64,000 nt of DNA, from NCBI GenBank assembly GCA_951406725.2, contig OX597838.1, positions 16,244,001 through 16,308,000 on the forward strand, written 5' to 3'. The notes below the pieces were generated by a model. The model searched no databases, was not told the DNA's origin, and worked only from the letters and a program-made list of their open reading frames with translations. Shown piece after piece: positions 1-64,000 of this stretch. Position numbers and translations under genes: made by a program. Each line of letters starts with the position of its first letter. The first letter of the stretch is position 1. This DNA is from Octopus vulgaris. Its lineage: Eukaryota.

Positions 1-178
1 CAACACATTCCAGGCAAACGAATTGAACCTTTAGTACTTTTAAAAAATATATTTTAGTGATAGAGGCAATATTAATACCAAGAGGTAATATCTATCCCCA
101 CTAAAATGTGGATGTTCTGTTATAACAAACTATGTTGTGGTAGATACCATGAGAGAAACTTTCATATTGGCGTTTGGT

Positions 179-563
179 GTGGAGGCGCAATGGCCCAGTG
201 GTTAGGTCAGCGGACTCGCAGTCAGAGGATCGCGGTTTCGATTCCCAGACCAGGCGTTGTGAGTGTTTATTGAGCGAAAACACCTAAAGCACTACGAGGT
301 TCCGGCAGGGGATGGTGGTGATCCCTGCTGTACTCTTTCACCACAACTTTCTCTCACTCTTACTTCCTGTTTCTGTTGTACCTGTATTTCAAAGGGCCGG
401 CCTTGTCACTCTCTGCGTCACGCTGAATATCCCCGAGAACTACGTTAAGGGTACACGTGTCTGTGGAGTGCTCAGCCACTTGCACGTTAATTTCACGAGC
501 AGGCTGTTCCGTTGATTCGGATCAACCGGAACCCTCGTCGTCGTAACCGACGGAGTGCTTCCC
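179..563 (+). mobile_element. Full-length tRNA-derived SINE
   Basis: A box TGGCCCAGTGG and B-box-like GGTTTCGATTCCC. 3' hairpin GTTCCGTTGAT-TCGG-ATCAACCGGAAC. 13-bp TSD ATTGGC(G/A)TTTGGT at 166-178 and 564-576. Confidence 0.85.
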
Positions 564-1326
564 ATTGGCATTTGGTACCAAATGCAGTCTTGTTTATAGC
601 ACTTGCAAAGAGACACGCCCATGCTATCTCCAGTGCTGAGACCACCAGATCATGTGATTTTGACCTTTCTTGGTCTTGTCAATGATGGACGCTCAACCAC
701 TACAGGTAAGTAACAGTGACTCATCTTCCTACCAATGGTATGTAGAAAAACAGTTCTAGAACAGGCGCTGTTTAAAAATATATTAGTGACAGAAGCTGTA
801 TTAATTAACCAGAGGTAGTATTTATCCTGACTAAGGCAACGAACTGGCAGAAACGTGCACACGCACACAACTTTAACAGGTTTCTACACATAATTACTGT
901 CAAGTGAATTCCATACAAAAGGTATTGGTTAATCTGTTAATCTGGTGTTCCAAAAGGAATCTTGCCTAGAACCAGTACCGAACCTAGAGCCAGATGGTTA
1001 CTAAGAAAACTTCGTAACTACACAGCTATGCCTGCACCCATAAAATTGATGATGATGATGATAGCAAGAATGGAGAAACAGGATGTCTCCGAGATTAAAT
1101 ATGGTGATGACGATGACAACGACAAGCATGAAGAAAACAACAATAAGGACCAGGATATCTCAGAGATAATCAAGCAGTCTGACTGGTTACTCCATATTTA
1201 CTTTCCTCACTCCATCTTTTCCATTTTCATTAGGTGTAATCAATACTAAAATTATGACGTTTCAAACGGAAACAGATCGAAACACACCCTTTCTTACTTT
1301 CTCTCTCTCTCTCTCTCTCTATACAT

Positions 1327-1385
<59 letters not shown>

Positions 1386-1400
1386 TGTATGTATATGTAT

Positions 1401-1617
1401 ACTCTTTACTCTTTTACGTGTTTCAGTCATTTGGCTGTGGCCATGCTGGAGCACCGCCTTTTAGTCGAGCAAATCGACCCCAGGACTTATTCTTTGTAAG
1501 CCTAGTACTTATTCTATCGGTCTCTTTTGCCGAACCGCTAAGTTACGGGGACATAAACACACCACCATCGGTTGTCAAGCGATGTTGGGAGGGACAATCA
1601 CAGACACACAAACATAT

Positions 1618-1648
<31 letters not shown>

Positions 1649-1823
1649 CACATATATACAACGGGCTTCTTTCAGTTATCATCTACCAAATCCACTCACA
1701 AGGCTTTGGTCGGCCCAGGGCTATAAGTAGAAGACACTTGCCCAAGGTGCTACGCAGTGGGACTAAACCCGGAACCATGTGGTTCATAAGTAAGCTACTT
1801 ACCACACAGCCACTCCTACGCCT
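1401..1823 (-). mobile_element. tRNA-derived SINE family A, representative copy of about 20 in the window
   Basis: Head has A box TGGCTGTGTGG and B box GG(T)TYAGTCCC, then a CORE-like CCTTGGGCAAGTG, an internal (TA/TG)n tract and an (AAAGAGT)n tail. Other copies lie near 2310(+), 7490(-), 14074(-), 15675(-), 20515(-), 24435(-), 24775(-), 32240(-), 38835(+), 40208(+), 45888(-), 50830(+), 51670(-), 53600(+). Confidence 0.85.
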
Positions 1824-3596
1824 ATATATATATACACATACAAACACACCCTTAAGGACATACATTAATGTATGGAAACAACTGTCCTGTTGCCAGGTAT
1901 TACTTCGCTAATAAAACTAGTGTGTGTATGTAATATGCATGTAAAATAAACAACTCAGTACATGGAATAGGAGTTCATTTATGTGACCAGCACTGATGAT
2001 TCACACTGTTGCCATTCCGAGTTTCTTGCATTTGTTGAGTTCATTCGTACAGCAACAGGATGGATGCAATTGTTGAAATTTGGAACACAGTAAATAAACA
2101 CCCTGCATTTTCATTGGTCCATTCCAGTAACCGGAAATTATGTGCAAAAGTAAGAAACTTGGAGTAGCAACAGAGTGAGTCAGCTTTATATATATATATG
2201 TATGTATGTATGTATATACATATAAATGTATACAAGTATATATAAATAAACCACACATGTAAATGAACAGATATATTCACACACACACACACACACCCAC
2301 ATATATATACAGGCACAGGTATGTGTGTGTAGTAAGAATTTTGCTTCCCAACTACCTGGTTCCAGGCTCAGTCCCACTGCATGGCACCTTGGGCAAGTAT
2401 CTCCTACTATAGTCTTTGGCCAACCAAAGCTGTGTGAGTGGATTTGGTAAACAGAAACTGAAAGAATCCCATCGTATTGATATGTGTGTGTGGGTGTGTC
2501 TGTGTTTGTCCCCCACCCACCACTTGACAACTGGTGTTGGTGTGTTTATGTCCCCGTAACTCAGTGGTTTGGCAAAAGAGACTGATAGAATAAGTACGAG
2601 GCTTTAAAAAAAAAAGGGCTGGGGTCGATTTATTCAGCTAAAACAAAACGTTCAAAGTGGTGCCCCAGCATGGACACAGTCTGATGACTGAAACAAGAAA
2701 AAGAAAAAAGACATTTACACACACACACACACAGATATGTATACAAAGATATCGTTAGCACGCCGGGTGAAATGTTTAGCGGTATTTCGTCTGCTGCTAC
2801 GTTTTGAGTTCAAATTCCGCCGAGGTCGACTTTGCCTTTCATCCTCTCGGGGTCGATTAAATAAGTACCAGTTACGCACTGGGGTCAATATAATCGACTT
2901 AATCCATTTGTCTGTCCTTGTTTGTCCTCTCTGTGTTTAGCCCCTTGTGAGTAGTAAAGAAATAGATATATATGCAATGATGAGTGTGTTTGTGTATGTG
3001 TCACCGTGTAGTAGTTTAAGATTAGAATAATCAGGCTAAGTGATGTGCTAGTCTTATCCGAAGGTAGCTACCCCTCTGAGTGACTTGTTTATAACAGTCT
3101 AGATGTGTGAGAGAGGGAGTTGAAGAATGCATGCAAGAGCATGTGAGTGAATGAGCCACTGGGTGTGAATGAAAGAGCCAGTGAGTGTAAAAGTGTGAGT
3201 CATCATCATCATCATCATCGTTTAACGTCCATTTTCCATGCTAGCATGGGTTGGACGATTCGACCAGGGATCTGGGAAGCCAGAAGGCTGCACCAGGCTC
3301 CAGTCTGATCTGGCAGTGTTTCTACAGCTGGATGCCTTTCCTAACGCCAACCACTCCGTGAGTGTAGTGGGTGCTTTTTACGTGCCACCTGCACAGGGAG
3401 CATAATGCATGAGTTGATGAATGTAAATGTGTGTCAGTGAGAGTAAATGCATTGATTTGGTCAGCACAAATGTGTGAGTCTGTGAGTATGAATGCAGGAG
3501 TCAATGAGTCGGTAAGTATGAGTGTGTGAATCAGTGAATGTGAATGAATGTGTCAGAATGTGCAAGTGTATATGATAGAATGTGTAAGGGCATGAG

Positions 3597-3975
3597 TCAG
3601 AGTGCATGAGGGTACGAGTCAGAGTGCATGAGAGTACGAGTCAGAGGGCATGAGGGTACGAGTCAGAGTGCATGAGGGTACGAGTCAGAGTGCATGAGGG
3701 TACGAGTCAGAGTGCTTGAGGGTATGAGTCAGAGTGCATGAGGGTACGAGTCAGAGGGCATGAGGGTACGAGTCAGAGGGCATGAGGGTACGAGTCAGAG
3801 GGCATGAGGGTACGAGTCAGAGGGCATGAGGGTACGAGTCAGAGTGCATGAGGGTACGAGTCAGAGTGTATGAGGGTACGAGTCAGAGTGCATGAGGGTA
3901 CGAGTCAGAGTGCATGAGGGTACGAGTCAGAGTGCATGAGGGTACGAGTCAGAGTGCATGAAGGTATGAGTCAAA
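3597..3975. repeat. 22-bp minisatellite (AGTGCATGAGGGTACGAGTCAG)n, about 17 copies
   Basis: Direct reading. Degenerate units extend over ~3400-4530. Confidence 0.95.
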
Positions 3976-5220
3976 GTGAATGAGTGTCAGAGGCAGAGTG
4001 CATGAGCCAGTGTGTGTGTGTATGTGTGTGTGCATGCAAATGCATAAGGGAGAGTGTTAAGGTCATGAACCAGAGTACAGGAGTGTCTGAGTATCTGAGT
4101 CAGAGTGCAGGAACATCTAAGTCATGGTGCAGGAGTGCCTGAATCAGGTTGCAGGAGCACCCGAGTCAGAGTGCAGGAGTGCCCATGTCAGAGTGCAGGA
4201 ACGTCTGAGTCAGAGTGCTGAAGTGTCTGAGGCAGAACATGTGAGTGTGGGTATGTGTGAACGACTTGAGAGGGTGTTCAAATGAGAGAATGTCTTAATG
4301 TCTCAGGTTGTATATGAATACATGAATGAAAGTGTGTGTGTGTGTGTGTAAATGAGTCATAGTATTGTGTGAATGAGTCACAGTGTCTGCACCAATGAGT
4401 TCAAAGTGTCTATAGAAATGAGTCAGAATATTTGCTATGTCGGTGTATGCATATGTCAGTGTATGAATATGTCAGTGTGTGAATATGTCAGTGTGTGAAT
4501 ATGTCAGTGTATGAATATGTCAGTGTGTGAGTAGGTTTTTGTGAGTGTGTATATGTGTGTATATTACCATCACTACCACAATCACTTCTATTATTCTTCA
4601 TATCACCACAATGTTTCTTCCGATATTACCCACCCCACTCCCATTACATTGCACACACACCTACCCAACCAGCCAAGTCTTCAACAAATCTGTCAGAATC
4701 TATTATCATTTGCAAGGTTAACAACCTTAGCAGTTCTTTCATAATCTAGCTAATGGCATGGAATTGGCTCAAATTGCTAGAGCAGACAAAATGTCTTGTG
4801 GTATTCATATTCTAGTACCTTGAACCCTGATTTCAAATCAGGCCGAGGTCAAATTTTGCCTTTTCATCTTTCTATGGTCAATAAATAAAATACCAGTTTT
4901 GAGTCATGGATTTGTGGAAATGTTAGAACATCAGAGAAGAAGCCTTATGGCATTTATTCAGGATCTTTGTATTCTAAGTTCATATTCTACTGTGGGGTCC
5001 TATGGAGGAGGACGTGCCTAAGAGCTCTACCGTTACAGTTTTTTCCAGAAATAGCACATGAGATTGTATGAATGAATAAATGAATGAATGACCCAAACAA
5101 AAATTTTTTAATAAAAATAATAATAATAATGGTTTCAAATTTTGGCACAAGGCCAGCAATTTCGGAGGAGCGAATAAGTCAATTACATCAACCCCAGTGC
5201 TCAACTCGTATTTATTTTAT

Positions 5221-5455
5221 AAAGGTGGTGAGTTGGCAGATTCGTTAGCACGCCGGGCGAAATGCTTAGCAGTATTTCGTCTGCTGCTACGTTCTGAGTT
5301 CAAATTCCGCCGAGGTCGACTTTGCCTTTCATCCTTTCGGGTCGATTAAATAACTACCAGTTACTCACTGGGGTCGATATAATCGACTTAATCCGTTTGT
5401 CTGTCCTTGTTTGTCCCCTCTGTGTTTAGCCCTTTGTGGGTAGTAAAGAAATAGG
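5221..5455 (+). mobile_element. tRNA-derived SINE family B, nested in an older opposite-strand family B copy (~5128-5583)
   Basis: A-box-like TGGCAGATTCG, B box GAGTTCAAATTCC, central GCCTTTCATCCTTTCGGGTCGAT. TSD GTATTTATTTTAT on both sides, and the host copy resumes after it. Confidence 0.85.
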
Positions 5456-6283
5456 TATTTATTTTATCAACCCTGAAAGGATGAAAAGGCAAAGTCAACC
5501 TCAGCAGAATGTTAACTCAGAACATAAAGATGGATGAAATTCCATAAAGCAGCATCCTAACAATTCTGCCAGTTCACTGCCTTGATGACGATGATGATGA
5601 TGTGTTGCATATTTTAAAAAATCTTAAGTTCTTTCTCATTTTCAAAATTATTTGAACATATTTGAATATGTAAAAATGTTACAGGTAAGATTACACCTAT
5701 GAGAATTTTTTTTTTTTTTTAATAAACAATGTATTTTTTCCATTTCTTATCAGTTTTTAATCCATTTCTCAAGCTCTCATACATCAAGTTTGGTTTTAAC
5801 TTTTCTGATTTCTTGACAGCATTTAAGTAAATATGCAAAATCTCTTGATAGTGAAACAAGCAGGGCAATATTATTTGAGTTAATGATATTGTTACCTTTA
5901 ACAATCCAACTGTGAAAATAGTTACAGTTGCAGTAACATTTTTTTTTTCTTTTTTGCTTTGAGGTATTGATGTTCTTTTTCAACAAAAATGAGAAACAGA
6001 AGATCTTCAAGAAAATGCCATTGACCTATAAAACCTTTTGTCTTCTAACATTTAATACATTAAAACATCAAGTCCACAGACATGCTACCTCCCCTCTCTC
6101 TCTTTCTTACTCTCTGTCTTTGCCGTTTCTATTTCTACTGCAATCACTATCCTCCTTGGAACTGGATGGTTGTATCACACATCTACTGAAGCACTCCCGA
6201 TTCATTTATCTTTCCATCAACCATATTATAACTATCCCCCACTCACCAAGTTCTGCACTATCCCTTAATCCAACCCTTCCTTG

Positions 6284-6656
6284 TTTCCCTGGGCATGGAT
6301 TCACTGAAGCTCCGGCGTCTGGTGACGGACTTGGTAAACACCCACAAAGTTATCAACCACCTCACCAACAACAACACTGAACACCTTTTTGATCTCCATG
6401 TGTCTAACACACGTGGACATGCCTACAAAGTCAGAAAACAGCACAGCTCCCATGACTTTCGGAAACATTTTTTCATGCTCAGAGTTGCTGAAGCATGGAA
6501 TAAACTGCCTGCGTCAGTTGTTGACTGCCATGACACTGCATCCTTTAAGGCCCTCATGCTTTCCGAAATCCGCCGAAACTACACCTGATTATATATACAC
6601 TTTAGATGAATTGTAGTGCACCTGAGCACTGTACACAATTATTATTATTATTATTA
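6284..6656 (+). mobile_element. 5'-truncated CR1/L2-type LINE 3' end
   Basis: ORF 6295-6588 reads ..LRR..TRGH..K..FF..RV...WN.LP..VV....FK, the typical post-RT C-terminus. Short 3'UTR with (ATT)n tail. Candidate TSD TTCCTTG. A ~50-bp copy of the same tail lies at ~41330-41420 (-). Confidence 0.85.
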
Positions 6657-6912
6657 TTCCTTGCCAAAACATCATCCATTCCTCTTGAATTCTCTCCCTG
6701 CATCCTACATCCATTAATTCTTACTTTCTGAAGAGGAAGATTCTTAACTATTTGAGCTCACCTATGTGGGAGAGCAAGTGAAGGTCATATGTACAGGGCC
6801 ATCCTCCAGACTAAACAAAGATTTTCTTTATCATTGGAAATAACCCCTCATGTTATTTCTGATCTTACTTTAACTTTGACCTTTTAATTCATGCATGAAA
6901 AATGATATTTAA

Positions 6913-7029
6913 CCCTTTTGTTACTGTATTTATTTTGAGATGCTCTGTATTCTAATGCAAAACTTATGAAAACAAGACATTTGTACTACAGAGCCAGAGC
7001 CGATTTTGGCCGGGTTGGTAACAAAAGGG
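6913..7029. mobile_element. piggyBac-type MITE, second family (internally deleted copy)
   Basis: TTAA-CCCTTTTGTTAC...GTAACAAAAGGG-TTAA. A longer relative lies at 11076-11280, with end fragments at ~7140-7490, 16350-16835 and 51110-51340. Confidence 0.75.
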
Positions 7030-8080
7030 TTAAATGATTGTTCTCTTAGATGTAATATGGTTCAAATAAATGACCTTCAAGTCAGCAAATTAGCATTTTA
7101 ATTTCATGGCTACCACTGTGTCAGAATAGAAAATTCTTTTAAAAGAACCCTCTGGATCTATGATACAAACTTCTTGTTTTAAATTAAATCATTCATCAAA
7201 ATTTTATGTTATGCCCCAGACACTATTTTAATAATGACACAGTTATGTTATTAAATTCCTTGTTATTTACAAAATTAATTGAAGAAAAGGCAGCGTGCCA
7301 CAACAGAAATATGGCAACAAAAGTGTTAAGTGATTTAAATTAAAAATATCCATAAAAATTTTATGCTAATTTCTATTCCAGATGCCACCTTAATAATAAC
7401 AAAGATTATTTTAATTAAATTCTTCAATATTTTCAAAATGAATTGAATCAAAGACAGTATACACCAATAGGAATATGGTAACAATATATCCTTTTATTTG
7501 TTTCAGTCATTTGACTGCGGCCATGCTGGAGCACTGCCTTTAGTCGAGCAAATTGAACCCAGGACTTATTCTTTGAAAGCCTAGTACTTATTCTATCGGT
7601 CTTTCTTGCCGAACCTCTAAGTGACAGGGATGTAAACACACCAGCATCGGTTGTCAAGTGATGTTGGGGGGGGGGGGGGGACAAACACAGACACACAAAC
7701 ATACACACACACATATATGATGGGCTTCTTTCAGTTTCTGTCTACCAAATCCACTCACAAGGCTTTTGGTCAGCCCGAGACTATAGTAGAAGACACTTGC
7801 CCAAGGTGCCATGCAGTGGGACAGAACCCGGAACCATGTGGTTGGTAAGCAAGCTACTTACCACACAACCACTCCTGCGCCATCTACATAACCACTTAAC
7901 ACCCCTTAAATCAGATCCTATCATTTTAAATAAATTAAGAACATGTTACACAATTTGGCTTAAGATTTTTTTTTAAATAGTCGTAACTAGACAATTTTGA
8001 TCACACATTCTTGCTCAATCAGAGCTGCCCAGGAGCTAAATAATAAAATCTTTTTAAATACAAACATAGCTAATACAAAC

Positions 8081-8192
8081 CTTTTCTCCAACCATTTTAG
8101 TGGCTTGGTCAAGTTTTTTCTGGGTGAATATAATGGTAAAAACAGCATGTGAACGGCTGCTGGTTTCGTTCATGTTTGTAGCGGCAACGGTC
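8081..8192 (-). CDS. unc-104: Kinesin-3 coding exon 6 with switch I, (R)[37 protein letters not shown]
   Basis: ATCTTCAG acceptor and GTTTGT donor. 112 nt. Switch I motif NxxSSRSH. The next exon (switch II DLAGSE) was not found in 1-8080. Confidence 0.96.
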
Positions 8193-9882
8193 CTGAAGAT
8201 TAGGAAACACAAAGGAAAACAGAAAAGAAATTGAATAAAATTTCTTAGAAATAATTCAAATGAAATTAGAAAATAAAATATGCATGAAATATTTATTTTA
8301 TTCACACAATAAGAATCTAAAGAGGCAGGAAAATATTGTTTGACCAAAACTTCTGTATAGTATGGCATGGTTGGCTTGAACAAATCAATGAATATCTTTA
8401 TGTTAAGTTCTCAGATAAATACATCTCTTCTGTCCTCATCATCAACATCGTCTCTCTTTCCAACTACTCCTACACATCCTTATATAGTGTGGGGTAACCA
8501 TGTGGAGGTGTGTAGCCTAGTGGTTAGGGTATTTGGCTTTGGTCATAAGGTTGTAAGTTCAATTCCCAGCAGTGCAATGTGTCCTTGAGCAAGATACTTT
8601 ATTTCATGTTGCTCCAATCCACTCAACTGGCAAAAGTGAATAGTGTCATGCCAAATCTCCCCTGAGAACTACATTAATTCATCCCTAATTACCATTTTTA
8701 TTACAATATACGAAGCTAATTACCCAAAACATTAACTTAATTATAATCTCACATTTTTTTTATTCATTATTTTCTTTTTACCTCACATTAACAATTCATT
8801 ATCTTTATTTTAATGTATCTCCCCTTGTTGCTATGGGTTGAATAGGTTTACAATAAATTTCTTCACATCTCAACTGTGAAAACCAATTTTCTCAGATCAT
8901 ACACTGATTGCCTTTCTCCCAACATTTCTTATTTATCTACAATCTACAAGAACCACAAATGCTTCTCTTCCCTGCCATATCATATTTTGTTTCCTCCTAA
9001 TTTATACTATCTGCTCACCTTACACAGCCATTTGCCATGCCAGTAAACACCAGTGAATATATCTAAAGAAAGAGACAACTGAGTGTGGCTGTTTGGATGC
9101 TGAGAATTTGGCAGGACTCACTGGATATTGAACCTCTTTTGGCGACAGCACATTTTGGCATTGTAGGTAAACACACATACAAGCACACAGAAACAGACAC
9201 ATACAGTGAAAGAGAGAGATAGAGAGAGATAACAATTTATTAACTGATCATCATCATCATTTAACGTCCATTTTCCATGCTGGTATGGGCTGGATGGTTA
9301 GACAGAACTGGTAAGCCAGGGAGCTGCACCAGGTTCCAATCTAATTTGGATGCCTTTCCTAACACCAACCATTCTAAGAGTGCAGTGGGTGCTTTTTATA
9401 TGCCACTGGCATGGGTGCCAGTTATGTGACACCAGCATTGGCCATGACTACGGTCTCACTTGGCTTGGCAAGTCTTCTCAAGCATGGTATATCACCAAAG
9501 GTCCTGGTCACCTGTTACTGCCTCTGTGAGGCTCAACATTCGAATGGTGCTTTGTACATACCATTGGCACAGGATATCCCAAAACTCAAGCACATAGATA
9601 AATATGCTCAAATACTTAAACAAAAGGTAAAAATGAGAGAAATTTTAAAACAAGTGAAACATTAAAACATCTGATGCCAAATAAACCACCATTGAATCAG
9701 TGACACCAAACAGTATCATCAAAAGAGCTGTGCCAAAATGTCACATATCCATACATTTGATACCCAGTCACTTCTTAAACCAGTTTCCAGGTCAGCCATT
9801 TGCATAAATAAATTTTGTACAAACAAAGAACATAATCCACTCATTTGGCCCGAAAAGAAATAGGAAGACTTTCCTAACTTAC

Positions 9883-10061
9883 CTGGCTTTGTTGCCTTCA
9901 TCGATGAGTTTTCCGATGTCTTCAAAAGATTGTACGGCCAATTTAGAAAGGTCCTCGACATATGGACCTAATAATGGATGTTCTCTCACGCGAAGGTTGT
10001 TTTTGTTACTGGGGTTCAAAAGATCCCGTACACGCTCACAGTAAATTTCCATGTAGCTGAC
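9883..10061 (-). CDS. unc-104: Kinesin-3 coding exon 5, [59 protein letters not shown](R)
   Basis: TAATTTAG acceptor and GTAAGT donor. 179 nt. [11 protein letters not shown] and [18 protein letters not shown] are hallmarks of KIF1/unc-104. Confidence 0.97.
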
Positions 10062-10352
10062 CTAAATTACAAAAACCAGAAAAAAAGCATATAGTTTGTT
10101 GTTGTTGTTATTATTATTATTATTAATATTATGCTGGCACAATTATTAGCACACCAAACAAAATGTTCAGTAGCATTTCATCAGTCTCTACATTCTGAGT
10201 TCAAACTTCAACAAAGTCAACTTATCCTTTCATCCTTTCAAGATCAATGAGATAAGTACCAGTTGAACAATGGGGTTCAATGTAATCAACTAATCTCCTC
10301 CTGCAAAATTTCAGGCCTTCTGCCTTTAAAAGATAAGATTATTATTATTATT

Positions 10353-11036
10353 GAGTGAGAGAGCAGTGCATGCCATCAAAGTGACACTGGGATAAAATAT
10401 ACGAAGCCCAGTATAGCCATCATGACTACCTGTCTGAAGGGTACACCAGGCACATGCATCATAACCATATGTGCACGACATGATGATCTCATATCAAGAT
10501 TAACAGCTTCCAACTCCACTCTAAATAAATGATTCCTGCATCAGCAGAATATTGTAACAAGTCTTGTTCACAATTTACCAAATACTCTGTCATGTTTCTT
10601 CTTTAAATGTTAATGCACACGTGTACACTTATCAGGCCAAGTCCACCTTTAGCCCTCTTCATGTACAGCCTGTATAAGTTTGTATAAGTTTACCTGAGGA
10701 TGAAGGTAAACATGCATTGCCATCATCTTTCAAGTAATGCTCTCAAGTTGGTCAGTCTCTGCTCATGTCCATTTCAGAACAGATGCACTATAGCAAACTA
10801 CAGTGATAGCCCATATGTTGATGCCAGTCACAAGTTTCCTTGCATTGAGTTTTGACTTCAAGAGAAGTTTGAGGCACTTCAAATATGCAGTGGTGACCTT
10901 GTCTTTCATTTCTCTGTGCAAGATATTGTCCAGCTCTAGGGTCCCAAGGTGCTTGTACCCACCATCATCCAGGTTTCCCATCCACTCTCTGTTTGGCAGT
11001 TCTATGCCTCTACAATCGACTCTTTTCCCACATTTT
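10353..11036 (-). mobile_element. R4/Dong-like non-LTR retrotransposon remnant inserted in (TAA)n
   Basis: ORF 10763-10981 YKHLG.LE.D.I.H.EMK.K....Y...K.LLKSKLNA...V..IN.WA..V..YSA....WT matches the R4/Dong RT C-terminal pattern. Both ends abut TAA/ATT repeats, the known target of Dong elements. Confidence 0.75.
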
Positions 11037-11882
11037 AACTATTATTATCATTATTATTATTACTATTATTATTAACCCTTTTGTTACCAACCTGGCTGAA
11101 ACCAGCTCTGGCTCTAAGTACAAATGTTTTGTTACCATAAGTCTTGAATTAAAATCTTCCACCAAACTTTAGTCACAATTTATGTTCCTAACACTAGCTT
11201 ATTTTACTAAATTCTTTGTTATATTTAAAGTAATTGAAAGAAACACAGAGCATCTTAAAATAAATACAATAACGAAAGGGTAAAGGTGGTGAGCTGACAG
11301 GCTCATTAGCATGCCAGGTGAAATACTTAGCAGTATTTCATCTGCTGCTACATTCTGAGTTCAAATTCCACCGAGATCGACTTTGCCTTTTATCTGGGAG
11401 TCAATAAAATAAGTACCAGTTGAACACTGGGGTTGATGTAATAGACCCCTCCCCACCTCGAAAATTGCTGCCCTTGTGGCAAAATTTGAAACCCTTATTA
11501 TTATTATTATTATAGTATGCTAATACTATATGTAATAAAAGTGTGCAGAGCCTGGCCATGCTATTTTCTGTGTTTGAGTATAAGTCATGAGTTTTTTTGC
11601 TTTCTTTTTTTGTCTAAATTTATTGAAAAATAATTCCCACCAAACTAATTATTGCCATTTTCAATTCCTCCATTCTACTTGTCTCTATTTCCCAAAATAT
11701 TTATTTATATTTGGATAATTCCTCCATTCCTTTTTTGTAGATACTTTATCATCTGTTGGAACTGATACTCTTAACGGGAGACTTTAATTTCCTGACAGAC
11801 CTTGATGACAAGATCTGTTTGATTTCCTTTGAGATCTTTCAATTTACCTTAATCTTCCTTTATTATCATTATTATCAATATT

Positions 11883-12830
11883 TACACCCAAACGTTAAGA
11901 GCAGTCTTAAACATATCTTGGAGAACTTATGAGCGATGGCTAGAAGGATATTGAGTTTAACTTTATAACCAGCTGATCTAGCAAGCGGGGCCTCATATCA
12001 GTGAGGGGGGCTGGTGCGCATTGATGCCGTCGAGAGGCAGGCCCCGAAACGGCGCGCATTCTCTCCTGATGACCCCATACACTTGCTGGCTTCCGGTATA
12101 TGGAGCTTTCAACTGGTAGCACTTACATCTGCAAGTTGTTTGTAAAACATCTAACCTTATTCCATGCTAATTCTCTGAAATCCTATATAGTCCTTTAGTC
12201 GTACAAACATTCGTTTTGACTGTAGCGGTTAGCCCGTTCAGCTGATAATGTTTCATAAAACCAAAGCATGTCTTCAATTACCTCCACACTCATAAACTTA
12301 CTCCTTACTCCATTCTCTCCTGATGACCCCATACACTTGCTGGCTTCCGGTATACGGAGCTTTAAGGCGGAGGGCTGGCAGAAACGTTAACACATCGGGC
12401 GAAATGCTTAGCGGTATTTCATCTGCCGTTACGTTCTGAGTTCAAATTCCGCCGAGGTCGACTTTACCTTTCATCCTTTCGGGGTCGATAAATTAAGTAC
12501 CAGTTATGCACTGGGGTCGATGTAATCGACTTAATACCTATGTCTGTCCTTGTTTGTCCCCTCTGTGTTTAGCCCCTTGTGGGTAATAAAGAAATAGGTA
12601 TACGGAGCTTTTGACTGGTAGCACTTGCATGTGCAAGTTGTTTGCAAGACACCACAAGGAAACAGCTGTATGGAGATCTCCTGCCTGTTTCCACCAATAA
12701 AAAGGGAAAAACGCTTACAGTTTATGGGACATTCTTGGCAAACTAAACAAGAGCTGGCAAGTGACCAACTGCTATGGATGTCAAAGCATGACCATACTCG
12801 AACTGGTCGTATGAGCATAACGTATGCAAA
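11883..12830 (+). mobile_element. RTE-like LINE RT C-terminal fragment interrupted by a ~720-bp insert
   Basis: YTQTLRAVLNISWR at 11883-11924 continues after 12650 as TTRKQLYGDL../KREKRLQFMGHSWQTKQELASDQLLW..KH....GR..ITY. Confidence 0.75.
12364..12596 (+). mobile_element. SINE family B copy with 15-bp TSD
   Basis: TSD GGTATACGGAGCTTT at 12349-12363 and 12597-12611. Similar copies at ~2752-2964, 25118-25336 and 57463-57692. Confidence 0.9.
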
Positions 12831-13054
12831 TCAATATGTACTAGAACAGAAAGATTCAATGATGGTAATGATCTGCTTGTATTGATGTGTGTGTATGTGT
12901 GTGTGTGTCTGCATGTTAGTATTGGTAAGAACGTGTGCATTTATGTACATATGTGTTGCTGTGGTGGTTGTTGTTGTTGTTATTATTAGTAGTAGTAGTG
13001 CTTGGCTCCAAATCAGCATGATTCAGCAGACCACTAATAAAAGATGCCCCAAAT

Positions 13055-13133
13055 ATATATTTATATATATATATATATATACACACACACATATACATAT
13101 ATACACATATACATATATATACATACATATACA

Positions 13134-13165
<32 letters not shown>

Positions 13166-13249
13166 CATATACATACATATACACACATACATATATATAT
13201 ATACATATACACATATATATATATATACATATATATATATACATATACA

Positions 13250-13283
<34 letters not shown>

Positions 13284-13530
13284 CATATATATATACATAT
13301 ACATACATATACACACATATATATATACACACACACACACATATATATACACACACACATATATATACACACACACACACATATATATATATATATGAGT
13401 ATACGCATAGTTGCATATTATGTACGTGTGTGTGTGTATATATACATATATAGACACACAATGTCTATATAAGACAGATAGATACATATATATATGTGCA
13501 TCTGTAGATATGTGTGTGTGTGTGTGTGTG

Positions 13531-13587
<57 letters not shown>

Positions 13588-13590
13588 ACA
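13055..13590. repeat. Compound (TA)n/(CA)n microsatellite block
   Basis: Direct reading. It explains the overlapping YI/HT ORFs. Similar blocks at 26050-26740, 47070-47720 and 54020-54290. Confidence 0.95.
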
Positions 13591-14073
13591 CATAGTACAC
13601 ATATTCTTTTTAATTGCAAAACATTTAAAATGCTGTGATATATATATATTGGAGCATCCTTCCACATCTCCTTCCCACCCATTCGAAACCATCCATTCAC
13701 ACAAACAAACACACACACACACACACATTCATTCTTCCATGCTCTACTTTCAACAATTGCTTCACATTCATTTCCCCCACCCCACACCAACATACACACA
13801 TCGCCACCTCTTCGTTACTATCAACATTCTTTAAGTCAGTGATCAATACCTACTTTGAATTCTGTAGTACTACAATAGCTCACAGAGACCAAAGCACTCA
13901 GAGATATTAGCATCACTTTGGTACATTCTGTACTCTTTAGTTTCTTTCTGTGTTAATCTCTTTTTCTCTTGGATTGTAACAATTGTCTACAGATTTCTGG
14001 TGTCTAAGAACCTGCACATAAGTACCTCTAAAAATCACTGATACAGAAAAATATAAAACACACATCAGCATTA

Positions 14074-14484
14074 CTCTTTTATCTCTTTCACTCTTTTACT
14101 TGTTTCAGTCATTTGACTGCGGCCATGCTGGAGCACCGCCTTTTAGTCGAGCAAATCGACCCCGGGACTTATTCTTTGCAAGCCCAGTACTTATTCTATC
14201 GGTCTCTTTTGCCGAATCGCTAAGTGACGGGGACGTAAACACACCAGCATCAGTTGTCAAGCAATGCTAGGGAGACAAACACAGACACACACATACATAC
14301 ATATATATATATACATATATACGACAGTCTTCTTTCAGTTTCCGTCTACCAAATCCACTCACAAGGCATTGGTCGGCCCGGGGCTATAGCAGAAGACACT
14401 TGCCCAAGATACCACGCAGTGGGACTGAACCCGGAACCATGTGGTTGGTTAGCAAGGTACTTACCACACAGCCACTCCTGCACC
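14074..14484 (-). mobile_element. SINE family A copy
   Basis: Nearly identical to the reverse complement of 42569-43002. Confidence 0.85.
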
Positions 14485-14789
14485 TGGCATGGCTGTGTGG
14501 TTAAGAAGCTTGCTTTGTAACCAAGTGGCTTCAGGATCAGTTCCCACGGCATGGACACCCTGGGTAAATGACCAGATGGAATTTGGAAAACAGAGACTGT
14601 GTGGAAGCAGGAGGTATTTGTTCCAGCTATTTACATTCCAAGTTCAAATCTTGCTAAGGGCAATTTTGCCGATCATCTTTTTCAAGTCAATAAAATAAAA
14701 TACCGGTCAAGGACTTGGGGTTATGACATCAACTAAACCATCCATATACATATCCATATCCAAAGCTTTGTCACTCCTGAAGGACGAAC

Positions 14790-15030
14790 CCCTCCCTAGA
14801 CTCCTTCCACTGCTATCTGTCTCTGGCCAATTGTTACCATGTAGGCCCCAGGTAAGATCAATCTCACCATCTTGTCTTTGGTCAGCCCCTTGACCTTATT
14901 GATTGTCTTGGTGTCCATTCCGTCATACTGACTGTCCACTTGTTGTCCTTCAATCACACAATATGGCCAGCCCATCTATACTTGTTCCCCTTGATGGCTC
15001 TTATAATGCCATTGACTCTCATGGGCTGCT
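14790..15030 (-). mobile_element. Degraded RTE LINE C-terminal fragment
   Basis: Minus-strand translation KYRWAGHIV*LKDNKWT..MTEWTPR...RSRG*PKTRW.....W*QLARDR*QW matches the RTE terminal motifs, with stop codons. Confidence 0.7.
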
Positions 15031-16854
15031 AAATCTAGGTGTTGAAATACATTAACTTTTGCTTGAATTGATTTTGAGAATTAAGAAGTATTTACTAAAA
15101 TATATCTGGAATTTGGAACATAAATTAACATAAATTAACATGAAATTTTGGTGGAAAGTTTTAATTTAGAACTCTTTAAAGCAGGAAGTGACAAGCTTCT
15201 ACATAGTTTCCATCAGTAAACCCACTTGCGAGAGAGTTTGCAATAGAAGCTGTGCAGAATAAATACTGGTTTCAAATGTTGGCAATTTCAGGGAAGTGGG
15301 TAAGTCGATTACATCGACCCCAGTGCTCAACTGGTACTTATTTTATCGACCCCAAAAGGATAAAAAGCAAAGTTGACGTTGGCAGACTTTGAACTCAGAA
15401 CGTGCAGATGGACAAAATATCACTAAACCTGGTGTGCTAAAGATTCTGCCAGCTCACCACCTTAATGTGTGGAATATATATTAATCAGTCCAATGGTACA
15501 ACAGAAGACACATGTCTAATGTGCTACCCAGTGAGATAAAACTGGAGACCACGTCGTATCAAAATGAACTCCTAACCCACATAAACCATGCTCAACAATT
15601 TTCAACGATGCTTCAAGGGTTAATTAAATAATTCATCATCCAGTAGTTAATTAAAATATTTTCAATCATTTCATCTTTTACTTGTTTCAGTTATGAGACA
15701 GCAGCCATGCTGGGGCACTGTCTTGAAGAACTTTTAGTCAGATGAATTGACCCCCAGAATTTTTCTTTTAATCCAGGTACTTATTCTATCGGTTCCTTTT
15801 TGCCAAACCACTAAGTTACAAGGACATGAAGACATAACACCAGTTGTCAAGTGGTGTGAGGAGCAAACACACACACAAAGATATATATGATGGGCTTCTT
15901 TCAGTTTCCTTCAACCAAATCCACTCACAAGGCTTTGGTCAACCCGAGGCTACAGTGAAAGACACTTGCCCAACGTGCCATGCAGTGGGACTGAACCCAG
16001 AACCATGTTCTTGGGAAGCAAACATCTTACTACACAACCACATTTGCACCTATGGTAATTAAATATGGTAATTATAATTAAAATAATTACCAGCAATATA
16101 GTGGAATCAATTTAAATGATTACACACACTATCTGCTCAACAAAATAAAACATAAATAAATTAAATGTGGTACCTAATCAGTTTTGAATCTGACTGGTTT
16201 GGTTGTTGCTGTTTCAGTATCCCAGACTCAAGATAAACAAAGCAACAATGTGTTTGGTTGATGGCACAGACAATAGGAATAAAAGCATATAGAAGAATCA
16301 GGATCGAATGTATTGACTTGCTGCACAATAGCAACCCACCAAAGACCAATCCTAATTCTATGATACAAACATCCTGCTATAAAATGTGCTAAATTTTAAA
16401 TGTGCTAAACCTTCCATCAAAATTTTATGCTAATTTATGTTCCAGACACCAGCTTAATAATCACAAATTTTACTCAATTCTTCATTATTTTCAAAGCAGT
16501 GTATTGCAACACAAATAAAGTAATGAAAATATTAAAGTGATCCGCATTAAAGCCACTCAACCAAATTTCATATGTTACTCTATGTTCCAAACACCGGCTT
16601 AATAGTGACAAATTTTACTAAATTCTTCAAAGCAGTGTATTGCAACACAAATAAGGTCACAAGAGTATTAAAGTGATCTACATTAAAGCCACTCAAACCA
16701 AATTTCATGTTAATTTATGTTCCGAATGCCAGCTTAATAGTGACAAAATTATTTTACTGAATTTTTCATTATTTTCAAAATTAATTGAAATAAAAGCAGT
16801 ACATTGCATTAGAATTATGATAACAAAAGGATTAATACAGACACATTCAAGTCT

Positions 16855-17080
16855 TTGACACACAGACATACTGACTCTTCTCTTTGTCTTTTCTATAACT
16901 CCAGCAATGGCCTCCGTTCCTCAGAGCTGGCCAGTTTTGTATCCCCTACATTCAAACACTTCAACCCATCAATCTTATCACCCTTCCTCAGTCCAGCACA
17001 CTCAGGCCCCTCATTAACCATTACATCCAGTCTTTCTGTCCCAAAGCATATGCTTGTCCGTGGAAGCTTACTGTAACCTG
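16855..17080 (+). mobile_element. Degraded CR1/L2-group LINE C-terminal fragment
   Basis: HR..SSLCLFY...NGL.SSELAS.V.P resembles the post-RT region of CR1/L2-group elements. Confidence 0.45.
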
Positions 17081-17333
17081 TAAGAATTTTAAACTATTTT
17101 GTCTTGCTGTAAGCTTTCAAAAGACGACACACTTTCCTGAATTTTCTACCATAATTCAGCGAAGGAGTTCGGAAATGCTTTCTCCTTTGCATGTGAGTAT
17201 GTGGGTGCATGTGTGTATGTGTGTGTGTGAGTATATGCTGGAGTGTGTATATGTGAGCATGTGGGTGAATGAATCCATGTATGTGCACACATATGTATGC
17301 GTATGAAAATGAGCGAGAAAAGAGTGTATATTT

Positions 17334-17842
17334 ATGTGTAAGAGACAGAAAGAGACAGAGTGTGACTGTATGTGACACACAAAAAGAGAGTGATGATGTG
17401 TGTATGTATATGTGTGTGTGAGAGTAACTGTATGTTTGTATGTGTGTGTGTGAGAGATAGAGATAGAGACAGAGATGAGAGTATAAGTGTAAGATAGTGA
17501 TTGTGTGTGTAAATGCATGTGGGAGTGAGGTGAGTATATATATGAGTGTGAGAGAATGACTGAGTGTGTATGACATGAGAAAAGAGTGTGTGTATGTGTA
17601 AGAGACAGAAAGAGACAGAGTGTGACTGTAATTGACACACACAAAGAGAGAGTGATGATGTGTGTATGTATGTGTGTGTGTGAGAGTAACTGTATGTTTG
17701 TATGTGTGTGTGTGAGAGATAGAGATAGGGACAGAGATGAGAGTGTAAGTGTAAGATAGTGACTGTGTGTGTAAATGCATGTGGGAGTGAAGTGAGTATA
17801 TATGTGAGTGTGAGAGAACGACTGAGTGTGTATGACATGAGA
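17334..17842. repeat. Tandem duplication of a ~260-bp TG/AG-rich unit (2 copies)
   Basis: ATGTGTAAGAGACAGAAAGAGACAGAGTGTGACTGTA recurs at ~17334 and ~17594, with near-identical following sequence. Confidence 0.85.
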
Positions 17843-17985
17843 AGTATACGCAAGAGAGAGAGAGAGAGAGAGACACTGAATGTATAAGCCTGTATAGAAA
17901 GCTCAGAGAGAAACTGCGTGATAGCATTCAACAAGAAATCAATAATTCTCTCTAGTATAAAAATACAACAAAATTCACTGACAGT

Positions 17986-18019
<34 letters not shown>

Positions 18020-18399
18020 GCTGTTGCTGCTGCTGCTATTACTATTACCACTACTACTGTTACTGGTACTATATTTGCTGCTGATGCTATTGTGGTCTTA
18101 GCTGTGGCTGTTGCTGCTGTTATTGTTAGCTTATGGCAGCTGGAAAAGTACCAATGGTTGTATCATGTGAGGAACAAGTACGAAGAAGGAAGAGAGAGGA
18201 AGGGAGAGAGAGAGGAAGGAGAGGAATAAATGTAAAAGAGAGAATGTAGGGAAAGATATGGAAATGGTATAGAAAATGTGAGAGAGAGAAAGAGAGGAAG
18301 GAGTTGGAAAAAAAGAGCAAAGGAGAGAGTGAAGGAGGAAAAGCAAAGAGACGTGGAAAAGGAAAGAGAGTAGAATGGGGAAAAAAGAGAAGAGTAAGA

Positions 18400-19120
18400 A
18401 AAGCAAAGAGAGGAGAGCAAAGAGAGGAGGGCAAAGAGGTGAAGAAAAGGGGTAAAGAGAGAGCAACAAGAGAGGAGCAAGAGAGGGCAACGAGAGGGGA
18501 CAACAAGAGGGGCAACGAGAGGGCAACAAGAGGGACGAAGAGGGGACAAAGAGGAGAGCAAGGGAAGGCAAAAAGATGAGAGCAAGAGAAGGCAAAGAGA
18601 AGAGAGCAAGAGAAGGCAAAGAGAAGAGAGCAAGAGAAGGCAAAGAGAGGAGAGCAAGTGTGGTAACGAGAAGAGCGTAAGAGGGGTAAAGAGAGGAGAG
18701 CAAGAGGGGGTAAAGAGAGGAGAGCAAGTGGGGTAAAGAAAGGAGAGCAAGTGGGGTAAAGAGAGGAGAGCAAGTGGGGTAACGAGAGGAGAGCAAGTGG
18801 GGTAACGAGAGGAGAGTAAGAGGGGTAAAGAGAGGAGAGCAAGTGGGGTAACGAGAGGAGAGCAAGTGGGGTAACGAGAGGAGAGTAAGAGGGGTAAAAA
18901 GAGGAGAGCAAGAGGGGTAAAGAGAGGAGAGCAAGTATGGTAACGAGAGGAGAGTAAGAGGGGTAAAGAGAGGAGAGCAAGAGGGGTAAAGAGAGGAGAG
19001 CAAGAGGGTAAAGAGAGGAGAGCAAGAGGAGTAAAGAGAGGAGAGCAAGAGGAGTAAAGAGAGGAGAGCAAGAGGGGGTAAAGAGAGGAGAGCAAAAGAA
19101 GGCAAAGAGAGGAGAGCATC
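18400..19120. repeat. Purine-rich ~23-bp minisatellite (GAGAGGAGAGCAAGAGGGGTAAA)n
   Basis: Direct reading. It produces the spurious L/S/P-rich ORFs at 18126-19125. Confidence 0.9.
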
Positions 19121-19949
19121 CACAATGCTAGTGTTCTAGATACATGCTTATAAAAGATATTCTAACATATTTGGATTTAAATATCTAATTCAAGTTTTGA
19201 TCAACATTCCAGCTGTAATCAGCAGGTTTTTGTATGCATATCGTCTTCAGATTAAAGACTTCAAACATGTCTCTATCTTAACCGTTTAACATTCAGATTA
19301 CTCTGTCAAATGTAATGCTGATGTATTCACATCATTTTAAATTAATCGTGCATTATTTCATAGCTTTGGAATTTCGATGATTGTGATTGTTTATTTTTAA
19401 AATGACAATGTAGGGTAGGTGTGAAAGGCCAGATCTGACCGGCTTGCAGATAAAACAGGTAGAATATTTTGGCTGGACTTTGCTGGTTTAAATGTCAAAG
19501 GGTTAAAGATTTCTAAGTCCTGGAGAAGACATCAAATTGCATCTGGTGGTGAGATCAAACTCAGGAGTTGAAAAGAGGTTTTCGAGAGTAAAGAGTTATC
19601 CTTCAGTCTACACTCCATCCAAGTCTACTCTGGTTCAGGGGCTGTAATACTTATTAAGGACTCCAGTTATGAGTCAAAGAACAGCAGACATTCCTCTGGC
19701 TAAAGCATAAAAGACTTGGAGGAGGGCTGGCTGCTAGACATTTGTCACACAGGCCTGCTGGTGTGTGAATGTACTTTTATACCATACATGGACCAGTATC
19801 CCTTTTAAGGTTTAAGTAGACCCTATACTTCATGACACCAACAAAGGATACACAACTAGAAGGACTGGAACTGGATCAACTACTTCACTGTTTTAGTTCC
19901 AAATCCAAAGAATGAACATGTATATATCTGAGATATATATATATATATA

Positions 19950-20001
<52 letters not shown>

Positions 20002-21068
20002 CTATGATTACAGAGAAAGAGAAAAAGGAAGAATGAAAAAAAAAGAGAAAGTGAAACAGAGAAAGAATGAGAGAAAGAAAAAGGGAGGAATGAAAAGAAA
20101 ATGAAATGAAGGAAAGAGGTGAAGTAAAAATTAGGAAAAGTAAAAGAAAGGAAAACAAAGAAGAAAAAGAAAAAGTGAAAGAGAACAAAGTAGAAGAAAT
20201 GGTAATAGAAAAAAAGGAAGAAAAGAAAGAAGAGAGGAAAAATAAAATGAGAGAAAAATAATTTTTTTCTTGAGAGAAAAACAAAGAGTGAATGAGAAAT
20301 TATAATTACAAACAAAAGAAACTAGTATGAATTAATTAACTAATTAGTCTTTATGCCTAATGAATTAGTTATATTAATAATGTAGAATATATTTACATGG
20401 CTGACCTGTAGGTGGGAGGGAAATGAAGATTGAACTAATTAACACTAATTTAAAGATAGGAAGACCAAATCCCATACAGCCAGTGGGGGCAAGAGAAACT
20501 TTTCTCATCTTTTACGTTTTACTTCTTTCAGTCACTGGACTGTGGCCATGCTGGGACAACACCTTAAAGGATTTAGTCAAACAAATCAGCCCCAGTTCAT
20601 TTTGCTTTTATTTTTTTAAAGAGTGGCACTTACGCTACTGGTTTCTTTTGCTGAAGTAAGTTACAAGGACATAAACAAACCAACACCGGTTGTCAAGCCG
20701 GTGGGAGGCAGGCCAAACACACACACATACATATGTGACAAGATTCTGCACAGTTTCCATCGGTTACCCCTCTCACACAGCATTGGTCAGCCTGGGGCAA
20801 AAGTAGAAGACACTTTCCTAAGGTGCTGTGCACAGGGACTGAACTTGAAGCCATGTGGCTGCAAAGTGAGCTTCTTAACCATACACCAATGCCTGCATGT
20901 AATTTGTAGGGTCTTTTATATTATGCCAATATCAGAAAGAAATCGTGGTAACTAATGCTCCACTTGATTCTTTCCCATTAAACTGTTTAAAACAACTTCA
21001 ACAACAAACAGTGATGTGTATAAAATTCTCAGAGAAAGAGAATGCAGCAACAACTATACAAAACTTAC

Positions 21069-21134
21069 CTCCACGGAGTACATCTGTTCGGCAGTTTTAT
21101 TGTCTTTGATCCGGTCAAATAAATCCTGACACAA
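21069..21134 (-). CDS. unc-104: Kinesin-3 coding exon 4, LCQDLFDRIKDNKTAEQMYSVE
   Basis: TATTCCAG acceptor and GTAAGT donor. 66 nt, in frame. Resembles the KIF1A segment LCEDLFSRI...YSVE. Confidence 0.95.
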
Positions 21135-22252
21135 CTGGAATATACATAAGAAAGAACAACGGTGAGGATTAAATGGCAGAACTAAACAAAATGAAAATTT
21201 TTCGTCTGGATGATTAAGAGAGAACATGGTTTTTAGCATACAAGCTAACAATGTGGTTTATTAACTGAACAGTATTTACTTGTGAACTTTCATGCTCTGG
21301 ATTCAAATCCTGCTGAGGTTGTCTTTCACTTATATTCTTCATGATTCAATAATTACCAATTAAGTATACTGAGACTAACCTAATCAACTACCTTCGTCCC
21401 CTGCACTTTTGAGGCCTTTAAGATATCAATGATACAATGCTTTTGGCCCTTAAAGCAACAAGTAGATCCAACTTATTAACAGAGAGAGAGGCTGAACTAT
21501 TTCCCAGGGATGGTTCTAAATTACATATGGTAGTGGTGCCCTGGTTCAGGAATTCTAGGATGTTGATGCAATGTGGGGACCACCTCTTAACCACTATCCT
21601 TCTTAGGACTACTGTAGCCTGGAGTAGTAACATCTGTCAGGCTCTCAGCTACGGGTTTTTTTAGTATATTATGGAAGAAGTTTTAATCCCAAATGCTCAC
21701 CACCTTGTGAGTATCTTGAGTAAGGAAAAAACTAGGGAAGTCAACTGTGACAAACTAAGGAGTGGGGTCTTTCAGGCAGTTTGGTGCCCTCTTTGATACC
21801 CTTCCAGCAACGCCAGGGTTGGTGGGGGCTCTCCCACCCTGTGAGACAATTCACCTAGGGGAAGGCTACACCAATGTAAAATCCTATATCTTGCTGGTCA
21901 CTCCAGCCATCTTGGCCCACTGTGCCACTATGGTCAGACCTTTAAGTCAAAAGAGAGGAATCAGATTGCATAGAGTGACTCTCCCTTTAAAAGGAGAAGG
22001 GGTAAAAAGACAGGTAGTGGATGGTATTGGTAGTCACAGCCTCAATTCTACATGATGTTCACACACAAAGAACTGCCATCACCAGATTGAGCCAATAAGA
22101 GATAATTATCTTGGCTGGCACAAGAACACAGTACAATACTGAAAATACAATAGAGACCTTTGATCTTTCAATTGATATACTGACCCTTAACTCAATTGAC
22201 ATTTGCTGCTGCCCTATGAAATAGTTAGCCACACAAAGTACTCAAAGTAATC

Positions 22253-22284
<32 letters not shown>

Positions 22285-22311
22285 ATGAGCAAAATATTTG
22301 TGTCCTTATGA

Positions 22312-22360
<49 letters not shown>

Positions 22361-23191
22361 CAATTTATAATGAATAGTAGTTAGTGATTATAGTTTGCCA
22401 ACAGACCAATCTCTAGTCAATTCAATTTCTGACAGCTACACTGCCAAGGGGAGTGTTGGTAACTTGGCACTGAACAAATAGTGTAAGAGACTTTGCACAA
22501 TGAATATTAGCTTTCCGATTCATTTTTCTAACTGATGTTTATATGCTTCACTGATATACACCAGTAAAAGATACACGCACACAACAAGCAGTGCGAGAAC
22601 TCGATATCCATGAAAGAGTGAAGATGTTTCTTACATGAAACCAATGGTAGCCTAAATATCTATGGTTGTGTTATGCTTACAATTATATATATATATATAT
22701 ATATATATTAATGAATAAATAAAACATATGCATATATACATACAAATATGTACGCACCTACCTCTACATGTATATATACATGCATATATGGGTACAGGAC
22801 ATACAATACAAGGAAAATTTCCCTTCTTCAGTCGCTTTTGTTTCATCTACTCCACGTTTCGAAGGCCACACACACACACACATATATATATAAACACAGT
22901 CAGGTTATACAAACACGTATATATGGACACATACACACACACAATCTTTCCAGATAGTTTAAGTAAACATTGTATCGATGTGTGTGCATATGGATATGAG
23001 TTTATGAGTGAGAAAATAAAAAAGTGTGTGTATGTGTGTGTAGGTGAATGTCAGAGGGAAAATGTATGAGAAAAGTTATGTATATGTAAGAATATGTGTA
23101 TATGGGAGAGAGAGATAGTGTGTGAGTGTGTGTGCATGCTCGCTAATTTGGAAAAGATGAGGAAGGGTGAGTAAATAAAGTAGCTTCTTAC

Positions 23192-23371
23192 CAGTGGGAT
23201 TATCCCACGTTGGCTGTCTTCATTCTTTCCCATCATGGTGTAGCTTTTCCCTGCACCAGTCTGTCCATATGCAAATATACAGACATTGTATCCTTCAAAA
23301 GCATGTTCCAACATCTCCAGGCCGATGTCTTCATACACTTTTGTCTGGGACGAAAATTCAGGATCAGAAGG
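23192..23371 (-). CDS. unc-104: Kinesin-3 coding exon 3 with P-loop, [60 protein letters not shown]
   Basis: TTCTTTCAG acceptor and GTAAGA donor. 180 nt, phase 0-0. Contains Walker A motif GQTGAGKS. Confidence 0.97.
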
Positions 23372-23435
23372 CTGAAAGAAAGAAAAATTAAAGATATATA
23401 TATATATATATATATATTTATGTGTGCGTGCATTA

Positions 23436-23582
23436 AGGCTACCATTGGTTTCAGGTTAAGAAAAGTATGAAAATATCCTAGTGTCTTAACAATTTTTCAA
23501 TCCAATAACATGGAGGCTTGAAAAATTGTTAAGACACTTGGAAATTTTCCTACTTTTCTTAACATGAAACCAATGGTAGCTT
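23436..23582. repeat. Fold-back inverted repeat with 65-bp arms and 17-nt loop
   Basis: Arms 23436-23500 and 23518-23582, 5 mismatches by manual alignment. Confidence 0.95.
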
Positions 23583-23769
23583 TACTTCACAAATAAAGAA
23601 ATTATATCTACCAATGCAGCGTTAAACACTCCTTTTCATCATTCAACATTTACATATATATATATATAAGCAATAATTATAATGACAGAGAATATGGAGA
23701 GAGGTACATCCTCAAAATTTATTTATTTTTATTTTACAATGTCGTACAGCATATTTTTATGGTTATAAT

Positions 23770-23842
23770 GACCTACACGTGTTTCCACTGCACAGAGCGT
23801 ATACAACTGGATATAGTTTTCTGTGCAGCTTCATGCAGGATC
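23770..23842 (-). ncRNA. Hammerhead ribozyme motif with a 1-nt core insertion (probably inactive)
   Basis: Minus strand reads GATC-CTGCATGA-A-GCTGCACAGA...TCTGTGCAGT-G-GAAA-CACGTG-TA-GGTC. All helices are present, but the core is CUGCAUGA rather than CUGAUGA. Confidence 0.7.
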
Positions 23843-23995
23843 TTTCAACCAGCTTGGATCAAAGCAAACTCAGTGTGAATGACAACTCCTAATAGTCATA
23901 GACTCTGAATACTAATCGATGCGGTTAGCTGAAACCTGGAACATAACTGAGGGTTATCGCGGTATTTGCCCAGAAATATATCACTCTAAGCACAC

Positions 23996-24027
<32 letters not shown>

Positions 24028-25913
24028 TTGCATGTGTGTAATGATGATGATGAACTCTCTTGTGAAAGACGATGTAGGAGTGTTCAGCTTTTTCCAAACA
24101 ACCTGCAAAGATGATTTGTTTATAGCAATCAAACGTCTGTGCTATACAAATGTCTGTGCTCTCCACCAAATCGGCGTTGCATGAAACGGTGTATCATGCA
24201 TCAGATGTCAAAGTGAAAGCAGAGCAACACAGGATGAAGTGTTTTGCTCAAGAACACAACACCACCTGGGCTCAGAATTGAAACAATGATCTTACGATCA
24301 TGTGTGCAACACGCTAACCACTAGGCCATACACCCTCATACATGTAAGGTGTACCATAATTCATGGCATCTGGTGGAGCATCACTGAAGATTTACCTTCG
24401 TTTAGTTAAAGACAGCAATCAAGGACTGTAATACAGCTTTCAGTCACTGAATTGCAACCATGCTGAGACACTGCCCTTAAGGGCTTACTTGATCAAATCA
24501 ACACAAGAAATTATTTTTTTAAAGTCTGTTATTTATTCTACCAGTTCCTTTTGCTGAACTGCTAAGTTATGTGGATGTAAACAAACTGACACCAGTTATC
24601 AAACAGTGGGGAGAACAAACAGAAAAACACATACACACTCATATACGATGGGCTTCCATAGAGTTTCCATCTATCAAATTCACTCACAAAGCATTGGTCA
24701 GTCCGGGGCTATAGTAGACGACACTTGCACAAGATGCTACGCAGTGGGACTGAACCCAGAGCCACAGGCTGCAAAGCCTTTAGTCAAACAAATTGACCCC
24801 AGGACTTATTCTTTGTAAGCTGAGACCTTATTCTATAGGGTCTTTTTTGCTGAACTGCCAAGTTACAGGGACATAAACATACCAACATCAGTTGTCAAGT
24901 GACAGTGGTGGGGGGGGACAAACACTGACACACAAACATATATATATATATATATATACATCTGTATGACTGGCTTGTTTCAGTTTCTGTCCACCAAATC
25001 CACTCACAAGGCTTTGGTCAGCCCAAAGCTATAGGAGAAGTCACTTGCCCAAGGTGCCATGCAGTGGGACTGAACCTGGAACCATGTGGTGGGTTAACAA
25101 GCTACTTACCACATAGCTGATAGAAAAGTTAGGACGCTGGGCAAAATGCTTAGCGGTATTTTGTCTGGGCTACATTCTGAGTTCAAATTCCGCCGAGGTC
25201 GTCTTTGCCTTTCATTCTTTCAGGGTCGATTAAATAAGTACCAGTTACACACTGGGGTCAATATAATCGACTTAATCCGTTTGTCTGTCCTTGTTTGTAC
25301 CCCATGTGTGTAGCCCTTTGTGGGTAGTAAAGAAATAAATATTGGTGGGGGGGTATCAAATTTTGCCCACAAGGTATTGCTTAGCCCAAGGTAACAGCAG
25401 AAGACTCTTAACTCTAACTTTCTTACATTGGGCTTCAATGCTTGACCACATGGCTGAGAAGTAAACTTCTTAATCAAACAACCATGCCTGCACCTATAAT
25501 TAATATTACATATATTAAATATATTAATCTAATTTTATTCTGTTCAGTACTTATCTATTGATCCAGATATACAAAAGAGAATAAGATAGGGGGGGAGACA
25601 TAGAGGTAGAATGAAAGAGAGAAAGAGGGAGGGACGATAACAGAAAGAGGGAGAGTGAGGAGAATAAGGAAGACAGAGGATGAAAAAAGTAGAGATAGAG
25701 AACGAGAGAGAAAGGGGAGAGAATAAAAAGGGGAGTGAGACGGGGAGGGTAAAAAAAAATAGCATTGTTGAAGGTGGATGGTTACAGCTAAATCAGGTCA
25801 AATTATAGCAGATTAACCGCCTATAATCTAATCTAGCTTTTATAGTTTTTAACAGATGTAGCACAGTACTCCACCACCTGTATACAGAGACACAACACAC
25901 AGAGGCGGTAGTG

Positions 25914-25954
<41 letters not shown>

Positions 25955-26421
25955 GACATAGAAATAGTTTGATGAAATTTTATTTAATGAGAAAATTCTA
26001 ATATCATGATGAATTGTTTTGTAACTCGCAAGCATGTAAATAATTTATATTATATTTAATGATAAATAAATATATGTGTATGTAAATATATATATATATA
26101 TAGATATACATATATACATAAATTTATATATATATATATATATATACACATATATATAAATTTATATACATATATACATTTATTTAAATTATATATAAAA
26201 TATATACACATATGTATATAAATATATATATATATATATATATACATATATACATAAATTTATACATATATATATATACACATATATATAAATTTATATA
26301 CATATATACATTTATTTAAATTATATATAAAATATATACACATATGTATATAAATATATATATACATACATATATTTAAATTTATACATATGTAAATACA
26401 TATATTTAAATTTATATATAA

Positions 26422-26487
<66 letters not shown>

Positions 26488-26638
26488 TTACATATATATA
26501 TATATATAAATTTACATATATATATATATATAAATTTACATATATATATATATAAAAATTTACATATATATATATAAAAATTTACATTTATATATATAAA
26601 AATTTACATTTATATATATGTATTTAAATTTAGATATT

Positions 26639-26703
<65 letters not shown>

Positions 26704-27039
26704 ATATATACAAATGTAAATATATATAGATAATATATCAGAGACAGATGTAGGTCAATGGTTTCCATGCAGTAATTTAGTGAAACACTACCACATGACA
26801 ATTAAAATGCAAAGTATGTCACCATGCTTGACAGAGATCCATGCTGTGGCAACAGACAAGTCACACAACAGCACAGACACTTATCTATGATGTCATGTGT
26901 CACTGTCTGACAATGAATTATGTTACCTCATTATACAGCTACCTAGGCTGTGGACACAGACAGCTCATCACACTGACCTGTCAAACAGCAACCTGTTGTC
27001 CTGTCTAACAGAAATCTACACTAACTGTCAAGCAGCAAT

Positions 27040-27530
27040 CCACAGTCCCATCAAACAGTATTCCACACTGTCCTGTCAAACAGTAATCCACACTGTCCTG
27101 TCAAACAGTAATCCACACTGTCCTGTCACACAGTAGTCCACACTGTCCTGTCACACAGTAGTCCACACTGTCCTGTCAAACAGTAATCCACTGTCCTGTC
27201 AAACAGTAATCCACACTGTCCTGTCAAACAGTAATCCACTGTCCTGTCAAACAGTAATCCACACTGTCCTGTCAAACAGTAGTCCACACTGTCCTGTCAA
27301 AGTAGTCCACACTGTCCTGTCAATAATCCACTGTCCTGTCAAACAGTAATCCACACTGTCCTGTCAAACAGTAATCCACTGTCCTGTCAAACAGTAATCC
27401 ACACTGTCCTGTCAAACAGTAGTCCACACTGTCCTGTCAAAGAATATTCTGCAGGGCTCTGTCAAACAGCAATCTGCAGGGCTCTGTCAAACAACAATCT
27501 GCTGGGCTCTGTCAAACAGCAATCCACACT
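27040..27530. repeat. 25-bp minisatellite (CTGTCAAACAGTAATCCACACTGTC)n with 23-bp variants
   Basis: Direct reading. Confidence 0.95.
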
Positions 27531-28096
27531 GCTGACTAATTGAGATTGCAAACCCTGCTGCCATGTCAGGCAACTACATATGCTACCGTATTAGACAGAA
27601 ATTAATATTGCATGTCACGGTCAGATAACAAATTACTCTGCTGTCTCACAACCAGACAGCAACCCATGCTCTCATGTCACAATCAATCTCCATCTTCCTA
27701 TAGCCACATGGAGTCAATAGCAATTGGTTATCAGTCCTTGATAATGGAAGGTTTGAAGCATGGCCCAACCAGCATCTCTGATATCAGGTTTCACACTCTT
27801 ATAATTCAATACAATAGTGTTACACCATCAGAGGTTGATTCTAATCTCTTTCCTGCTGATCTATATTTTCCCAATGTTAGTGCCACTTTAATTCTAATGC
27901 AAAATTATACAAGGGTGTGGCACAGAAGACTCCAGTACTGGAACCCAACATTAAAAATTAAAACCCCTGAGGTTAATGTCACTCAATCTGAAAGTAGTGT
28001 TCCAATATGTTCTTGGTCAATATTTTCAAAAATTCTGCATTTAAAAAACAAAAAAAAAAAAAAAAAAGAATACAGAGGTAATATTTTTCAACTTAC

Positions 28097-28179
28097 ATCA
28101 GTGTGGGACCAATATGAATAATCAAAATTAAAGCTCTTGTACATTTGGTCCTTGGGTCCAGGTTTAGGATTCTGTATAG
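28097..28179 (-). CDS. unc-104: Kinesin-3 coding exon 2, (T)IQNPKPGPKDQMYKSFNFDYSYWSHTD
   Basis: Not in the ORF track. TCTTTTGCAG acceptor and GTAAGT donor. The 83 nt restore the frame (100+83=183). FDYSYWSH is typical of kinesin-3. Confidence 0.95.
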
Positions 28180-28959
28180 CTGCAAAAGATAAAGAAATAC
28201 AGGATCAATGAAATGAGGCCCTTACAGGTGTTGAGTCAATTTCTAACATATGCTAACGAACATTTTTGTAGTAAACTTTTATAACTTCTAATCCATTAGG
28301 ATTGGGAATTCGAATTACTGCTAGTATATTTGTTGTTTCTCTCAGAAAGACATTCAATATTCTATATTTCAATACCTTGCTGGATGGTATGACAATTTTC
28401 TCATTCTATGGCAGTAGATCCCTCATCTGAGATGCCACATGCTGTAACACCTTCTCCAGCAGCAACTTTTCAGTTTGTTTTAGCAATTAAGATCATTCTA
28501 GATCAATGATTTGCAACCATTTTTCTCCTATGGACCCCACTTGATTCTTGTTTCACTTGGATAGACGCTCATAACCATTTATTTGATGTTTAAAAAATCC
28601 TATTATATTTTCATGATTATTATTAGGAATTATATATAAAAAATTATTAAAATATTTTAGATAAATTTCAACAACGAAATCTTATATGGACCCCCAAGGG
28701 CCAAGTTGAATCCAATTGAGAACCACTGCTTAAGAGTATCATCTTCAGCTCTTTCTTTTTTTTTTCTTAGGTTAAGCTGGAGTATGGATCAAAGGAGACC
28801 CATAGAGACAGAAGACCTAACAGAAACATCTAATCAAACACTTTCACTTTCTTTTTAAGACAGACGAGATTAAGACAATGAGTCTAGAGGTACTTAAGGA
28901 ACATTTTCAAGAGCATCAGAAGATTTAAGGGCACATTCCGTATCTGTTGGAATATAGAA

Positions 28960-29160
28960 TAACCTACATTGCCAGTGGCTGGGTAGCAGAGGGAAACAGG
29001 AGAAACCAAAGAAGAGTACAGAAGATATTATAGCAGAAGATTTTATAGACTTAGAAAAGATGGGAATTATCTGGAGTGATACAAAAATGCAGCATGAGAC
29101 AAGGACCCAACAGAAACAACTTATTGCCCAATGTCCCACAAGAGAAACAAAGAACTAAGA
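28960..29160 (+). mobile_element. Possible degraded RTE 3' end
   Basis: RGK..KPKK......DL.KMGI.W......QLIAQC resembles an RTE ORF terminus. Confidence 0.35.
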
Positions 29161-29549
29161 AGAGTATGATTTGAGAGTTATCTGGTGGTCATTTCTGGCA
29201 GATTGAGTGACTACATAGAAACTATTTGAGTCTCTTTTTTTCCCCGTGTCCCTTCATTCTGCATCATTTCATCTAAAATTATTGAATCTTCCTCACACAG
29301 CATCCAGACATGGAAGTTGCAGATTTATGCAGCAAATGAGATTCATGTAGATTTTGTGATGTAAAGCTGAGAATTGAACTCTCTTCAACCAGGACTTCTG
29401 CTTCTCCATACAAGGCACAAACTAAATACTTCAACTGAAAGAAGGTACCACTCCAAAGTTGCTCAAGCTGCAAGAAATAGCAGCTAAATCTCCTACAGAT
29501 CACAATCTACCATCATAAATAAAGAGAGGATAGCTAAGTCCATTTAGTT

Positions 29550-29724
29550 CAGCGGTTCTCAACTACAGGTCCCATGGTTGCATGCAGCCCTCAAGCATTT
29601 TCCTGGTGGCCCCACCAACAGTCTTCCTTCTACAAGCATAAATTTTTCTTTTGGTGCAGCCCCCTAATAAAAAAAATCCAGGTTTTGGATCTGGTCTGGA
29701 TATTAAGAAGTTTGAAAACTACTG
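29550..29724. mobile_element. hAT-like MITE
   Basis: Imperfect TIRs CAGCGGTTCTCAAC ... GTTTGAAAACTACTG. No clear TSD. Confidence 0.55.
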
Positions 29725-30096
29725 ATAAATGGTTGTGGCTGGAACATCTTTAATCATGAGACTGCAAACACTTCTAAAATGCACAAGCACAGATTTTTGG
29801 ATTCAAGATATCACATGCTTTGATATTGGAAGGCAAGGTTTTTTTCTGTGTTTTTAAATTATTTTTTGTTCTGGCTTGTTTTTTTCTTTCCTGCTTCATA
29901 TCAATTTGTATATTTTATTGTGGATGAGATAAATATCTGATTTGGAACAACTGTTTTTTACAGGTTTATCTTTATTTTTTTTTTAAAAAGCTTGAAATAA
30001 GTTGTAACATACAGATTGTCAAAACGAAGGCAAACAAGAGTCATGTGCTCTTAGCTAGTTACGTCCGGCCCACAGTTTAAACTAATAACCACCAGA

Positions 30097-30133
<37 letters not shown>

Positions 30134-30150
30134 CACACACACACACACAC

Positions 30151-30203
<53 letters not shown>

Positions 30204-31477
30204 CACTGTATCACTGATGCATGTATTAGATATATTTGTTTTATTATAAAAAGAGAGACAGAAAGAGGCAGAATTGACTTCTATTACAATAGATAAAGTG
30301 TGAGAAGAAAATGAATTCTAAAATCTAAATGTAAACTGGTCAAGCCTGATCTGGTTTGGCATGGTTGGACTTTATAATCTTGGCTTGGTTTTACAATTTA
30401 TTATTGGTCTGAATATTGAGCAATTCAGCCATGGCTTAACAGTTTCTGGTTTAACACCCTGTCATTGTTTCCATTAACACACATCTGACAGAAATCAATG
30501 AAACCAGATGCTTTCCTGTTCTAATGAAAAAAAATATATAAAAAGGGTAAAAAAAAAATAAGCAAAAGAAAGACGTTTAATTATTTCCCCCATCATCAAC
30601 CCCTTTACTAAATAGGAATCAGCTTTATTCCACCAATAGAATTCCACATTTGTTAACTAGACTTCAACTGACTCAATCGGTTAGTCCGTTAATCAATGTA
30701 GCGCAAAAAAAAATTATTAATACTACTACTAATAATAATAATAAATATGTAAAAATAAGAAAACAATTTGATCAATTATTGATTAAATAAACAGGATCCT
30801 GATTGACTGTAGTTATGGAGACAGTATCTATGGTACCCAATGTATATATCCAAGAAACTTCAGTGTGTGTGAGAGAGAGAGAAAGAGAGAGTTTTGTAAT
30901 ATCATAAGTAATAAGGGATAAGAGTTTTACTATATCAGAAAAGCAAAAACGAAAAAAATCCCATTTCACTTCCCTTTAAAAAAAACTAGAAACCTTGAGT
31001 CAAAACCACAAGTGGGAAAGCTGTCACTATAAAACCTTGTATGGCCTTTGGGAAGAAAGGCGGGGCTTTCCTAAAGTGCAGCCTTCAGAAAGAAGCCTGA
31101 ACTTTTACGTAGAAAAATACTTTTCTCACTAAATGCGTACTGTTATGTTTTTTTAATTCTTTAAAAAAATACATGAAAAAACCTGTTTACATTTTATCTT
31201 TCTCTCTTCTGTATGGTGCTATGTCTACAGACGTTAGCAATCATGGTACTCCACCCACTCTTGTCTCATGCACAACTTAGTACAACAATTGGGTCAATCT
31301 TTATGAAACTAGCTAGTAAGACCATCCAGTATCTGTTCTCTCTCTCTTTGTCATCCAAGGCTTCTTTTTCAATTTTACTTTTCTCTAGTTGCCACCAAAT
31401 GCTTAAGGCATTGTCTTCACATCCCATCCTTGTCCTGTTCCTCTTCCTTATTTTGTTATTAAAATTTCATAAGAAAA

Positions 31478-31858
31478 CTAGCAGTTTCGCCCGGCGTTGC
31501 TCGGGTTTGTAAGGGAAATAACTATATAAGCATTTTTAGAGAGTTATAGCCAAAAAATAGCAAAAAAATGCATTAAAAATGGGGAAAAAATTATGGTAAA
31601 TTTTTTTAAATCGTTGACTCATCGTAGACATTTTTAGAGAGTTACTTCCCTTATATAATAGCGAAAAAATGCATTAAAATGGAAAAAAATGATGGTAATT
31701 TTTTTTTTAAATCGTAGACTCATCGTAGATGTGTGCTAATACCCAGAAGGGCTCGATATGAATCACGACTATAAGATACCCGCTTTTGGTTAAACTGCAC
31801 CGCAAAATGTGGGAGTAGTTAGGAGACAGACCCACAACTTCTCTTTTATATATAAAGA
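31478..31858 (-). mobile_element. Non-autonomous Helitron
   Basis: Minus strand starts TCTTTATATATAAAAG and ends with hairpin CCCG-AGCAACGC-CGGG followed by CGAAACTGCTAG. Inserted between A and T with no TSD. Contains an internal ~100-bp tandem duplication. Confidence 0.9.
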
Positions 31859-32478
31859 TGTAATTAGCATTTTTTTTCTGTATAGTTAATAAAATTTATT
31901 TTATTGTGGCTTTATTAGATTATACTTAATCCAATGCAACGTTCAAACATAAGATTCCCACACCCAGACAAAAAAATATGATATTCCAGCATACAAGTGG
32001 AATGATGGAGAGACGCAGGCAGGCAGGACAGCCAAATCACTGTTACAGCTTGGATGCATTCCTTTCTATCATTCTCTGGTCTTGGTAGCAAAACTACCAA
32101 ACCTAACATTTTAATCACCATGGAAAGCTCAATAAAATAAGTACCAACAACTCATTGAGGCAGATTTTCTATGGCCTGGTGCTCTTCTTCTCACCACACA
32201 TCACCTATTCCAAATAAGGTAATATTTCTCCATATTTTTTTTACTCTTTTACTTGTTTCAGTCATTTGACTGCAGCCATGCTGGGGCACTGCCTTGAAGG
32301 GTTTTAGTCAAACAAATTGACCCCAGAGTTTATATTTTAAGCCTAGTACTTATTCTATCAGTCAATTTTGCTGAACCGCTAAGTTATAGGGACGTAAACA
32401 CACCAATACCAGTTGCCAAGCAGTGATGGAAGAGGGGAACACAGACACAAAGGCACACACACATATACATACAATAAT

Positions 32479-32533
<55 letters not shown>

Positions 32534-32673
32534 GTCATGAGAGGTAATGGTGTCACTGAGACCCAAAGGTGTCAGGTAATACTGAATAAGTGCTATAGAT
32601 AGACCATAGTTAAGTTCCAGGTTCGGTGATTATGCGAATAAGGGGTTCAATGTTAGTCATATGTCAGCGTGTG

Positions 32674-32890
32674 TATATAAAAATTTTATTTCGTAATGGG
32701 ATAAAAAAACTATGGCTGTGTAGATTTTAGAACATTTATAAATAGGTCTTACAGCTGTTTCCAGGATATTTATTGCTGAAGGGATATAATAGATATCCTT
32801 GAAACAGCTGTAAGACCTTCTATCTATAAATGTTCTAAAATCTTCACAGCCTTGGTTTTTTTATCTCATAATGAAACAAAATTTATATAT
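32674..32890. repeat. Fold-back inverted repeat with ~100-bp arms
   Basis: Arms ~32674-32774 and ~32788-32890. Each carries GAAACAGCTGTAAGACC, on opposite strands. Confidence 0.9.
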
Positions 32891-32898
32891 ATATAAAT

Positions 32899-33293
32899 GG
32901 AATGGCTGTGTGGTAAGTAGCTTGTTAACCAACCACTTGGTTCTGGGTTCAGTCCCACTGCATGGCATCTTGGGCAAGTGTCTTCTGCTATAGCCCCGGG
33001 CCGACCAATGCCTTGTGAGTGGATTTGGTAGACGGAAACTGAAAGAAGCCTGTTGTATATATGTATATATATATGTGTGTGTGTCTGTGTTTGTCCCCCT
33101 AGCATTGCTTGACAACTGATGCTGGTGTGTTTACGTCCCCGTCACTTAGCGGTTCGGCAAAAGAGACCGATAGAATAAGTACTAGGCTTACAAAGAATAA
33201 GTCCCGGGGTCGATTTGCTCCACTAAAGGCGGTGCTCCAGCATGGCCGCAGTCAACTGACTGAAACAAGTAAAAAAGTAAAGAGTAAAGAGTA
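32899..33293 (+). mobile_element. SINE family A copy
   Basis: Near-complete match to the reverse complement of 1401-1823, with an AAAGAGT tail. Confidence 0.85.
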
Positions 33294-34529
33294 ATATATT
33301 TGTGTGCTGTCATAACACAGATATGATATACAGATATATCTATTGCCATTGTCATGATGTCTTTTGTCATAACATGATTATCAGATCTGTAGTCATAACA
33401 TGGTTATAAAATCTATGGTTAAAAATGTAGTGGTGATTTTATTTTTATAATTTGCAACCAAGGTTCTTCTGTTCATCAATGCTGCAGATGTCTATGATGA
33501 AAATGCAAAAATTTCCAATAATTGTTAGAATCTTGCCAGTTTTGTAATCAATAGAAATCATCTCTTCTAGCAGACAATCAACTAACCCAAATCACGGTAA
33601 CAGCTACGGCACTACAAATTCTTTGTGAGACACATTTTATGTACACTCCATGAAGACACACCCAATTCACATGTCTTTTATAATCACTGAAGGAGGTTTT
33701 TGATAAACTGTAGCTTTATTCTCAACATAATTATAACATCTATTTCCATCTGTAAAGTACTTCTGGCTTTCAGTGCCAAAAATAGAATGAGGTGGATAAG
33801 AGAGAGAAACCATTTATAACGAGGTGTTCAGTTCAATTTATAGTCCTTGCTTAACTGGATTTCTTTGATGTCACACAACTATATTATTCCTCAGCTAAAT
33901 ACATTTTCTCTTTTCTTCATTTTTTTGGGGGGTGATGGGGAGAGCTCTTTTGATGTTACTGACATTGATTTCCAGATCACAAGTATAGAAAATATTGGCT
34001 TGTATTTGTAATTTTCTGCTTTTTATACAAAAAAAAAGTATATACTAAGTGCTTACTCAGCAATAGGGGAATGCCTGGCTGAGTAGTTAAGATGTTGGAC
34101 TCACGATTGTTAGGGGTCCACAAGTTCAATTATGGGACCAGACAACACTGTACTCTTAAGCAAGGCACTTCATTTCCCATTGTTCCAGTACACTCAGATA
34201 AAAATCAGTCACATTGACTCCTGGGGATTAACCCTGTGATGGACTGACATATCATACAAAGGTTAAGAAGTGTGCTCTCAGCTTAAATGCCTTGAAAATC
34301 TAGCAGAGTCCCAGCTTCAAGGAACAGAAGGCTCAAGGTATATAAAAACCATACACAGTGGCTGTGTGGTTAAGTTTGCTTCCCAAACATGCCGTTGAAT
34401 GATTTCCATCCTCACCTCTTTTATATATATATAATTATTATTATTATTTTTATTAAGAGTAGGGAATATAAAAATTCCAAACTTACAGGGAAAAATTCAA
34501 TTCAGCAACACTAAATCAAATTTCACAAT

Positions 34530-34830
34530 ATATATGTATACAATTTAGAGATAAAACCTGTAATAAGTAATTCAATTAATAGTGAAAGATATTAACTATA
34601 TAGAAAGAATTTAAATATATTATATTAAATATTATTCTAAAAATCACTAAATTAAATAAACATTAAATTGACTACGCGTGTTTCGTAACTATATATCTTT
34701 AAATGATAATAGTAAAATCTATAATATTAAAAGTTAATATTAATTTGATTTGAAATTCTTTCTATATAGTTTGATATCTTTCACTATTGAATTACTTATT
34801 ACAGGTTTTATCTCTTAATTATACATATAT
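34530..34830. repeat. Inverted repeat with ~80-bp arms and ~135-nt spacer
   Basis: GAGATAAAACCTGTAATAAGTAATTCAA...ACTATATAGAAAGAATTT, with its reverse complement at ~34749-34830. Confidence 0.9.
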
Positions 34831-35608
34831 ATATATATACATATATATACAGACGTGTGTGTTCTAAATTTGCAAATTTAGTTACAACATATATTTAATA
34901 AATTATTTTTAGCCTCAACAGTGAAAATAGATTCCTGATTACCCCACTTGATCTTTGTGTCTAGCTATTTATAGACCTGGGCTGCTTATAGGTACTCACT
35001 CTCTACCCAAGGAGGGTAGGGAGTAAGTGTCTACTTGTACAATGAAGCTACTAAAAATATGTCCATTGAACAAATGATTGTAACTTTGTTTAGGAATTTA
35101 ATCCTAAAAAATATTTTGTCTATGCTTGTACTTAAGCAGTTTGCTTCCCATAGATAAGGTTTCAGGTTCAACCCTACTGTGTGACACTTTGGGCAAATGT
35201 CTTCTACTATAACCTTAACCTGATCAAAACCTTGTGAAAGGATTTAGTACCTGGAGATATTTATCATCATCATCATTTAACATCCGTCTTTCATGCAGGC
35301 ATGAGCTGGACGATTTGACAGATGCTAGCAAACCAAAGGATTGCACCATGGTCTGTCTGTTTTGGTATGGTTTTTAAGGCTGGATGCCCTTACTAAGGCC
35401 AACCATTTTACAGAGTGGACTGGGTGCTTTATGTGTGGCACCAGCACTGGCAAAATCTGTTTTGACATGATTTTCATGGTCGGATGCCTTTCCTGACACC
35501 AACCACTTTACAGAGTGAACTGGATGCTTTCCATGTCATACCAGTACCAGTGAGGTCTGTTTTGGCATGATTTTCACAGCTAGATGCCCTTCCTAATGCC
35601 AACTGCTT

Positions 35609-35639
<31 letters not shown>

Positions 35640-35726
35640 ATAATAAATATTAGGGAATGAATCCAAAAATTACAGGGAAAAATCAGATTTACGGTTAAAT
35701 CCAATTTTATAGTAAAATATTATATA

Positions 35727-35894
35727 ATATAATTCGAGACAAAACCACTATTTTAAAACCAAACAAGGAAAGACTTAATCAATACATAAAATTTTAATAT
35801 AAATTAAATAAAATAAATAAAATAAATATTAAAATTTTATGTATTGATTAAGTCTTTCCTTGTTTGGTTTTAAAATAGTGGTTTTGTCTCGAAT

Positions 35895-35899
<5 letters not shown>
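35727..35899. repeat. Perfect fold-back with 74-bp arms and 25-nt AT loop
   Basis: 35727-35800 is the exact reverse complement of 35826-35899. Confidence 0.95.
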
Positions 35900-35949
<50 letters not shown>

Positions 35950-36985
35950 TACAGCATCATCATCATTTAACATCTGCTTTCCATACTGGCATGGGTTGGA
36001 TGGTTTGACTGAAGACTGGCAAGCTATTCATGCAGACAGATACTATGTATGTTCATACATATGATGGGGTGTTCATGTTTCCTTGTTTTGACATCATATG
36101 ATAGTTGTAAATGAGAGTCACCAATATTCAAGCAGTTTCATTCATTTCTAAAATATTCTTTGAAAACTACACCTGAGCTTGAAGAAATATTAATTTGCTT
36201 GGAAACAAGTGAGGGTTGGTGCCAGGAAGGGCACTTCTCCATAGAAAATCTGCCTCAAAAAATTCCATTACTTACATATATATATACATATATGTAAGTA
36301 TGTATGTATTATACCATACATTGATATTATGCAATTATCCTTCATTGGAATTCTAATTCTGGTCAGTATCACCAAAATAAAATTAAATCAACAGTGACAA
36401 ATACACAAAAAACATTTATAAAATTAAATTTTTAATAGCATTGGTCAATCAGAAATTGCCTTTTAAAATACTGTTAAAATACTGGTCAAACAGAGATTAT
36501 CTTTTAAAATATTGTTAAAATGTTGGTTTTGTTTTGACAAGATATAAGATTTCAGATAAAGAATAATGAAATGGAATTGACGACATTTATATTATTTGAA
36601 AGAGAATAACAGCAAATGTAGACTGGCTACAACTGCAAAACAGAACTATAACAAATTATGTCACTTGGTAGGAATTTACCTCTTACTAAGTAGGAGAAAC
36701 TCTTGTATCATTGTATCTTCTCCTGAATGGGATATAAGTCTGACCCAGGTTTACTCATTTGTAACTGACTGAACTGGAGTAATGTGAACTGAAGTGTCTT
36801 GCTCAAGAACATAATCCATTAACCTGACCAGGAATCAAAACCATGATACAAGGAAGATACAAGAGTTTACCTTTTATTAGCCAGCACTAGATATCACAAA
36901 AGCAAGGAGGAAACATTCTTTTGGTTGTCTTTTTTAACGAGACAAAATCTCTGATTCCAACAGAAATATGGTAACAAAAGGGTAA

Positions 36986-37305
36986 CATCATCATCATCAT
37001 CATCATCGTTTAACGTCCGCTTTCCATGCTAGCATGGGTTGGACGGTTCAACTGGGGTCTGGGGAGCCTGAAGGCTGCACCAGGCCAGTCAGATCTGGCA
37101 GTGTTTCTACAGCTGGATGCCCTTCCTAACGCCAATCACTCCGAGAGTGTAGTGGGTGATTTTATGTGCCACCGACACAGGTGCCAGGCGAGGCTGATGA
37201 ACGGCCACGCTCGGATGGTGTTTTTTATGTGCCACCGACACAGGTGCCACGCTCGGATGGTGTTTTTTATGTGCCACCGACACAAGTGCCAGACGAGGCT
37301 GGCGT
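36986..37305 (-). mobile_element. Retroposon family C with (GAT)n tail, representative of about 11 copies
   Basis: On the + strand: (CAT)n-CGTTTAACGTCC..TTCCATGCTAGCATGGGTTGGAC...GCTGGATGCCCTTCCTAACGCCAA..., with repeated TTTTAYGTGCCACC modules. Other copies near 3200, 9247, 35265, 41115, 46600, 47130, 63292, and 57735 (opposite strand). Confidence 0.75.
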
Positions 37306-37880
37306 GATCAGCAAATTTTCTAATTGTCTACTTAATTTTATTTATCTGAAGCCATTATAGTGAATGGTAGAAATTATCACAATTTCCAAATTACAGTCAT
37401 TTAAGCCCATTGTAGGTTTTGGTTTCCTGCTGTCTTTCAGTCTATTGCAGCACACTTACCTAAAGATCTGGTCACTTGACTGTTGGCCAGAATAGCCACT
37501 GCCTCTTTAACCTTTTAGCGTTCAGATTTCTCTGTCGAATGTAATGCTAGTTTATTTACATTGTTTGGAATTAATCTTGTGTCATCTTGTAGTTTTGAGA
37601 TTTCAATGATGTGACTGCTTATTTTTAGAATGACATTGTAAGGTGAGAGGCTGGAGCTGGCCACTTTGAACATGAAACAGGGGGGTCATTTAGGCCAGAT
37701 ATGGTCAGTTTAAATACTAAAGAGTTAAATGATAGAGGACTACGAAGATGTGACATTAAAGTCAAAGTCTCTTACAATTATGTCACATCTCAGCAATTCT
37801 AACTAAAAATAAGAAAAGTAGGGAGAAGAGAGAAAGAGGAGGCGGAGGAGCAGAAAATGGTAAAAAACTGATTAACTTAC

Positions 37881-37980
37881 TGGTTGTTGTTCCACACATA
37901 TCAATGATACAAGTTGAGTCTCGGGCAATTTCCCGACTGTTGAAGGGACGTACCCTTACAGCAACTTTAACCGACGACAT
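37881..37980 (-). CDS. unc-104: Kinesin-3 (unc-104/KIF1A-like) first coding exon, [33 protein letters not shown]
   Basis: ATG at 37980 with the kinesin N-terminal motif [17 protein letters not shown] donor at 37880 (phase 1). Acceptor TTTCTTTATTACAG ends at 37991, leaving 10 nt of 5'UTR, so an upstream non-coding exon must exist. Confidence 0.96.
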
Positions 37981-38668
37981 TGTTTTACTTCTGTAATAAA
38001 GAAATGAAATAAAATGGCATTAAGAATTTATTTCCAGCAGAAAATCTTAAAGTAGAAAAACAAGGATCTTTTGTTTAAGGAAATAGCAAAAATATAAAAA
38101 ACAAAAAGACTGTTTTTCATTTCAATTTATAATGTAAACAAACATCATCTTCACTTTAACGTCTACTTTTCATACTGAGATGCGTTTGGCGGGTCACCAC
38201 AGTCTGAATTAGTCCTTACTCAAATTTACTGCTCTTTTATATACTCTTACTCTTTTACTCATTTCAGTCATTTGACTGCGGCCATCACCACCACTGGCAG
38301 GATCTTTAAAGACATCGCAAAAAAATAAAAACAGTTGTGATTTGAACTCAGTACACAAAAGTACGTAAATACAGCCAGGTATTTTAAAATTCTCTCGTGG
38401 AATCAACCATTTAAAAATTTTTTTATCTTTAACTTGTTTCAGTCAGTGGACTGTGGCCATGTTGGGGCACCCCTTTGACAGGTTTAGTCAAACAAAAGGC
38501 ATGGTTTCTGCAGCTAGATGCCTTTCCCAATGCCAACCACTCACAAGGTCTTGGTTGGCCCGAGGCTATAGTAGAAGACACATGCCCAAGGTACCACACA
38601 CTGGGAACGAACCCAGAACCATGTGGTTGCTAAGCAAGCTACTTACCACACAGCCACTCCTGCGCCTG

Positions 38669-38708
<40 letters not shown>

Positions 38709-40083
38709 CAAATCAAATATTAAACACAACAAATAACAAAAGTCAAAAGGACATACACATGGAATACATTAGCTTGACACTGGATATAAGATGGAAACCA
38801 GAGAGAGAGAGAGAGAGTGTGTGTGTGTGTGTGGTACAGGCATGGCTATGTAGTAAGAAGCCTGCTCCTCAGACACATGCTTCTGGGTTCAGTCCCACAC
38901 TGTGGCTTCTTGGACCAGTGTCTTCTGCTATAGCCTCGGGCTTGACCAAAGCCTTGTGAGTGGAGTTGGTAGATAGAAACTGAATGAAGCCTATCAAGTG
39001 TGTGTGTGTACATCTACCAAATTCACTCACAAGACATAAGGTCGACCTGAGGCTATAGCCGAAGACACTTGCCCACGGTAGGTGTCACGCAGTGGGACTT
39101 GAACCCAAAAATCGCACGGGTGACAAAGTGAACTTCTTAACCACACAGCCACCTCCCCACATTGGTTAGGAAAATATTTTTAAAAAACTGTCATCACAAT
39201 GGAAATAATATTCTGAATGATTCTGTAAGTAAATGGACAGCAGCAGCAACAACAACTACTTTAATATACAATGGAAAGGAAGCTGTTTTTTTTTTTTAAA
39301 TGAATTCCTTACATTTATATTGGAGAAGCAGATACTTCCATTAAATCATTTCAAAAAATTCTACAAGTTTTCTTTATTTATTTATCTATACTTTTTACTT
39401 ATTCTTATTCTTCCTCTCTCTCCTCCTCCTCCTCTTCCTCTCCTTTCTTACTCTTTTTAGTTTATACTACCTGTTTCTATTATTTATTTTAGATTTTTTT
39501 TATTCATTATTATTTCTTTTTTTTTTTTTACTAAGAAAATGGAGGTGGGTGAAAATGTGATGGAGAAAATATGTTGGCAAATAAATGTATTTCAATCAAT
39601 TCTATTTTCATTTTTTGCTTTTTTGATTTTTTTTTTTTTTTGGCTTTCACAATTTTTTGATTTCAATTTTTCTTAAGAATGCTAAATGAATGTTAAAAGA
39701 ATTTCACTTTATCTCATCTTCATCATCATCATCATTATTATTATTATTATTATTATCATCATCATTATTATTATTATTATTATTATCATTATTATTATTA
39801 TTACGACTACTATTATCATCATCATCATCATTATTACTATTAATACTTTTGCTACTACTGTTTTGAAAATCATTGTTATTACTACTACCACTACTACTAG
39901 TATTGTTACTACTGCTTTGAAGGTCATTAATATTACTACTATTACCATTATGATTTTGCCTTTCATTCTTTCAAAGGTGGATAAAATAAAATACCAGTAA
40001 TTACAAGGTCAATTTAATCAACAAATCCCCCACCTCACAAACTGTTGGCCTTGTGCCTAAGCCAGAAGACATTACTTATTATG

Positions 40084-40115
<32 letters not shown>

Positions 40116-40373
40116 AACTGTCTGGAAATTCTTCAAATATCTCAAAAAGCTGAAGTCATAGCAAATAGATTTGAAAATTTTAAAGAAAATCTATTTTCAA
40201 CATTATAGGTACAGGCATGGCTATGTGGTAGGAAGCTTGCTTCTTAGTCACACACTTCTGGGTTCAGTTCCACAGTGTGGCTTCTTGGGCCAGTGTCTTC
40301 TGCTATAGCCTCAGGCCTGACCAAAGCCTTGTGAGTGGAGTTTGTAAATGGAAACTGAATGAAGCCCATCAAA

Positions 40374-40405
<32 letters not shown>

Positions 40406-40807
40406 ACCCCCACTTAACAACTGATGATATGTCTTTGTCCCTGTAACTTAGCAGTTTGGTAAAACAGACTGATAGAATAAGAACCAGGCTCTCAAAAGAA
40501 TAAGTACTGGGGTTGAGTCATTAAACTAAAGAAATGATAATTTTTCAAACTGGTGCCCCAGCATGGCCAGAGTCTAATGGTGAAACAAGTGAAAAAGCAA
40601 AAAAAAAAAGATAAAAATAATATAGTCAAAGTATGATGAAAGTCATTTCATCTAGGTTTATTTCTATCATTTTTGCAAAAAGTGATGGAATGTCAGAAAC
40701 TAGTGATTCCAAACCAAATGTTCTACAGCAGAGGTTTTTAATCGGGGCCCACATAAGATTTTGTTGCCAAAGTTTATGAGCAGTAAATTGATTATTCTTC
40801 TACAATA

Positions 40808-41067
40808 ATAATAAATAAATGCGCCCTTTTAAAAACTAACCAGGCTCATGGGCCCGGTTTCCCGGTTTCTATGGCGTATGTGTTCCCCAGCTGGACGGGA
40901 CTCCAGTCCATCGCAGCGTTACTCATTTTTGCCAGCTGAGTGGACTGGAGCAACGTGAAATGAAGTGTTTTGCTCAAGAACACAACGCGTCGCCCGGTCC
41001 AGGAATTGAAACCACAATCTTATGATCATGATGCTGACACCCTAACCACTAAGCCACACGCCTCCAC
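40808..41067 (-). mobile_element. tRNA-derived SINE with CORE-like and V-domain-like central segments
   Basis: A box TGGCTTAGTGG, then TGTTCTTGAGCAAAACACTT and CTGCGATGGACTGGAGTCCCGTCCAG. 14-bp TSD ATTCTTCTACAATA at 40794-40807 and 41068-41081. Degraded relatives near 8503, 24225 and 34070. Confidence 0.85.
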
Positions 41068-41325
41068 ATTCTTCTACAATACACAAAATATTTTTACAAT
41101 TTTTTAATACAGCTCATCATCAACATTATACGTCAAATTTTCCATGCTGGCATGGGTTGGACAGCTTGACAGGAACTGGCAAGGCCAGGGACAGCATCAG
41201 GTTCCATAGTCTGTTTTGGCTTGGTATATATAGCTGGATGCCCTTCATAATGCCAACCACTTTACAGAGAGTACTGAGTGCTTTTTACATGACCCAATCA
41301 CCAATGCTTGTCACATGACACCAGC

Positions 41326-41377
<52 letters not shown>

Positions 41378-42568
41378 AATTATTGTATACAGTGCTCAGG
41401 TGCGCCACAACTTGTCAGCATGTAATAATATTTAATATTCCTAATACTATTTAGTTATTAAAATATAATGGAATTTTGTTTTAACATCAAATGGCTACAA
41501 GGGTCCAGTAGAAGAAAACAGGAATCAAAGGAATTCATAAATTTTTTTAAAAATACTCTACAGTATGTAGTTTCAGTTCTCAAAGTCTCAGGTTCAAATC
41601 TCTCCAGAGAAGAGGATTTCAATATTAAGTCTTAGACATCGACAATAGCTGATTCAATCTTTCGTACAAAACTTCGGTCAGCTGCCAATGAAATCATCTT
41701 CAGAGAATTAAGCAAAATATCTTGAGGTATTTGTTCTGACTCTTTACATCCTAAGCTCAATTCCCCCAGAGCTCAACTTTGCCTTTCATCTTTTCTAAGT
41801 TAGTAAAATAAAGTACCAAGTCAAGTACTAGGGTCAATGTACTCAACTAGCCCCTGTGCTCAAAATTGTTGGTCATGTGCCAAAATTTTGAAACAATTAT
41901 TCTTATAATTGCATCAAAATTGTTGGTCATGTGCCAAAATTTTGAAACAATTATTCTTATAATTGCATTATTATTATCATTATTATTATTATTATTATTA
42001 TTATTAAATAAGAGACGGTGGGCTGACAGAATCGTTAGCACACTAGGAAAAATGCTTAGCAGTATTTCATCTGCCACTTCATTCTGACTTCAAATTCCAC
42101 CGAGGTCAACTTTGCCTTTCATCCTTTCAGGGTCGATATAATTAGTACCAGTTGAGCACTGAGGTTGACATAATTGACTAGTTCTTCCCTCATTAAAATT
42201 GCCAACCTGGTGCCAAACCAAAATTAGAAAGAATTATTATAATTATTGATTTTCAAATCCTGCCAAGGTAGCATTATTAGCTTTGCCTTTCAGCCTTCCA
42301 TAATCAAGCAAGTACTGAGATCAATTTAACAAACAGTGCCATATTACTATTAACAATTTGTAGTCTTCCACCTCACTGAGGCAAATTTCGCCTTGCATCC
42401 TTCTTGGGGAGCAAAGTAGCAATAAAATAAAGTGCCATTCAAGTATTGGGGTTGATATAAATCAACTAACTGTGCCTTCCAAATTCCTTTCTGGCCTTGT
42501 GCCATTTGCAAAAAGTTGTCAACATAATTATAAGAACCTCGTCATTTTATTTGATTTTTTTAAATATC

Positions 42569-42744
42569 AGCCACAGGAGTGGCTGTATGGTAAGTAGCTT
42601 GCTAAACAACCACATGGTTCCGGGTTCAGTCCCACTGTGTGGAATCTTGGGCAAGTGTCTTCTGCTATAGCCCCGGGCCGACCAATGCCTTGTGAGTGGA
42701 TTTGGTAGACGGAAACTGAAAGAAGCCTGTCGTATATATGTATG

Positions 42745-42783
<39 letters not shown>

Positions 42784-43002
42784 TTTGTGTGTCTGTGTTT
42801 GTCCCCCTAGCATTGCTTGACAACCGATGCTGGTGTGTTTACGTCCCCGTCACTTAGCGGTTCGGCAAAAGAGACCGATAGAATAAGTACTGGGCTTACA
42901 AAAGAATAAGTCCCGGGGTCGATTTGCTCGACTAAAGGCGGTGCTCCAGCATGGCCGTAGTCAAATGACTGAAACAAGTAAAAGAGTAAAGAGTAAAGAG
43001 TA
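42569..43002 (+). mobile_element. SINE family A copy (young, complete)
   Basis: Head GGAGTGGCTGTATGGTAAG, B box GGGTTCAGTCCC, three AAAGAGT tail units. Confidence 0.85.
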
Positions 43003-44104
43003 TGACTTATTTTTCTTCTGCTCATCATCATCATCATCATCATCATCGTGGTGGTGGTGGTGGTGGTGGTGGTGGTGTAGAAGTAATGGTTGTAAGATCA
43101 ACTAACTAGTGTACTGTTAATCATATCCACCACCAAGTAAATAAGCTAGTCTGTCCAGTTCTAGAATACTGTGGAGGCGTATGTGTCAGTGTATGAGTGG
43201 GTATATGCACGTGTGGTGCATGTGTATGTATGTATATGTGTGTGCATATGTGTGTATGTTAGTGTGTAGGATGTAAATGGAGAGAAATAGGGGAGAAGTA
43301 AGAGATGGGTGGATAAATTGAGAAGAAAATGAAAATGTGAGAAAATATGTGAAAAAAGACAGAATGAGAATGAGGGAGAGAGGGGGAAGGAATTTGAAAG
43401 GGTAAGGGAAGAAGGGTGAGAATAAGAGGAGAGGAAAAGGAGAGACACTGAGAAAACAGAATGGGTGTGGGAGAAACAGGAAGAGTGAGAGAGAAGATGA
43501 GAAGAAGAAGGTGAAAAGAGAAATAAGGAGAAATGAGTGAAGGAAATGAAGAGGTGGGGGGTGAATGGAGAGACTGAAGTGGCTGTGAAGGTGAAGAGAG
43601 AGGGAGGGGAGAGATGGAAGGAGAAGGAGAGAGAGAATGGAAAGCTGAAGGCATGGAAGGAAAAAAAGGGGTAATGGGGACATGAAGATGAAAAACAAAA
43701 AAGGAAAACTGGAAGCATATAGGGAAAGGATAGAAAAATAAGGACAAGGAAGAGAAGGGAAGGGAAAAGCTGGGGACAAAAAGGGAAAAGTGAAGAGTTA
43801 GAGATATGAAAGAAAGGGGAAAATAGGGGACATGGAGAGAAAGGAAAGACTAGGGGCATGAAGCAAGAGAAGGAAAAATATGGGACATTAAGACAGGAGG
43901 GAAAAATGGGGGGGACATGAGGAAGAGAAGAGAAAAACTGGGTCCATGAAGCAGAAGGAAAATATAGGACATTGAGAGGATGGAAAATATAGGACACAAA
44001 AGGGGAGAAGGGAAAAACTGGGGACATGAGATGAGTGGGTGGAAAACAGGTGACATGATGGGAGAGAAGGGAATAAGAGGAAAGAGAAAGAAATGTAGGA
44101 TGGG

Positions 44105-44605
44105 ACATGAAAGGAGAGGATGGAAAACGGGGGACATTACAGGAGAGAAGGGAATAACTGGAGATATGAGGAAAGAGAAAGAAACATGGGAGGTGGGGGC
44201 ATGAAAGGAGAGGATGGAAAACAGGGGACATGACAGGAGAGAAGGGAATAACTGGAGACATGAGGAAAGAGAAAGAAACATGGGAGGGGGGGCTCATGAA
44301 AGGAGAGGATGGAAAAGGGGGGACATGACAGGAGAGAAGGGAATAACTGGAGATATGAGGAAAGAGAAAGAAACATGGGAGGGGGGGCATGAATGGAGAG
44401 GATGGAAAACAGGGGACATGACAGGAGAGAAGGGAATAACTGGAGATATGAGGAAAGAGAAAGAAACATGGGAGGGGGGTCATGAAAGGAGAGGATGGAA
44501 AACAGGGGACATGACAGGAGAGAAGGGAATAACTGGAGATATGAGGAAAGAGAAAAAAACATGGGAGGGGGTATGAATGGAGTGGATGGAAAACAGGGGA
44601 CATGA
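44105..44605. repeat. Purine-rich ~93-bp tandem repeat (5-6 copies) within a 1.5-kb GA-rich tract (43270-44790)
   Basis: GGGGACATGACAGGAGAGAAGGGAATAACTGGAG recurs at ~44130, 44224, 44319, 44412 and 44505. Confidence 0.9.
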
Positions 44606-46103
44606 AGAGAGAGAAAGGGAAAAACTGAGGATATGAAGGGAAAGTCGGGAAAAAGTAGGGATACATGAAGAAAAGGTTGGAAAACTGGGAAAACAAAGGA
44701 AGAAAAAGGAAGCAAATTGATAAATGAAGAAAGACTGAAGAAATGGAGAAATATTTGGAAAAGTGAAGAGAAAATTAAAAAAATGAAAAAAACAAAATAT
44801 TAAAAAAATGTCGAAAACCATTTCTATTACGAGACTGATATTGTATCATAATCATTACCACTACTAGAAAAACCGTGGTTACACTGACGTTGTTGTCGTA
44901 AATTTATGCTGCACAGAATAAGCTTCCCATATGCATCTGGTTGTGGTATATATATGTGTATATATATGTATGTATGTAGGTATATATGTATGTATATATA
45001 TATAATGGGATTTTGTTTTAACATCAAACGGCTACATAGGGTCCAGTAGAATTCAACATAATTCAACATAAACACACACACACACACACACATATCTGTG
45101 CAATTCAACATAAACACACACACACACACACTCATATCTGTGCAATTCAACATAAACACACACACACACACTCAGAAAAATACGTACAGATGTATGCACA
45201 CGAATATGTACAATATGGAAGGAAGATAAAACTGCTTCGACAATCATGTGATGTGTAATGGAGTCAACAAAAGCAGATAAATTTCAGCCACTGCATTTCC
45301 AGATTACAAAAAAACCTATCTTCTGAAACCCCTTCCCAGCTTCCACTTATCGCCCTTCTCTGGTGTGTGTGTCTATATATCTGTATTTACATAAGTGTGT
45401 GGGTGTATAGACACACATGGATAGATAGATAAACAGACACTCAGACAGACAGAGAGAAAGATAGATTCAAGCACACACAGAACATCATAATCATTTCAAC
45501 ATCCACTTTTCCATGGGTCAGATACCATTTATTGTAGCTTATTTTGGTTGGCCCTTTCCGTTGCCAACCCACATCTGTTTCCAAGCAAGGCAATATTTCC
45601 CCCATTGTCAGTTATGTTTTCACAGGATACTGGAAGTGACACTGCTTGCACAACTCACAACTTACCATAACAACTAGGGCTCAATTTTCCCCCACATTAA
45701 ACTCCCATTTGCACACAAAAAACTCTATAAAACATCATTAGTACAGACATGAGTTTTCACACTTGTACACAAATTTTCCCAGATTGTCAAACGGAAAGCA
45801 GATGGTTTTTAACGTCTAAAACCAAAAGTCAAAATTTGTATGCAAAAATATACACAATCAGACTTTTTATAAATAAAATTCAATTTCTCTTTTATTTGTT
45901 TCAGTCATTTGACTGCGGCCATGCTGTAGCACCGCCTTTAGTCGAGCAAATCGACCCTAGGACTTATTCTTTGTAAGCCCAGTACTTATTCTATCAGTCT
46001 CTTTTGCCAAACCGATAAGATACAGGGACGTAAACACACCACCATCGGTTGTCAAGCAATGTTGGGAGGACAAACACAGACACACAAACATATACACACA
46101 TAT

Positions 46104-46134
<31 letters not shown>

Positions 46135-47068
46135 CATAAGTATATATATATATATATATGTACATATATATATATACAACGGGCTTCTTTCAGTTTCCGT
46201 CTACCAAATCCACTCACAAGGCTTTGGTTGGCCCCAGGCTAGAGTAGAAGACACTTGCCCAAGGTGCCACTCAGAACCATGTGGCTGGTAAGCAAGCTAC
46301 TTACCACACAGCCACTCCTATGCGTATTCGAGTACTAGTTTTTATTTGGAATTACAATTTCAATTTCTTGGCAAACTTTCTTCAACCACCAGCATACATT
46401 TGACTATCTCTGATTGTAGATTGAGGACATCCATCTCAACACACATTCCTTTGAAATCATCAGCTTTGATGACTTGGTTATCACAAAGCTCCTACACCAA
46501 CACAAGTAGTATAGAGTTAAACACTTTTCTCCACTCTTAGTCTATTTTCTTTTGGACTCTGTCTCACAAACTTCTTCTGCAGATTCTCATGACTCTCTGT
46601 CATCATTCATCATCATCATCGTTTAACGTCCACTTTCCATGCTAGCATGGGTTGGATGATTTGACTGAGGACTGGCGAACCAGATGACTGCAACAGGCTC
46701 CAATCTGATCTGGCAGAGCTTCTACAGCTGGATGCCCTTCTTAACGCCAACCACTCCGAGAGTGTAGTGGGTGCTTTTACATGCCACTGGCACGAGGGCT
46801 AGTCAGGCAGTATTGGCAATGGCCACGCTCAAATGGTGTTTTTTAGGTGCCACCTGCACAAGAGCCAGTCCAATGGCACTGGCAACGATCTCGCTCAAAT
46901 GTTTTTTCATGTTCCACCGGCACAAGTGCTTGTAAGGCAATGCTGGTAATGATCATGCTCGAATGGTGCCTTTTACGTGCCACCGGCACGGAAGCCAGTG
47001 AGCCACTCTGGCAACGATCACGCTTGGATGGTGCTCTTAGTGCTCCACTAGCATGGATGCCAGTCATC

Positions 47069-47128
<60 letters not shown>

Positions 47129-47624
47129 TATCATCATCATCATCATCATCGTTTAACGTCTGCTTTCCATGCTAGCATGGGTTGGACGGTTCAACTGGGG
47201 TCTGGCAAGCCCGAAGGCTGCACCAGGCCCAGTCTGATCTGGCAATGTTTCTACGGTTGGATGCCCTTCCTAACGCCAACCACTCCTATATATATATATA
47301 TATATATATTGTGTGTGTGTATATATAGAGATTTATATATATATTGTGTGTTTATATATATACATATTGTGTGTGTATGTATTTATATATATATATATAC
47401 ATATATACACACCCACAGCATGGCCGCAGCTATGAAATTACAGAAAAAAACAAACATACACACACACAAATATGGTGTGTGTGTATCATTGGTTTCTTTA
47501 TATATATAAATATGTAAACACACAATATATATATAAATATATATACACACACACACACACACAGAATATATATATAGATACATATATATATATTGTGTGT
47601 GTGTATATTTGTGTGTATGTTTGG

Positions 47625-47663
<39 letters not shown>

Positions 47664-47676
47664 GCATGTGTCGCGG

Positions 47677-47720
<44 letters not shown>

Positions 47721-47925
47721 CCATATTGATAGTTAGCCATATTGAAATGGCAAATATACGTCACGATGTGTTACCGCTACTGTATATAACTCACTATATA
47801 TATATATAAACATAAATAATATTAAGGTAATAAGAATTATAGAAACTATTATTACCAGTGGCCTAGCACAAAAATAGACTATATATTATTCACATAAAAA
47901 ATGTACACAATATTTTTATGTGAAT

Positions 47926-47957
<32 letters not shown>

Positions 47958-48655
47958 CACACACACACATACAAAACACCTTACATACACAGTGAAATGA
48001 ACTCTATGGTTGCATAATCTTTCAACCTTCACAAAGACACAAAGTACAAACAGTTCCAATGTGGTTCAGTTAAGGTCAGAACAAGGAGGCACCATATGAG
48101 ATAACAGACAATACCAAAGACAGCCTTCTATTTATGCCACATACACACATGCCTTCTACAATACCACCGCAGCCAAATAATTCTAGGATTAGAAGTCTTA
48201 CATAGTTTTCCATGTTGGACTTGTGTCAGTCTTTACATTGCGCTCATGCTGGAGCTCTACCTTGTACTCTGGTACTTATTTTTTTAAAGTCTAGTACTTA
48301 TTTGGTATCCATTTCTTGAACTGCTACATTATGAGGAGATAAATAAACCAACACAGGTTGTCAAGTAGTGATGAGTGAGGACAAACACAAATACAAGAAC
48401 CTTCCCCACCTAATGGTGCCACAATTACATTAGAGGTCTTGGGTATCTAAACTCAGCAAAGCCGAACCCTCTTCAAGTTTGAGCACAGCCAATTCCTTCC
48501 TGAGAAAGAGAGGGAGACAGACAGACAGGAAGACAAAAAAAAAATGACTCAGTAATTCACTGGTACTTTATTTCTTAAGCTGAAGGGATGAGAGGCATAC
48601 GGACTCTTGCAAAGAACTCTCCAAAAACAACCGAAGACAAAGTTTATCTCAAATA

Positions 48656-48707
<52 letters not shown>

Positions 48708-50550
48708 ATGCATGTGCATCTGTACACATGCACAGGTACAGGTGTGAATGTGAGGTTAAGGAAGGTAGCTTCCCAACTACATATTTTCAGATTCAGTTCC
48801 ATTGTATAGTGCCTTGGACAAGTTTCTTCTCCTACAGCCTCAGGTTGTCCAAAGTCTTGTGAGAGGATTTTGTAGATGGAAACAGAAAAGAACCCATTGT
48901 GTGTGTATGTGTGTGTGTGTGTGAATGCGTGTTAGTGTCTCCTTGTCTTAATATCGCTTCGTAGTTGTAAATAAGAGTCACCATCCTTTGTTTCCAATCT
49001 TCCGCAAAATCTATAGCTGGCTTTGAGAAAATATTACCTTACTTGGAAACAGGTGAAGAAAGGTGACACGAAGGACATCTGACAATAGGACATCTGCCAC
49101 AATGAATTCCATCCGACTCATGCAAGCATAAAAAAGCAGACACTAAAATGGTTCTGATGATGATATACACACATACGATGAGCTTCCACCACAATATCTA
49201 TCTACCAAGTTCCACTCACAAGGTATCAGTCAACCCAAAGCTATGCCACAACACACTTATCCAAGAAGCCAGGCAAAGAGATCAAACCTAACCTAAAACC
49301 ACATGGCTACAAAGCCAACAAGTTAGCCTTACAGCTTATGCTGGTCCTTGCATGCTATTTGATTTGAAAAATTTTATGAAGTCTTGCCCTCACGCATGGT
49401 CTGCTCAAAAACTCATGATCCATTCAATATTCATATTTGAGGACAGAAAAGAGTTTTAGTCAGGAAATTCTATGCAACAGTGGAGCAATGCTCATGGCTC
49501 CACAAAAGTTTCTCAACTATTTGAAGTAAGACATTAAAAGGGCCATGAAAAGCCTTCTCTACTCCATCACTCATGATCTAAGATTGAATAAATTATCAGA
49601 AGTGTACTATATGTGTATACAACAATGACAAATAATTCACTTTGCTATCACAAGGCCCTAGGTTCAAATCCACTGCATGGGATCTTGCCAGATTTTGTCA
49701 AACCATCCAACTGATGCCAGCATGAAAAAATGGACATTAAATGATGATTATTATTATTATATTATTAAGGTGGCAAGCTAGTCAATGTAGTCAACTTGAT
49801 CCCTATAAATTTCAGGCTTTGGATCTATTATAGAAGGGATAATCATTATTATTAATACCATGAATAGTGGAACAGAGGGTGTTGAACATTAGAAAGAATA
49901 AATCAGATCTGTGTGGTGGTGTTTATGAAATAAACTACATTTAAATAACAATGTACTGTTTTTAAAAGGAGAAAACTTTAATGAATAAATACTATATTCA
50001 CAAAGAGCAATATTATTTCTGAGAAGAAAATGTAAAATAAATTCAGAAAGGAAGACTACATATGAATTAATAACATACTCCCAAGTATATCTAGTATGCA
50101 CATGTATGTTTGTTTGCATGTAGGAGAACATACACAAAACAGTTTAGCCAGGAACAAAATTGTTAGTTCTAATTAAATGATTTTCAGTTAACCCTTTGGT
50201 ATTCAGATTATTCTGTCAAATTTAATGCATTTTCATTCACGTTGCTTTTAATTAATCATGCATTATTTTGTAGCTTTGAAATTTTGATATGATTGTATAT
50301 TTTATAATGGCATTGAAGGGTAAGTGTCATAGGCTAGATCTGGCTGGTTAGAACATAAAACAAGTAACATATTTAGGCTGGATATGGCTAGTTCAAATGC
50401 TACAGGGTTAAACACACAAACACACACAAATAAATCTCTCAAACAAAACTATCCTATCTTTAAAAATTTGCTACAAGTTCAACTATCAGAGAGAAAAGAC
50501 CCAGAACAATAAGCAAAAGAGAAAAGCCAAATAAATGCTGGGGTTTAGTC

Positions 50551-51102
50551 CATTGGTTCTCAACTGGGGTCCATATAAGATTTTTGGGGATCCACACAAC
50601 ACAATTGTAAAATGGAAATCCACAATAGAATTTTAAGGGCCCAGGAAAAAAAATTTTGCTTTAGATGTATGTATTGGTATGTATTGCAAGAAACAGCTGG
50701 TTTTCTTTTTTCAACATTTTACATAGTTCAACCCACACAAGTCAATGGGCAAATATATATTTTGAAAGAACTTTCTTTAAAACTAGATTTTAAAAAATAG
50801 AATGGCTAAGTGTATGTGTGTGTGTAAGTGCAGGCATGGCAGTATGGTAAAAAGCTTGCTTCCCAACCACAAGGTTTCAAGTTCAATTCCACTGCGTGGC
50901 ATCTCAGGCAACTGTCTTCAACTATAGGCTGGGGCTGATCAAAGCCTTGTGAGTAGATTTGATTGAAGGAAACTGAAAGAAGCCTGTCGTATATATGTGT
51001 GTGAGTGTGTGTATGCATATATTTATGTGTGTGTCTTTGTGTCTGAATAAAATAGTAATCAAGGGGATTCATAAACTAAAAAAAACTGTTTGAGAAGCCC
51101 TG
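50551..51102. mobile_element. hAT-type MITE containing a nested family A SINE
   Basis: Termini CATTGGTTCTCAAC ... GTTTGAGAAGCCCTG with a perfect 8-bp TSD GTTTAGTC (50543-50550 and 51103-51110). Confidence 0.85.
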
Positions 51103-52423
51103 GTTTAGTCCTTTTGATACCAACCCACCTGAGATATAAACATCGGTGTGATCTAAGTTATAAATGATATAAATTAAGTGATTTAAATTAAAACCAGCTA
51201 TCTTGAATTTGTGCTAATTTATGTCCTTAATACCTGCTTCATAATGACAAAGTTATTTTAGTAAATTCTTCATTATCTTCAAAATTGATTGAAACAAAGG
51301 TTGCGTACTTCAATAGAAATTTCATAACAAAAGAGTTAAACTTCTAACATAGTAAGCCTCAAGATTTACACAATGGTTTCAGGTGCAACATAACAGAGAT
51401 AATTCTCAGTGCACACACACACACACACACACACTTGCATCTACACATTCAAGAGTATTGATGACTAGTTTATTCCATGAATAACTGAAAAAAAAACAAC
51501 AAAAAACCAATACTGAGGGTGAACTATTGCGTAGTAAACATTTTTTCTTCTTTCACCTGAGTTACTTGTTATTTTCAATATTTCAAAGGTAAATTCCATT
51601 GAATATCATATTTAATTAAAACAATAAGTAAATTAGATCTCTCCTAAAATTCATATTACTCTTAACTGTTTTAGTTGTTTCAGTCATTTGGCTGTGGCCA
51701 TGCTGGAGCACCGCCTATAGTCGAGCAAATCGACCCCAGGACTTATTCTTTGTAAGCCTAGAACTTATTCTATTGGTCCCTTTTGCCAAACTGCAAAACA
51801 CACCAGCATCGCTTGTCAAGCGATGATGTTGGGACAAACACAGACACACAAACATACACATACACACACACACACATATATATATACACATACATATATA
51901 CGACGGGCTTCTTTCAGTTTCCGTCTACCAAATCCCCTCACAAGGCTTTGGTCGGCCCGAGGCTATCGTAGAAGACACTTGTCCAAGGTGCCACGCAATG
52001 GCACTGCGCAGTATGAGTGCCCCATTATACAAGTAATATGCTGCATGAGCCGAGACTCATGCAAGTTTTTGTCTTGAAGTACAAGCGGAAATCCGCAGTA
52101 TGAGCACACGAATCTTTAAGGTAATTCAGTTAATAAAACCAGTTTTACATATTTCTTTTGCATTCTCTTTGTTATAATTGTCGTTTTACTTATAACTACA
52201 CCTTTTCTGTTTTAAAACCCATAAAAAATTATTTTCGAGTGGTTGGTGAGTGGGGGTGCACTGGAATGGATTAATAATATTTTAGCTAATTTCAATGGGG
52301 AAAACTGATTTGTAGAACATGTAAATCGTAAGACGAGCTTGTTCATGGAATGAATTGGAATCATGCTGCAAGGTATCACTGTATATATATATATATATAT
52401 ATATATATGCAAACTTAAGGTAT

Positions 52424-52600
52424 GTTAAAACATGTTTGTGACATATTTCAACTTCTAAAGGCAAATTCATTGCAGTTACCATGGAGAAAAATTTCCTCTT
52501 ATGGTAAAAGGTGTAAAAACATCATAAGACAGAATTTTTCTCCATGGTAACTGCAATGAATTCGCCTTTAGAAGTTGAAATATGTCAAACATATTTTAAC
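52424..52600. repeat. Fold-back inverted repeat with ~78-bp arms
   Basis: TGACATATTTCAACTTCTAAAGGCAAATTCATTGCAGTTACCATGGAGAAAAATT and its reverse complement. Confidence 0.92.
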
Positions 52601-52835
52601 CAACCAAAAGTTCAATTATGCCTAAAGACTGCCAGGTGTTGATACTACTAAATGAATATATATATATATAGCAACACAACTACACGCATGCTGTTGGTAA
52701 TCCCTTTTCCATCTTTGGACTTTTCCTTTTATCCTTTCTGACAAAAAGCTACTGACCATCAAGTTAATACATTCCTTGTGCATGCCCTCTTGTTGTCCGT
52801 TAATTTTATAATTCATTTATCTGAATTGACTATAC

Positions 52836-52890
<55 letters not shown>

Positions 52891-54222
52891 CTACATGCAA
52901 AATTTTCATTTTGGGCTACATTCTAACATAATCTATTCCTTCTTAAATTTGTGCTATTTTTTTACGAAACAAATTTGACAATGCTGTACTATACTCCCAA
53001 GTACTAAGTGCAATAAAATCTGTCACCCAACACCCTGGCTTCTTTCAGCACAGTCCACTCTATTGCAAAGTTTCAGGGCAGGTCTCCAGTTTGCAGCTAT
53101 CTTCCTCCCTCCAACCCAGTTTCAGAGGCCCTGCTTTTATCAATACAAAACAGGCCTTGGACAGGGTTATGAAGAGTGCTGAAACAAACAGCACCACTTC
53201 ACAGCACATTTTGTTTACAAAGATTGTGCAACATGTCAAGAAGTCAGAATGTGTTTAAACAATGGACAACAAATGCACACACACACACACACATACGCAC
53301 ACACACATGTACACACTGAGGTTCAGTTTTACACATGCACAACCCTGCCACACACTCATATATGCATACAGACCAGGAAACTTGAGTAACAGTCAAATCC
53401 GCAGTTTAAATATATAGGAAACCCAACTATAAACCATGTATTGGATACTATTTTTCTTATATTTACAAACTTATGTGTATGTCTCTCTCTCTCTCTCTCT
53501 TGATGGGTGAATGGATGACAAACTTGTAAGTAATGGAACATATGGCCATCTGTAAACAATCATTCAGTTAATGTTTCATGTGTGTATGTGTGTGTGTAAG
53601 TGCAAGCATGGCAGTATGGTAAAAAGCTTGCTTCCCAACCACATGGTTTCAAGTTCAGTCCCACTGCATGGCACCTCGGGTAACTGTGTTCAACTATAAG
53701 CTGGGAATGATCAAAGCCCTGTGAGTAGATTTGATTGAAGGAAACTGAAAGAAGCCTGTCGTATATATGTGTGTGAGTGGGTGTATGCATATATTTATGT
53801 GTGTGTCTTTGTGTCTGTGTTTGTCCCCCCACCATCGCTTGACAATTGATGTTGGTGTGTTTACGCCCCCGTAACTTGGTGGTTCAGCAAAACAGACCAA
53901 CAGAATAAGTACTACGCTTACAAAGAATAAGGCCTTGGGACCGATTTCTTTGACTAAAACCCTTTATGGTGCTGTTCCAGCATGGCCACAGTCAAATGAC
54001 TGAAACAAGTAAAAGAATATAATATATATATATGTGTGTGTGTATATATATATGTATATATGTGTGTGTGTATATATGTATATATGTGTGTGTGTATATA
54101 TATATATATATGTGTGTGTGTATATATATATGTGTGTGTGTATATATATGTATATATGTGTGTGTGTATATATATATGTGTGTGTGTATATATATGTGTG
54201 TATATATATATATGTGTGTATG

Positions 54223-54289
<67 letters not shown>

Positions 54290-56003
54290 TAATCACTCGG
54301 AGAATCTAATGAAGGTTTTTTTGTAATTGAATCACTAAACTCATCACCTTTTAAGACCTCTATTATTTCATCAGTTGGGGATTGAATGCGTTGCAAGCTG
54401 TAATAGGGAAGGGGCCACAGTCTCCATTTGAAAGGCAGATAAAAGAACACAAACATACTCTATCGTTGGTAAACAGATATATATTACTTACATAGTCAGA
54501 AAAGAACACTTGTGTGTGCATGGGAAAGAGAGAGTAAGAAAAGATAATGATGCCTAAGTGTATTTGAGTATTTAACATATGTCTGTGTGAAAGAGACAGA
54601 GAGAAAAGGAGAAAGAGAGAGAGAGTGTGTGTGTGTGTGTTAGACAAGAGATTAATATAGATGAAAAAGGGAAAAAATCATTGAGTGAGAAAGGCAGAAA
54701 TTGAACATACATCCATTAAGATTGCACTTGTTACATTCTCGGCTGCTCTCTCTCTCTGCCTTGCACCAGGAAATATGTTCTCATCTTGCACACACACACA
54801 CACACACACATACATACACACACACAGAAATGAAGCAGAGAAGAGGCAAAAAGAATATGTTTAAATGAAAATGCGAAAGAAATTAATGAAGAAATGACGG
54901 AAAAGAAAATAACATACAAGATGGTTTAAGGTAGAATAAAATAGAGATAGAACAACAGAGAGGGAGAGAAAGAGACCAAGAGAGACGGAGAGCAGAAGAG
55001 AGAGAGAGAGAGAGAGAGTAGGAAGAAAGCGATAATCAGATAGCATTATGTTTATACACAAACAAATAAAGAATATTGCAAAAAGAATTCCGTTTTCTGG
55101 ATTTCCATTTTTGTTTTATTTTCTTGTTAAAAGGAGGAATGGCATAACAAAAGACTCCGTGCTAGATTAGATAAGCAGGAAAAATTGACGCAAAACAAAC
55201 GCCGCCATCATCAAACACGGATTGTATCTTTGGAAAAGGGAAATTATTATTCAAAATGGCCGCAGTTAAAGATGATTCTTATTTTTAGTCCATTATACAT
55301 ACATACATACGTACATACATATGAATATGTGTGTGTATTTAAGTATGTATGTGAGTATTTATGTGTATGTAAGTGTGTATATGTGTGTGTGTGGGTGTGT
55401 GGGTGTGGTGTTAGGATGATGTGCGTAAAAATCACAAACAGAAGCCAACAAAAATCGTACACATCAGCTAAATATATGATCTGATTTTTCTAGAAGAATT
55501 TTGTTTTCAATACAACTGTACAAAACAGACATATTTTACAAAAAAATTCTTCCGCAAAAGCCAGCCATTAAACATTAAAATGCTACGAAGCAGAATGAAA
55601 CATATGCACATATTCAATAGGATGCACACATATGTATATACAGATATCCATGTACACTTTTGTGCGATTAAATGTCCTTCATATTTCTACTTACTTTCTA
55701 TTTTTTTTAGTGGAAGAGGGATTAATTTCATAAATAAAACCCTTATAATATATTTTCGTTCAAAATTTTTCACTGAAAATTTGCTTATATAATGTAAAGA
55801 CAAGACAAAAATGGCTACGAAATGAAGATAACGCAGAAGATGTTTGTCAAATTTTCTTCCATAAATGACAAATATTCAAATAATAATCTATGAAACGATG
55901 ACGGTCTTTCTTTATTTGCCACAAGATCCAAAACAAGGTAACACTACAATACAATATAACACACACACACAGACGAGTATTCAATGGAGTTAGATACAAC
56001 ACT

Positions 56004-56043
<40 letters not shown>

Positions 56044-57699
56044 AAAACCATATCAGTATGGAAAAGCTGATGTAAATTGATGATACTGAAATATTTATGT
56101 TATTTACAAAACTTAACATTCTTAATGTTAAATTGTAATTAAAATTTATATATGTATGTGTGTGTGTGTGTGTGTATGAGAATATAAATCTTGCTTTCTA
56201 GCTTACATAAAAAACATTGATAAGGTCATTAATTAACAATGAGGAAAAGAAGAAAAGGGTTTATAATTATCAAAAACATAGTTTCTTTATTTTTATCTGA
56301 AAAATTATTGAGAATTACTTCCAAATTCTAACCTAAGCTACAAACGACATTGAAAATAAAATCACTGCACTTGGGATGTCCCAAAAATATGGCACTTAGA
56401 CATATTACTTATATGATAGCAAAAAATAAATTTAAATGATATTAAGAACAATGTATGTGTGTATCTACCTGTAGGTGTGTGTATGGATGTACATATGCCA
56501 GTTGGGAAAAAGGAACTTTAAATAATGATGATGAAATGTGTGTGTATGTGTGTATTATACATATATAAACAGTGGAAAATTTGCTAAACTCGTTAATAGA
56601 AAAGGAAAAAAATTTACTGGGTCAACATAGGTTTTCAGTTTGATTTGATATTAAAGATCAAAAATAAATATGTTTATATAATGAATATAATTATCCAAAA
56701 TTAAAACACTGTCACAATGTCCAACAAAGAAGGTCAGGTCACAAATAGAAGCGAATTTGATATAAAACAGCTGGTCGAGAGAGACATTTGCTAAAATATG
56801 TTATATTTTAAGACAGAAATAAAATTTTAATAAAAATACAGCTGTTACATTGTTTGGTAACAATTAGCAACTAATAATGATAATAATGATGAGGATGATG
56901 AAGAAGATGAAGATGAGGATGATTTTTTTTTTTTAACTTTACCACAAGATGGCAAATATTTTATCAACCCCAGTACTTTACAGTTGTTATTTGTCTTGCT
57001 GAGCCTGGGAGAATAAATGTTAAAATAAAGACTTCATCTGGATTTGAACCCTGTTGCAGCTTTGGCTTGACACATTGTGCATGAATGTCACAATTGCTCA
57101 ATGCCCTAAAGATTCATATTTGACTACTCAAAAGACTCCATATTACGACTTGTAAAAATAATAACAGTTTCAAATTTTGGCAGACGTCCAGCAGTTTTAC
57201 ATGGGTGAGATTATAACATCGACCCCAGTGCCGGACAAATAACCATCTTATCAACTCTGAAAGGCAAAAACAGTGACTTTGTGGTAAGAAGCTTGCTTCT
57301 CAACCACAAGGTTCCAGGTTCAGTGCCACTGCATGGCACCTTAGGCAAGTGTCTTCTATTATAGCTTCAAGCCAACCAAAGTGGATTTGGCATACAGAAA
57401 CTGAAAGAAGCCCATCATATATACATACACACACATACACATTTATATATATGTATATATATGGCGGTGAGATGGCAGAAACGTTAGCGCGCCGGGCGAA
57501 ATGCTTAGCGGTATTTCGCCTGTCATTACGTTGTGAGTTCAAATTCCGCCGAGGTCGACTTTGCCTTTCATCCTTTCGGGGTCGATAAATAAAGTACCAA
57601 TTTCGCACTGGGGTCGATGTAATCGACTTAATCCCTTTGTCTGTCCTTGTTTGTCCCCTCTATGTTTAGCCCCTTGTGGGTAGTAAAGAAATATATATG

Positions 57700-57731
<32 letters not shown>

Positions 57732-57869
57732 TATGGAGTGGTTGGCATTGGGAAGGACATCTAGCCATAGAAACCATGCCAAATCAGACTAGAGTCTGGT
57801 GCAGCCTTCCAGTTCTGATCAAGTCATCCAACACATACCAGCATGGACAACAGATGTTAAATGATGATG

Positions 57870-57919
<50 letters not shown>

Positions 57920-58680
57920 TACATATTGTTATAATTCAGGATGGTCATGTAGTGCCAAATAAACACAGGCACTACATATTCATCCTTCATTTGTTTATTA
58001 TAGTTCATAGTTTATCTTATGTCCATTGTCTGGAAAGCTTACATCACACACCTGTGACCTCTTCAGCGACCTATCCATCCCACATTTCTCCTCCTGTTCT
58101 GTTTAAGCCATTCATAAACGTATATGTGTGTGGGGTAGAGTTGTGTTTCTTTGTCCCCCACCACTACCAGTGTTGGTGTGTTTACATCCCCATAACTTAG
58201 TCGCTTGGCAAAAGAGACCAATAGAAAAAGTACCCGGCTTTAAAAAAAATAAGCACTGGGGGTTGATTGATTCGACTAAAAATTGCTCAAGGCAGTGCCC
58301 CAGCATGGCCAGTCTAATGACTAAAACAGCTAAAGAAAAAAAAAAAAAAAAAAACGAGAAATGTTGCTAAGCATTTTGTCTGAAGCACTAATGATTCTAC
58401 CAACTCACTACCTTACTACTATTACTACTACTACTACTACTACTTTTCAATTTCAGAACAAGCCCAGCAGTTTTAGGGGAGGAGATAAGTCAATGACATT
58501 AACCCCAGTTTTTCAGACTCATACTTATTCTATCTACAGCCAAGAAGCATGAAAGGTAAAGTTGACTGCAACAGCATTTGAACTCAGAACATAAAGGACC
58601 AAAAGAAATGCATCTTGTCCAGTGCAGTAACATTTCTGCCAGCTACTGGCTTAGTAATTATTATTATTATTATTATTATT

Positions 58681-59880
58681 AAGGTCTCAAGCTGGCAGAA
58701 CTGTTAGCATGCTGGATGAAATGTTTAGCGGGATTTCGCCCATTGCTACGTTCTGAGTTCAAATTCTGCCAAGGTCGACTTTGCCTTTCATCCTTTCAGG
58801 TTGATAAATTAAGTACTAGTTGCGTACTGAGATCAATCTAATCGACTGGCCTCCTCCCCAAAAATTTCAGGCCTTGTGCCTAAAGTAGAAAAGATTATTA
58901 TTAATATTAAAGCGACAAACTGGCAGAATCGTTAATGCACTGGGTGAAATGCTTAGCGGTATTTCGTCCATTTTTATGTTTTGTGCTTAAATGCCACCAA
59001 GGTCAACTTTGCCCTTCATCCTTTCAGAGTCAATAAATTAAGTACCAGTGAAACACTGGGGTCCATGTAATCAACTAGTCCCCTCCCCCAAAATTTCAGG
59101 CCTTATGCCTTCAGTAGAAAGGATTAGTATTATAATTATCATGAATATTAAGACAGCAAGCTGGCAGAATCATTAGCACGCTAGACGAAATACCCAGCAG
59201 TATTTCACCTGTCGCTAGATTCTGAGTTCAAATTCCACCACGGTCAACTTTGCCTTTCATCCTTTCAGTGTTGATGAAATAAGTACAAGTTGAGCACTGG
59301 GCTCAATGTAACAAATTAGCCCCCCCCCCCCCGCCTCACAACCCCACAATTTCAGACTTTTGCCTATAGTAGAAAGAATTATCATTACTACTATTTATTA
59401 AGGCAGCGAGCTGGCAGAATCATTAGCACACCAGAAAAAATGCCTAACAGCATTTTGTCTGTCATTATATTCTGAGTTCAAATTCCACTGAGGTCGACTT
59501 CACCTTTCGTTGCTTCAGGGTCGATAAAATAAGTACCAGTTGAACTCTGAGGTCAATGAAATTGACTTAACCCTCCCCTGAAATTGCTGGCCTTGTGCCA
59601 AAATTTGGAACCATTATTGTTATTACTATCATTATCATTATTACTATTATTATAATTATTATTATTTAGGGCAAGCTGGCAAAGTTGTAAGTACACTGGG
59701 CAAAATGCTTAGCAGTATTTTGTCTGTCTCTATGTTCTGAGTTCAAATTCTGCCGAAGTCGATTTTGCCTTCTATCCTTTTGGAGTCAATGAAATAAGTA
59801 CCAGTTGAGCACTGGCATCAGTGTAATTGACTAGCCCCTCCCCCAAATTTAAAGCATTGCTCCTATAATAGAAAGGATTA
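58681..59880 (+). mobile_element. Head-to-tail array of five diverged family B SINEs separated by (ATT)n
   Basis: Units start near 58681, 58909, 59149, 59400 and 59668, each reading AAG..CTGGCAGAA...GCCTT..ATCCTTT...CCTCCCC...AGAAAGGATTA. An inverted copy precedes them at ~58445-58655. Confidence 0.85.
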
Positions 59881-60495
59881 TGATGGTGATGATGATGATG
59901 TTGAGGAGGAGGATAATTGCTTAACTTTAATTACTTGAAATTAGCCAAAGAGCAGTTTGTGTAACGACAGAATTCAGCTCATTTATTTAATACAAGTATC
60001 TTACAGGATATTTCTACTTCACCCCTGCAAGAACCACTAGAAAATAAAAGGAAAAAAAAAAAGATGGTCAAGTATGAGAGACAAGAAGAACAATAAAAGA
60101 ATGTGACGTCACACTACAGTCTCTGACCCATAAGCCAGTTCGTCTTCTACTATTGCTACCAATTCCACCATTCTGATAATAACTACTACTGTTACTACTA
60201 TTTTTAATATATGTTCACAGATTTAGGTGGAAATTAGAATAGATTTGATTAAATCATTCCTAGCCTTTGACTGGTATTTATATCATACCAACCATAAAAG
60301 GATGAAAAGCAAATATTAACTTAGATGGGATTTGAACTCAGAACATAACAAGACAAAACAAATACCACAAAGCATTTTAACCAGAGCTTACCTCTTTCCC
60401 AGTTCTGCCATCCACCATTCTAATATATATATCGCCATGTTGAATCGTTAGCCCCTACACGCAATTTTTTTCTCTCCTTGTTTCTTTTCTGTGTA

Positions 60496-60533
60496 TCTTT
60501 CTGTCGAAGAGCGTAGGCTCGAAACGTAAAAGA
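60496..60533 (+). ncRNA. Ultra-minimal hammerhead-like motif with A6U core variant
   Basis: TCTTT-CTGTCGA-A-GAGC-GTAG-GCTC-GAAA-CG-TA-AAAGA. 5-bp stem I, 4-bp stem II, ACGT palindromic stem III. It lies in a ~200-bp island flanked by TA repeats. Confidence 0.6.
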
Positions 60534-60658
60534 CTTTGTTTTATTTCTGTTCCTGAGCGCCATACTAATACATTGTTTGTTTGTACTCCACCTGCCTTCG
60601 TCTTTTGTTTATTTTCGTAAACCTTCCCGTTATATATATATATATATACACACATATG

Positions 60659-60694
<36 letters not shown>

Positions 60695-60700
60695 CACACA

Positions 60701-60911
60701 CAAGGGGGTGCTGAAAAGTTCCTGGCTTTGGGTAAAAGAAAATACAGGAGGATCAGTTAATGATGATTTTATTCAACATATTCCCCCTGCAAACCCTTGT
60801 TGCAGTGGTCCTTCAGTTTTTCTCAGCTCTGTAAAAGAACTCGGACAGTTGGGCCTCCAATCAGGACCTTTGTAATACTCTTAAAGCCAGGAACTTTTCA
60901 GTATCCTTTTG
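60701..60911. mobile_element. Mariner-like MITE
   Basis: ~28-bp TIRs AAGGGGGTGCTGAAAAGTTCCTGGCTTT / AAAGCCAGGAACTTTTCAGTATCCTTTT. Confidence 0.7.
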
Positions 60912-60919
60912 TGTGTGTG

Positions 60920-60956
<37 letters not shown>

Positions 60957-61303
60957 GTATTACTCTGTCTTTGGTATTTGAGTACTATTTTTTCCACCTT
61001 GTTTTGCATCTATGTGCTTACTTGTGCATGCGTTGTGTGTGTATACATATAAGGATACTGATTATTTTTGACTAAATACAAGGCCAGATGTTGTAGGATT
61101 ACTGATATATAATATGTTTGATACAACAAAGACAAAACAAAACACTAGAGTACATTCCAGCCAATGTTCTTATTCCTATCCTCTAACCTATACGACAATC
61201 TGCCAACCAAGTTGTGGCCACCACACTTTCCTTGACATAGCAGCCAAATTTCCTTCAAATTTCACCCAGCTTTCATTATTTAAAAAAAAAAGTGAAACAT
61301 TAA

Positions 61304-61514
61304 CCCTTTAGCATTTAAACTAGCTAAAAGTATTCTACCTGTTTTATGTTCAAACTGGCTAGATCTGGTCTCTCACACCAACCCTACAATATCATCTTAA
61401 AAATTAACAGCTACCTCATCAAAATCTCATAGCTACAAGATAATGCACGATTAATTCAAAACAATGTGGATGAAGAAGCATTAATTTTGGCAGAATAATG
61501 CGAACACTAAAGGG
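61304..61514. mobile_element. piggyBac-type MITE
   Basis: TTAA-CCCTTTAG...CTAAAGGG-TTAA. Same family at 19282-19502, 37511-37724 and 50192-50407. Confidence 0.8.
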
Positions 61515-62102
61515 TTAAACAATACAGTCCTTGATATACACAAAATGGCAAGATAGTCATGGTTGGAACACCTTTAATCATAAGTATCTGCATCCAGAGC
61601 TGACCTTCGGCTAAACTTCAACAATAACAGGTTTTCCAGAAATGCAACTTCAATTATTTTCATCTAATTTCTGCTATTTTTACCCAATTACTGCATTTCA
61701 GCCAACAACTGCTACAGCCAATTGGCATGAAAAACCATCCCATTCCATTCAATAAATAGTCAGCTACCTATACATGATGGTGGTGGTTGTGGCGGCGGCG
61801 GCGGTGGTGGTGGTGGTGGTGGTGGTGGCAGTGTTTAATTCCAGGTCAGCTTTAGACTAGCAGACCTCTGACCAAAATGTGCTTCAGTTTTATCAGTTAG
61901 CCTTCAGACACGGTGTACCTAGGACTACATTATCAATTCTGCACTTCTCTTTTCATGACAACTGAGTGTGATTCAAGGGCAATTTGGGCTGTTATTTCTG
62001 GTTGGTCAACCAAGTGCAAGATTCCTGTGTGCAACTGGTTGACTTTGGATGGGTGGGGAAACAGACAAACAAAAGTATCTGTGCACACACACACACACAC
62101 AC

Positions 62103-62199
<97 letters not shown>

Positions 62200-62276
62200 T
62201 ATAAAATAATAATTTATACCGGTGGTTAGCATGCGTGATAAAAGTCAGAAGACATAAATATTTTTTTATAATATAA

Positions 62277-62455
62277 GAGTGTATAAAAATTTATACACGA
62301 AGAGAAGACTACCAAGTGGACTTCTTACATGTTAAAGAGGACAGACAAATCCCAAACCACAAAAAAACATTTTCATGGCTTGGGATTTGACTGCTCTCTT
62401 TAGCATGTATGAAATCCACAGAGTGGTCTTCTCTTCATGTATAAATTTGTATACA

Positions 62456-62458
<3 letters not shown>
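62277..62458. repeat. Fold-back inverted repeat with ~82-bp diverged arms
   Basis: GAGTGTATA...GAAGAGAAGAC...CAAATCCCAA pairs with TTGGGATTTG...GTCTTCTCTTC...TATACACTC. Confidence 0.88.
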
Positions 62459-62528
<70 letters not shown>

Positions 62529-62573
62529 AAATGAGATGACAAAGGAATAAACGATTATCAAATGAACTTCATT

Positions 62574-62654
62574 AGCTTACAGCTGTTTCTGCTACAAGAT
62601 GCTGTGGACTCATAGTTGAGTGCCTGAGTAACACCTTATAGCTTCATCAGAGCC
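62574..62654 (-). ncRNA. Minimal type I hammerhead ribozyme motif (Penelope-like element type)
   Basis: Minus strand reads GGCT-CTGATGA-A-GCTATAAGGTGTT..(ACTCA/TGAGT)..AGCATCTTGTAGC-A-GAAA-CAGCTG-TA-AGCT. Intact core, 13-bp stem II with G-U pairs, palindromic stem III, GUA cleavage triplet, 4-bp stem I. Confidence 0.8.
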
Positions 62655-62797
62655 TCAAGTAATCACTTCATTCCGAAGCATGAGTATACTGAGTTCCACA
62701 CCAGTTTATCAGTCTCGCAATGCCTAAGCAAAATATCGAAACACAAAACCTCCATCTGAAAGAGTCTAACAACTAACAATAAAAAAAATAAATAAAT

Positions 62798-62869
<72 letters not shown>

Positions 62870-63576
62870 GGTGATAAGGATTCAATACAATCAAGGCACA
62901 ACAATACTTGGTATGCTGGAATGGCTAGGCACAATAACATGGAGCTCACAGTCAAGTAAACAACATTGAACACATCAAGTGTTGTTAGGATAAGAACCTC
63001 AGTCTCAGAGCTACAGAGAGACAAACAAAAAAGTGTTTGCATATGTATACACACGCACATAATAAAATGAAGGAGAGACAGATGTGTGAGTATAATTTTT
63101 GACACAAATACACACACACCCAGCTGCTACAAACCAGCCCCAACTCTCTAATAAAACAATTACACACACATTTACAGGAGATATTGCTCTATGACAAATC
63201 TTCTGGAGAATTCTTTTGCACAAGACTTTTAAGAATCAAGTGAAGGAAGTGTTTTAAAACCATATCTATATTTTGTATATGCACACACATACATCATCAT
63301 CATCATCATCATTTAGCGTCCGCTTTCCATGCTAGCATGGATTGGACAGTTCAACTGGGGTCTGGGAAGCCAGAAGGCTGCACCAGGCCCAGTCTGATCT
63401 GGCAATGTTTCTACGGCTGGATGCCCTTCCTAATGCCAACCACTCCATGAGTGTAGTGGGTGCTTTTTACGTGCCACCCGCACAGGTGCCAGACGGAGTG
63501 GGCAAACAGCCACAGACAGATGGTGCTTTTTACGTGCCACCGGCACGACATATATATAAATATACGCACTTAAATA

Positions 63577-63611
<35 letters not shown>

Positions 63612-64000
63612 CACATTGTCTTTTACAGTTCTGATTCAATTATGAGATTTTCACTCAATAAAAATTTGTATTTGTATCAAATTAATCATATGTGTGTGTG
63701 TGTACATGTGTGTGTACACGTGTGTGTGGGTGTGTGTACACGTGGGTGTGTGTGTGTGTATATGTGTGTGTGTACACGTGGGTGTGTGTGCACATGTATC
63801 TGAATGTGAGATCATGAGCATATGTGTGTGGGTTGAATATATGTACATGGATACATACACAAAAAAAATATCTGCCACACCCTAATATTGTTAATTATTA
63901 TAATTAGCACTGTCCTCCCATTGAAGACTGGGTCTCTGGAATGATTTGAGCTAGATTTCTAACAAATCCTTATCACTTTTATTATTATTCTCCTCCTTGT

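What the first reader, a model, noticed from the sequence alone, without database searches (positions are those of the whole stretch)
22600..62660. Shared system: (TA)n-embedded fold-back hairpins built around hammerhead 3' halves
Seen: six long inverted repeats, all beside TA microsatellites. Arms or spacer carry a GAAA-palindrome-UH motif: GAAACCAATGGTA (23436-23582, both arms), GAAACAGCTGTA (32750 and 32801), GAAATATGTC (52424-52600, both arms), GAAATCCACAGAGTGGTC (62411, imperfect) and GAAACACGCGTA (34673-34684, spacer). The 35727-35899 hairpin lacks the motif but shares its leader with the 34.5-kb element. Most arm sequences are unrelated, implying several families made by one mechanism. 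Inference: PLE reverse transcription folds back near the ribozyme hairpin and deposits inverted pseudo-LTR stubs in (TA)n. This would be a dense source of long intronic dsRNA in a lineage known for extensive ADAR editing.
Basis: partly seen in the sequence, partly recalled or inferred. Interest (0 to 1): 0.75.

Follow-up and report, generated by a model that had tools for sequence, protein, structure and literature searches.

The report
Twin-primed Penelope retroelement hairpin stubs
These six DNA hairpins are real, head-to-head stubs that sit in TA repeats and come from Penelope-like jumping genes (four) or protein-less ribozyme repeats (two); the layout is already described, but their many sister copies show that neither arm has to be a copy of the other, so both cut DNA ends likely start copying the same RNA at two fixed points.

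Summary
All six inverted repeats are real and lie within 11 nt of (TA)n (random: 21%). Four (A-D) are ends (pLTRs) of Penelope-like elements of Hydra type; D has intact ORFs. Two (E, F) are ORF-less tandem hammerhead units, retrozyme-like.

In position-ordered samples of D (70 sites) and B (66 sites), 70 of 75 two-armed inserts pair a tail-ended arm with an arm ending at a fixed upstream site. Either arm may reach further 5' (22 v 22), and 9 pairs do not overlap. This argues against single snap-back and for two cDNAs joined head-to-head. D stubs are mostly spliced (29 v 11 sites) and stop at the probable transcript start, so the template is a sense RNA.

Inverted pLTR, tail, (TA)n bias and hammerheads are published. 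This scan reached twin priming and PLE-moved retrozymes before, on other DNA. A-D are intronic in a kinesin gene; editing is untested.

The parts
23407..23516 (-). A, tail-less inverted arm of a Hydra-type PLE pLTR; holds a whole minimal hammerhead (about 23438-23503); 36 nt from a kinesin 3' splice site
   Evidence: family linked to RT/EN ORF in L047, L257
23515..23652 (+). A, tail-bearing arm; whole hammerhead 23515-23580 with U3-A8 core; ends at (TA)n
22628..22657 (+). short solo fragment of family A (3' part of the hammerhead)
32528..32773 (-). B, tail-bearing arm (tail about 145 nt); starts in the loop of hammerhead stem II
   Evidence: family linked to a Hydra-type endonuclease C-terminus in one locus (L235/L261)
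32777..32889 (+). B, tail-less arm; stem II, GAAA, palindromic stem III (32801-32816); reaches 18 nt further 5' than the tail arm
34436..34754 (-). C, tail-bearing arm with long stem II and hammerhead 3' strand (34670-34684); 5' core missing
   Evidence: family linked to endonuclease end in L116, L119
34735..34839 (+). C, tail-less inverted arm (inner border uncertain by about 20 nt)
35636..35812 (-). D, tail-bearing arm of a young (99% alike) Hydra-type PLE; begins 8 nt 3' of the predicted hammerhead cut
35813..35825 (.). D, 13-nt junction insert made of repeated template-end units
   Evidence: same kind of insert
35826..35899 (+). D, tail-less inverted arm ending at (TA)n
52412..52526 (-). 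E, tail-less arm of a ~333-nt tandem hammerhead unit (retrozyme-like); no hammerhead in this copy; reaches 27 nt further 5' than the tail arm
52527..52662 (+). E, tail-bearing arm ending at (TA)n
62193..62371 (-). F, tail-bearing arm of a ~540-nt tandem hammerhead unit (retrozyme-like); no hammerhead in this copy
62372..62458 (+). F, tail-less arm ending at (TA)n
37881..37979 (-). host kinesin gene, first coding exon (motif match only, no Pfam hit; preceded by a 3' splice site)
23192..23371 (-). host kinesin gene exon (P-loop); with the exon near 28100-28180 it places A-D inside introns
   Evidence: Pfam PF00225 E 9e-19; splice signals

Best explanation
The six hairpins are head-to-head insertion stubs of Penelope-like elements (A-D) and of retrozyme-like hammerhead units (E, F), likely built anew at each landing when both cut DNA ends in a (TA)n run prime a separate cDNA on the same RNA.

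Shown: one arm ends at a fixed tail end (T2) and the other at a fixed site 35-145 nt upstream (T1). The inner ends vary. Either arm can be the longer. Some pairs do not overlap. D stubs carry a spliced leader.

Inferred: the GIY-YIG endonuclease cuts both strands. The RT, probably a dimer, starts at T1 and T2 inside the 5' pLTR of a sense transcript. Each cDNA stops on its own, often at the transcript start or at the 3' border of the hammerhead. The two 3' ends are then joined by short homologies, blunt joining or a templated insert. The hammerhead is cargo and a frequent stop, not the organiser of the hairpin. E and F likely borrow the PLE enzyme.
For: (1) Identity. D sits upstream of intact 838-841-aa ORFs with DKT, an RWK-like motif, a CxCx5C linker, a C-terminal GIY-YIG-like domain and CxxC/CxH. 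These match the Hydra definition (PMC8557442 section 11). Atlas look-alikes carry RVT_1 and GIY-YIG in a minority of members (17-48% and 11%). A, B and C link to the same ORF type.
(2) Coupling. D, first 100 of 720 exact matches = 70 sites: 45 T1/T2, 1 T1/T1, 0 T2/T2, 2 with a decayed arm, 22 single. B, first 72 of 215 matches = 66 sites: 25 T1/T2, 2 T1/T1, 0 T2/T2, 39 single.
(3) Independence. The tail arm reaches further 5' in 22 of 70 pairs, the tail-less arm in 22, and they are equal in 26. Nine pairs do not overlap.
(4) Same RNA. Both arms share a subfamily indel in 15 of 15 informative pairs and the splice state in 11 of 11.
(5) Sense template. A 1,306-nt GT-AG intron is missing at 29 sites and kept at 11 (30 sites uninformative). 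No spliced arm passes reference position 62, an initiator-like site.
(6) Stops. D: 38 of 118 arm ends lie at the start site, 40 within 29 nt 3' of the cut (23 at +7 to +9), and 8 inside the ribozyme. B: 25 of 93 at +1 to +25, against 8 in the 51 nt before.
(7) Outer flanks are TA at 113 of 118 D arm ends.
(8) In vitro, a PLE protein cuts and extends both strands and starts at two internal sites that bracket the tail; it is predicted to be a dimer (PMC11167929).
(9) E and F read on across unit end to unit start (11 of 28 and 8 of 28 loci). They show the same T1/T2 ends (13 of 15 and 13 of 18 partner arms). Five Hydra proteins give no hit in 90 loci.
Against: All of it is genomic inference; no insertion intermediate was seen.
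26 of 70 pairs have equal ends, many at a palindrome, and the 22 'tail arm longer' pairs also fit snap-back. A mixture of mechanisms cannot be excluded.
In the top-hit D sample the tail arm was longer 7 to 1 among pairs past the query start; the position-ordered sample evened this out.
Arm concordance could come from later gene conversion.
Exceptions exist: 3 T1/T1 pairs in the samples, a long D insertion tail-less at both ends (L181/L249), and two T2/T2 cases in F.
Many sites are single-armed (D 22 of 70, some long arms with the partner out of range; B 39 of 66; A 24 of 30 top hits), so the hairpin is one outcome only.
The transcript start is inferred from the pile-up and a recalled initiator consensus.
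A, C, E and F were studied on top hits only. The ORF link of B rests on one rearranged locus. E and F were tested against Hydra proteins only. Pfam and PDB gave no significant hit for the ORF.
Confidence: 0.72

Rival explanations
1. Snap-back: one cDNA stalls at or near the ribozyme, folds back on itself and is copied into the inverted arm.
For: Short palindromes and 1-11-nt overlaps occur at many junctions. There are 26 equal and 22 tail-longer pairs, the arms are concordant, and ends pile up at the hammerhead border. Self-priming was proposed from junction palindromes in PMC3846280.
Against: In 22 of 70 pairs the tail-less arm holds 5' sequence missing from the tail arm, and 9 pairs share nothing. 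Window copies A, B and E are of the first kind. Snap-back also gives no reason for the fixed T1 end.
Confidence: 0.15
2. The pile of ends 3' of the hammerhead marks self-cleaved RNA: RT runs off the 3' cleavage fragment rather than stalling at a folded ribozyme. This is a sub-rival, compatible with twin priming.
For: A few B arms begin at -1 to +3 (L382, L389, L391; also L222, L226, L234 by eye). One D junction insert appears to end at +1 (L292). Core motifs are conserved.
Against: No D arm ends at +1 to +6 (0 of 118) while 23 end at +7 to +9. Most arms read through the ribozyme. In vitro the uncut RNA is the main template (PMC11167929). AT-rich palindromes just 3' of both ribozymes could attract joints on their own. 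The predicted helix closing the D ribozyme is no more stable than shuffles (z -0.09), so the stall model is weak too.
Confidence: 0.3
3. The hairpins are MITEs or fold-back DNA transposons that move as units.
For: They are short and non-coding, have inverted arms and a TA context. A true TIR-type element lies nearby at 60695-60917.
Against: Junctions differ from copy to copy, the ends are asymmetric, many copies are single-armed and 5'-truncated, an intron has been removed, and the families link to RT ORFs.
Confidence: 0.02
4. Self-priming on an antisense transcript makes the head-to-head layout and explains intron retention (proposal in PMC3846280).
For: Long D copies keep the intron (11 sites; L181), and the junctions have palindromes.
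Against: 29 sites carry the leader with the GT-AG intron removed in the sense direction, in both arms where both cross it (9 of 9 pairs). An antisense template would need spliced genomic donors with their own antisense promoter.
Confidence: 0.06

Closest known systems
Insertion units of endonuclease-positive PLEs: pLTR, adjacent inverted 5'-truncated copy, one-sided tail (PMC8557442 Fig. 2 legend; Pen2a_Av, PMC3846280; D. virilis Penelope, PMC2377424)
   Same: Head-to-head layout, tail at one end, palindromes at the junction, 5' leader intron, asparagine-rich linker in the ORF.
   Different: Tails are 35-145 nt here, against 30-40. Most copies are 150-400-nt stubs without ORF. Spliced genomic stubs and non-overlapping arms are not mentioned in the passages I read.
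Hydra clade of PLEs (PMC8557442 section 11; Hydra-1_Obim listed in its File S1)
   Same: DKT, RWK-like motif, CxCx5C linker, no CCHH, CxxC and CxH, hammerhead, (TA)n target.
   Different: D has KWK for RWK and a 3.6-kb 3' region in L181 (described elements are mostly under 3 kb). No tree was built, and identity to Hydra-1_Obim was not tested.
Minimal PLE hammerheads (PMC4209133)
   Same: Long stem II, short stem I, palindromic stem III, U3-A8 variant (A, E). Opposite-strand pairs 100-700 bp apart were already noted in Schistosoma.
   Different: B has C at core position 4. Here the pairs are tied to fixed T1/T2 ends.
Metazoan non-LTR retrozymes (PMC7229834; bioRxiv 10.64898/2026.07.22.740005)
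   Same: E and F are ORF-less, low-GC tandem units with one type I hammerhead each. PLEs were proposed as the mobiliser.
   Different: F (~540 nt) is above the 150-450-bp range. Only up to about 1.8 units were seen per arm. The inverted and tail footprint is not described in the passages read ('inverted' 0 hits in PMC7229834; 'tail' 0 in the preprint).
LINE-1 twin priming (recalled, not from a call)
   Same: The second target end primes a second cDNA, and the inverted piece is joined by microhomology.
   Different: In L1 the pieces do not overlap and the second site is variable. Here both sites are fixed and the arms usually copy the same RNA stretch.

Membership tests
EN+ Penelope-like element (A-D) | single ORF with PLE-type RT and C-terminal GIY-YIG endonuclease linked to the repeat | tested here: met
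   D: intact ORFs directly behind the tail. A, B, C: decayed RT/EN pieces in the expected place (B one locus). Domain names rest on motifs and minority Pfam shares; Pfam itself gave no hit.
EN+ Penelope-like element (A-D) | pLTR with minimal type I hammerhead | tested here: met
   core found in A 22 of 30, B 16 of 24 (13 CCGATGA, 3 CTGATGA), C 11 of 20 rows; D by sequence and fold
EN+ Penelope-like element (A-D) | inverted 5'-truncated copy and one-sided tail | tested here: met
Hydra clade | DKT, RWK, CxCx5C linker, no CCHH, CxxC/CxH | tested here: met
   read from ORFs (KWK in D, RWR in the L255 family); for A, B, C only partly visible
Hydra clade | phylogenetic placement with described Hydra RTs | not tested
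   no reference sequences were fetched
Hydra clade | (TA)n insertion | tested here: met
   113 of 118 D arm ends; 6 of 6 in the window
non-LTR retrozyme (E, F) | tandem ORF-less unit, GC under 50%, one type I hammerhead per unit | tested here: met
   periods 301-340 (7 loci) and 533-552 (4 loci); GC 0.37 and 0.31; no hit of 5 Hydra proteins in 90 loci
non-LTR retrozyme (E, F) | unit of 150-450 bp | tested here: inconclusive
   E fits (about 333); F is larger (about 540)
non-LTR retrozyme (E, F) | self-cleavage and circular RNA | not testable with these tools
   needs bench work
MITE / TIR DNA transposon | fixed symmetric termini and fixed interior among copies | tested here: not met
   asymmetric T1/T2 ends, variable junctions, single-armed copies
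MITE / TIR DNA transposon | target-site duplication | tested here: inconclusive
   hidden by (TA)n on both sides

The most novel reading that the evidence does not exclude
PLE stubs record the whole reaction. A dimeric enzyme primes both target ends at two fixed sites in the spliced, capped 5' leader of one sense RNA, and the second cDNA displaces the first. The hammerhead acts as a template boundary at which the telomerase-related RT stalls and re-copies the last few bases: inserts of 15 nt or more sit at 7 of 14 junctions with an end at +7 to +9, against 3 of 31 others (Fisher p 0.005). Only copies started at the unspliced downstream pLTR are long, which would explain intron retention. Retrozymes ride the same reaction.
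Probability: 0.25. Interest if true: 0.78.

Novelty: new member of a known kind. Interest (0 to 1): 0.5.

Why it matters
How PLEs make inverted pLTRs and tails, why they keep introns and what their hammerheads do are stated as open questions (PMC8557442 section 15; PMC3846280 Discussion). Family D is young, has intact ORFs and has roughly 500 stubs (720 exact arms; extrapolated from 100 matches = 70 sites). Its stubs give exact start, stop and junction coordinates that can be tested in the existing in vitro PLE assay. Spliced stubs argue against the published antisense-template idea. The same footprint on E and F supports PLE mobilisation of retrozymes. The stubs also put 70-110-bp predicted duplexes into introns, which are plausible but untested ADAR substrates.

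Tried and rejected
The tool scan for inverted repeats was swamped by microsatellites, so a masked self-blast was used.

Rfam gave only sub-threshold microRNA-type matches and no hammerhead among the 150 of 192 rows shown. My own descriptor found one whole hammerhead in the window (62650, minus; 0-2 hits in 20 shuffles) and missed A's variant.

Pfam and PDB gave no significant hit for the ORF.

The whole-hairpin query for B (19 distinct sites, all two-armed) is biased towards hairpins and was not used for fractions. The top-hit samples for A, C, E and F are also biased. Rows dropped before counts were duplicate loci of one place: 11 in the first B set, 2 in E, 2 in F, 7 in the D sample, 4 in the B sample and 1.

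RNA: no RNA holder listed. Contigs of four runs only guessed to be RNA showed loose ends matching the spliced exon in 3 of 4. They cannot tell mRNA from intronic stubs and were not used as evidence. No read evidence on host splicing or A-to-G editing of the window hairpins was obtained.

Folding the D leader gave z -0.09, so the closing-helix explanation of the stop is not supported by stability.

Target-site duplications could not be read.

Literature searches for a prior twin-priming or spliced-stub account of PLEs found none. Subscription papers (such as Arkhipova 2006 and Evgen'ev 2005), Repbase/Dfam notes and the bioRxiv supplements were not seen and may hold it.


Full report
OBSERVATION. 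A masked self-comparison finds the six inverted repeats at the stated places; I call them A (23.4 kb), B (32.7), C (34.5), D (35.7), E (52.4) and F (62.3). All six lie within 11 nt of a (TA)5+ run, against 21% of random segments. The quoted motifs are present, but only those in A, B and C pass a strict test. A loose version occurs in 65% of random 200-nt segments. The window is G000:C25:16244001-16308000 of a 2.8-Gb genome.

WHAT THE ARMS ARE. Each arm belongs to a dispersed family with 582-3,475 first-look candidates. D is young (99% alike). It lies directly upstream of intact 838-841-aa ORFs that carry DKT, an RWK-like motif, an asparagine-rich linker, CxCx5C, a GIY-YIG-like domain without CCHH, and CxxC/CxH. 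This is the published signature of the Hydra clade of PLEs, which target (TA)n and carry hammerheads (PMC8557442 section 11); an octopus member is already listed in its supplement. Pfam and PDB gave no significant hit. Atlas look-alikes carry RVT_1 and GIY-YIG in a minority of members. A links to the same ORF type (L047; L257 has an inverted pLTR, the ORF and a direct pLTR), C to its endonuclease end (L116, L119), and B in one rearranged locus. C and D are related. All six families have a whole type I hammerhead. The window holds it whole in both arms of A, in part in B and C, and not at all in D, E and F. E and F are different: ORF-less tandem units of about 333 and 540 nt that read on from unit end to unit start (11 of 28 and 8 of 28 loci), with no hit to five Hydra proteins in 90 loci. 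They fit non-LTR retrozymes (PMC7229834), though cleavage and circles are untested.

SHARED GEOMETRY. In every family one arm ends at a fixed tail end (T2) and the other at a fixed site 35-145 nt upstream (T1), while the inner ends vary. Top-hit samples are biased, so I drew position-ordered samples with exact patterns. D has 720 matches (control 0); the first 100 gave 70 sites. B has 215 matches; the first 72 gave 66 sites. D gave 45 T1/T2, 1 T1/T1, 0 T2/T2, 2 with a decayed partner and 22 single-armed. B gave 25, 2, 0 and 39 single. So both sites are used together in 70 of 75 two-armed inserts.

SNAP-BACK TEST. If the second arm were copied from the first cDNA, the tail-bearing arm would have to contain it. 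Of 70 clean pairs the tail arm reaches further 5' in 22, the tail-less arm in 22, and they are level in 26. In 9 pairs the arms do not overlap. Window copies A, B and E are of the 'tail-less longer' kind. These need two cDNAs made on RNA. Yet the arms agree in a subfamily indel in 15 of 15 pairs and in splice state in 11 of 11, which points to one RNA, or to later conversion. Against this reading: 48 pairs also fit snap-back, a top-hit subset leaned 7 to 1 to the tail arm, and T1/T1 and T2/T2 exceptions exist.

TEMPLATE. Long D copies keep a 1,306-nt GT-AG intron in front of the hammerhead. In the sample 29 sites have it spliced out, 11 keep it, none is mixed and 30 are uninformative. No spliced arm passes position 62, an initiator-like site (consensus recalled). 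The stubs are therefore copies of the 5' leader of a sense, spliced transcript. This agrees with internal initiation shown in vitro (PMC11167929) and with the leader intron of D. virilis Penelope (PMC2377424). It argues against the antisense-template proposal in PMC3846280.

ROLE OF THE HAMMERHEAD. Of 118 D arm ends, 38 lie at the start site, 40 in the 29 nt after the predicted cut (23 at +7 to +9, none at +1 to +6) and 8 inside the ribozyme. Of 93 B ends, 25 lie at +1 to +25, against 8 in the 51 nt before. Whether the cause is a stall, cleavage or neighbouring AT palindromes is open; the predicted closing helix is not more stable than shuffles. Junctions with an end at +7 to +9 carry inserts of 15 nt or more, made of repeated template-end units, in 7 of 14 cases, against 3 of 31 elsewhere. 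The window's D copy has a 13-nt one. This could be telomerase-like re-copying by the RT or Pol theta repair (both recalled).

MECHANISM. Shown: fixed paired ends, independent inner ends, spliced leader, stop piles, TA flanks (113 of 118). Inferred: double cut in (TA)n, priming of both ends at T1 and T2 by a probable dimer, displacement of the first cDNA, end joining, and use of the PLE enzyme by E and F. Confidence is about 0.95 for the PLE-type origin and 0.72 for twin priming as the main route.

HOST CONTEXT. A-D lie in introns of a minus-strand kinesin gene and are predicted to fold into 70-109-bp duplexes. In such a duplex a ribozyme is paired with its own antisense and is probably inert (inference). 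Editing was not tested. The SINE-like repeats of the window give many more inverted pairs.

KNOWN AND NEW. Inverted pLTR, tail, junction palindromes, (TA)n bias, pLTR hammerheads and opposite-strand hammerhead pairs are published. Seven searches found no paper with twin priming, spliced stubs or the retrozyme footprint for PLEs; closed journals and repeat databases were not covered. I reached the two-cDNA reading before the look-up (note). Earlier notes of this scan report the same on other genomes, and PLE-moved retrozymes in this genome. They are unchecked and not support; one gave the lead to PMC2377424.

PAPERS SEEN. PMC8557442: passages, sections 11 and 15, supplement rows. PMC11167929: parts 1-2 of 4. 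PMC4209133: parts 1-2 of 4. PMC3846280: passages and Discussion. PMC7229834 and PMC2377424: passages. bioRxiv 10.64898/2026.07.22.740005: part 1 of 5 and passages, no supplements. L1 twin priming, Pol theta inserts, telomerase boundary and initiator consensus: recalled.

VERDICT. The value lies in the testable coordinates of a young intact family. Novelty: new member of a known kind. Interest 0.5.

Noticed in passing
window 62560-62653 (-): A seventh, solo, whole minimal hammerhead of another family lies right beside hairpin F and ends at (TA)n.
   Followed up: partly
window 60695-60917: Short element with ~35-bp terminal inverted repeats in a TA/CA context; it looks like a Tc1/mariner MITE (label recalled) and is unlike the six hairpins.
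   Followed up: no
window 37979 down to 8100 and beyond (-): Host gene is a kinesin, kinesin-3/KIF1A-like by recalled motifs, with exons near 37900, 28150, 23300, 9950 and 8150. Its ATG exon has an upstream 3' splice site, so E and F may lie in a 5' UTR intron.
   Followed up: partly
window 23372-23430: Hairpin A and its TA run abut the polypyrimidine tract of a kinesin exon, so the branch point region may fall in or next to the duplex.
   Followed up: no
L255, L256 (G000 C2, C8): A second intact Hydra-type family (955-962 aa open frames, about 50% to D) with two asparagine-rich inserts.
   Followed up: no
L181 (G000:C6:107965001-107975000): Long D insertion with a multi-kb inverted arm, internally repeated 3' region and a promoter-exon-intron copy inside the 3' region; both outer ends lack the tail.
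   Followed up: partly
family B, e.g. L221, L246: The commonest core is CCGATGA (13 of 24 rows), a U4C variant.
   Followed up: no
window, many places (e.g. 14106-14478, 32899-33262, 42574-42980): A very abundant dispersed SINE-like repeat in both orientations gives many more long-range inverted pairs than the six hairpins, so it is probably the larger source of intronic dsRNA.
   Followed up: no
family C, L116: An intron acceptor-like sequence abuts the 5' strand of hammerhead stem I, as reported for D. virilis Penelope.
   Followed up: no
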